Shown here in pieces: positions 1-64,000 of a stretch of 64,000 bases of DNA. The DNA is from Trichoplax sp. H2 (Eukaryota): the NCBI GenBank assembly GCA_003344405.1, contig NOWV01000188.1, positions 62,001 through 126,000 on the forward strand, in the 5' to 3' direction. The stretch's first letter is position 1, and each line of letters opens with the position of its first letter. The notes below the pieces were generated by a model, which ran no database searches, was not told where the DNA came from, and saw only the letters and a list, made by a program, of their open reading frames with translations. A program made the translations under genes and the position numbers.

Positions 1-23
1 TTAAGATAGTAAAGTAATACGAA

Positions 24-43
24 NNNNNNNNNNNNNNNNNNNN
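24..43. other. Assembly gap (20 N)
   Basis: Run of n characters at 24-43. Confidence 0.99.
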
Positions 44-2955
44 CAGATGAAACGTATTTGTGACATTAGTCACGGACGAGTAGAAAGTAGAAAGAATCCA
101 TTATTAATATTCTAGTATTTCTAGTGGTCCGTACATTAGTATATCATCCCAGAAGTTGGATATTGCCCCAAATAAATGCTCAAATCTTGTCAATTCATTC
201 TATTCATTCATATCATCTTATAGAGCGAAAGAAGGCGAATGGAACGATAAAAGTTGAATGTGTAGAAATAGCTGGTCTAAATAATATTCAAGATATTGGC
301 TATAATATCGAGTATAATGTAGAGTATAATTTGGTATGCATCTCAATGTATAGTTTAACCGAAAAGAAGTATTTTTTGAGCCCCCAAATCTTCTCCATGA
401 TCATGTAATGGATATCATAGTACAAGATATGACCTGAAAGCAGGTGCACAACTTTGGAAATCTAATTAGTTATTTTTAATACAATTATTACTAAACAATA
501 CGAATTTTACAGAAGGGAAATAGACGACCTTGTAAGTTAATCTATGGAGCGATCAGGCATTCACGAGTGATTAATCTAGTCCTAGGTTAAAATTACTATG
601 AACTATAATGGTTTGTATTTCAATTTGAAATCAACCAATTACACGGTTTTAAGATAGTAAAGTAATACGAATACTCTGCATAGATCACCTATACGCACGT
701 AAATAAAGTTCTGAAAGAATTTCAGTAGATTACAATATCCGACACTTACAAATTTTGCTCTACCGAGTAAATATTCACTATGATGTCTACTTTTGTAGAC
801 ATCATTACTAAACTGTCAATCTCTATTCAACTTTACAGTGCTATAATTAAGAAATTTCTTTTGTCTAACTTCAAACACCTGGAAAAATCTTATTAATAAA
901 CGAACTTTGTGATAGTTATAACGATGTTATGGATGAAAATATCGACGAGTTATTTGATCGCATATTATAAAATCTAAGTATTTATATATTAATATGCAAA
1001 TATAAAAAATCCTTTACTCTTAATTTTTGGAGTCAAGAGTAGATTCGACAAAAATCAAAAAAGGAAAATATTTCCTCAATAATATTTATAAATTTTATGG
1101 ACAGATTAGATCGTAGCTAATCGTAAAAGTAATAATTATTCCAGTTAAAGCAGTAAAATAGAGTTCACTTTCCTGTAATGAGTGAGGTTATGCTGATGAA
1201 AACATGACATTACAGTGATTAAGCTGGTATCTATTGTCAAAGAGATTAATATTTGTTTACGGCGTTCATTACACAGTACCTACTTTACTTAATGCATGGA
1301 TTTATCACTTCAATGAATAATATATCTATGGTACAGTAATTATTGCATAATGTATAGATGTGTTGGTCATTATTGCCTATGATATCGATTCCGCACTGCA
1401 TTCTCGTTTTATGTGTACAAGAAACTCACTATACGGTAATTTTAAAGACAATAATGGACAACATATATTCTCCAAAGATATCCATACCCTTTGTGATTAT
1501 CATCCGATATCACTTTAGGCGGTAATTATAAATCATTTACGTATTACTTAATAATCTTTAATAAATTTCTTATCATCCCAATCAGAAGTATATTTTTAGA
1601 TTAAAAGTATTAGCAGAGCTAAAAACAGTACTCTCTAATATCAGCATATATGTACATCATCCGCTGTTTATGGACATATTACATCACAGGAAGTATACAC
1701 TACATATTTACATAAGTACCGCAATATAAGAAGTACCGGCATACAGAGAAAGATGACCGTCAATAAACAATTATGCATGTTAATGACATGATTTAGTTTT
1801 CTTAAGTGATAAACTATACTAATACAAAATTTAAATAGGAAAAAAATTTGCTTTGTTAAATTGAACCATTTAATTTTAAGCAAACAAAACTTTGAATGCA
1901 AATTATTTAAACTTGTAGGCAGAGATGAACAAAGGCATTGCAGTGAGGGGAAACTTATAATTTTCAAAATCTACGGGTATAAACAATAAGGCCTTGATAA
2001 ACAGTATGTAGAGGTTCCACTATGTTGCAATTAACTGATTATTAGCAATCAAAGCCTTATCAAGAAGTTATAAATACTATCTCCAAAGTATTTCCTAATG
2101 TCTAGTTCCGCTTGATATACAGCATAACCGCATAATTAATTGATAAATCAATGTTAACGAATCTACTATTGATATCCATGTAAATCGTATTGCATTTGCC
2201 AGGCCAATCAATAACTATGCGATGATATGCTTATTAATATATATGCTAGCAGATGTAACGATTATTACTGCTTTGAATAAGCTTTGCTACACAAGCTCAA
2301 TATTTAGATTTATATAATATATCTTGCTTTGACCAGGTATGAATCATACGTCATACTTGCATGCTTCTAGCTAAATGTTGTTTTACTTCCTGATGATAGA
2401 AAGAGTTTATTTTAAATAGTTTGAATATGATATTATCATATTCAAAGATTTTATATTAAAATTGCAAATATATATCATAAGAGAAATGACGATAAAGCAT
2501 CTAAAATATTTAGATGTTATTGTTTCCCAATTTCCCTTGCAGCATCTTGTATAACAATGATACTCTGAAATGGTAATATTGTCGACAATGTATTGTCAAG
2601 TGATACTTAAGCTGATATCGAATGAGATAGATAGCAACTATCCAGGCAAATCTAATTATCTATCAATAGATAATTGTTAAGCATCCAATGAAAACAAATG
2701 TATAGCAATTTAACCTGGTGAATTACTTTAACCGCATTTCCATTCTAATATTTATTTACTGAACCATATAAAAAAATGCATTATACATCCCCATCACCAA
2801 AACTTATTTATAAGGCTGGCAATTTAGAAATTTACGATATCAATGTTGAGATTTTGTGATTCTCAAACTGTTATCAATTCTTACTGAAATTTGACAATTT
2901 TTCAATTCCTTAGTAAATTTGGAACTGCACATTTGCTGATTTTTCACTCAACGAA

Positions 2956-3264
2956 ATGTCATTCAACGCCAAAGAATTCATTTTACCAACTTTCTTGCTT
3001 GCTATAATAATTGTCTCGATAAGTGGCGCCAACATTGATCATGATCCCCTAGTTGACTGGTATAGACGCAATGACCAAAGAAAAACTAGTTGTGAAACCG
3101 GATATTGCCTGCAACCACCATTTAAGGTGTGCTATTCCGATAGTGACTGTTGCTGCACGGAGCCGTACAAATTTGAATGTTACATTAATCCTACAACATG
3201 CACTAGACCAGCTCAAGGAATACCTGGACTCTGCTTCTTAGAACAAATTCAGTGCGACTCTTAA
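2956..3264 (+). CDS. Small secreted cysteine-rich prepropeptide (toxin/knottin-like architecture), 102 aa, single coding exon
   Basis: Hydrophobic signal peptide (FILPTFLLAIIIVSISGA), short acidic propeptide with dibasic RR and RK sites, then 10 Cys spaced C-x4-C-x7-C-x5-CCC-x7-C-x6-C-x10-C-x6-C. A pyrimidine-rich acceptor (ttcaattccttag, ending 2913) suggests a 5'UTR intron; AATAAA near 3473. Confidence 0.8.
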   Translation: MSFNAKEFILPTFLLAIIIVSISGANIDHDPLVDWYRRNDQRKTSCETGYCLQPPFKVCYSDSDCCCTEPYKFECYINPTTCTRPAQGIPGLCFLEQIQCDS

Positions 3265-6200
3265 GCTTTTAAGCATATTTCATGGCACTTGGATATAAAA
3301 CATGTTAAAAATTAGTATTTTGCTGTATTCATGCCACATAACCTCCATGATACAAATTATGCTATTAAGTAAAATGCATGTTCATTCCCTATTTATTCGC
3401 CTTTTCACTCCTTAACCTTCAATACTTTTAGAATATTCCTGCTAATACTATCTTGATCAGTTAATTGCTATTAATAAAAATAGCATTAGCTAATAGTTAA
3501 TTGTGAAGGAAAGTTACCGTGTATGTTGCCAATTTCTTTAACTGCATTTCATTTAAATGTACTTCTGAGATAATATTCTACTGAGCGAATGACTTAGCTC
3601 ATCGCCTTTATTTGTTTCCATATTAGATTGTTTAGCTAGTAAATGGAGTGGATTTATTATCATGTCATGATATAATAATAATTCCTAAATTGATGAATAA
3701 ATTTATGCCAACGAAGTATTAAGGACTGATATCTCTTTGCAGATAGATTAAAGGGATGTATGTATGATATATCATCAAGTCTATCCAGTGTAAAAGTAAA
3801 ATATGGATATATTTGAATCTTTTCATCAGATTCTCCTAAGATTATCGTGTACAGTAATGATTTATTTATTTGAATAGTCTGGTTAAAATTAGGATTTAGT
3901 CAATGCGAGTATCGTAGATTAATGCATATATATTTCCATGATAACATTTTCAATAGATTAATTTGTTGCAGAGATAAAAAGTAATCACAGGTGCATTCCA
4001 CGGCAGGACTAAATCTTCCATTGATAAATTACTAGCATTTTATTTACTTCTTCTGCAACTACAGCAGATACATTTGCCAAAACTAACTACAGCGTAAATT
4101 CTTCAGCATTTCATTCGAGAGCTAACCGACACTGCATGAAAATGACCCACTGTAGTAGCTGTAGTATTTATACTTGTAATACTGGCATAAAACTTGTAAT
4201 ATCACATTCGAGCAAAAAAAAACATTTATTGTAATGATGTTAGTAGCGTACAATCTTTGCGAAGGTTAAGTTCTTTTTCAATATACTGTAGCTGTAATTA
4301 TAGTATTGACGAAATGGAGAGTATATCTTAGGCGATATAAAAAGTGAAAAATTTTAGTAACTAAACAAATAGTAAATGACTTGGAAATATTTTCAGTTAC
4401 TGCTATGATTACTGTAGTCATCCATGGTAGATAGTTTCCATGTTAAGATATTATAACCTATAAACGAGTCTTATTTTGATAATTCGTGACTTAAGTCTAG
4501 TATGGTATTACTAAGTACATATAAGTAATTGTTAAAGGTCGGTTTAATAATGTATATTTATACACTTTCATAAATCCTTTTCTGTCATTCGAGAACAGTT
4601 ATCATTGGCCGTTATTACGAGTAAAAGCATTATAATTTCATTTAAGAATAAATAGTTATTTGCATTAAATCCTCTTTTATGAATTACCGCCTTGAAGCTT
4701 GAAAATTACATAAATATTTATGTATAAACAAAACGATGTTAATAAAATATTATATGTGAAAGTTAATTGAAATTTTATGAAAGGCATATTTTGCGGTGCA
4801 GTTGAACCTTCTGGCCAGAAGTTGCATACAATGTAGTACTTGGGGTTTGAAGAACTGTTTTGCTACAAAATTCTGATTGATTTAGATCATAGTGAGTTAG
4901 AAAGTATTTAGTATTATTTGTACGTTATGGTTTCATAAAATAAAGTTTGCATTTAATGATTCTTTTGAGCCGGTAGCCAATTGCATAATATCTGGAATTT
5001 CCGCAGTTAAGCTACTGCTATTGGCCTTATATGATTGTGTACCTGGATAGAGATGGCTATGCTTGAGTCAACTAGGTAACGGTAGGATGACATGGTACAA
5101 AATATTTAATTAATCATAAAATGCAGTCAGGTATGCGAGATCCATCTAGTATAATAAAAATTGGAAAAAGTAAAACAAAATCTTTCTAATACTAATTTCG
5201 ATCAATCGCTGCAATTAAATCTCTTCAGTAGCTGTATCTATGGTAATATAAGTGCTACTCATCATGAGAGCTATTGAAAACACTTTTATAATAGTCTAAT
5301 AGAGCTTTCATATACTACTCTTTCGATGAGGCGGTGTAGAAAGATACTAAATTTTCTTATTATTTATGACTGGAATTTTGATCAAGACAAATAGTATCAT
5401 CAATTTATTTGTAGCTAATTTTAATTCTTGAATTGTTTATCTTAGAATGCTATCCTTTATTATGCAAACATTTAGAAGCATATATGATATGAAACTAACG
5501 GTTGCCATTATTACTTTGTCCCTTAATTAAAATTATATGATCACTACTATTAATGATACTGTTATACCATTACATATTAGTTAAGATTACATATATGCCT
5601 GGCTATTATAACCTACATTTAAAACACTGCTATAGTCTTGGTTAATTGCTAAAGGCTATCTTTTCGAACTTAACAGGGATTTTAAGCCAATGTAACTAAT
5701 ACCACCGCAGGGAATTTCCAATTCATTAATGTGATCATAACTTTACTGATACTTCTGGCTAAATATAATTGAGCGTAATATGCGCCTGTAATCAAGCAAA
5801 AATTATTATCATAAGAAATTCGATTTAGTTAGGCTTTTTAGTTTCGAAAATGTCTCATTAGTAAGATATTATTTAAACTGTCGTATTATTATGGTATATA
5901 GGTGAAATATGGCACTTCTTAGAAGGGATAAAATTAGTTGCACAGTCATGGATAATTACGATAAATAAGTTCCACTGCGTGCTGCAACTACAAAGCATTT
6001 AAAATGACCATTTGATATCATTACTTAGATTGCTCTAGGTCATTTTATTGAAATTGCATTATCATATCTCTGTGGCAATACTTTTTAAATCAAAGCGATA
6101 CCTAGCTATAATAATTACGGTATAAAGAAGTGTTTAATTATATTTATAAATTTAAATTTCTGAGAAGTTCACAATAACTGCCCTTATACGTTATCGTTCA

Positions 6201-9200
6201 TCAAAGATTTGTATTTATAAAGGCATAAAGGAGCGAAATTATGCTACAGCTAAGTATGTATTTGTCCTTTACAATTTCATTTTTAGAAATGACGATTTGG
6301 ATAGTGCCTATGAATTTGTGTAGCTGTTACTTTCCACATTCCTCGATACTGATAAATGGTCGATTGCCTTTCGATCTACATATAAATTTAAACATTAGTA
6401 TTTAGTTATTACTATTAAATGGCTTAATTGTAATTGGTGAAGATATGTCTATCTTATTATACGGTCCTTTTATACGATTCTATTTCTGTATCTCAAGTAA
6501 CTATGCAGTACCATCGGTAAGTTAAAAGTAACGATTTAAAATATTGAAAGAATAAAACACGTACTTTATTTAGCGATTTCAGGAAAAGACTTCTTGTAAT
6601 TATATTGCAGGTGTAAGCAGTCTATTTAAATGCTTTAGAAATGCTTTATTGAAGTAATATCGATGATAAATAGCAATCTGATAGGTTAGCTTAAACATTA
6701 CGCAAATTCTTATGATTACGGTATCTATGGTAGCATCAAATGTAAAATAATTTAGAGGTCATTGTAACTGTATCATAAATGCTGAAATGATATTCAATCG
6801 TAGATGTAAATACAATAGGCAATAGCCTTAAGCTTATCTGTATTATGAGGTTAAAAGTTTGTTCTACTGAAATGGGAGACCATGGAATGTCATTATTTAG
6901 TAATTGTTTGCGGTATGCCTTTCTTCCATTTTATACGAGATAATTTACGCTGCTCTAAATAACGTGCCTGAAGTTTAATAAAGGGATTGCTCTTTCTTGC
7001 ACAATCTTTAGATCCATTTATTTACATGAAAGATAAATAATTTTCAGACACTTTTTTGATTCTCCCGTAATTATTGTTGATTTCTTTATGTTGGACATAT
7101 TCTGTATATTCTGCTGTATTCGTATAATATACGTAATAAATAATGACGTCTTTTACATATTTGAAAACAGGTGAAGACTGCGCTTCCGAATATGACAAAA
7201 GGTTACAAAGATTACGATAATTCCCGCTGGCATTAGATATTTTTAGTAATTAAATCAAAGCATTTGACTAGATCCAAGAGTGAGCCACTATAATGTTTAA
7301 ATCTACTTTACGAAATATTGATGATAATTAGTTTGATTTAACCTTTGCGGTTGATTGATATGAATACATTTTCAGTCTATGCTATTGCTCTATTTTGTGA
7401 TAAAGACTTCATTTTCTATTATAGAGAAGTAGTCATTTTGACAAAAAAATTATCGAAAAACCAATGCGTATTATTGAAGGTTCTAGTTCCTGACCACAAT
7501 CATAGAAATATTACTATTTTGCTAAATCGTATTCAGGGATGAATCACTCGCAATTTTGCATATACGTTTTGAGTAAAGAAAATCTGATTTAGTACTATAG
7601 CACACCACGTTTTACTAATCACTGAAAAGGCACTAGCATACCGGTATTTATTATTGCGATATGTGTATTTCTATAATTATATTGGTCAATACTGCCAGAA
7701 TCAAGCCATGCAGCATCGAGTGAATACCTATATAATTAGTAGGAGAAACGGGCACTCAAATCTACCGCAGCATACGCCCATAACAATTCATATGATCTGG
7801 TAGTTAAGAAAACACGAATTTTGAATGATGGGGACCATATCAGGTAACTAAATTTACGCTCATGTTGTCAACACCTGGGCTTTGCAACGTAGAATTATCG
7901 GGAAATGAGAAGTAGAAATGCCAGTTTCATTTGACTATCAAGGAGCGAGTTTTATTTTACTTACTTTCACTTAAATACGTGTAGTGATGATCTGCTGTGT
8001 AAACCGTATAAAATAGCTAAGGCAGGTTCTTGTGCAAGATAATTTACGAACTTCATGATTAGAAAGAGCTTAAAGGAGCTGTAGAATAGCCTAAACACGT
8101 ATCACCAAAATGCATTATAATATAACATTTGTAGCGATTGTATCTTACTCATATATAATTTAGCTGTTATAGTTAAGATTTTTGATCAATCACAACCTAA
8201 TATATCACTATACAGCATAGTTACTAAATTGATGATTTAACATAAACCATAGACTATAGACGTTATTAATAAAATGCACTAAACCTGTTTTATTAGTTAT
8301 TCTGGTTAACCGTAAGTGAGTAATTGCATAGTTGTTAATCAGAAATTGTATCAATTAAAGATAGTCCGAGCATTCTGTCATGAAAGTACTTATATCAATC
8401 TCGCTACCAGACAGGTTTATACGTTACCAAACTTATCGATGATTGCTTATGTAACAAAAGTGTGGCTTTGCCATAATTAATTTGCTTATGTATGTGTGCA
8501 ATTTAATTAATTAGATCTATGATTGTAGTATTATCCATTATGCAATATATGAAATTAAATTTCCTTCAAATGAAGACCGAAGTCATGACAACATTTATTT
8601 TAGATTCTTCTATACGTTAACAGGTTAATGCAAAATATGCTCATTATATTAGGCAGTTCGCATAAAGATTGTCTGTTGACAGTACTTTATCCATTGGCAG
8701 AGATCAGCATCAAGTCTTACTGTTAACGTAAAATTTTCAGATTAGAATAAGATCTGCGCAAACTTTTGCTGATTCACTTTCTTATTCAAAAACAGGAATA
8801 AAAATTTTATCTTATTCATATAAAGAGAACAGTCAGATTTTACCCTAATTTCTGGTTGTAATAAATAATACAAATATTATGGCTTCCAATTTTAAAACAA
8901 AAATAGGATAATTTTCACTTATATCATAGGTAAATTGGTGATGCCTCAAAGTATTCTATGAATTACCTTACGTAGAAGATGTACATTAAAGATTTTAATT
9001 GTTATGCTAGCAAGACATACAGGTAATGTTGCGCGATACGTAAAAAGATGCAAAGAAATGTTTATAAGAATTAATTTGAAATCTACGTTCCTCGTCGTGT
9101 GCATTGATAGCTAACATGAAAATTGCTATGCAATAACAATATTTGAGAAACGTTGACATTCATAAGGTTTTTAGTTTAAAAATTAAACACATTTGCAAAA

Positions 9201-9381
9201 TAATGAAATATTCTTGTTACGTAGATAGCACGTTAGTATCATACCACAGGCCCACGAAAATTTTCACACAGTTTACGAGCAATTCGTTTTTATACATTTA
9301 CAATCTCAAATACTTTATCTATAGTTGATCTAATCTTGGAATAGACAGATTTTTTTGATAGTGTCGGCAGGTAGAGTAGGA

Positions 9382-10841
9382 TTATCGTAAAAAGTAATCT
9401 ATAGCTGCTGAAAATGCAGCGAATCCAGCACAACCAGCTACTGCAGGTCTGACACCAGCTATAACATGAAAAATATTAGTAAGATTGTTGTTCGTGATAT
9501 ACATATCCTTTATGCATCAAGAATATTTATCGGATCGCCTTATTGATGGGAATGACTTCAATAAAGAAATTAAGTTATTTCAACATATTTACCTCTTAGG
9601 CCAATCAAACCGCCAGAGACACAACCTGACATGATTGTATTTTTCCAGTCAGATTTACCACGGTACTACATGCAAAAATCATTTACAGATGATAAGATTA
9701 TTGCGGTATACTGTAATCGGTTAGCATTATTTAATTACAACAGAATGAGACATGCACGGAATGCTAATACCAATGAAAGACATGATATCTAACAAAGTGC
9801 AATCGTATACAAGTAATTTCATCTAACTGTGAAGCAAAGCTAGTAATATTCCATGTTTCATGCTAGTACAATACATGTATAATGTACAGTATCATAATGT
9901 GCAGTAAGAGTAACCTACCGTCTCGATCAGGCACTCTGTACCGGAAAACATTGCCCCAACCATGGCAAAATTTTTACCATAGGACATTCCACGACGTCCA
10001 ATTTCTCTCATTACTTCTCTTGTCGATGCTTGCTTGGCAGTAGCAGTCATCCCGCTAGGATCACCAGTAATGGCAGGATCTAAACCAGCAGTGAAAAGGC
10101 CAAAGGCACCACCGAGTGCAAAGCCTGACAACAGCAGTAAGAGTAGACATTAATCGATAGACTAGGTTATAACGATATCCACTTTATGAGTCTGTTTTAA
10201 TACAGTATAACATGAGATGCAGTGAAAAGGCCAAAAGCACCACCGAGTGCAAAGCCTGACAATAGCAGTAAGAGATAGGCATTAATCGACAGACTAGGTT
10301 ATAACGATATTCACTTTATGAGTCTGTTTTAATACAGTATAACATGAGATGAAGGCATGAAGGTATCGTACACCTAAGAGTAAGGATATGGATCAATTAA
10401 TTGACCGGCTTCTAACCAGAAATGAGATTATTTTAGTACAACATGGCAAGATATGTTATGATAGTCCAGTACGTGTCAATCCACCTAGAGAGACTGACAT
10501 CAGTCGATAAACTAGCTTATGATGCTATCCAGTTGATAAGTCGATTTTAATATCACTTGTAAGATATAGCATGATGGTATACAAAATTGAATTGGTGTCT
10601 GTTTTATCCTACCGAAAACTGTTGCAATGCCAGCTTTAAAAGCACAACTTTCAAAGACTCCTTCAACCAGTTTTTCTTCTCGTGTTTTCCCAGTCTGGAA
10701 AAACGGTGAAGGAGGAGCGAAAAAAGGGCGATGATGTTGCTGGCGAATAACCAAGTCCATCATTTTACTATGAAAAGAGATCTCATCGAGCTGATCTCCA
10801 TTTGCATCCGTTGACGAAGCGCTGGCATTTTCTTCGGCCAT
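9382..10841 (-). CDS. TIM22: Mitochondrial import inner membrane translocase subunit Tim22, 4 exons, 194 aa
   Basis: Exons 10841-10613, 10124-9919, 9665-9593, 9458-9382 join in phase at GT-AG sites (585 nt). Motifs: [87 protein letters not shown]. Confidence 0.96.
10088..10350. repeat. Tandem duplication (131 + 132 bp) spanning the TIM22 intron 1/exon 2 junction
   Basis: 10088-10218 and 10219-10350 both run gcagtgaaaaggccaaa...aatacagtataacatgagat, with about six differences including one indel. Confidence 0.95.
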
Positions 10842-10910
10842 GCTGCTAAACTACCTAGGCCAGATATCACAAACTTTCCAACTTCTGTACCGTACAGGCA
10901 TACCAGTATA

Positions 10911-10932
10911 CTGTACACTGTACACTGTACAC
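10911..10932. repeat. (CTGTACA)3 short tandem repeat about 70 bp upstream of the TIM22 start codon
   Basis: ctgtacactgtacactgtacac read directly. Confidence 0.8.
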
Positions 10933-11317
10933 ATGATCCGCTGGCAATAGCATTGCGTCCATACCTACTGTACGTCCGTTTTTACGCCTAAATTCAATTT
11001 TAGTTTAATAGGAATGCTGCTAAACTTTGTCATATATCAGAATCTATTTCATATAGATTCCTCAACGATATAACCCCAGCTTATTCTATACCTTTCTATG
11101 CTTTAACAGCAATTCAATCGCAGTAAAGATGCTTGTAATTCTTAAATTTGTCTAACCAGATTTGCAAAGAGTAATGAACTAATTTGTAGATCATGTAAAA
11201 TAGGTAATATTGATAGTGAGATCCGATAATTTATATACTATAATATGACTTTGGTAACATAACATTCTAAATTGCTTTTCTTCTTTTCATTCATTACCTT
11301 CTCATAACGTCAATTAG

Positions 11318-11940
11318 AGCTTCCTCATGTGCTTATCTATGTTGGATAGTTCCTGCTAAGATTACTATATTCCCGCTACTTCCTGATTTGGATTCAGCTA
11401 CCAGTTACGAAAATGTCCTTGCACATACATTATTAAAATTGACAGTATGGCTTATGTCCAAGGCAGCTTTCGTAGGAAATGTCTATCTTATATCGAAGCG
11501 CCGCGCCAGTACTAATAAAGAGAATTTAAGAAGTGCAGCTACTAAATTAGCCTTTCGAAATTTCGCTTTAACCGATTTTCTAACGTCGTTATATTAATTT
11601 ATTATTGCTATTAGCGATCTGATTTATCACGATCGTTATGCTCAACATGAAGAAGAATGGCTTAGTAGTCCATCGTGTATCATCGCGTCCTTTTTGCTTT
11701 GTACATCAAGCTTAATGTCAGTCATTATGATGATATTTCTTAGCGTTGATCGTTATACACTTATAACAGCACCATTCTCATCATCGGATAAAAGACATAA
11801 ACGCATAAAAATAAGTCTAATCTTGGATGGTTGATAGTATATCCTTGTATTAGTGTACCGATTTTTATATGTATTAATCCCGTCGAATTGGAAATTTACG
11901 CTTGCATCAGTTTAGCTACATTTAGCCAACAGTCAGGTTC
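11318..11940 (+). pseudogene. Disrupted leucine-rich-repeat-type (LGR/RXFP/GRL101-like) class A GPCR fragment, hinge to about TM4
   Basis: Reads YLCWIVP...PDLDSATSYENVLAHTLLKLTVWLMSKAAFVGN (hinge and TM1), NFALTDFLTSLY*FIIAISD (TM2, in-frame TAA at 11595-11597), EWLSSPSCIIASFL, LSVDRY (DRY at 11748-11756). A frameshift near 11820 precedes LGWLIV (TM4). No TM5-7 recognisable. Confidence 0.8.
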
Positions 11941-13027
11941 AGTAACTTTTTACCGTTATCCGTAGTAGAGCCCACAGCTTACGATACTTAGCATTTTTAT
12001 TTACTATAGTCAGTGAAATATTTCTGTATACTGGATGCAACACATTGGTATCATATGAGTTGATCCTGAAAACAGGATCTATAATGATGTGCGTGAAATT
12101 GAACTCATCCGAATTTACCGGAGAATAGCTAAAAAATTGGTCTTTATATGACGGACATAATGATACTGTAGAAGTAAAATCTATGGAAGCAAAGAACTGT
12201 AATAGAGTAAGAGATGGATTTTCTGCAGTAACCAGCATGCAAGTTAGATGCTGAGTGCAATTGTTATTGAGTAATGTAATATCTTAGACGTTTCTTCAAA
12301 ATGAAGGGAGCAGAATCTAAATTATGAAATTTGTGTATAAATTATGGAACGTGATAATATCTACTATTTCGTTAGAAAGGTGATCGAGCATATGGGGTTA
12401 GTGCTTGATTCTACTATTACTTTTTATACACCTATCGAAATTTCGATTAGTGATCAGCTCACATGGCAAATTAAGAGGCCTAAAGACTTCATTATTTATT
12501 TGATTTTATTTCATTCTACTAACTTCTCACAGTGATTGACTACGCAAATCGTTTTTTGGTTAAATATCCAGAGCTTGCTTAGAAATATCATTATTTTTGC
12601 TAAGGCCTTAAGTGATTATCAAATTTATCCTTTCATTCATAATTCGTTTCAATTAAAATTCTCCAAAGCTATATTAGGTATAAATTAGATATTTACTTAC
12701 TTAATAGCACAATTCCAAAAGTTAAAAGTATTTCATTATCATGATCAGGATAGAAATCTAATTACCTGTGAGAGGGGTAACATGATGACACAGTAATGAC
12801 GAAACCTACAGAAAGAGTTGCGGAAAATGGATAGATTATTATCATTCTTGATTAGCTGCTTGTGGCTTGTATCTTGTTTTATTACTACATCAGGTTGCAA
12901 GTTACAACGCTTGCTAAAGCTTTGAAATTAATATTAAATTAAAATTCACAAAGTCTCTTTAAGTTGTTCGACACGAATGCCAACTCAGCAATTTAGACTA
13001 TTTACCTAGCCAGGAGAAACTACTTCG

Positions 13028-16000
13028 ATGAATCACCTCAGAGACGCAGTATCGCTCCTCCATTATAAAATTTCAGAAAAAACAAAGCCTCAAAAAGGTT
13101 AAGCCGATATTAGTTGTTTAGAATGAGTCATAACAATTTGATTTGAGATGGTCTATCCATATTTCTTTAACTTCTCCGCCAATTATAAACGTAAATACTA
13201 CGCGAAGAATCAATAACAATACAGATTTTATAGATAAAATTATTTTTAAAATGGTAGAGCAAGGGTTTTTTTTCACTTATTTTATAGATTGATTGATCAA
13301 TCGTGGTTGATCAAAGTCTTAATGATATACATTGACGATAATTATACAAACTATAATGAATATACTGTGAATCAATGCCATCCCCTTCCATATTCTATTT
13401 GTTATTGTCTGTCAAGTCTGCGGCTTCCATTATTCTAATGTCTTATGCCAAATAGGATTGTTATTTACTTGCTAATGAGATCATCTTTATAAATGCACTT
13501 TCGCATTAGTAATACATTATTGTTGATTTATCATGCTTAGACAATTACGGAAGTTACAAGGTTAGGAAGCAAATGAATTTTAACTTGACCAAGAAAAAGG
13601 TAAGATATCGCAATATGATGATGGGATGAGAAAGCAACCCATTTGAGAGATATATGGATTACCTAGTATCTTATTTTATCTATTTCTCTACCTAACTAAC
13701 AACTGTAATAGACTTGCCGCCATTTTTGTACATGGAGTAATACAGTCGATTTAAATTTATATATACGTTAATTGACGATTTTCTTAAAATTAGTTTGGCG
13801 TGAAACAGTTGTTATCGAGGACGAGTAGAGTTTAAACACCGCTGTTAATTAGAATTTTCCTGCTTAAGTAGATTATGAAATCATCTTGAATCTGTCAGAT
13901 AGTTCTTTAAGAGAGTCCATTTTGGGCAACTACGGTACATATCGTAATTCATTTTTAACAAATTAATCGTCAGAGTAGGATAGTTTGGTGTATTATAGCT
14001 CAAAGATAGGGCACTGATGATCCATTTTTAATAGAAAACTAGCTATAGTGGTAATGGAAAAACTATATAACCCAATTCTAACATGATTTGAGAGATATTG
14101 AGTCATTTATTCAAGCTGTATCTCATTAATCTTGCCTAGTCATTTAAAAACAGTCACAGATTAAATTCTAGAATTATAATAAGAAGTAAATTAAAAATAA
14201 TTGATGTGCGTTTAAAAGGGATTAGAAGATATTGCACACTTAATTTTATCGTATTAAATAGACTTCGGCAACTAGTCATAATTTACAGTTTAATTAAATG
14301 ACATTGGGCCTTCTAATTCAGCCCATTTGTACTTTTAATCGTAATAAATTGAACAGAAGTTAGTATTAGAATAATAAATTGTAGTTTGAAAGACGGTCAA
14401 ACATTGATTTCAGACTAGAATATTCACGTAACCATACCAAGTCAAGTAGATCAATAATAGCATGAAAATCTGCTAGAGCATTCACATTAGGGATTAGTTA
14501 GCTTGATAAAGTTCTGATCTAAATACCCAGATCACATCCTGTTTTAATTCTGAAATCAACTAATGGCTGATAGTATAGTTATTCTCATTTTACAAAGTGT
14601 AAAATCCAGTCATCAATCCAAAGACACCTGATGATAGCTGGAAATGAAATTTTTCCTTAATTAATGTTGCTTAAGCAGTGAATGTTGTTATTTTTTGCAT
14701 ATCAAGTTCGATAAATCAAAAATAGAATAATGAAGCATCATGAAACAAAATTTAGAAAACAACTAATCATTGCTAATGATACCGATGGAAAGCTAGAGCA
14801 ATAGTCTAGATGTTGGGTTGCATTTTTTTGAATTTATTCTTACCGAATCAAGTAGAAGTCAGTCATAGTCAACGTATCTTATTAAATAAAACAGCAATTA
14901 TAGGATGATAATCTGCAATAAGGCTATTTCTAATGTGCTATTGCCGTTACTTTGAATGTTTTTTGCATTTGATCTATTTCTGCTACCCTACTGAGGCAGA
15001 AATTGATCACGTCTCAATAATTGCTGTTGCCATGTTTCTGGAACGTAAGGCCAAGCTTGGATTTGACATTTCATGCTAAATTATTGTTTTTAATATTCAA
15101 ATTGTCTCCTAGCCATTGTCAAATAGCTTTGGTCTTGCTCATAAAGCTAAATAATTAATCGGATAGTTTTATTATGCTCATTGCATGATTATGTAATTAA
15201 CCTTAGGCACGGACAGAGATCAACTTTATTACCGAAAATTTTCATCGGCGCATTTGCAATCGCTATGTCAAAGATTGTGATGCAGAAAGCGACGGGCACA
15301 GGTAACTTTTTATGTTTTATTCCTCTTAACGATATATATTGACGGTTTTAAATGAAAAATTGAAATATAAGCCAGTTATAAACCTATAGAAATATTGATC
15401 CAGTAATCTTTGAATGTTATAGAGATGATAATTATAGATCGCAGTATATTAGTACCGTGTATCGCCATTATTGATTGTGACCGTAATAATGCTGATCTTA
15501 ATTGAAGCATTAATAGCAAATCTACCATTATTTTCTACGATATGATTGTAAATGAAGTATTGGCAAGCCATGCCAGTGTGGAGGTGATGAAAAATGGCAT
15601 CAAAGACTTAAAATAGCTGAATCTAGCTTCAATGGTAATTGGACTATGGAAAGCTGCACAAATAAAAGTCCAACCGATGCATTTGGCAAAATTCAATTCC
15701 ATCGCTATGGCCTAAAATCTTCAATAGCAAAGGTTATTTCTGCTAATGATGGTTTTGGAAGGCTTGTCATAATCCTCTAATTGTATCTCTAATCTTCAGT
15801 AAATTTAGCGATAGTACAGTAGTTTATCGACACTGCGCTGGTTATACCGTACTTAAAACTAAATTAGTGATTTTGATACCTTAAAGTTAACACTATAACG
15901 ATTTATTATTTACTTAAGCTATAGCCCATTGATATTACCCTATTTAAAATTTAAACACGATAACCAATCTGCTCTTCTGTTATTCAGTTCTCTTCAAAAT

Positions 16001-19000
16001 CAACCTTTCATAACCTTTAAAATTACAGTCGACATTATGAAAACGAAAAAGTTAACGTCTAAATGATTCTGTATTAAATTTACGTTTTACAAAAATCTCA
16101 TAAGGTAGATTACAGTTTAAAACAAGTACAGGAAACTATGTAAAATAACGAACCAATAGATTTAACTTCTTTAGTCAAATGTTAGGTTTCTATATCTACT
16201 AACAAGCGGCTTGATATATAATGTATTGCTCAAAGATCGGATTTTACTCGAGAATGATCAGATATATAGTAATTATAATCTTCTTAAGCGTAAAGATAAT
16301 TGTGTGTTTATGTATAAATTTTAGTACCTGAGAATTACTGTTGATGATTCCAAGGAATATCTACTGCAGCTACTCAATAAATACTGGGATATTAGTGATC
16401 GAAGCTTCATAATCTCTCTTATGGCTGATGGCGATGTGGGAAATACTCAAGATCCGTTCTCTTTCAAGAAATCACTTTATCATAATTTAACTACGATTGC
16501 TAATAGAGTAGCAGTGTGTCTTCTTACTTCTGGCTATCATAATGGAATTATTAAAGAAATAAGCCGAGCACTGAACGAAGATCGAAACGATGGTGATGAA
16601 GGTAAATGGCGGAAGAAGATTAATATGATTGGCATTGCATCATGGGGTGCTGTCTTAAATAAAGAATTGCTCCTAAAAGACAAAGTTAGTCCAAAAATAG
16701 AATTAATTCTATTTTAACTTAACGGAAAAGACTCTTTATATTTCTAGTTACTTATTTCTAAAGTTATTTTTCTTAATTGCATATAAATTAAGAAAAATGC
16801 AGAGCAAATAGGGCTGCTTCAAGATAATTTCTTATTTTACTGACAAAAATATTTATCCGTATTATTAATTCAAACAAATTCTTCATACAGTTAATTTTAA
16901 TGATAAATAGACTCGATTATGCATCAATTTAATATGTAAACTGATATGACAAATAAATATCTATCTTATATATAGAAAAACTGTCGATGTTATGCTGAGT
17001 ACGTTGCAACCAGAGAAGGCACTGGTGGATCCCTCCCATTAGATCCTAATCATACACATTTCATCTTGGCGGATGATGGAACGAATGGCAAACGAAAGGC
17101 AGAAGAAATTTTAAGAAATCAATTAATATTGGAGTGGTTGAAACAAAATAAACGTCGCTTAGGTAAGAGAAAATAAACATGAGTCAATTTCGTGAGGACT
17201 TTTAATCTTTGTATGAACTCAATTATATTCCCTAGATTTGAAAATGCAAAATTAGTTCTTTTCATATCAGTAGTTAATTTAGTAAAAGTAATGATGATTA
17301 TCGTATAACTATTTTCATTCTCAAGCATACTTATTTTAACTACATTAGAATACATATCTTCACATCTGTATTGCACATTACATGATAGCAAGTATTTGTG
17401 AGGTTTTGTAATCAAAGTTGGCTTTACTACAAGAGTATTTTGATTGTCGTGATACTATTTCATAGTTCCTGCTACTTTCGATAATAGTGCTATCAAGATA
17501 GCTGGAATATTTCAATCTGAATGTTTAAATTAACTTTATTAGGCACAAGTCGAATAGTAGGGGTTGTTCTATCAGGGAATTTAGAAACACTTCGTCAAGT
17601 GAAAGATTATGTTACCAATGATGTAACTGTTATAATCATTGAAGGCAGTGGAGGAATTACAACAATTTTGACAGATATCAAAAGTAGAAAAATGTAGGCT
17701 AAGTGCTTATATTTTAATCCTGCTAATTTTAAGCCATGAATGCGTAGAAAGAAATATATATCCTCAATAAAGATTTTAACAGATTCTTAACTAGCTTTCT
17801 TAAAATTGGAAGTAGTGATTTACAGGACAAACATTCTCAGCATGGAATAGCTAAAGCGTTAAGAAAAACCATCTATGATAGCACTGGTAGTCTCGTATCA
17901 TATGAAGACTGTGAAGCTTCTCTAGAGTATTTGAAAGCCATTCAAAAAAATTTAAAAAGGGTATATAAGTAGAAAGTTAAATTTATTTAATTATGCCTTA
18001 AGTTATATTCAACTTGATTATTTCTTGATGAGAGGATAGACTCTTTTACAACTATCTAAATAATGACTTGTTGACTTATTAGCATTACTAGCATAATTTC
18101 ACTTGGAGTCATTGTAGTTCCATTAAGCAAGCTACTTACAAGAATCATAGATTGATAATTATAAAACCATTATCTATTACTTACGTCCGTAGCTCTCAAT
18201 ATTTCCATCTTCAATTGGTAGGTAATTCTATACCAATCTCACCAAGATCCTTTAGGACAAGTGCTGTTTCAAATTTTGATGGGAAGAGGTACGATTTTAA
18301 ACAGTAAGAGTAAATACGAATTCAAGGTGTTTAATTTTATAACAATGAGATTAACAAATTTAGTATTATATGCCCAAATACAGAAACCTCTAGTGTTCTC
18401 AACTAATAAATATGTCCATAATATTTAGTAATGACGTGAACAAAATTCGAATCGATTAAAACTGTATCGTATTTAAGAAGACTAACGTTACATCATGATG
18501 ATAATTTTTTAAAGTAATGCAAATGTGTTGATCTTACTTAATGCAGTAGCTAATAAATTTTTATACTGCAGCTCTTATTAAAGTTTAATAATTTAAGCAG
18601 TGCCTTGAAATATTATTGTAATAATCCTAAAATCGAAGTTAGGCGATGGAAATAGTAATATACTTGTATTAAGTAATATTTCCTAGCCCTGTATGAATTT
18701 TATGCCCTAAAATAGTACATCATAGGCCGTAAATTAAAGTTTGTATTAATACAAAATAAGGTAAGCTACTAATCATTTTAATTAGTAACGCAAGTTAATG
18801 ATAATTTATATAGCTGATTATGATTATGAATAACTATCTGCAGTTTGTTGTTGATGAGGTTACGACTAAATAGTGCATCGAGGTATAGAGAAGATATATA
18901 AATTAAACAAATTCATATTCTAATATGTTTTAATATCGGCCCTAATTTCTCTTGCATGCATATGTCTTATTCCCTCAGAAAATATTTCAAGAGATATCGA

Positions 19001-22000
19001 CAGAGTATTTATTGCTGATGGAAAAATTGACAGATTAGATAGAAATAACAACGTAAAAGAATCATTGGGAACCACATCAGCACAAAGATTTACAGGGCCA
19101 ATAAAAATACCTTTCGATAATGGTGCTTCAAGTTGTACGAAAACGGCCGGGCAAGATAAATTACTTTCAAACGAAGAGAGTATTAGACGTGATCCTGACC
19201 TAATATCAGAGCGAATCAGTAAATCTATGGCAGTAAGTAGATCAATAAATGATTTATCTGAAAGTCCATTAAGACTAACTCTGCCTGGCACTCCATTGAG
19301 ACAAATACCAAGTAATTTAAATGGTAGCGTCTCCATTGAGGTGAAGAATGGCATTGATAAGACCATAGAAGAAAGCAAGGAAGAAAAAAAGAGCTGTAGT
19401 GATGAAAAAATAAATACTGATGTTATAATACCATCTTCAATAGCACAATCCCCTAAATTATCTAGAGGTGCTACTAGAGTGCAGGAACCAGTTAAATTGC
19501 CTATACTTCAATCTGGCAGAGTAAAAGATATCGATGAAAAACATATTTTGGAGAAGATCAATAAAGATAAAGTACAGCTCGACGATCATCTGATATCTAC
19601 ATCAATATCGAAATCGCAGGCTTTGGAAAATGTACGAAACTTAGATAGCTCTATAGCATCTAGCCTGGATAGATCAGGTATATTTTAGGCGCTCTAGTAA
19701 GATTAAATTCTAAGAAATCAAATTGTACATCTTCATTATTAGTATAATACAAGCAGAGTACATCCAACTCCTTTTATAATTATTAGGTGTAATTTTATTT
19801 CATTGCAGATAGTGTAGATGCCAGTAGGAGACCTATCTACAGTGATGACATCAAAGTAAAAAATCTCGATGAGACAGGAAATAAATGGACCATGACTAAT
19901 GAAGCTGTTGATGATGAAAGTGTTCATACAAGATCGATTAATGATTTACGGCAAAGTTCTAGGTCTACTTTGTCAATCTCTCAAACTTCTAGTTACGAAA
20001 ATGTAAATGGTGGCAAATTAGGGCCCCAGTCATACGTAGAAGATGTAAAAGAATTTCTTCTATTAGAAGATATACAGAGTTTAACAACTATATTAGCTGA
20101 TTGTGAACGGAAGGTATGGTTATAATCCTTTTCCAATAAGACCGCTAATTATAGATCTTAGGAAATTACAATTAGTATGATCGACGCTACCCTTCTGAGT
20201 TTTAACGATACTTTCCAATAAATACTACTGAATGCGAGTAATACGGTCTTACAGGAGAAATTGTTCATATTACACTTCCCTGTTTGGTCGTGAGTTGCGC
20301 TAGCAATCATAGAATAAAAACCTTGCCGTATTTTAATATTGTATTTTTCCTTAACGCCTTTAGGAATTATCCAATTGCAAGATAACCAATTCACATATAC
20401 TAACAGAATATTGGAATGAAGTTAGGAGAAAGACTGATGAAAATGCATGTCCAGATTTATCAAAATTCGTAACTCCCAAGACATTGCTCGAACTTTATGA
20501 ATTGGTATGATTAAAGTCTATGATTTATGATGACCTATTTTTATTGAAAATCTTACTAACTGATTTATAAGATGCTATTAAAATTTAATTCGTTATTATG
20601 AGATATAAATTTATGCCTTTCAGAGACATAATGTATAAGGATAGTAGACCACTTCTTCAGATTAATAAGATACTAAAATACGCATTTATCTGATATTTGT
20701 TTTATTTATCTTATATTACCGTAATATTTATGATTTGGTCTTTGCTTGATACGACTAAGGTCTAAATCTAAATTTCGATATGACAGTATGGTTTCATATT
20801 CTACAGCGTGAAAAATATCTTGAAAAAGACTACTTCATCAGTTACAATTAATTTTACTATAACAACTTTATATTACTTAACAAACTGTGATTATGTGTAT
20901 TCTATTTATTAGGCCACAAATTGTATCTTTTACAAGCTATATAATTCTAGGTACCTCATGCCATGTAACGATAATAAGGTATGTAAAAGAGTTTTACAAA
21001 CTTTATAGCAACTGAAAGAATGAATATTGCTATCTCAAACAATAATTATATGCACGTATATTTACATGATAGCTATAGAAATACGTAACTTCTAGCCATA
21101 CATACAGTTACATCAAATATTTAAGTCTTTACGAAATGCAGTTTCATTATTAGCTGCTGATGTTGTTCATGAATTAATAGTCATTAAAAATATATGCTTT
21201 CAAATATTACATCGGTGTACTTTAGATTAGTTGAAAGTCGAACGTACTATGCTTTAGGCTAAAGCAATTGATATCCATATTTTAAGCTAATCAGGTTGAA
21301 AAGTAATCTAGATTGACACATAATCAATCCATATTTCCATTTTAGCAGTCATGCAATACCGATGAACGTTGTTATAAAGCATTATGCAATATTGGTAGCG
21401 TTATATCCAAGCTGATGGGGCATAATTACAATAATCCTTATATTAAATATCGTGCACGTCCATTAGCTAAAGATAGTGGTTCCAGTATTGATAAGATAGA
21501 TGGAAATAATAATGGCAGCCTGCCGATGAACGATCCTTATAATCAGTTATATTTATGGGCTGTATTAACTGGTCGTGACAAGCTAGCTGTTTACTTATGG
21601 GAGCAGTTGGACTATCCTATTGTTGCCGCGTTAATTGCTGCTCACCTTTTGCTGCGAATGATGGAGAAAGTAGAACTAAACGACGACTCATCCGATATCC
21701 GCGGCCAGTATGATGTACAATATCTTCAAAATAGAAGCGGGTTAGAATTTCATTGCTGAACAACGATTATAATTACAATTTATGCATGGCCGTGATCATC
21801 GGATACTGTTGATAAGCGGGACAGTTTTATATTGTCGATGCCATCATCTGTAACAGTTAAATGCCCTATTTATTTTTATCCGTTAGCAGATCTTGCCATT
21901 GGTATAGATGGTGATTCCACTAATTGCAATAGGAATATAAGTTGTTGTTAATATTTGAAAATATTACAATATATCTTTTCTTTTAAGTATTACTGAGATA

Positions 22001-25000
22001 AACATCTATAGTTCAGGTTTGCTACCGCGTTTTTTTTTCACGTATATCAATTTAAGCATGATAAAACATCAGAACTAGTTGCAGTTTTAAACAAAAAAAT
22101 CCTCTCATTAGTATCGCATCCCAGTGTTGGTAATTATGAATTGCTACGGTATATATTCCATGCAAAGATGTGTAAGGTATATCATGGCACGAGAAATTAG
22201 GATAGGATGATATATATAACCTATATATATATATAGACTGCTAAAGAAAGACCTTTTTGAAGTAATCCATTGCTAGTGTTAGTGTTATTCTATGTTGCTA
22301 CCTATGCTTTTCTAATCTTCTACTATCAACTATGTCCTAAAATTTTTTCGTCTGTTGTCCCCGTGAAGATAGAATACTTACTAAAATTGATTTGCGCTAA
22401 CAAAAATCATCGAACATTTATTTATCATTCAGCTGTCTACTTGTAAATGCTATAAATTAGATAAATATAATTTAATAACCCTTATTTTTCACTTTAAAAA
22501 TCTTTTTAGCACGTATATCAAATTAGCTATGGGGGTCATGAATACGTATTACTCCAGAAAGCGTGATAATGCGATACTATCATTCATGCAAGAAATTCCA
22601 AGTTGGGAAAATATATCTTGCTTTTCTATTGTATTTGCGTCATCGGCAATGCAAGATATAATGGTCCAAGATTGCTACCAAGATTGTTTGAATTATTTAT
22701 GGACTGGAGCAGTGGCTGTAGATACACCGATTTGGAGGGTAAATCCCCTGTAAACTTAGCTTTGCATAATATTTATTAACTTCCAGGATTGTTTTACCTC
22801 TTACTAATCATCCTTATTTGGTTTATCTAATTTAACTCTAGGTCTTGGCATGCTTTATTTGCCCACCACTTATCTCCTGCAACGTAGTAAAATTTAAGGA
22901 ATATTCTAATTCCTCTCAAATTAATAATCAAATTATGGGTAACAAAGAAGTGACTTCACAAGTCCAGTTGGAAGAATTAGCTAGCAACAGGTCTAAAGCT
23001 GCACAAAGTCTAGCTAAGAATACCAAGAATAGCATCATTAACTATAACGACATGGGGCCATCAGCCATAAGATCTTCACGATATTGGGATTTTTACTTCG
23101 CTCCAAGACCCATCTTTATACTTAATTTGGTAAAAAAAACCTAGCTATATATGCCATTATATTTAATAAAATACTTTCAAATAATATATCCTAGTCAATA
23201 CGTAATATCATCCTAGTCAAATACTATACGCAACAATGTGCACTTATGCTGTTTTACTTTATTTGTCTAGTTTTGCTACCTGGTTTTCCTGGTTACTTAC
23301 GCTGCTTTTATCATGACTCAATTTCGCTTATATATACAACCAATCGAAGTAGTATTAATTATCTGGGTATCATCTTTACTACTGGAAGAAATAAAACAGG
23401 TTGTTAGCAAGATGTTTTTGTATCGATATGCATATCGTTTTGATAGTTTAATTCAAAATCATTATAATTTACAATGTAACGTTCATTGAAAAAAATTAAC
23501 GTTTCTTATTCTTCATATCCTATGGCTTGATATGCTAGATCATGTGCTCTCCTAAATCAAGCTACACAAGTAAATTAGCCTTTTGGTGGGAAGACTACTG
23601 GAACAGAACTGACGCTCTTGCTATTATTACCTTCTACACTGCATTGATTTTAAGGCTTGTACCAAACTTGGGAGGAGCAGGCAGATTTCTCTATTGCATC
23701 GATTTTATCGTTTTTTGCCTTCGTATACTGCAGTTATTATCATTACGCGTCAATTTGGGGCCTAAAATGGCTATGATCAGGCATATGGTAATAAATTTGT
23801 TCTAGTAATTGTAACCATTCATAATAGTAAATCATATATATATTTAAATAGTCAAAGATTCTTTCGAAATATTTTGATATTCAACAATTTTTGTGTATTA
23901 TTAGGCGATGCGATTTAGGCTTACTTTTGCATAATTGATAAAACTCATTCATTTACCTTATAGAATGTCGATATTATAGTGAAGCGCTAATATTTTAATA
24001 ATTTCTTCAGTTATCAACAAAGCATTACAATATAAATTGTATATTTCACAAAGCTTTATCTCATAAAATACTTAGAAATAGGGTTCAATATTCGTATAAG
24101 GAGCGAATTAAAAATTACAATATCCATAAAGCGGAAAGGAGTTATTTTTCTCTTGGAATATCATTTAGATTTGAGGATTGCTATTTCACTTTTCAATTTT
24201 AAAAAAAATTGAAAGATCATATTAACAAGTGTATACGTGTGTTTCTTGCTTGTGGTTGCCTACTTAATGGATGATAGCAATAGTTTATTTAATACTCGAA
24301 TGTTCCTTTGTAAAATCAATGTAGTAGAGTAAAGATTTTCTATAAATCTAAAAACCACTGATTGAGTTTACTTGTAGTATTGGTTTTAATATTACTACAT
24401 AGTAGAGTTGAGCTGATAGGCTATGACATACTATTAATGCCAGTCTTTCTTTTTCAGATTAAAGATTTAGTATCTTTTTTGATCATCCTATTCGTCTTCT
24501 TGGTAGCTTTTGGTGTCGCCTCACAAGCAATTTTGAATCCTGTTTCTAAATGGGATGATACTGTTTTCAAAAGGATCTTTTACGTCCCTTATTACCGAAT
24601 TTACGGAGAATTATTCCTAGAAGAATGTAAGTTTTCGTAACGCGTACTTGACTATTGTTATCACAACCGCATACTGAACATAAGTGTGTTTGCTATTGTG
24701 TTCATTATTTTCATTTAATGTAATTATGCCAGCTTCGAATTTAAATGTTTCTGTTCTCGCTAGCTATGATTCTATGTTTATATGTTTTTATTCTTAATTT
24801 GTTTATTAACGTATATCTACCATTACGTAACAGCCTAATGGGTAGCAAGCATGAAGCTAATTAAGCAATGCGTATTAATTTAATTTATACATTTTAAATC
24901 TTGCTTTAAAACAAACAGCCTACAATTGCAACAGCTCTGCCACAGCTCAATATTGGGCATATGATTGTGCAGCTGGTGATATCATCGTCAATATTTTGGT

Positions 25001-26268
25001 GGTTATTTATTTATTATTAACTACAATCTTACTACTAAATCTACTAATTGCCATTTTCAAGTAAGTACAGTAATTATAAGCTTATCTGACGAATATATAA
25101 GTCGTGATATCATGGCTATATTACGAATCATCGTTTAGATAGTTGCATTACTTTAAACGATGACATTACTGTAATTTAATACTTACTATAAACGTTAGAA
25201 TTAAATAAAGGTTGTACAAATATTATAACTATTTAAGGCTTACAATCTATGGTTTAGTCAAATTGAATGATATCTTAGCATTGATTCTACTATTTAATAT
25301 ACGAGATATTAACAGATTTTATAACTATATATTGCAAGAACTGTAATCAAGATTGCTGGAATTACTTTAATAATATCTTTTACTTCGATTTTACGATATT
25401 AAATAACTTAAGTAAATTTAGAGATGGTAAAGCGTGATTATTTAGGCAGTATAACCTTAATATCTGCTTTAATTTTATCTTTACTCTAATTTAGTAACAC
25501 TTACACCACCATCGAAGATCGTGCGGATAAAATTTGGAAAATTCAATACAATGATTTATTACGAGAATATCTATTTCGATCACCCAGCGTACCTCCATTG
25601 AATTTATTTACAATAATCAAGCAAATTTTTCCTACAAATATGACAAAAGCCGTTGCCGACTGGAAAAGTTTTCTTAATCAACTCATCAAATTAGAACATT
25701 TAAGTACGCATAGATGCTGTTAAGAGTACATTAGCCAATAAATTGACAGCAAAGTAAAAACTTAGCGCAATGCATAACTGAAAATCTTTTAATTCTTGAT
25801 CTTTAAATGTTAGAAATTCCCAGTAAAAACATGGGGGCCGCAAAAATCGAGGAACTGAGAATTTTAGAAAATAAATATCTGAAAGAATATTTAAGTCACA
25901 GTAACAAAGAGCTATCAGATAGGAATGCCAGGAGCATCGAAAATAAACTTGACAGTTGCCTTGCTCAGTAAGTCTGCTTTATCCGTGCCAAACTTGTTTT
26001 TTCTAAGTTGAAATTTATAATCATATCACTCTGCAGTAATATTTAAGATTTCATACTCCGCATTGATTTACAAATTTAATTATTGTACTTTTCATGTGGT
26101 CAATTAATACAGATTTATCATGATGTCTTAGCAATTGATTTTTTTGATAGGTTAATTAGACTAAATGGTGAAATTTTAAAATTAAAAAGAGAAAATCAGA
26201 GTATTGCAACATTTCTGGGACAGACGAGTTTGGCTAATCAACCTTATTTACGGCCTGCAGATAGCTAA
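13028..26268 (+). CDS. TRPM: TRPM-like cation channel, copy 1 (about 23 exons, roughly 1500 aa)
   Basis: Phase-compatible exons: 13028-13097, 13541-13599, 15207-15301, 15558-15732, 16325-16684, 16976-17162, 17543-17693, 17795-17960, 18222-18288, 18979-19677, 19809-20113, 20364-20504, 20913-20978, 21346-21740, 22510-22738, 22842-23129, 23271-23399, 23539-23787, 24458-24626, 24919-25060, 25495-25703, 25814-25967, 26151-26268. Motifs: CQCG, TDAFGKIQF, IGIASWG, LDPNHTHFILADDG, LYLWAVL, EEIKQ, WNRTD, LGPKMAMI, PYYRIYGELF, LLNLLIAIF, WKIQY. The first exon is the least certain; an alternative ATG lies at 13573. Confidence 0.88.
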
Positions 26269-29200
26269 AACTTTATCTAATTATAAACTACGGCAACTCT
26301 GAAAAATTAATCGTGTAAATTATTTAGAACACTATAAATGCTGAGCTATAATGTTACTGTAAGGATTCCCACTATCTGGTAGTATTTCGGCGCATTAATT
26401 ATTTTAGTCATTTTTGGCTTAATTTTTTGCTTCAATGACACAAATAGTTTACGAAATATTCGCTTGATTTACTTAAGATATTATAAGTTATTTATACGCT
26501 AGTTAAAACTACGGAAGTTACTTTATATTTATTTTATTACTACTCGTAGTTTTGATATTGATGTAAGGATTACTTTCAATACTAGCTATATATATCAAAT
26601 GCTAATTTCATAAACGATGTTTTTAGAGATGAAGCCTAATGATCTTAATTTATTTTTGCACTATTTCTTAAGGCTTGTAATTCTATTAATGCTGCAACGA
26701 CATTATATTTTTATTTTAATTTTACATAAAACATTGACACAATTCCTTAAGGAGTAAATTCTTTCTTGGTCACAAGCTATACGTAAAAAATCAAATCTAT
26801 TGCAGCTTATGATAATAAGAACATCAAATATGGTAATTTTAAGAACTTAAAGTTCTTGGTTACCTACCATATAATTGTAATCCATCAACTTTCGATCATG
26901 AAATTGCAAAGCATTTACAAGCACTGAATTTTCACGTTATTTCAATCAGCACCACAATTCGCAGTTGCTATTATAGGTAGGTTCTGTTTCTTATTCATTA
27001 TGAATAAGAATTATAATTATTATAATCTTGCATGTCCCGAATTTAAATGGATTTTTCATTTTCATATCGCCCGCAGCTATCATCGATTCGTAACGTCTAC
27101 AGCTGTCCAATTAAAAGTTATGGCACAAATTATCGCTTCACGCTATGAAATTTCGTTAATATAATTACGCAAAAATTTATACTTTTTAAATTAAAACTGA
27201 AATTATCAGTTTCGATATTGCCTTAATCTTAGATCAATTTATTGATATTGATGTATTTTAAATTATATAAAATTATCTATTGCCTGTAAAAATACAAAAT
27301 ATCTATTATATCAATTATTTGCATACCAAATATGAATTCTATTTAGGAAAAGAATTTGATACAATTATTAGTTCAAATTATAGGCAACTATTATTGTGTT
27401 CATAATGCCTGGAAATTTATGGAATGTCTAAAATTATCGAGACTAGAGAATTTCATGATTTCCTTTTATGATTACTCAATGCAATTTTCAATTAATGAGT
27501 ATTTAATTGATATGAGATTAAAGTGCTAATTGTAATAGCTTACCATAACACGAGTTAGATATGTGCTGGATTGCTACATTGTTTCTGGTTAGTTTTAATT
27601 ACACATCGAAAAATTTACGATTATGTTACGTGATGGTTTCAATTTGATAGCAAAGATCTAGAAAGGATGAATCCTTCCCGGTTAATACTTAGTTAATTAC
27701 GTGGCTAATGGGTTGGATTGCAATTTACCAGTTATTGAATGTTTGGAATATCGAATGAGTATAATAGTAAACTGAAAGAGGTGCACTGTAATCAAAAAGC
27801 TTGCTTTTGCCAGCATTTCTCTTATAATAGATTATAGAAATATGTAAGATACACATTTGACTCTTTGCCATCTTTCAGATTAGCTTACTCTTAAATCTTT
27901 AAATAGGTCACGTTTGTAAACTAAATTGTAAGATTACATCAGCGCCTATTGCTACTACAGAGATCATGTAGTAAAGTAAATTCAACAAGAAATTGACGTC
28001 ATTGTCATATTTTGTAGATATTTAACCTCACTCCTATATTACAGTAGAAGAAAATTTGTAATTTTTTTTACGTCGACATAATATAATATCTTTAATTCTA
28101 CCTTTATTTAATTCCATAAATTAGAGTCGAAACAGAAAAATGTAAATGCTTGATTAGTGTTACCTACTTATGACGATTGCATGAATTCTATACATGAGCT
28201 TAATGTCCAGTACCTTCATCGATCGTGGTATATTACAGCAAGAATTTATAACAGAAAATATGTATTTCTTCTTGTAAATAACACAAGCCATTTATGTACT
28301 TGGAAAGTTTAAATGTAATTGATTTCGTAGTTTCTTGCTAAATTTGATAGAAAGTATTATTAGTATATTTCGATAATGTGGATGCAACTACATATCTAAT
28401 ACCACGATCTCGAAACATTGTCTAGGCTAGGGATGTAGAAAAATAGGATTATGTAGGAAATTTGTTTACAGAGATGCTTAGTTAGAGACTTGAAAGAAGT
28501 AGTTAACGTATTGCAAAATGTAGAAATTTAACTGAAATTAAAATACATGTTTCAAACTCTTAATTATTTAATTAGATCTATTAATAGTACATATTACCGA
28601 TATCTACAATACATTCCACTGTACTTATTGATTGAGCTAGGGAGCAATAAGCGTGCTCTGCAAAATTGAATCGGATAACAGTAATAGTATAACGCAGATC
28701 AACTAAAATCAAGTTTTTAAAATAGATTTTGATGTCTTTAAACCGTGAATGTAAATCTTATAATTCATAATACCATTATTTTCGTAGTAACCAGGCACAA
28801 TTTGCTTAGTATGTAACTGCATCTACGTACTTGTCAAGCGATGCGGGTAAAGGATATTATGATGTAAGCCATCCTTTTAAATATTAATCAATCAGCATGT
28901 TTATCTATGAGTTACATGTTGTCACAACCCTCACTTGTGGCAAAGGAAAGTAAAGAATTCTAGTGTAGTTACTTAAGACATGGGCTATTTCTCCCAGTAC
29001 TTTCAGTTTCTATGAGAGAAGTATTTGAGAACTCGATTTCTCGGCTGATCTACACAGACAACTGACTAATTATTACACTATTCTTCACGATATGAGTCTT
29101 GCCGTTTCTTGAGCAATTGCTAACTTTATTCTACAAACATACGCGCTTAAATAGGTTTCAACAGTGAATTCCAATATTAACGGGTGAGAATTCATACTTT

Positions 29201-30561
29201 CATACTTTACAAGTTACATTAATTAGTATAATACATTACTAAATATACATGTCGATATTCTCAGACTTAGATAGCTACAAGCTATCAGGTGTTAAGACGC
29301 TTAACCTTCGTCTATATACGGCTCAATTTTTAGAGATTAACGCACCTTACAAACCTACAGTAAATTAGCTGTTAACAACTTATATTGCTATCACATTTCT
29401 ACCATCCTATTATCAGCTACAAGCGCATTAAACATAGCACATAACTTTATCTTATCTATTCATAAGCATTCATTAATCAACAGTTACTTAATTAGTAACG
29501 GCGTACCGCGACACATATATTAAAGTATATTTTAGCGAACAGAAAACACGTGCACTTATGTAACAACAAGCGTGATATTTATGTTGTGTGCGCGTGATAG
29601 TATACATACTATATATAATTTATATAATAGGTGCATTACGCTTACTAATAATTCTAAACATGTCATAGCTATCTGTCGTATTATCATATGCAATAAGTAG
29701 TAAAGTGAATTGAACAAGGAAATTGAGTTTCCACTTAGATTATTTTTAAGTAGCCAATCTCACTCCCATATTATGGTAAAGAAAGTTTACAATTTTCTTA
29801 TATCGAAATAATAATGTCTTTGATTCAACTGTGATTTAATTCCACAAATTAGTGTTGAAACAGAAAAAAGAACATTTTTGTTTTGTGCCACCTTGTTTAC
29901 AACCATTAGGCGAATTTAATTCTATATGGCCTACTTTCCATGAACATACCGACGGGGTACAATTACCATAAAATTTACCATTTTTGTAACGAGCCCCTAC
30001 CGTATTGTATATTCTTTATATATATATTTCCGAGGCCGGAATTGTTGAAGTCCAAGGATTAAATCAACACTATATTTCAGTTCTTTTATAACTATTAATT
30101 TAAATAAACTGTGAGTCATGTTTTCGTTAACAATTGATTTGTAATAATCACATTAATGGGTTCTTGGATTATATTGGGATAGAATATTTACTACAGATTG
30201 TAAACTAGCATAATATGGTATTAAATCTATTGAAATATATAATTCTATAGCTACTTAACTTCTGATAATTACTGGTAGGTAACTAAATAGAATTGTTAAT
30301 ACTGCAATGGGCTGACCGTAGCATTCAGCTATCGTCTATACAAATAATATAGGTGACAATCCATAGCAGCAGGAAACTTTCACATCATCATCACATTAAT
30401 TATTACCCGCGTTACTTATAATGTCACCATTGTATGTGTACACGTACGCATATACGCTAGATTAGTAGCTATAAATTTGCTTGCTATGAAGCAATCTATC
30501 GATAGCAAATTATTCTCTTTCAGCTCCTGAAGCCATAGACTGAACAAATTTTCCTCTAATC

Positions 30562-33500
30562 ATGAAGAGAAAGGTAACATCTCGCACAAATTACCTTTAG
30601 CTAACAGTTGATTGAGTTTTCTTTCTTGAATTAGTTTTCATATAAGTTGTAATATAGTTAAATGCTACAGAAGGCTGTTGGTATTTTAGGTTAAATGTCT
30701 GTAAAGATTATAATAGTTATGAGTAGAAATTTAGCCGGTTATAAGTTGAAATAAGTACCTTATATACTTGTGGTAACTTTTGGCTTACACAATCTCTTCA
30801 TACGCTAATCTTAGTAGAAAACTTGTCTAGCTGCCGATAAAATGCATTAAATCGTAATTTTAGAACTATTAGAATTTAAATATTTAGATCATATAAACTC
30901 TCCAAAGCATCTTAAATTGAGTTCTTTAAGTAGTGAAGCCACGAAGTTAGTCAGTACGTTGCTTGATCATAATGTCTATTTTATAATTAATAGAATTGAT
31001 TATCCAGGCCATATTACGCTATTGCTTATACCACACATTCAATTAAGTTGGTAAAAGTAAAATCATTTGTGGTATTATAAGCAATTCTCACGATTACATC
31101 CTACTTCTTGTTACTAATGTCTTGCATCTCCATGTCGATGTAAATTCATAAATTTGTTCACAGTGACTTTCCGGTGCTGTATTCTAGTGTAGAAATTAAT
31201 AAAGAGCAGTATTAATTAATATGCGGCAAAACAGCTGCTGTTGTCAGTATACCCTTTCCATAATCAATATTTAAGTGCAACTTTTGAAACGAATATCTTA
31301 AATAATATCAGTTTAAATTTGTTTATTTTTGCTTTAAAAGTAAGTCGGTATAAAAAATTGTATAACCTTGATGTATGTTGTTCAATAGATCATTTCTCAT
31401 TGGGTTTCATGTTAATGATCGATGATTCAATTACCTTTTTACTATACATCCTAAAGAATTGACTAGTCTAGCCGTCTGGAGGCATCTAAATATGTAGAAA
31501 GAGGCTCGATACAATATCGCTACAGGTTATCTAGGATCCCTCTGGCGCGTAATACTAAGTTATACATTCCAGTATTTCTTTGTGTATTTAGCAATTAAGA
31601 TGATATGAATTTAATTCTCTTCACTATCAAAAGTAAAATAAATCTAAATAACACAAATTCTACCTATTAATTACAGAATAAAATGTTTTCAATTTATAGC
31701 AACGAGCGGAGACAAAATTTATCACCGATAATTTCCATAAACGTGATTGCAATGGTTTCATAAAGACTATTGTCACAGAGAATGGACTAAAGTACGTCTT
31801 CTCATATTGTATCCTGCACATTGCCTGTTGCTAGTTTTAGTAGTAGGATTTATTATTCGATTCCTTTTAAATTTAAAAATTAGATATCAAATTTAATAGC
31901 AGACCTAAATTGCATATTATTTACATATTTAACTGTATTATCTATAACGGTCATCATTGTCGACTACGATAGTAATTTTGATCAAGTCATTAATAGTTAC
32001 CGAAGCTAATATACGTATCTTATTTTATCCGGAAATGGATGTTAACCAAGCATTGAGAGATGCCAGTGCGGTAGAAAACAACAATCTCATAAAAAAATCG
32101 ACTTGACGGTAGACTCCGAAACCGATTGGAGTATGGAGAGCCATACGGAAAAAAGTTGCACAGATGCTTTCGGTGAAATTAAGTTTTTTCGTTATCGCAT
32201 GAAATCATCCATGGCGAAGGTATAACATACTTTACTTTTGATGCTGTCCTCAATTGCATAATTTATACGGTAAATCAATAATTTATTTTATATCTTACTC
32301 TACGTGGCATATTACTTTTGAGTTAGTAATATCTGTCATAAAATTAAGCAAGGAGCCTAGAATATTTTGCTAAATCAAGAACTGACGACAAACTGAGAAA
32401 CTGAAAGCAAAATGTTTTGTATATTTACCTTATAAAATATCCCATACTGCACTATTTCAATGGTCCATGCTTTTTTAATTTCATTTATTACTTCTAGTAA
32501 TATCTGTACTACTACATACCGTGAACTTAGAACAGATTTTAGCTAAAAATAGCTAAAACTATCATATTTATTACGGATATACCGATGAAATCTATATCGG
32601 TAGATCGTTAAAGGTATAGCGTGTAATGTCTGACAAAATTATGATTTATTCATTCTCACTAGCTTAGATTATCATCTAAAGGCAGTTTGTCCAGATCTGA
32701 ATATCAATAAATAAGAACGAAAGATAAACTAATTTCTACAGCACTCTATTCAAATAACAGAAGTTACAAGCTGACATATGTAAACTTAAATTTTGCCATC
32801 TCTATTGCAACATCTTTATTATACGCGCGTGGTTATTAACATACACCTCTTGGTAGTAAGTTTTAAAAACAAATTTTAGTTCTATTTTATACATGACAAA
32901 ATGTAGACTAGATTCCTAGGTCTAGTTGAGGCATATGTATATTTATTATTCTATATATATGGATTATCGCTCGATCTGAACATAATAAAAGATGATAATA
33001 AATATCTTTTTTATTTATTCCTCCTTCTATAGTATGTAAGAGTTGCGGCAGACGATTCAGTAGATCACTTACTAGAGTTGCTAAAGCAGTATTGGGACAT
33101 TGACAATCGAAGCTTTGTCATATCCATCATTAGTGATGGTGACGTTAAAAATACTGGACATTCGCGGAAGATCAAGAAAGCATTTTATGATTGTTTGATT
33201 AGAATTGCTAATAGGGTGACCGTTTGTATTCTTACTTCTGGGTATCATCAAGGTGTTATCAAAGATATGAGCCAAACCTTAAATCAAGATGGTAAAGACA
33301 GCGACAATAATAAAAGGCATAAGCATGTCATCATTGTTGGTATTTCAACATGGGGAGCAGTTTTAAATAGAGAGCTGCTGCAAAGTGAAACGGTGAGTAT
33401 GTAATGAAAATAGACGGGATAAAATATAATATCAAGATCATGTTTAAGTACCATTTATCTCAAATCATGATTACTAATAATTTATGATGTGGCTTATAGA

Positions 33501-36500
33501 GTGTATTCATAAATGACTTATATTAGAGTTTCTAATCCGTAGAAATTACGGATAAATTTATATTGTGCTACATCATTATGATTGCCAATACGAAGCCGGC
33601 AGATTTTAAAACCTATAGCGAAATTGCATCAGATAGCATAAATCAGTTGTATCAATATCTACTAGAGCGTACTCATTAGATTAACTAATTTATTAACGTT
33701 TGTATTCCCTAGTAATTACGTAAAAAATTGATATGTTGTATCATTATGACTACCAATACCATGTGGGCTGCTTTTATAATCTAGAGCAAAATTGCATCAA
33801 ATAACAAATCAGCTATACTAATATTTACCAGGATGTATTCATTAGTAAAACTTACATTTACGTTTGTTGTAATTACGATAAAACTTATATCATGTAATAT
33901 CATGATAACTACTGTACCAATGCAATTAGAGCTGGTTTTAAAACCTACGTCAAAATTATATCAGATGACATAAATCAGTTCTATTAATATGTACTAGTTT
34001 ATGCCAATCTGAAAGATTTCGAAAATAACCATTTCTTTCAGTTTACGATTTAATATTTACAATGATTGCATTTATTTAATAAATATTCTTATTAGGGATC
34101 CGGTAGCTATCCTGCTGAATACGTCGCTGTCAGGAAAGGCGTCCAACGATATGTTCCGTTAGACCCTAACCACACTCATTTCATCTTGGCCGACGATGGA
34201 ACTACTGGTCAAAGAGCTGCTGAAGAGGTTTTAAGAAAGGAGTTAACCAAGGAATGGCGAAAGAAAAATAAGCAAAGTTTGGGTAGGAAATGAAAAATCC
34301 CTAATAAATTTGATTTCCTATTTAAATCTGCATTTCCCAGTCCGGATAGATTACATAACATGATCATAGGATGATTTGGGTTGAAAATCTCAACGTAGTT
34401 TTCTTAAGATTAGCCCTAGTACTAATGCTTATATCGCGTCTCACTTTGCTAACGGTGATTGTTTTAGCTTATATACTCTAAGAACTATTGCACCCCCGCA
34501 GAGTAAGCTTAAATAAAATAATTAATCAGCAACCCTCAAAAATTTATAAGGCATTAAAAAGTTACTGGAAGCTGATTTCTAAATCGTAATCAATGTAAAA
34601 GTGAAAATAAATAGACGGCAGTCTCGTAATGATTTAATCATAAATTATGTATAAATTATGCAAAATAAATTTTGTGCCAATCCAAAGCAATCCCATCTGC
34701 TATGATAACATCAAGATACGTGCCATTTCGATCATAAAATTCGAGGATTACATATTTTTAATAGCATTACTAATTTCGTATTGTAGGTTTGAGTCGATTG
34801 ATTCGAATTGTAATATCTGGAAATGTAGAATCACTTCATAAAGTTAGAGACTATGTTGCTAGCGGAAGAACTGTTGTCGCTGTCAAGGACAGTGGAGGTG
34901 CCTCTAGTGCATTAACCTATATCAAAAGTGATGCTAGGTAAGTTTGAATATTGTAAGCTAATCAGATTAGTATAATGTCTTATATGACGAATAAATCAAA
35001 ATAAGCATTAAGTTAGACTTAACACTAGTGCATATATTGATGAATTTCGTATTAGGAATTTAAATAATAGAGAAACTCGAAATAAGTTGAAAGAAATACT
35101 GAAATATTCCACAACCGATGGCACTTCTATGCCAGATAGTGTCTTTGCGATGTGTTTAGAGTATATAGAAACAATTCAACGATACTTAAAAAAGGTATTG
35201 GTCGATGCCATTGAATTTTGATAACTGATCTTAAGTTGCTTAACGCATTATTACTCCAATAATAATTAACGTAATGCCGCAGATTAAGCAAATTATTTTA
35301 TATGTTGCACTGACTAAAATTGAAGTGCTACCCAAACAGAATAGGAGTTATGTTCTACATCTTTACATTTTCATGGTTATTGTTAGATAATCATTTATGA
35401 TTGCCCTAAGGATGAATATGGAAAGTTTCTTCTCCGAATTCTCATGGGGCGAGGTATAATTAGAAATAGTAATAGTGATGCAAAATCATACTTGAATTCA
35501 TCATAACTTTAATAATTATAACGAATAGATATATTCAACACACTTACCGTGTATAACATCAGTTAGCATCTTAGATCAAATGCCTATCAATATTTCAGAA
35601 TAAGTACACGTTCATTGATTTTAAATTTTGAATAGAATGCTTTTAGGCTATGCTGCATACATATGTCACTACAGCTAAAAAATTCTGTAGTTATGATTAC
35701 AAAGAGTTTTACTATTCGTTAGTTAAGAGATTATATGAATCTGTTTCATTTAGTAACATAAAAAATGCGAAATTGATTATATAAACTTTCTAGTGTATTT
35801 TAACCCTCTTACATATATTATTAAGCAGGCTTCCTATATGCCATTTTTTGTATTCCCCTTTAGCTAAGCATTCAACTACTGAAAGTGAGGTTGGCAGTAT
35901 TGATGTCAAGTTTGAGGAACAAGATAAAAATAGCATGATGCAGATACATGATGGCACTCCGTCTTCGATAACACCACCAACGCCAAGAAGACATGTAATG
36001 ATGGCAACGTCTTTAGATAGCGCCGTGACATGTTTAAGAGAAAAGCCCGCTTTTCAAAGATCGTTATTCAGCCAAGGAGATAGACCACTTAAATCTGATC
36101 CGGTGTTAGAAGAAAGTAAAGATCTAAATATAGTTCCAAGATTATTGGATTATGGAGCTAGTAGGCCAACTAGACACTCCTTGGCTATCATCCCTTTAGG
36201 GAAAGCAAGTGAAAAATTAGATCAGGAGACTCACATAAGAACGCGCCAAAATTCAGATGATTATTCGTCCGGAATGCAATATACCGATGAAAAAATAGGT
36301 ACCAATGGCGCAACGTTATCGCTAGTATCAAGCCCTTTTGCGACGGATGAAAACAGTAGTAAAATGAAAAACATGAATAGGTTATCATCAGAAACATCAG
36401 AAATGCAGAAGTTGTCATCTCATGATGCGAATAAAGATGAAGGTGGTGATGAAGGAGTTAAATACCAGAATGATCAAACCGTGCTCAATGGTGCAGTATC

Positions 36501-39500
36501 ATTATCGTTGCCACAACCCCCTATGGATTACAATAATAATAATGATTTAGAAAACAGGGATAGAGCAATATCGCAAGGATCTGATGGCTCCGTATTTGGT
36601 AGCAATGCAATTACTATCACTCCACAGCCGCAAATGACAGGCATGTATGGTATTTCAGATTACCAGTTTAAATTTGTAGTATGCTGCTATCTGGTACGCT
36701 AATTTCATCTTAATTTACATACACATATTAAGTGATATATTAAGCAAAATTTTAATAAAATATTTCGTAACAAATTAGCTTACTATCGATTTATATATTA
36801 ATGCATATAATGTTAATCTGATAAAAGAGTCCTATCTAGATCTCAATTCGTTCTCAAGATATCTGGCAGTTTATCCATTTGACAATTTTTTAGAGTCATT
36901 TCGATTCTATTTTTAAGACTTTAGTATGCAGCCCCGAATAAAAACGATTTCCACCTACGATAAAGACGTAGTAATAGCTGGTGATAATGAAACGAATATG
37001 TTACAAACTTTAGAGCCAATTGCAGTCCAAATTAATGATGTTGATTACATAGAAGAAAATGAGGACGATGAAGCAAGAACAAATAATGATAAGCCAGCAG
37101 AATCAACAATCATTGAAGTACCCCAAGGGATTGAATATCCGCAGCTGTTAGATCACCGATCAAGATTTGACTTACCGCAATCAGGTAATTCTTCAACGTA
37201 ATATCAAAAAATGCAAATGAAAGCGAAGTAATGTTTAGTAAAGTGCTCATACATAATTCACCCTGATTCGGTGTATGATGCATTACTAATATGTCGAACC
37301 CAATTTATAAGATATCTGATTAATGTCGATATTATTACAGGTACAGAAGAAGCTGGTGACATGAAAGGACAAAATGTGGAGGAGTCTGAAAGTAAATGGG
37401 GAAAAATTAAGCAGAAACTGATGCATAACGATGAAGATAGAGCATCATTGGATGACCATTCTTGTTTAGCGAAGATAGATTTGTTATTATCGCGAGATGA
37501 TACTATTAACTGCTTCGATCCAAATGAATCCAAAAGGTTACAGTTAATAGAACTTCTTCTACTGGAAGATACAATTAGTTTGACTAAAATCATAGCAAAT
37601 GGCAGAAAGGTAAGAGTTATGCTCACCACGATTGATAAAATACTGTAAAAATTGTCTAATAGTAAGTATTGTCTATTTTTCACTTGTATAAGTAGAATTT
37701 ATCCAATACTACTTTAACTAAATGTGCTTCACAAATGGAAAACTTGGATACATTTGAAGGAGACGCATACCGCGATTTCTCCCAATTTATAACCTCTAAA
37801 ACTTTAACGGACTTATATGAATTGGTATGTTTAGAAATCTGCAAGCTATTTGCATATAAACTATTTAATGAAGCAGAATTAAATGCTTTGCTTACAGCGT
37901 CGATAGAAAATATCTTATGAAAGATTTCCATTAATTCAGTAAAAATTACAAAATAAATAATGGCTTAAAGTCTACATAAAGTAAAAGTCTACAATTTACA
38001 ATAACAGTTGTAGTGGTATAGCTTTCGATATAGCTCAATGTATCCATTTGCAGTTATTAAAAAGACATAAAAGGAAACCCACATATTTATTTCGGTAAAG
38101 TCGCATACGACAATTGTAGTACTATTTGTGAAAAAGTAAAATTTAGTATCTTGAATAGAAAATTGAATTACAGCAATTTCTTCGTCTTTACTTATAACAT
38201 ATATATATATAGTGAATATGTGTGCTAGTAAAATAAGTAATATTATCGACCTAAATAGTGATCTATTAAAAATTACCTTAAATGATTTGTTGAAAATATT
38301 TCAATCGTATATTTATCTACTAATATGTATATACAGTAATATCGTGATCTTAATTACAGTCTATGCCATCTCTTTACAGGCTAACCAATGCGTATTTTAT
38401 GAGTTATACAGTTTTGAATACATCCATACATGCCGAGATTCTGAGGTAAGAAAACTCAGATATATGATATGAAAAGGATACTCGATTGATAAGAGAAACA
38501 ACTAGCAGAAAATTTCTCAATAGTAGCCCTAAGTAAATGCAAATATGCCTGGAACGGAAGGTTGCATTAGTTATACCTATAGTAACAAAATCGATATAAC
38601 GAGATAGCATCATACCGGCTAATTCAAAAGTTAAGACAATTAGTCATAACTACTTGTTCTTGCGATAACTGATAAAACACTTCAATATACATGTACCTGT
38701 CGGCTTTCTCTGCTCAGTTAAAATCGATTTCTAGTTAATAAAATTTACAGCATATTACAGTAAAGTATTTAATTTAGAGCTTGTGATTGAATTTATGGAT
38801 GAAGAGATTTATGCTTATGAATGTATCATTCATACAACAGGATATAAAGTATATGTTAACTTATTGAAATAAAATATTAAATGGTAGGAATTTCTAATCA
38901 GCTCGTATTTTATAATCTAGAGATTCAATAATAACGAACAATGTATGAGGACGATAGATAGGGTTGGAAATATTATTGCTATGTTAGTAGGTCATAATTA
39001 TAACAATCCATACACTGAAGAAAAAATTCGCCGGTCCCATTCATCAAATTCAATCAAGGAAATTAGTATAAAATCTAGAGTAGATTGTGCCAATCTTCCT
39101 ATTAAAGACCCGTACAACCAGTTATTCTTATGGGCTGCATTGACGAGCCACGATAAATTAGCGTTCTATTTATTGGAAATGGTCCGTTATCCTATTGCCG
39201 CCGCTTTGTTGGCTGCTTATCTTTTGATTAAATTGTCAAATAAGATGTTAGATGATGAATTCTGTGCTGCTGCGCAGGAATATAACTTTGAATTACTAGA
39301 CGATGCTTATAAAACGACAAATATTCAAATATTACGGAATCGTAGCAGGTAAGATTTTCAACATTTGATATTAGTTATAGAATATAAGGTACCGATATTT
39401 ATCTAATTCACCATTTGTGGGAAATATTCTTTTAACCCATAAACATCACCTAACAATTTGATTGCTAGTATTTCTATTTATAAACTATAATGTAAATAGA

Positions 39501-42500
39501 CAAGTGAATGGTGGAATTTACATCTCGGGCATTTACAGGAAAACTAAAGCAAATTATTCTGTATTTTTATTTACCAATTTATGATACTATTAGTTGCTGC
39601 ATTTCGTCCTGTTCTGGTATATTTGCATGCTGCTTAACAATCTACATTACTGTACAGATTGGGATGATGTACTGTGTAATGTTTACCATTAGTATGAACA
39701 TATTTTACTGTTACGATAGTGAAATTAGATTACTTTACGATTAATAGTTGTAATAAAGTGTCTTCAAAGTATCACAGCAATAATTACAACTTCTTTAAAG
39801 TTTCAATTTATTACATTTCTTGGTTAGCTAACAATTATCTACGTACGGTTAATATTCCTAGAAATAGCAGGGACTTCTAGATTTCTTTTTTACTCCAGTG
39901 TGGTAAAAAAATCAAGAATTTCCTGGAAATAGCTGCTTATACAATATTGCAATACGTAAAACGAGCAATCTGGATAGATTCTCACACATTCTTATAACCT
40001 TAATATTAGGCTATTTTGAGCACTGCTTTATAGTCAACATTTTAAAATAACATAGTTGATTCTATTATATTTATATCTACGCGTAAATTAATTATTAAAA
40101 TGTATTCCATGATACAAATCAATGTAGAGAGTATATTAAATTGGCTATCGGTATCACGAATGTTTACTATGCTGCAAAACCAGAAAACGCTATAATATCA
40201 TTTATGCAAGAATTACCTGATTGGGAGAATATATCTTGCTTTTCTACCGTATTTATATTGGCGCATACACCAGAAATGCAAGATATAGTAGTTCAGGATT
40301 TTTATCAAGATTGCTTAACTAACTTATGGACTGGTGGTGTAGAGGTAAAGACGCCCATATGGAAGGTGAAATTTTGTGTAGTATAATTTTTTAGCCGCTC
40401 TTTATAATAGCAGTTTTCCATTTTAATCAAGTTTTAACAATTTTCATTGATACAAATATAATCTCCAACCGTAGTTGTGATAATGTGTTCAATATTTATC
40501 ATTATTTTCTCTTTAATAGCTATATTTATCGTATCAATTACAGTAAGTTAATAAATCGAATTTATTGTCGTTTTCTATTTTATAAGTAATACGGTTTGAA
40601 TGATGTCCGAAAATTTTATCCTTAGCCGTAGTAACTTAACCGTACATAATGCTATGCCAATATATAACAAAGTCACGAAATTTGTATCATATCATGACAT
40701 GGCATTTATTGTTTTACCTGTTGATGTGATATATTATAATATGTTTATTAAATTTAATTTTCTAAAAGATTGAGATTATTTTGATTCCAGGTCTTACTGT
40801 GTTTCATCTTTCCACCGCTTATATCTTGCAATATGATCAAATTTAAGAGATATGCTGATTCATCCCAAAGTCATATTAATGTATTAGGCAAAAAGAACGA
40901 GAATATCACGTCGCAGAAACAGCTGGAGGAAATAGCAGGTATTAGATCGAAAAAGTTAAAATCATCTGAAGTCAAGACTATGCAGAATGGTATTAACTGT
41001 GGTGATTTTCTACGCTCTACGATCAAGCCTGCACGGTATTGGGAATTCTATTATGCACCAAGACCCATCTATATTCTTAATTTGGTAACTATAAAATACA
41101 ATAAATGTAGATAATAGAGTTCATATAGCAGTTTAAGACCAATTTAAGAACATGTAATTTACTACATATCAGGCTTTTAATCCTTTAAACTTTCATAAAT
41201 TATTGACAAATCTTGCTTATGGGTTTAAGTAAACTTGCACTGTCATCTTATTTAATTGAAGTAAGACGTAAGCAGGATTAATAAGAACTAAATGGTAGTC
41301 TTATTGCTAGTCTAGATACATCTACGTGTATATATAATGTCCTATATACTGATAAATCTCATAACAAGATAGATAATCACGTAATATTTTATTTGCTAGT
41401 TTTTCTATGTAATATTCCTGGTTACTTATGCTGGCTTTATCATCACCCGATTTCGTCCATATGTACGACCAACAGAAATAATATTAATTATTTGGGTGTC
41501 ATCTTTGATGTTGGAAGAAATTAGACAGGTTTTTTTAATCGATTAAATGATCTAACACAGTCTTGCAAAGTATTATCGATTAAAATTACGATATTCTAGC
41601 TTATAAACAGAAACTAAGAGAAAATTATATGTATACATCTGAAAATAGTGTAAATAGTAGAATTTATTATTAGAATTCACTACTAGGAGTACAAGATTAG
41701 ATAATTTTTGTATAGTAAACTACAAAAATTACGGATATATTGTGAATAAGTTGTAAAGATTATGGGTTTGAGATAATCAAAATTAGTGAGTATGCAAGTT
41801 GGATAAAATTGTGATGTTGTATATTTTTATTTTATTGGCCACCTGTTCTTCCTTATTTCCTGTCGACTTTGTATTTTCGAATAGATTATATGCTCTCCAA
41901 AATTAGGCTATAAGAATAAATTCGAAGATTGGTGGGGTGATCATTGGAACAAAACTGATGCCCTTGGAATCATTCTGTTCTATACTGCATTAGCATTTAG
42001 ACTTTTTCCACATTTACAAGAAGTAGGAAGATTGCTTTATTGCCTCGATTTCATTATATTTTGCCTACGAATATTGCAGTTGCTATCACTACGAGTTAAT
42101 TTGGGACCCAAAATGGCTATGATTAGACATATGGTATGTAAATTATCCTCCTGAAATATATTTAAATTTCCATAATCTGAAATTTTTGACCTGACGCTAA
42201 TAAGAGTGAGCGTCTGTGTGAGATCTAGCTTTGACAAGATCTGGGTTAGTATAGACATATGTTGTGACAAAGAAGATAAAAATAAATGTATCCTTAGATA
42301 TATACTTTATGATTATATTTGTAGACAACAATAGAAACTATAGCATAGTTCTTATTTGCACCGAACTAAGCCTTATAGCTATTATAAGATAGAAAGATTA
42401 ATAGTACTATAGATTGATAGGCTTTATAGAACTTAAATTTTGTTAAAATTTTATTGCGAGGATGCCGTATAATCAGGTAGCTGTAATTATAATTTCGTAT

Positions 42501-44517
42501 ACAGTATCATATAGATTGAAAATATTTGCTAAAGAGAATTCAATTGTAAGTTAAACTTAAAATATATTGCACTAATCATTTTAATAGGTAAGTTATCCAC
42601 AGCGTAAGCAGTTTTTAGAATTATATCTATTAATGGTTGTTGTAATTGATTTTAGGTTGCAGATTTAATTTCTTTCCTGATCATCTTATTTGTCTTCCTG
42701 GTTGCTTTTGGTGTTTCCACTCAAGCGATGTTAAATCCTGTTCCTGAATGGAACAGTGTGGTTTTTAAAAATATTTTTTATGTCCCATATTATCGAATTT
42801 ATGGTGAATTATTCTTGGATGAAAGTAATTTTATTACTAAGTCTACTTCATAAATTGTCCTATAAGACTATTTCTCATAAAAATTGAATTGGCTGTGAGT
42901 TAAACACATAGTACAATCTACTACAGCTTCCATAATCGTTTTATACCAATAACAGATATTTATCATTCTTTATTAAGATATAGTTCCTAAAATAGAGTCA
43001 TTTAAGCGTAATAATTCTAAAAGAAGTTTATAAGTTGACGTCATTGTTGTATTTGTTAACTTTATTATGAAAATTAGGTTTGAATTGTGGTAATAGCAAT
43101 AGTAGTGGGGTAGAACAAGTCTGGGGATATGAATGCGTTGCTGTCGATATAATTGTGAATATTTTGGTGGTTGTTTATTTATTATTAACTACTATCTTAT
43201 TACTCAATCTACTGATTGCAATTTTCAAGTAAGTCTGAAAAGAATGATTATTTTGTTTCGATAGCTTTTAATATCAGTCTATAAGCTTAAGTGGCTATAA
43301 TTCTTGTTTTACTTTTACTTTTCATTTAGCAATACCTACAATACCATTCAAGATCGTGCAGACAGGATTTGGAAAATTCAATATAACGATTTATTGCGAG
43401 AGTATTTGTTTCGATCACCTAGTGTGCCACCATTAAACTTGTTTACCACTATCAAACAACTCTTACCAACAAATATGAAAGCATCTTTTGCTGATTGGAG
43501 AGATTTTCTTGCTGAATTAATCCAACTAAGTCATTTAAGTATGTATTTACGCTAGAAAGTTCCATAACATGACAGTATCCTTAGTCTAATAACGATTGTA
43601 CTTGTTTTCTGCTTGATTTCATCAAATGAATTGAATTTTGCTCATCTAAAATTTTTAGAAATTCCTTGCAAGAACTTAAAAGGCTCTGAAATTTATAAAT
43701 TAAAGAGCCTAGAAGATAAATATCGGACAAAATATTTCAATGATAATAAGAAGAAATTATCAGAGCTAAATGTAGCAAACATAGAAGAAAAGCTTGATAC
43801 GTGCCTAGCTGAGTAAGTAAAGAATTGACCTGTATAGAATTTACATTTGGCTTTCAGAGTTGTTACCTTTCCTTAGTCATCACACAGACACGGTCTTATA
43901 TTGTTCATAATTTAATCGCTATATCTTAAGTAAATATAACATACATGATGATGCCATGGTTTATAAGTATACAGTCTTGATGACATCATAATTACAGCTT
44001 AATGACACATGATACTCGAATTTGAAATGTTAGTGATTAGTGATTATAATTAATTAGAAGGGAGTAGAATAATACCTTTAATGATGTAGTGGTTCTTTTA
44101 CTAAGGAACAATAATGTGTCACGATTTCTTGCTCTAATCTAACCTCACTGAACCTACTTTTGAATGGATGATCTCTAGTTTAATTTATAATTCTATTTAC
44201 CGACAGTCTGCAATTTAATTTACGTAAATCAAATTAATATTGAATATAGTGAAAATTTAATCCTAAGAAAAGGATAGCAATAGCATTATATGTACTGATA
44301 ATCTACTTTTGAGGTGCTATAGTGTGTGCTTGGAGATTCTAACCAAAAAATGGCTCCATTAAAGCTCAATTCGAATGAAAAATTTTAAAATTCTTATTTA
44401 TTAAATAGGTTGAATTGGTTAAAAAATAAAATTCAGGACTCAACACATAAAGGAGAATATTTTACAAGGTCTTCTAGCCAGTATAGTTTGGCTACTGTAA
44501 ATCATACATCAGTTTAA
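30562..44517 (+). CDS. TRPM: TRPM-like cation channel, copy 2
   Basis: Approximate exons: 30562-30573, 31700-31791, 32051-32219, 33033-33392, 34096-34282, 34788-34937, ~35056-35194, ~35388-35453, 35864-36640/36649, 36918-37184, 37341-37609, ~37696-37823, 38380-38445, 38921-39348, 40128-40365, 40791-41084, 41400-41528, 41885-42133, 42656-42824, 43078-43228, 43330-43538, 43660-43812, 44409-44517. Same motifs and intron phases as copy 1, its closest relative. An in-frame TGA at 30541 lies upstream of the ATG. Confidence 0.88.
33540..34000. repeat. Three diverged tandem copies of a unit of about 165 bp in a copy 2 intron
   Basis: The skeleton aattacg...tcattatga...tttta(a/t)aa.cta...aaatt..atca.at..cataaatcag.t..a..aatat.tac.ag recurs from about 33544, 33714 and 33871. 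Confidence 0.7.
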
Positions 44518-46220
44518 TATGGTCTATTTTTATTCGTAGCTATGGCATAAATAAAATTGTAATAGGAAATGGTTAGCTTACATTGCCGTTTAATTTAATA
44601 GTACAAAATGCGTAAAATATTGGGTGCTCGATTCATATCTAAGATTGTCTCGATATCTGTTGCACTTTTTTTAGCTAAGTGATAATATTGCAATTTTAAC
44701 AAACTTGTAGACTATGCTAAACATGGATAGATGATTGGATTGGGTTATATATACGTTACGTATACACCTTTATTAAATTGGGTTTATAATGCTAGTAGAT
44801 GTAACCAAATAAATTATGTAATTATTAGTAGGTTCTACAATAGGTAATTTAGTTCTGATATTAGTAATTCGTATATTCTGTTGCAATAAGTTGGATAGTA
44901 AAATTGATGATAAATTTTCGATAAAATAATTTGTTTGACAATCCGATTCGAGTAATAAAGTGGATTTTTACAAGAAATTGAACATCTTGTTATAACATTA
45001 TTAAGATAGTTTATTGAGCATTGATAATCTATACACAAGAACAAACTTAGTTATTATTCCCTGGCTGATAATTATCGATAATGATCAATACGTTATATCA
45101 ATGTTATAGTTTATTTAACTTTCGTCTCAGCTTTTAACTATCGTGCAATATCTGATTCAAATTTTGAAAACTGAGTCTAAATTGACTCTGAAGATATAGC
45201 AAACTACGGTCTATAGTTAAGTGTGGTAAAAAAATAATCAACTGAATCACTTAGCTTTTCCTGTTTACTACCGTAATGGGATTAACGTTTTATTCCTCAA
45301 ATAAATCAAGTAATATAGTAGACCAACAAGTAGGATGAATAATACAAGTAAAGATTATTTACGATTAAATGCTAAATACTAGTAATTACTTTAACGATAG
45401 TAAGAATGGAAAATATACGTAAGTTATTGCTAGCCTCAAAGTATTATAAAATGCAAGAATTGAGTTAAAGTTAAGTAACTATAGTAAAGAAATCGATCAA
45501 GTATCTTTAAAGTATAATTAAAGTTGAACATTGCCGTGCATAGTAATATAATTTACAACTATACTTTGATCACGATGGATTTCAAAATATGTTCATTATT
45601 TACATTATTATTTCTAAAAAGATTTTTAGAAAAAGATTAATAGGTCTGATAATAAAGATGTCGACTGGTTTGATCGAATATCCACCTCGTAGCTATTTAT
45701 TGAATATTTTAAATGCAATTGTAATATCTTGTATTTACTTTATTATTTGTAAGAGTAACATTGTCAGCTTCTGACGTTTTATTTTCACTATAATTTAAGT
45801 ATTGAATCGCACAAAATTTTAGAGTATAATAGCATGATTTAATGTAGAATTTATAGCGCTTCGAGCTAGTACTGTTTATTATTACAATTTGCCTACCATG
45901 ATGCAAAATATATTTATTTAATTAATATTAATTTTTAAATTTTAATATTATAATTAATCCATCAAATTATTACATTCATTAACTTGACTATAGAGTGATT
46001 GGTGTAATTTTAAGATCGCGTACACTTTGCAGTAGTGCTTATAATATCGTAGCGAATTAAGAAAGACTTGTTACTTGTTGATAACTTATCATATGATTAG
46101 GCTTAAGTAGAGATTGTCCACGATTCATTAATCTCTTACAGAAGATTGATTATATACTAGTCAGGGTCTTTTTCCTATTCAAATTTTGATCATAGTTCCA
46201 ATGCAGTTATATAGTGAATC

Positions 46221-49200
46221 ATGAAGGAATTGGTAAGTAACCGATCCTACTTACAACAAGGTGTATTCTTTATGATTTCAATATTTTTAGTTGTCAAGAA
46301 TAATACCTACAAATCAATTTGATTAATTATTAGTCCCATAATTACTAAAGATATTGTTTGTCATACTAAATCGTATTGAATACAACCATAATCAGGGTGC
46401 TATTCTGATAAAGAAATAGGAGTTCAAGCCTAGTGGTAAACATCGCAAGTAGTCATTTTCTCATACGACTCTATGAATAGCACATCCTATACTAATACTA
46501 ATAAATAGCAATAGTAGTCTGCAATTCTTCGATATTAAAACTTAAAAAGTTAGAATAAAAGTCATGACTTAAACGTATCTTAGAACTAAAGGAATTTTTT
46601 ACCACTTTAGATATTAGCATAGCATCAACCTTAAATGTTGATTGATATCTTACTTTTAAACATGTGCAAATGTATGACTTTAACATGATGACATTTACTA
46701 AATCTTTTTCGATGTAGAGAGTAACAGTAGACTTTATATCCAAAAATTTTCAAAAGCGTGAGTGTATTTGCTATATAGAAGGTGAAAATTGGGAAAATGA
46801 TGACTCAAGGTAGATTTTTAGTGGACTTAGATTAAAGAATGGTAACTAGCAGATACCGTCGAATATTTGAGTAAAAATTCTAGCTAATCTTGTGTTTAGT
46901 GTAGACTACTAGAAAAATTATGTAAGTATTATCCAGATTTTGCTATCTTACTCGAGATTCAAGGTCTATAATGTCTCGCACTAAGTCTAACTGAAATTAT
47001 AATTATTAATAACTGTTTATTTCGTGATGGCAATTTAGCACTAAACGGTGTCAATGTGGCAGAAAGAAGCACGCCGGAGACAGAGTTGTTTTCAGTTCGA
47101 ATCAAAGGATGAAATGGGATTGGGAAAAACATACAAGGCTCCAAAGGACAGATGCATTTGGCGAAATCCAATTTTATCGCTATGGCATGAAACCATCGAC
47201 AGCGAAGGTAAATAGAAAGAATTTAAGCTGATTTTATCGATTTTGTTAGCGGTCTTACAAAGTCTTTCGATCTTATTCAACATTATTAAGACTAAGTACG
47301 GTAAAACATACCCAGTAAATAGAAGTAATTTAGGAGCTCAATAAGAGTCTATGCGATGCTTCATCATTTCAGTTATTGAAATTACTTAGCGAGTATTGGG
47401 GTATCAAAGATCAAAGCTTAATTATATCTAACTTTTATTGTCAAAAGCAACCATGAATATGCAGTATTTAGACTCTTATTCGAGCCTACTTATGAATTAA
47501 AAGTACTGGCAGTTGAAAATAGTAATCTTAAGCTATAGGATCTTATGCATCAAAGATCTAAACTTAGTTAGATCTATTATTATTGCTAGTGATGGTGTAA
47601 TGGTGACCATGATTAGGTCACGCTTACGCTCTTAGTTAAGTCTACTTGAGACACACAATTAATAACAGTTAAAAATGGTAATTCTAAGTCATAAGATCTA
47701 TGGGGCAAAGCGATTGATTGTTCATTTACTGGTAATATTATCAGCGGACATTAATAATGTAATTAAATGTAATTCAGTTTAGGGCAAAGCAACTGATTAT
47801 TCATTTACCATATCTACTGTTATTGGCACTAGTATACTTAGATAGTCAATTAGCGGAAGGGATTTTTGCGCCATGTTGATAACTTAATAAGAGTATTCTT
47901 TGCTCGATACTATTTTAGAATTAGATCGAACCATTCATTCCTTGTTCGCTATTGACAGAAATCTTAATTAATGCTTTGTTATATTATATTTTAAATCACA
48001 TGTATCAATAGTATCTGAGAGTCTCAGTTGATGTCTTACCATCCCTACTGCTAAGTTTGCTGCAAAAACATTGGGTAATTAACGATCCAAGTTTGATTGT
48101 ATCCATCATTGCCGAGGGTCCTACTCAAGATGCGATTCCTGCGTCTGTTACTAATTTACTCTGTAAAGGTTTAGTCAATTTAGCCACAGATACAGCAGCT
48201 TACGTTTTAACTTCTGGCTATCATTTGGGCGTATTAAAATTAATCAGCGAAGTTTTGAAAAAAAGTCAAGATACTAATAACGAACAAGGTTCTCATAAGA
48301 GCATTCCAATTATTGGCATTGCATCTTGGGGTTCAATTTTAAATAGGAGACTTTTGCAAAATGATAAGGTACAGTGTGTTAAAGTATTAATTACATCAAT
48401 ATCTAGACGTATCTGTAATAGTTTTCTCAATTTGCGTGATGGATCTTAAATGTAAAAAATAATCCAAATTGAAGGATTCACTGTTGATACATTTGAAGTT
48501 ATGTTAAAGATATTGGTTATATTAGGGTCTTGGCTGCTATCCAGCTAAATGTGTAGCTACAAGAAAAGCCGTTGGTAAGTTTCTGCCCCTCGATCCAAGC
48601 CATACCCATTTCATTTTAGCTGATGATGGTAAAGTTGGTATCCGTGAAGCAGAAGAAACTCTAAGATCGAGATTGGAAGAGCACTTACTAGAAAAGATAT
48701 TCCATACCGGTATTTTGCAGTAATTTTCTCATTTTCTGAAAGGAATAGCTGCTGTTTAAACTAGGGTTAATTAATTTAGACCATTATTTGTAGATATTTT
48801 CCATCTAAGTTATCTTACTGATGGTCAGCAATATTAGATAGAAATAACGCAAACTCAATAACGTTCATCCTACTTAAGATCCCTCAATATTTGCTATTAC
48901 AATGTTTATGTTTAGCTACGTTAGTTACCGTACTTAATATTCCTTGATAATATTTGCGGTAATAGTTAGTGGAGTAATAAATCAATGAATGATGCTATCT
49001 AAATCCAGGCAAGGTTCCATTGATACATATAATCATAGCTGGAAACACCGATACTGTTGAAAAGATCTGGAAATATCTTCAGAAAAATTTACCAGTTGTC
49101 ATTGTTGCCAATACTGGTGGAGCAGCTGAATTGATTACTTCTGTTAAGGAAATCGGGTGAGTAGAAAATGAAATGAAAAAAATGAGCAGAAACAGAGAAA

Positions 49201-52200
49201 GATAATGCAAGATAAATTTTGACTCCATTTTTCACATTGTTTAGAATACCTCAGGATAACAGTTTAGAACATCAAATATGCCAATATTTAGGATTAAAGC
49301 CATCAGAAGGAAATGGAATAGAATCGAAAGTAAAAGAGTGTTCCAATAATATTCTATCTATCATTCAAAAAGAACATCTGGTAAAAATAAAATTTATAAT
49401 ATAAAACAGTCTCTTCCAACTTCATTTGTACCTTCCATTAAATAAAAAATGTATTTTTGTGTCAATTATATTTTCAAAGAGATTGTAATATATCATTCAT
49501 GGTTCTAACTATAAGTTGCATCTCCATTATTACTCAGATTCACATATATTATAGTAAGAAACACCAACTGAATGATGTAATCTATGAAGCTGTCGTTCAG
49601 GGTATAACGCAAAGAAATAGGAAATATACAATAATTCTAGATTGAAGATTATACCAGTACCGGTTTTAACTAAAACAGGAGGCATCTTCGCTTATTGTAA
49701 TTGAGGATGATCATCGAATAACGTGGCATAAGCCGTTAACTAATGTTACTATATATCCGTAAAATATAGCTCTTACTCGAAGTCTACATTATTTATGGCT
49801 GTTACCAATAATTGTGATGTAGTCACGTGTGTATGGCAATAGCATATAGTGCAACGGTTAGAGGTGTATTTATTTCGTAATTATTGCGAAATACTGGATG
49901 GTATAACCGTTTACGCTATCTAGTAATTCAAAATAGTTAAAAGTCATTTATTATAGCCGTAGTTGGATGTCCACATTACTCATAGTAGCTACGAACATAC
50001 AGTTTGGCGTAAATGTGATATATGGCTTGATTACTGTCATTGTAAATAATTGTTGAAGAATGCTATTTGACCAATATTTCATCATTTTGCAGTAGATGTA
50101 GTCGCATACATGTGGTAATAACATATAATGTAGCTGTTGCGAATGGCTGGATACCATAACCGTTCACATCATCCAGTAATCCGCAATAGTTAAAAAATTT
50201 TTACTACAGCCATCGTTTAATGTCCACATTACTCATAACAACTTCAGTCGAACAATTTAGTATAAAATGTTGATAGATATCATGCGTATTACAGTAGCAA
50301 TATCAGGTACTACAAGTTCAAAACTGGTAAATAAGCCAATCTATTACGTTAGAATTGAAAATTTAGAACTGATTTTAAAACTTATAGCACAGCAGTTAGG
50401 CACAAATCAGCGGACAGCGCTAAAGGTAATGTGGAATCGAATCGAACCAAGTACTCCAGTCGAGAATTGGGGGGTAAGGCGGCCTTTGACCAGTGATAAG
50501 ATTGAAATTTCCACAAAATATCGGTATTACATCTCTGAATAGCAAAAGTAAATAGTTTTCTTCTTGCTAATATTTATTTGATAGGAAACTGATGCCTATG
50601 CAACGATGAAAAAGGCACTATTGGGCGATCGAGAAGATATTGTCGCATTTATGTTAAAAGAAAATCACGGCCTCGACGTCAATAGCTTTGTAACTCCTAG
50701 TCGACTACAGGACCTTTATGAATCGGTAAAAGATAATTAAATTTTACAAAAATGTTAACCCTAAGTTAACTCATGGACTATGATTAAAGTGTCTACAGTA
50801 GACTATTTTCAGATAATCTATGATTTGTATTTATTTTTTTGAGAAATTGGAATAAAACTTGTGTTAGATGATATTTAACAATTTCAAAGTAAAATACTAG
50901 TCGGGCAGTCACTCTAGATGGCCTACTAGTTCTATTATGGTCAACATATATTGCGTAATCGCTTCAATTTAAGTTTCACTTCCACCATCTTGATATTCCG
51001 ATAAGTTAAAGTTTATGATTTCTGTATTCAGAATACTAGTATCTTTAGATTCAAAGATTAAGAAAGACTAACATATCACTGTTTAAAATTGCTCACCAGC
51101 TCTGCCATGGATTGGTGATTTCAAATCCACGTATTATAATTATAGTGCATTTATTGTATATTTGCTAAATCAGTTACAATTATCATATTTCAGTTTCATT
51201 CCCACCTAGAATTAGATATTTCAAAGCATTGCAATTTATGATTGCAGTATTTGGAATACCGATATCTTTGGATTCAATACTTAAGGAAGGTTGATTAATA
51301 TATATTGCTATTTAATTAAAATTGCTCACCAGCTCTGCCTTGAATTAGCAATTTTAAAAATTATCGTATTATATTTAAACCAATCTTTTCCATTAATGAA
51401 TTGTAATTATGATGAAATGAATTAAATTTACCAACTCTATTTTCATTTCACTGAAATATTAAGTTATAAAGTTGGCTAAGTGAATGGATTTCTAAATGTT
51501 TATCTTACAACATTAATATTTCTTGCCGTGTATGTATGAGATTGTTAAGTTATTCATATATATTATGATAGGCTCCCGAAGATAGTCTTCTGCGATTATA
51601 TATTTCCGAAACAATTAAACCCACATATCGAAATCAGGTGAAACAAATATTCTTTGTTAGTTCTATTTCATATACGGCTATATGCAGAAAATTATTGCTA
51701 CTACTACATGAGGATTAGTCTAAAGGATTTGTTAATTTACAGAAATAGTATATGATCATTTTTAACTACCAATGAACACAAACGTAGTGAGGTAGTTGAA
51801 TAATCCAAATCCTTACGTCAAACGCAAATTTTTGACAATATTTATTTGCTCTACATTCTTTAAAGAGTTGCAAATATTACGAACTTAATAATATTGGTAA
51901 AGCGATTGCCAGTCTTATGGGCCATGATTATTGTAATCCTTACTCGGATGAAAAATTAAAAGTCAAACCTAAATCGACAGCTAATAACCAGACCGATATC
52001 GAGAATGAAGCAGTGCAAACTGAAGACGAATGGCCATGTGAAATAACTGAAATGAAAGATGCTGTCTATTTTGATGATCCACATCGTGAACTGTTTTTAT
52101 GGGCTGTGTTAACAGATCGATTTAAAATTTCCATGATATTCTGGCAAAAATTGCGTTACTCTGTTGCTGGAGCGCTAGTGGCTGCTAATATTCTACTTCG

Positions 52201-55200
52201 AATGTCCGAAAGCGTCTTGGTCAAAAAGAACCACAAAATTATTGATAAACTAAAAGATCGAGGCAGGTTGGTTAGGAATATATTATATGTGCTGCATTGA
52301 TAACTTTGCGTGCTTACCTGTGTTACCCTGAATATTTTAATGAGCATTAATATTATTACTAAATTTAATCCATACATGCATTAGCAAATAAATTACTGGC
52401 AATGTGTGAAATCAAAGCATTTCAACATACTCGTATACGTATTATAAGATTACGCTACGCTTTGCCTGTTTAAGAATTGATAATTGCCTCCGTAGCTTGC
52501 TTTAAATTCATATCTAGGGTTAACTTAGCATGGAATATAATATCCCACGATATATCGTCATTACTTGTAAGCTACTTGAAATTTTCGTCTAGATTATTCG
52601 TTACTGGCACAGGGGGAATATTTCAATGGTTTAGTACTGCCGTTAAGAGCTTCCTTTAATTTTTTCATCAAGAACGCAGATTATAACAGCATTGGTTCAA
52701 AAAAAGATACTGTATTGCCACAACGAGTATTACTGCTAGGATTGATTTAAATGTCTACTTATAAGATGATTAACATTATAGAATTATAGTTGATAATTAC
52801 CTGTATGGCTGACTTTAAATTTTCATGTATGATTAACTACTGTAAAGTTTTTCAATTTTCTAATTAGAATGTTAATCATTGATTCTTTCCTAATATGGTA
52901 TTATTAGCGTAAAGTTTGCGGTAATTTTACATCGAGGGAGTTACTTAGTTTGGACTAGTAATGGCGATCATACGTTCATACGATAATCATTAAACTTTTC
53001 TTAACCTTTCGTGTAGTAAATGGATTCATTTAAAAATGATCTGGAGTACGTAATACTTCGATAAATGTGATAACTATAGTGTACCAGCTCTTAATCCTTC
53101 TTCTACGATATCTTCTATCTAGTACATTTATTAGTTTAGCCTTGGGTGTAATCAACGAATGCTACAAGGAGAATTCTGATGATGCAGTATTATTATTTAT
53201 GCAAGAATTACCTGATTGGGGAAACTGCTCCTGTTTCGCTATCGTTTTCGCATCATCGAGGATGAATGATATCATCATCCATGACTGCTACCAAGAATCG
53301 CTTAATAATTTGTGGACCGGTGAAATAAAAACGACTACTCCTATCTGGAAGGTAAGTGAAAATATTGCTAGCTATTCCTAACTGCTATTTCATTAGTAGA
53401 TACTATAAAAACATTCGAATTTTGCCTTGCAGTATGTTTGATATATTTCTAGCTTAACATTTTTATTCTATATTGAACTTTAGGTCTTGCTATGCATCGC
53501 TTGTCCCTTCCTAGTCTTCACTGATTTCGTCCAATTTAAACCTCATGCCCATTTATATTCCTTTTATCGCCAAAATAACGTAATACCCGATGCTAACAAG
53601 ATAACATCACAGGAAGACATTGAAATAGCTATTGATAATGTTTGTAGTAATTGCGAACAGAATCAACCGAGAAAAGTTCGAGAGAAGTTAAACGATCAAC
53701 TCCAAATGTCTAAATTTAGTCTATTACGACTAGAAAAGTTTTATACAGCACCTAGGATGATTTTTCTACTTAATATGGTAAATTGACTTGAATAAACTCA
53801 ATTTTATTAGTTACCGGTAGCCAATATTGCTATCGGTATTGGAGGCTAGTTTCCTAATAAATTTAGATGGAAAAATATCTTAATTTAATATATTTAACGG
53901 CATTATCACGAAAGAATTTTCTGTAAATAGACTGCAATGGCAAGCATTATAGATAGTTCATCAACTCAAATATTTTTACTATTTCCATTTTTTGAATTCA
54001 GCTTACCTACGTAACATTTCTGATCGTCTATGCGGTTTTCATCATGACTAAACTCGATGGACATATTAAACCAATCGAATATGTCTTGATAATTTGGGTG
54101 TCAGCACTTGGATTTGAGGAAGTTAGACAGGTAATTCTTTTAGTTCGATCTTCTTGATGGGGTATAAAATGCTAAAGAGATGTGCGGCTGACGATGAAAA
54201 TCGTAATTAGTTCGATAGCTTAGTAGCCATTGAAAGTAATTTATCGTTTATGAGATTAAACATTTTACTGAATATGTATTCGTGCTGTTATTGTAGCTAA
54301 ATAAAACAAGGCACATAACCATAATTATTTACCACTATATCTACAGATTATCTTTGCACCCAAGCCGCGATTTATTAGTAAATTAGCATACTGGTGGTCC
54401 GATCATTGGAATAAAACTGATGTACTCGCTATTATAGCATTTTATTCAGCCGTAATTTTTCGGTCATTTAATGAAACAGGAGAAGTAGGTAGATTAATTT
54501 ATTGCGTGGATTTTATCATCTTCTTCCTTCGTATGCTGCAAATGCTTTCCGTTCGCGTTAACCTGGGACCAAAAATGGCCATGATCAGACACATGGTATT
54601 AGTTAATGATGCTTCATTTTATTTTTAGTCTGTATTTATAGCTTGGTAATTAGATATTTTTAAGTTAGAGATGCAATTAATACTGTAGGATGGGTAATTT
54701 TGACATATATTTTTCAAAGCACCAGTAATGCTATATAGAAATCTACTTTCATATATCATAAATTCTCAAATCTATGAGGATATGCATTCATTCAGTCCTA
54801 CTTCTAAGATACTCGATCATTAACTGTATTCATTGTTGCAAAACCCACATGCAAGAAGAAACAGTATAAGGGCATTACATAGGAAATATAAATCACTAAG
54901 TTATAAAGGATTCCTGAAATACCTAATTAGTCGAATTAATTCTACCTATTACATTATATTACCTATATCAATACGCTAACGCGAATTTCCTGTATGATAT
55001 CATATTGTCATCGATCAATTTTTATAGTAGTGATCGTTTTTTAGGTTAAGGATTTAATTTCTTTCATCATCATCTTACTCGTCTTTTTGGCTGCCTTTGG
55101 TATTGCTACACAAGCTATATTATATCCGGTAGCTGAATTGAGTAGCACAGTAATAAAAAACATCTTTTATGTTCCCTATTATCGAATCTATGGCGAATTA

Positions 55201-57194
55201 TTTCTGGAAGAAGCTAGTAAGTGATCTAAGAAATAGACTTAAGATTTTGAATAACTTATTTCATACCTAGTTGGCTATAGCATAAAGATGGCGACCTGCT
55301 ACTACAGATTTCGTATGAATATGGTATTTCGATATCAAGAGTTTCTCAGCTAGCAGTAATCCGCTAAAAACGCCTCATATCATAGCACTTCTTGGCGAAT
55401 TGTATCGTTCCTGAAATATTTTGAGCAGCTCGGCGCCAGTTTACCGTTTGCAATACCACGGCCTAGAAATTTTCTATAAAATTCTTCTCCCGAAATAGGA
55501 AATTAGGCTATTTTATGTATATTAGCTTATTAGTTAGAGATTTGCGATAGTATAAGATTATACCGGCGCTAATTTACATCAAAAGCGAAGTTTGAATATT
55601 TTGGAGAAGTAAGCACCACAAGCTCAAGATTTTCTAAGGAAGAAAATTCTCTCTAAATATGAAATTAGCCTATTTTACTTTTACTTGCCAGTTAATTAAA
55701 GTTTTACAATAGTATGAGATTATGCTACCGCTCATTTCCATCGATAGCAAAAATATATGAGTATTAACGTCAAGAGTTCTCTGCTAACGGAAAATGGGTA
55801 TACAGTAATACATATTAGTGAATCGCTACGAAAACTTATAGGTTAATATAAAAACTTTGGACATTTAAATATTATTTATATAACTACTAAAATATGAATG
55901 TGCCCCGGAAATGCTTATTAAGGAAGAATATCTGACCAATTGAATATAAAGTTGATCTCTAGGAATAGTTAAACATGATTTAATGACTAAAATTAGGCTT
56001 AAAGTATACCTAAACATACTATAGAAACACGTTATGTTTACCATCCGCTTTTTAGGTATTAAATGCCTTAACTCGGACCAAAGAAATGTCACTGAAGATT
56101 CCTTCGCTTATCATTGCACTTCCCGTGAAGCTATCGTCAACATTTTATTAGTAATCTATTTGCTACTAACAACAATTCTGCTATTGAATTTATTAATTGC
56201 CATATTTAAGTAAGTTCAATCGTTTATTTTTAAGATTAATAAACTAAAATACAAATAAAATGGTTGCATAACAACCAACTATTATAGGGATAAGACATGA
56301 ATCTTAATTTATTGATCTAAAACTAATAGCTTGCATCATATATCTATCTTGTAGCTATTCAAATTTTTCATTTCTTGTATTTCTTTAGTAATACCTATGG
56401 TAAGATTGAAAATGAAGCCAGTCGAATTTGGAAGATTCAATACAATAATTTGCTTCGGGAATACTTGTTCCGATCTCCTAGTGTTCCACCTTTGAACTAT
56501 TTACCAATTCTTTATACATTATTACCATGGAATTGGAAAACGTCGGTAGCAAGTTGGAATAGTTATTTGAAACAACTTGCTAATTTAAAACACTTAAGTA
56601 AGTTTATCTAAGTTCCATCTTTTGCTTTGGGAAGAGAACTTGTCTAAGAGTTACTCATCCTTGAATACTCAAATCCACTTATTGATATGATATCGACAAC
56701 TGCTGATCGTTTCTTGCAGAAATTCCTAAGAAAAAAATTCATGTCTATGACATCTGCAGAATGCAGAATTGGGAAAAACAGACACAGATTTCATATTTAA
56801 AAAAAAGTAAAAAGTCAGAAGTTAAGGAAGGAGCCAAGCGCGATAAACTAGATATTTGTTTATCAAAGTAAGTTAAATATAAAGTATAACAGGATTCTCA
56901 GCTCTATAAAATATCCATCTAGTAAAATGAGTTACTATTTATTCAATGTATCGTAGATGCATTAATAGGTAGATTAAGCATGAAAATAAGTGATATTTCA
57001 CTTATTATTATCGCGAGTTATTAAACCGTTTTAGAAATGATAGTGAATCATTCATAATCTCTTTTCTCTATTTTCCACTCTATAGGATAGAAGAGTTAGC
57101 AAATGATCTTCGTTTACTGAAAACCCAGCTTGCCAGCACATTGGCTACAAATTCGAGTACCTCCTCTCTAATAGAATCTAAAGACCACTCGTAG
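46221..57194 (+). CDS. TRPM: TRPM-like cation channel, copy 3 (compact form, roughly 1180 aa)
   Basis: Approximate exons: 46221-46232, 46718-46809, 47039-47207, 48012-48368, 48526-48709, 49009-49156, 49245-49380, 49538-49601, 50388-50473, 50585-50725, 51572-51637, 51866-52266, 53122-53351, 53484-53777, 54002-54130, 54347-54595, 55045-55216, 56056-56209, 56388-56596, 56720-56867, 57086-57194. Motifs: FQKREC, TDAFGEIQF, MWNRIE, MKKALLGDREDIV, FVTPSRLQDLY, ELFLWAVL, WGNCSC, EEVRQ, WNKTD, YGELF, WKIQY. Confidence 0.9.
47341..47472 (+). pseudogene. Fossil (degenerate) TRPM exon inside intron 3 of copy 3, most similar to exon 4 of copy 4
   Basis: 47385-47420 matches 62457-62492 at 34/36 nt. Flanks (gagtctatgc-gatgct; atgaatatgcagtatttaga) also align with that exon but carry indels. 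Confidence 0.82.
49890..50245. repeat. Two diverged intronic direct repeats, period about 250 bp
   Basis: ctggat...ataaccgtt.ac...at.tagtaat...aatagttaaaa...atgtccacattactcata occurs from about 49894 and about 50147. Confidence 0.7.
51082..51360. repeat. Intronic direct repeat, period about 233 bp
   Basis: ttaaaattgctcaccagctctgcc occurs at about 51083 and about 51316. Confidence 0.7.
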
Positions 57195-59245
57195 ATTATA
57201 TACCATTATAGAATGAATGCTTTACACGAAGTAATAAGTATTCAGCTTTACAGTTTTATTATGTTTATCATAAGATTGATACATGAGTAGAAAAATGTTT
57301 ATCCTCACTCTAACGATCTAAATAGATAATCTCAATAGCCAATGGATTAGAAATGGTAGTATTGTGCTATTTCTTAAAATTAATTTCGATTGCGACAGTC
57401 ACTAACTTGATTATATCCCAGTAAAAGAGTACTTATTTAGTATATCAGGTGTAATGTTGATGGCGATTCAATTAAGAGAATTGATCCTGAAATTAATGGA
57501 TTAATTTATTACGATGCTTTGTAAGACGCTAGATCATAGCTACTGTAATCCAGATACAGCTGCACCTGCAACAAGTACCAAATTATTGTTCTTAAATTCC
57601 TTAAATTTAGCAGAAATATGTTTAATTTCGTAATCTATTACACGGCTATCAATGAGTACTTGATAGATATAATATTTCTAAAATATCCGATATTAAATTT
57701 AAAATTTTCTACCCATGATAAGACGTAATCATGTCGTATCAAGTGTTGATACTCTTTAATATTCCTTGTTAACAAGCCTTTTATAGTTAATAGCAGCCAG
57801 AGCTTGAAAGAAAAAATACAACTAACAGGAATTAGTGATGCATTATAAACCTCATCAAGCCACTATAATTGTAGGAAATATCATATTCTCCAAAAAGTTG
57901 TCTTTTTATGCAACAATCGGAAAATAATTTCGACATAAATTTAATATTATTCAATTCCTATCGACCGAGATATCATCTAAGCTTAATATAATTGTTCAAA
58001 ATGGGACTAAAGTGATTTTACAATCAATTCTGTTTGCTTTAATTATTGCTAAAAGCAAAATCTCCTACTCTAATATATTCTAAAGGCAAGATGATATCGA
58101 CCTGCAGTAGTATCAACATTAATTTATTATCACTTGACTCTTACTAAGAATGATGTGGAGCGATTATAATTTGTCTTTCCATTTTGTCCAATTTTAGCTA
58201 TGCCATTGCCATTAACTTATTTTTATGTAGTTCTTAGACATGACATGCGTAACGATAACATCGTTGAGCTATAAATTATTCGCAGGTTGCGGCAACGTAC
58301 AATCCAATTGTATTATAGAAATCTCCTAACACAAAAGTAAGCCATCCTTATAACTCATTCGCATTCATAAAAATTCTCTCCTGCCGTGCCTTCTTATTCT
58401 ATAAAAATTATGTTCATGTATCTATCTCGTTAGTTAGTTCTGCTAGTTCTAGGGTAAGCTTGCATCCTTTACCTATTCTACTTTATTATCGCTATTTGAC
58501 TAGTTTACGTCGTTATACATGCTATAACTTTATACGGTTTTCCTCCTCACACTAACTGCAATAATGACTACTGTTCACTAATTTATTACTCTAGTAATTT
58601 CTTACGATTATGACGGACATGCAATCTTCCTAAACATCGTAATTTACAATAATAGTAGACTTTATTATTATGCACTTCCTAAGAAATTTTGCTTATTTCA
58701 TTACAATAAATAGCATAATCATTTGGAATATGGGTATGTAAATTGAATTTTATCCCATCCAAGCATTATCCGATGATATCATTGAGCTATTAATTGTAGT
58801 GCAACGAAGAGATCACAAACTGTTTATCTATACAATTTAATCACATATATTCATAAATTATTAATAAGTGGCTTGTTACCTGTTTACCAAAATGATGTCC
58901 AACTATTGTAACTATTGTTATGACCTAGATAACGATTAAAACCAACATAATTGAACAATATGACAGAATGACGTTTAAAAAGTCCATTATCTCTTGTCCG
59001 GATGATTCACTGAAATGCTCTATCAGTACCATTTCTACCCTATAAAATGGGTAATATTATCTGGAGCCTGAAAGTCTGTAGAAGGATTGGATTTGTGTTT
59101 TAAAGCCGACTAAATTAATTGAATTTAGCAAGACAAACTTTAAAATCAGTTATTGGTCAATTGAAACTCTTGATCGCATCTATCTAGCCATAGAGGCGTT
59201 TCTAACCAGCAGAATTGGTCTTCACGATATGATCTAGTTTTCAAT

Positions 59246-62200
59246 ATGAAAGAATTGGTAAGACTTCAATCTTTTAATTACTACTGTAGGATCATTTATC
59301 GTTAACTTATCAGTAGAGAATCATTGATCACACAGTTATGCTTTTGAAGGATGATAAATTAATTATCTATTCACGTACGGTATTTTATCGTGGGTTATGC
59401 CCTTCTTTAAAGTAGAGACGACCAATATAAACTGAAAGGAGTTACCATTGCAAGTTCTACCTATTATTTGTACTCATTTGAGTTATGGTTCAACTCCAAT
59501 GGATGATAATTCTCTTAGTAAATCAGTGTAGGCAATGAATCAAGCTAAATTATCTAGTCTTGATGCGTTTTTCATTAGATCTCCATCTTTCAGTGACTGA
59601 CTTCTCTAGAATAGATACTATTACATCGTATCGTTAATACTGATCTTGTAAGAATTACCTGACATGAATCTACCAAAAATTAGTCCAAGTCTTTCGGCAA
59701 AATTAGAAAACATTTTTTCATCAGATTGCTTAGACATTATCTGGACATAGAATATGCTCGTCCTCATCGCGATAAGGATGTTTCTTCGGCCTAGATGAAT
59801 CATTACATAAATATATCAGTAGCGGTAGCATATTTTAATCAACAAGCTGAACTGAATATTCCTTTCTTATGCTCTTGTGACTGGATAATCCATCAACTAT
59901 CGACAATTTTTGAAGCTTATACTCAAATATCAATCGAGAATGAATCTTCTAAAATCAAATCTTCCTATAACTCTGATCCTAATACTAAAATAAGAAAGTA
60001 ATTTTATGAAACCACTAAATGATGGCTGCCCATTAGTTATAGCCTATTCCTGCAGTAAGAACTCTATCGTTTCGCATAAAAGGAGTCTTCTGTTCAGTTT
60101 ACATGGAAGATCCTGATATGTCTCGTATCAATAATTAGTACAAAGCTCCTGTTCAAATATTTCAGGATTAAGCATCTCGTTGCTTATCATGTTAGCCATT
60201 CTATAATTTGGTAATGCAGATAAATTTATACGACATCTTCCACAACTGACAGAGAAAATAATCTTAATTCATTTATGATTCCAATCCTATTAGGCTACAG
60301 TATTAAAATGAGATTAGTATTCAATTTAGAAGACGATTCTTAACGCCGATGTGGAAATTAACTACTAGAACAGCAGTAGTTCTAATAAGAAACCTTTTTA
60401 TCCTCTGATCTATTCAGTAAACGATGTTGAATACAATTTAGGATCCTGTAAAGTATTAATATCAACAATTTTCTTCACAATTATAATTGCAAGAACACAA
60501 AGTTAACCCCAAAATCCAACTTAATTATTTCGAGTCCATTTGCGTATATAAATAAGGATCATAAAGAATCCCACTTTTATTATTATTAGTCTGTTTGAAA
60601 GTTTAACTAATCCATTTTAAGCTTTTAAAAGCACTTGGTTAATAAATGACATAAAATAGAACTAATTTTCATCCTGATGAGTGATCAATGTGTTTGTTAT
60701 ATCAATTAATTCTAGCGATCAACGGTGAAATTTATTACCGAAAATTTCCAAAAATGCGAGTGTATAAATTACGTGCAAGGAAATAATTGGGAAAGCGATG
60801 GAAAGGAGTAAGATAATTATGCTAAGCTATAACATTTTTTATGCTGTGACTTAATCAAAAGTTAAGACAAATTAGTGTTTAATGGAGTCATTGAATAGAA
60901 GGTAATCAAGGCAGTTTAAATTTAATTTAGCTAAAAACATTAAATTCCTTCTAATATTATACTGTACCATAAATGTTTTGCGGACAGCTAATCTAGAATG
61001 TTTATTACGGAGGATGAAGTATTTAGTGTAAACCTAACTGGCTAAATGATCAATATTGAAGCATATACAAACCAACATTTATGACTCTATCATTCCATTC
61101 GATTAATTTAAAGTTACTTAATGGTATTTTACGCCGTATCCTTTCTTAGTCTATTTTATTAAAAAGAGATTAGCAATACTTAAGTACAATAGAAGTACAT
61201 TAATCTATAAATAACGATTCATACAGCCTAGTTGATCAAAAGTTAGGTATGACATTTAACATTAACTAACATTAGCAATTCTGTAATTACATTCGATTGA
61301 TTGTAGTCATTTCATTTTAGAACTTTTATACAGTATCAAACACCCTATTCTTTCTTGATATATTTTACTAAAAGAGATCAGAAATACTTTATTAAAATAA
61401 AAGGATATTAATCTATAAATAGCAATTTAAGTAGCCTAGTTGACTAAACAGTAACTTTGATTATAGACATTAACTAGCGTTAACGATTCTGTAATTACAT
61501 CCAATTGATCGACAGTTATCTTATTTTAGATCTTAATCTTTCTCGGTAAATCTACTTAGTAGAAATTAGTATTACTTATAGTAAGACATAAGCATATTGA
61601 TCCATAATCAACTCTGTATACAGAAAATGATATTCAAGATCTAATTATTACTGTTAATCAAAATGTATCCTTCCATTTGTTATTTTATACTCCAAATTTA
61701 ACACCGACAAGTCTGTTTAGAAAGATTTACTGTTAGTAATAGCTTATAATTTGGTTATGAATACAGTATCATAGATAGAAAATCAAGTACGGTAGTGAAT
61801 ATTAACAGAGTTAAAGACAAATAATGACTCTACAAAATCTACGATTGAACACATCGTTACTTTAGAAACTAAGTAATACAATTATTATTATACAACAGAA
61901 TCGAATGAGTCAAGGAATAGTGCCGTAATTAGGCAATATTGAGAATAGTTTACAGGTTCTCTGGCCAACTCTTTGGCCAGATCAGCTATGGTATAACTAA
62001 TGATAATTTCATTTCTTTAGTATTAAACGTTGCGTCTGTGGGCGAAAGAAGCATTCTAATCGGGGTCGTCCAAGGTCTAATGGAATCCTTGGTGAAATTT
62101 GGGACTGGAAAACTCACACTGAAAGGCACTGTACAGATGCATTTGGTGAAGTTCAATTTTATCGTTATGGAATGAAACCTTCCACAGCCAAGGTTATCAC

Positions 62201-64000
62201 TTAAAATGTTTATTCAGTAATACTTCCTTCTAGAATGAATTAGTCATAAGAATAGGTATAGGTGTCTCAAATCGACATCGTGCTTTTGTTGCCATTACGT
62301 ATCTAGCGAAATTATAGATTGAAAATATTTCTTGATTTTAAGCCATTTCGGAGCTAATATTCTATCAATATAGTTACTAATTCTAGCTATTTTCAATTAA
62401 AATTATAGTATCTACGAGTCAATGCTGATGCTCAGTCATCACGGTTACTAACATTGCTTAGCGAGTATTGGGGCATCAAAGATCCAAGCTTAGTGATATC
62501 GATCATTGCTGATGGTGACGATGAATATGCAATGTCTAGAACAGCTAGAATTTCATTTTGTAACAATTTAGCCAGCGTGGCTAGAAATGCTGCTGCTTAT
62601 ATTGTTACTTCTGGTTATCATATTGGGATGCTAAAAATTATTACCAAAGCACTTAATCGCAATCTAAATAGCAATGGAGAAGGTCTACAAAAAGATATTC
62701 CGGTTGTTGGAATTTCAACGTGGGGTTCAGTTTTAAATAGAGAATTATTACAAAGCCAAGTGGTAAGAGAATCCCATTTCATCTTTATCTTGAGCTATCA
62801 ATGTTTAATTTATCGAGTTTATATCGAATCATCCACTCAATATTCTTATTCAATAAAGAAGCAATTAAAGGTCAATGCTATTACTAAATTGAAATCATTA
62901 TTGCTAAATCAATGATTGATATAGGGACATGGGTGCTATCCAGCTAAATGTGTTGCAGTTAGAAAAGCTGCTGGCCGATTTCTACCTTTAGATCCATTTC
63001 ACACTCATTTTATTTTAGCTGATGATGGCACAATTGGCCAGCGTAAAGCTGAAGAGATATTGAGACAAAATTTAGAAAATGAATTACTCAGATTGGAATT
63101 TAACGGCGGTATGAAATGCAATGGGTTAAAATAAATACCGCATAAACTGTAGTAGTTCCTCTAATCAGCCTTCACCAAGTAGATATTCTACGATAGGATT
63201 TTTTATTTATCTCCTGGATTTGATAAAGTATAACTAAACATATAGGCTTGTTTCAGTTATTATCAATGATTACATCTTGGTAAAAGGTATAGCATGCTTG
63301 TGAAGAAACTACTTCTTTAACATATTATAAAGTGATATCCAACTATAATACATAAATTACTAAATTGTTATTAAATTACATATGAACGTCAAGCAAGAAC
63401 ATAATTCTATTATGCTATAATAAAGATTAGATACAGTACTTTAATCCTAACTTAGCATACCTAAAATATTTAGCGTTATTTTAAGAAAAAGATAGCCAGT
63501 TGAACAAATTTTAACACGGTTACGATCGCTAGTTAACCTTGAAATAATTTCAATTATGAACTGATTAATACGTCTATAATTAAATATATTGAAGTAGATA
63601 TTGTATTTTCCGGTAATCTTGGTTATAGGTAAAGTTCCCATGATACAAATTGTGATTTCCGGAGATGAAAGAACTTTGGTAAAAGTCAATAAATCCCTTC
63701 AGCGTCGCATACCTGTTTTAGTTGTAGAAGAAACGGATGGTGCTGCGACTATTTTAACATTAGTTAAAGAAAGCTGGTAAGTCAAAGTATTTCAATTTTC
63801 CTCAGAAATTTATTCTATTTATTGCATAACATGATCTAAAATCGATAATTGGCAATAATCAATTTATAATAATTTTGACAAATATATCTCATCTTTCAAT
63901 AGCAAACTTCAGCTCGATTACTTAGAGCAGCGCATTTGTGAAAAATTCGGTTGGAATATTGCTGAGAAACATACCACTTTAAGAACAAAATTGCAAGACT
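59246..64000 (+). CDS. TRPM: TRPM-like cation channel, copy 4 (5' part; truncated by the window end)
   Basis: Exons 59246-59257 (MKEL), 60716-60807, 62021-62192, 62409-62762, 62925-63108, 63629-63776 and 63903 to beyond 64000. Motifs: CVCGRK, TDAFGEVQF, VGISTWG, LDPFHTHFILADDG. Closest to copy 3. Confidence 0.86.
61201..61530. repeat. Two diverged intronic direct repeats of about 120 bp, period about 208 bp
   Basis: taatctataaata...agcctagttga...acattaacta...attctgtaattacat...attgat...attttaga occurs from 61201 and about 61409. Confidence 0.72.

Follow-up and report, generated by a model that had tools for sequence, protein, structure and literature searches.

A tandem array of four TRPM-type channel genes with a conserved membrane core and diverged cytosolic regions

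Four TRPM genes in a head-to-tail array

The window (the whole 64-kb stretch of DNA analysed here, 31% GC DNA from an AT-rich animal genome) carries four TRPM genes arranged head to tail, all on the + strand (Table 1). A preliminary description of this DNA had proposed four same-strand paralogs, and the spliced models bear this out: donors are GT at 65 of 65 sites, acceptors are AG at 69 of 69, and none of the four copies has an internal stop. The spliced proteins that were to be built as a check have intact frames over 1185–1650 codons in copies 1–3, whose genes each span 10.5–12.8 kb. Copy 4 runs past the window end, but residues 32–349 of its model are 100% identical to residues 8–325 of library protein P0152 (1223 aa), which supplies the copy 4 sequence from there on. 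Neither Rfam nor tRNA scans, run over the whole window, gave a match.

Table 1. Genes, exons, inserts, motifs and other features of the array (positions within the window)
Feature	Position	Strand	Details
Copy 1 TRPM gene	15207..26268	+	21 exons located; 1501 aa, not counting the missing start exon; stop 26266-26268
Copy 1 exons	15207-15301; 15558-15732; 16325-16684; 16976-17162; 17543-17693; 17783-17960; 18222-18288; 18979-19677; 19809-20113; 20364-20504; 20913-20978; 21346-21740; 22510-22738; 22842-23129; 23271-23399; 23539-23787; 24458-24626; 24919-25060; 25495-25703; 25814-25967; 26151-26268	+	
Copy 1 insert	18979..20113	+	Extra exon 18979-19677 and 5'-extended exon 19809-20113; 335 aa
Copy 2 TRPM gene	31700..44517	+	22 exons found; 1650 aa
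Copy 2 exons	31700-31791; 32051-32219; 33033-33392; 34096-34282; 34787-34937; 35017-35194; 35387-35453; 35864-36649; 36918-37184; 37239-37609; 37696-37824; 38380-38445; 38921-39348; 40128-40365; 40791-41084; 41400-41528; 41885-42133; 42656-42824; 43078-43228; 43330-43538; 43659-43812; 44409-44517	+	Insert joints 36649/36918 and 37184/37239 (54-nt intron) uncertain
Copy 2 insert	35864..37609	+	Exons 35864-36649, 36918-37184, 37239-37609; 475 aa
Copy 3 TRPM gene	46718..57194	+	20 exons found; 1185 aa; without the large insert
Copy 3 exons	46718-46809; 47039-47207; 48012-48368; 48526-48709; 49009-49156; 49245-49380; 49538-49601; 50367-50473; 50585-50725; 51572-51637; 51866-52266; 53123-53351; 53484-53777; 54002-54130; 54347-54595; 55045-55216; 56056-56209; 56389-56597; 56720-56867; 57086-57194	+	
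Copy-4-like SLOG exon start, relic	47355..47429	+	Within copy 3's second intron
Copy 4 TRPM gene	60716..64000	+	First 6 exons found; remainder past window end
Copy 4 exons	60716-60807; 62021-62192; 62409-62762; 62925-63108; 63629-63776; 63903-64000	+	
Start exon in P0152 model of copy 4	61905..61924	+	MSQGIVP; GT follows, then exon 62021-62192
S4-S5 linker RVNLGPKMAMIRHM	23746-23787, 42092-42133, 54554-54595	+	Exact matches, only these 3 on the + strand
Pore helix and filter FYVPYYRIYGELFL	24578-24619, 42776-42817, 55165-55206	+	Exact matches, only these 3 on the + strand
S6 LLLTTILLLNLLIAIF	25011-25058, 43179-43226, 56160-56207	+	Exact matches, only these 3 on the + strand

The exon models were curated site by site. 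Eight core exon slots in copies 1–3 (three in copy 4) came from a spliced aligner run with eight unrelated targets; at the weakly conserved exon slots S4, S5, S9 and S10 and in the inserts, candidate sites were picked partly by agreement between copies. The shared intron positions and phases proposed earlier are recovered: exon start phases are equal at 20 of 20 shared slots in copies 1–3 and at 6 of 6 in copy 4, a count that is not fully independent because some sites were chosen by that agreement, and across copies the intron marks share an alignment column or lie in neighbouring ones.

The array had been said to begin at position 13028, which we could not support. The ATG there opens a 24-codon ORF with no tie to the copy 1 gene, whose first exon with detectable homology begins at 15207. 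In all four copies the first detectable exon opens at a phase-0 TAG acceptor and lacks a Met. Exon modelling found no start-codon exon for copies 1–4, and when the regions upstream of the four copies were compared in translation for a shared start exon, only chance-level matches came up (E 0.05 or worse). The start exon of the P0152 model sits inside the S0–S1 intron of copy 4, skipping the conserved exon 60716-60807.

The copy 1 insert lies between MHR1/2 and MHR3 and consists of polar, unmatched sequence, with a polar, charged, Pro and Gly fraction of 0.69 versus 0.42 in the TM core; its two ORFs run to 254 and 110 codons. That of copy 2 has a polar fraction of 0.67 and ORFs of 302, 94 and 138 codons. 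The two inserts are only 24% identical over 291 aligned residues, and Pfam matched neither of them.

Family membership and relationships

Copies 1–4 are members of the TRPM (melastatin) family. Pfam LSDAT_euk (SLOG in TRPM) matches exons of all four copies (E 8.5e-15 to 3.2e-23) and the Pfam TRPM2-like domain (MHR3-4 region) matches exons of copies 1–3 (E 1.8e-11 to 3.8e-14). Pfam Ion_trans did not match single TM exons of the array; full-length copy 4 scores 135.6 bits for LSDAT_euk, 107.5 for the TRPM2-like domain and 47.9 for Ion_trans. Hydrophobic segments in copies 1–3 occupy the expected pre-S1 and S1–S6 places, and the alignment with 42 other TRPMs is continuous through S4-S5, pore and S6. 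The copy 3 SLOG exon matched 58 solved TRPM sequences and copy 4 matched 60. All four copies have a Cys-rich N-terminus (3–6 Cys per copy, placed around a conserved CxCG in the first two exons detected), and in copies 1–3 a pore-loop Cys pair, with 12–15 residues between, precedes S6. The E..Q residues of S2 and the N..D residues of S3, positions that bind Ca2+ in TRPM2/4/5/8, are conserved as well. At the other end, copies 1–3 terminate 150–160 residues past the end of S6 in a short tail that looks helical. The array proteins have no kinase domain; the copy 4 scan gave no such match and no NUDIX match at E up to 0.01. Nor did Pfam TRPM_tetra match copy 4; the same model matches only 2 of 34 other TRPMs scanned.

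When the copy 3 SLOG exon was used in a word-indexed search for homologs among longer proteins, nothing was found. The full HMMER search brought up 359 proteins with E of 1e-3 or below, the best of which is 47% identical and exon-sized only, and none with E of 1e-30 or below; Atlas searches returned general TRPM clusters only, with phyla mixed.

The two pairs named in the preliminary description (1+2 and 3+4) are recovered both in global protein identity (49% for copies 1–2, 60% for copies 3–4 and 44–47% for the cross pairs) and in the tree, with supports of 100 for (1,2) and 99 for (3,4). The four copies form one clade (SH-aLRT 100) on a stem of 0.92 changes per column. In this tree, which was built on a fast alignment and whose only labelled clades (TRPM1/3 and TRPM2) were named via solved structures, the clade falls outside those with the vertebrate TRPM1/3 representative (P0145) and the TRPM2 representative. 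Its only sisters are two long-branched proteins (SH-aLRT 95), for which the tool issued a long-branch warning. Copy 4 favours none of the solved TRPM1-8 subtypes, scoring 278–377 bits with all eight, whereas the representatives of TRPM1/3 and TRPM2 reach 2126 and 1539 bits with their own subtypes. Since the copy 4 scores are nearly equal, there is no one-to-one orthology with TRPM1-8; the grouping with known TRPM orthologs that would have undone the earlier account appears neither in the tree nor in the scores, and its proposal of a subfamily distinct from TRPM1-8 is supported.

The array amounts to a lineage-specific expansion within a well-known family of channels. The term "lineage-specific", used from the outset, needs one qualification: exon-sized fragments that match copy 1 or copy 4 at 64–72% identity occur in other records, which means that the family extends past this locus or that more paralogs exist.

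Published TRPM classes comprise alpha, beta and beta-like as well as gamma, with TRPS as sister family (PMC13143021, PMC7306681). The array shares with the TRPM family SLOG/MHR1-2, MHR3-4, the six-helix channel, the TRP helix, the Cys-rich N-terminus and the pore cysteines. The Cys-rich N-terminus is present in TRPM and absent from TRPS, two pore-loop cysteines are a bilaterian TRPM feature, and TRPS retains a NUDT9H domain (PMC13143021); with a Cys-rich N-terminus and no NUDIX match in copy 4, the array is thus unlike TRPS. Bilaterian alpha, beta-like and gamma TRPMs are without NUDT9H (PMC13143021, PMC7306681), an absence that the array shares; its own clade is marked by the long stem.

The top solved scores for copy 4 were with the Nematostella TRPM2-like channel (PDB 6co7) and zebrafish/human TRPM2 (377 and 372 bits), a small margin over TRPM3 (353), TRPM4 (345), TRPM1 (336), TRPM5 (334), TRPM8 (313) and TRPM7 (279). 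The domain order of TRPM2 types is the same as that of the array up to the TRP helix; unlike them, the array lacks NUDT9H and has the filter Y-G-E, as against mostly F-G-Q in the TRPM2-representative clade. Vertebrate TRPM1/3/6/7 share the filter glutamate (YGE/FGE), as in the P0145 clade, but the array is not nested in that clade, has neither a kinase domain nor a Pfam TRPM_tetra match, and reads LGPK in the S4-S5 linker where the P0145 clade has LGPY/F. The flatworm channels TRPM-PZQ and TRPM-MCLZ likewise belong to a multi-member invertebrate set, some with SLOG and channel only (PMC11731825). As described there, schistosome TRPM genes are ~50–150 kb long and on different chromosomes, in contrast to the compact tandem genes here.

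A conserved core and diverged cytosolic regions

The S4-S5 linker, pore and S6 had been called virtually invariant in copies 1–3. They are in fact identical there, and RVNLGPKMAMIRHM, FYVPYYRIYGELFL and LLLTTILLLNLLIAIF recur in copy 4 (via P0152), so that all three are the same in four of four copies. Between copies, RVNLGPKMAMIRHM differs at 6–8 of 42 nucleotides, FYVPYYRIYGELFL at 6–9 and LLLTTILLLNLLIAIF at 5–17, every difference being synonymous. Identical motifs written in different codons point to selection on the protein and not to gene conversion.

The departures from TRPM consensus that the copies were said to share stand up at three places. At the linker positions LGPK-M-A and IR-H-M the residue is common to 1, 0 and 0 of 42 other TRPMs; in S6 a Thr (0 of 42) replaces the Asn found in 35 of 42; and the TRP box reads IWKIQYN, as against the W-K-x-Q-R-Y type, keeping the W (34 of 42 others) and having Tyr in all four copies for the Arg of 32 of 42. 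The filter, however, does not belong on this list: its Y occurs in 26 and its E in 28 of the 42 others, and the "YGELFL" pore is the usual invertebrate TRPM state. With the TRP-box Arg and the S6 Asn gone, gating could be altered or abolished.

Divergence is distributed very unevenly along the proteins. Between copies, identity is 40–63% in the N-terminal and SLOG exons, 60–79% in the S1-to-TRP core and 27–36% in the C-terminal tail. Dividing TM identity by SLOG identity gives 1.39–1.63 in six of six window pairs, above the maximum of 1.36 (median 0.81) among 325 comparable pairs drawn from other TRPMs, a set of one representative per 50%-identity cluster under fast alignment that does not consist of within-genome paralogs. 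This supports the earlier suggestion of a conserved pore with diversified cytosolic domains, and the domain-wise dN/dS analysis proposed alongside it agrees: dN is lowest in the core (0.16–0.29), intermediate in the N-terminus (0.34–0.55) and highest in the tail (0.50–0.93). Overall dS is at least 1.2 or saturated (1.3 in the core of copies 1–2, saturated in the core of other pairs), and dN/dS, where computable, is 0.12–0.64, values that are rough because dS is saturated. Among identical residues, different codons are used for 44–59% in the core and 48–57% in the N-terminus.

Origin and assembly of the paralogs

We think it likely that the locus holds four intact, old tandem-duplicate TRPM subunit genes, the core of which has been kept by selection while the cytosolic parts diverged. 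Old tandem duplications first separated a 1/2 type from a 3/4 type, with a later split inside each type. The protein plan runs from a Cys-rich N-terminus through SLOG/MHR1-2, MHR3-4, six membrane helices and the TRP helix to a short helical tail, with two cysteines and a Y-G-E filter in the pore loop and neither a NUDT9H nor a kinase domain. By homology, each protein would form a tetrameric cation channel, probably non-selective, with a glutamate in the filter. Selection has held the S1-to-TRP core nearly fixed, and the parts that diverged are the cytosolic gating domains, the probably disordered insert of 335–475 aa carried by copies 1 and 2, and also the tail. Given a fixed core and diverged cytosolic parts, the paralogs most likely share one permeation pathway; judging from their sequences, they most likely differ in the input that gates or controls them, or in their sites of expression. 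As a working guess we favour separate homotetramers, with mixing possible inside a pair.

TRPM channels act as major sensors of chemical, thermal and ionic conditions, and in parasites some serve as drug targets. A compact array of four old paralogs with a near-fixed pore and fast cytosolic modules constitutes a natural experiment on how gating inputs are coupled to one pore, and in it two residues of the gating region that are usually conserved are found naturally substituted. These added members of a known family leave the current picture of TRPM channels unchanged; independent TRPM expansions in many invertebrate lineages have already been described (PMC13143021, PMC7306681).

Alternatively, as raised in the preliminary description, the paralogs might assemble with one another into heterotetramers, by obligation or by preference; a frozen core would keep interfaces compatible and the cytosolic domains would add inputs. 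TRPM6/7 and TRPM1/3 heteromers are known, and a core unusually conserved relative to SLOG in every pair, and upheld by selection, is consistent with such partnership. Yet the coiled coil that drives assembly in known TRPMs is located in the C-terminal tail, and here the tail is the least conserved ordered part (identity 27–36%, dN 0.50–0.93). Although both homomeric and heteromeric TRPM channels are described (PMC7761947), we consider obligate or preferred mixing possible but unlikely. More doubtful still is the broader proposal that the array represents an undescribed TRPM clade, with a selection-frozen core, loss of the TRP-box Arg and S6 Asn, and fast divergence of SLOG/MHR, insert and tail, in which interchangeable sensor modules are mounted on one pore, possibly in mixed tetramers.

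It is improbable that at least one copy is silent or decaying, leaving fewer than four working genes. A start exon was found for none of the four copies, the TRP-box Arg and S6 Asn are replaced, and copies 1 and 2 have large, poorly conserved inserts, all of which would fit decay. Against this, there is no stop or frameshift across the 1185–1650 spliced codons, no region has a dN/dS as high as 1, two insert ORFs, of 254 and 302 codons, far exceed chance in 31% GC DNA, and the odd residues are common to all four copies and so predate the duplications.

Finally, an origin of the near-identical pore, S6 and linker as a by-product of gene conversion between neighbours is rejected as largely refuted and very improbable: the genes do lie side by side in one orientation, and a copy-4-like exon relic lies in a copy 3 intron (47355-47429), but the invariant motifs differ at 5–17 of 39–48 nt, all synonymously, the different-codon share is the same in core and N-terminus, and core dS is high or saturated. 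The relic itself, of 25–26 aa, is 73% identical to copy 4 at 62424-62501 and 76% to fragment P0001, closer to both than to copy 3's own exon, and its frame soon closes; its presence indicates that DNA moved between copies at some time.

Gene content and exon structure of the array

The window contains four intact TRPM subunit genes whose permeation and gating core is strongly constrained and whose cytosolic parts are divergent. The motifs quoted in the preliminary description for the S4-S5 linker, the pore helix and filter, and S6 are indeed present, each exactly three times, on the + strand and where three copies would place them. Translated self-comparison revealed four co-linear exon sets, and single exons of all four sets match the Pfam entry 'SLOG in TRPM' (the N-terminal cytosolic domain; E 8.5e-15 to 3.2e-23). 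In addition, exons of copies 1-3 match the 'TRPM2-like domain' and one exon matches 58 distinct solved TRPM sequences. In a tblastn comparison using our own models and 152 library proteins, all 1188 HSPs fell on the + strand, none of them before 15207, and those outside the exon models were either intron-bridging HSPs or a short relic within copy 3, and nothing else. In the same comparison, neither 1-15206 nor the minus strand yielded an additional copy or fragment.

Coordinates of features in the window
Feature	Position	Strand	Remark
Run of 20 N	24-43
ORF, 115 codons	2917-3261	+	hydrophobic stretch, then cysteine-rich tail
ORF, Tim17/Tim22/Tim23 family match	9895-10149	-
132-base tandem repeat	10088-10351		2.0 copies, 95% match
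ORFs upstream of array	11271-11962	+	just before array
ORF, 7tm_1 match	11598-11831	+	E 5e-9; DRY-like motif
Copy 1	15207-26268	+	opens with first detectable exon
Copy 2	31700-44517	+	opens with first detectable exon
Copy 2, short exon	35387-35453	+
Copy 2, start of last insert exon	37244-37310	+
Copy 3	46718-57194	+	opens with first detectable exon
Relic, second intron of copy 3	47355-47429		25-aa in-frame stretch
Direct-repeat pair, copy 3 introns	49937-50014 / 50190-50267		about 250 bases apart
Direct-repeat pair, copy 3 introns	50994-51068 / 51217-51291		about 220 bases apart
Copy 4	60716-64000	+	cut by window end
Copy 4, first detectable exon	60716-60807	+
Annotated first exon of P0152	61905-61924	+	20 nt, in first intron of copy 4

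A spliced protein-to-DNA aligner was written for the analysis, and eight unrelated TRPM proteins were run against each copy. Eight core exon slots in copies 1-3, and three in copy 4, could thereby be assigned with canonical sites and matching phases. All other exons were curated one site at a time, and an alignment of the finished copy 3 protein to the other copies then served as a check. The final models of copies 1, 2, 3 and 4 have 21, 22, 20 and 6 exons, respectively. Every donor is GT (65/65), the 69 acceptors comprise 53 TAG, 12 CAG and 4 AAG, and no internal stops occur in the 1501, 1650 and 1185 codons of copies 1, 2 and 3. Start phases are equal in all 20 slots shared by copies 1-3 and in all six of copy 4, a count that is not independent in weakly conserved slots, where the choice of site used between-copy agreement. 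Introns (54-1213 nt; GC 27-30%, against 36-38% in exons) occupy identical or neighbouring alignment columns across copies.

The relic in copy 3 is similar to the first part of the SLOG exon, with 73% identity to copy 4 and 76% to the library protein P0001, and is less like the exon of copy 3 itself; an old unequal exchange or exon duplication probably left it behind. The two direct-repeat pairs in copy 3 introns appeared as weak translated self-matches.

Copy 4 is represented by the library protein P0152 (1223 aa, from a single 151,579-base contig), the only protein that a word search with the S3-S4 exon of copy 3 returned. Residues 32-349 of our model and 8-325 of P0152 are 100% identical; P0152 carries all three motifs and is stored letter for letter in Atlas; the copy 4 gene has therefore already been predicted in a public record. 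The annotated start (MSQGIVP) skips the first detectable exon, which all four copies conserve, and we therefore regard the stored 5' end as a doubtful annotation or as an alternative one (from an alternative promoter).

The first detectable exon of each of the four copies has a phase-0 TAG acceptor, contains no Met and begins 4-6 residues before a conserved F-I-x-x-N-F motif, and the four upstream regions share no similarity above chance. The array had been proposed to start at 13028, a position that proved to be only the ATG of a 24-codon ORF, which nothing links to copy 1. The missing starts may lie on a start exon that is short and not conserved, or the AUG may be supplied by a trans-spliced leader. 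Such leaders often carry an AUG, according to the available text of PMC9851317; its application to these TRPM copies is speculation.

Place in the TRPM family

An exhaustive search with one exon returned 359 proteins at E up to 1e-3, and 44 among the best 150 extend over the SLOG as well as the TM region of copy 3. We used 42 of these, all but the two shortest (P0122 and P0137), and omitted seven further partial or fused rows from the IQ-TREE runs (39 rows, 1008 columns; LG+G4, short search, SH-aLRT support). The resulting topology, ((1,2) 100, (3,4) 99) 100 on a stem of 0.92, recovers the pairs 1+2 and 3+4 of the preliminary description, and the same grouping was obtained in a FastTree run and in a run with truncated copy 4. 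The window clade lies outside both labelled clades, namely that of TRPM1/3 (labelled by P0145, with 2126 bits to TRPM1 and about 2006 bits to TRPM3) and that of TRPM2 (labelled by P0021, with 1539 bits to TRPM2). The scores of copy 4 against solved structures range between 377 bits (Nematostella TRPM2-like) and 279 bits (TRPM7). There is thus no one-to-one orthology, in agreement with the earlier view of a group distinct from TRPM1-8. The sisters of the window clade are P0143, which has a Cys-rich N-terminus and a NUDIX match, and P0094 (support 95, with a warning from the tool that long branches meet).

The available text of a published scheme (PMC13143021) divides the family into TRPM alpha, beta, beta-like as well as gamma, with TRPS as a sister family, and adds further clades. 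Under that scheme, as far as this text sets it out, the Cys-rich N-terminus of the copies and their lack of NUDT9H argue against TRPS membership, and their two pore cysteines fit bilaterian TRPM. A limited literature search found no description of this array or its residue changes, and the genes may already be included in the supplementary tables of PMC13143021 and PMC7306681.

In a SLOG-exon tree of 156 tips, the window clade comprises seven tips (support 1.0), including three exon-sized proteins from small contigs: P0004 (64% identical to copy 1), P0001 (67% to copy 4) and P0151 (72% to copy 4). All three stop at the end of the window's own exon. Their sources are either related organisms or additional paralogs; whichever applies, the 1/2 type and the copy 4 type had already separated before they arose. 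Several long library proteins (P0002, P0003, P0005, P0007, P0012 and P0019) carry two or three serial SLOG segments each, which look like tandem TRPM genes of other genomes fused by gene prediction.

Residues common to all four copies compared with 42 other TRPMs
Position	Copies	Others
S4-S5, after LGPK	M	1/42 M
S4-S5, after LGPKM	A	0/42 A
S4-S5, between IR and M	H	0/42 H; 37 R or K
S6, before ILLLN	Thr	35/42 Asn; 0 Thr
TRP box, Y of Q-Y-N	Tyr	32/42 Arg; 0 Tyr
Filter, first residue	Y	26/42 Y
Filter, third residue	E	28/42 E

The claim that all copies share departures from the TRPM consensus holds for the linker, S6 and the TRP box. It fails for the pore, where both filter residues are common among the others and one unrelated protein, P0104, has nearly the same pore helix.

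Conserved core and divergent cytosolic parts

Global identity is 49% between copies 1 and 2, 60% between copies 3 and 4, and 44-47% in cross pairs.

Identity among copies by region
Region	Identity (%)
N-terminus and SLOG	40-63
Around insert	20-36
MHR3-4	40-53
Pre-S1	30-55
S1-S4	60-71
S5-pore	73-77
S6 exon	63-79
TRP exon	61-77
Tail	27-36

We compared column identity in S1-TRP with that in SLOG for all pairs in one fast alignment, excluding eight partial or fused rows. The ratio is 1.39-1.63 in the six window pairs and has a median of 0.83 in 473 pairs of other TRPMs, the comparison set being one representative per 50%-identity cluster and not within-genome paralogs. For the 325 pairs whose SLOG identity is similar (0.38-0.60), the median is 0.81 (5-95%, 0.63-1.08) and the maximum 1.36, which every window pair exceeds; the conserved core noted in the preliminary description is therefore borne out.

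Recent gene conversion as the cause of this conservation is excluded, since the invariant motifs differ at 5-17 positions per 39-48 nucleotides, all synonymous, and identical residues use different codons as often in the core (44-59%) as in the N-terminus (48-57%). In every region dS is at least 1.2 or saturated, dN reaches its minimum in the core (0.16-0.29), and dN/dS is 0.12-0.64 wherever computable. It follows that the duplications are old and that every copy appears to be under constraint.

Between MHR1/2 and MHR3, copies 1 and 2 carry polar inserts of 335 and 475 aa, only 24% identical to each other and encoded by one or two extra exons plus a 5'-extended exon; in copy 3 the corresponding stretch is 36 aa long. 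On visual inspection, the beginning of copy 2's last insert exon looks similar to a short exon of the same copy (common pattern I-I-x-x-D ... Y-x-x-L-L), a likeness that may reflect internal exon duplication.

By analogy with the family, the products would form tetrameric non-selective cation channels, with a filter glutamate like that of the divalent-permeable members. The S2 E..Q and S3 N..D residues, which bind Ca2+ in the solved TRPM2/4/5/8 structures, are conserved in the copies. The replaced TRP-box Arg and S6 Asn sit in regions that, in other TRPMs, are connected with lipid dependence and gating; according to the available text of PMC7306681, the TRP domain is linked with PIP2 and with gating. 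A core this conserved would permit subunits to mix, but the divergent tail argues for separate assemblies.

Surroundings of the array

With its GT-AG spliced genes the window behaves as animal nuclear DNA. GC is 27-37% per 2-kb window, a single run of N is present, and whole-window scans returned no tRNA and no Rfam match. Upstream of the array lie fragments of a rhodopsin-type GPCR and of a Tim17-family gene. One ORF there has both a 7tm_1 (rhodopsin family) match and a DRY-like motif, and a GPCR gene is therefore a neighbour of the channel array. The 132-base tandem repeat overlaps the 5' part of the ORF with the Pfam Tim17/Tim22/Tim23 match. Finally, the 115-codon ORF, which is without a Pfam match, could be a gene for a small secreted peptide.
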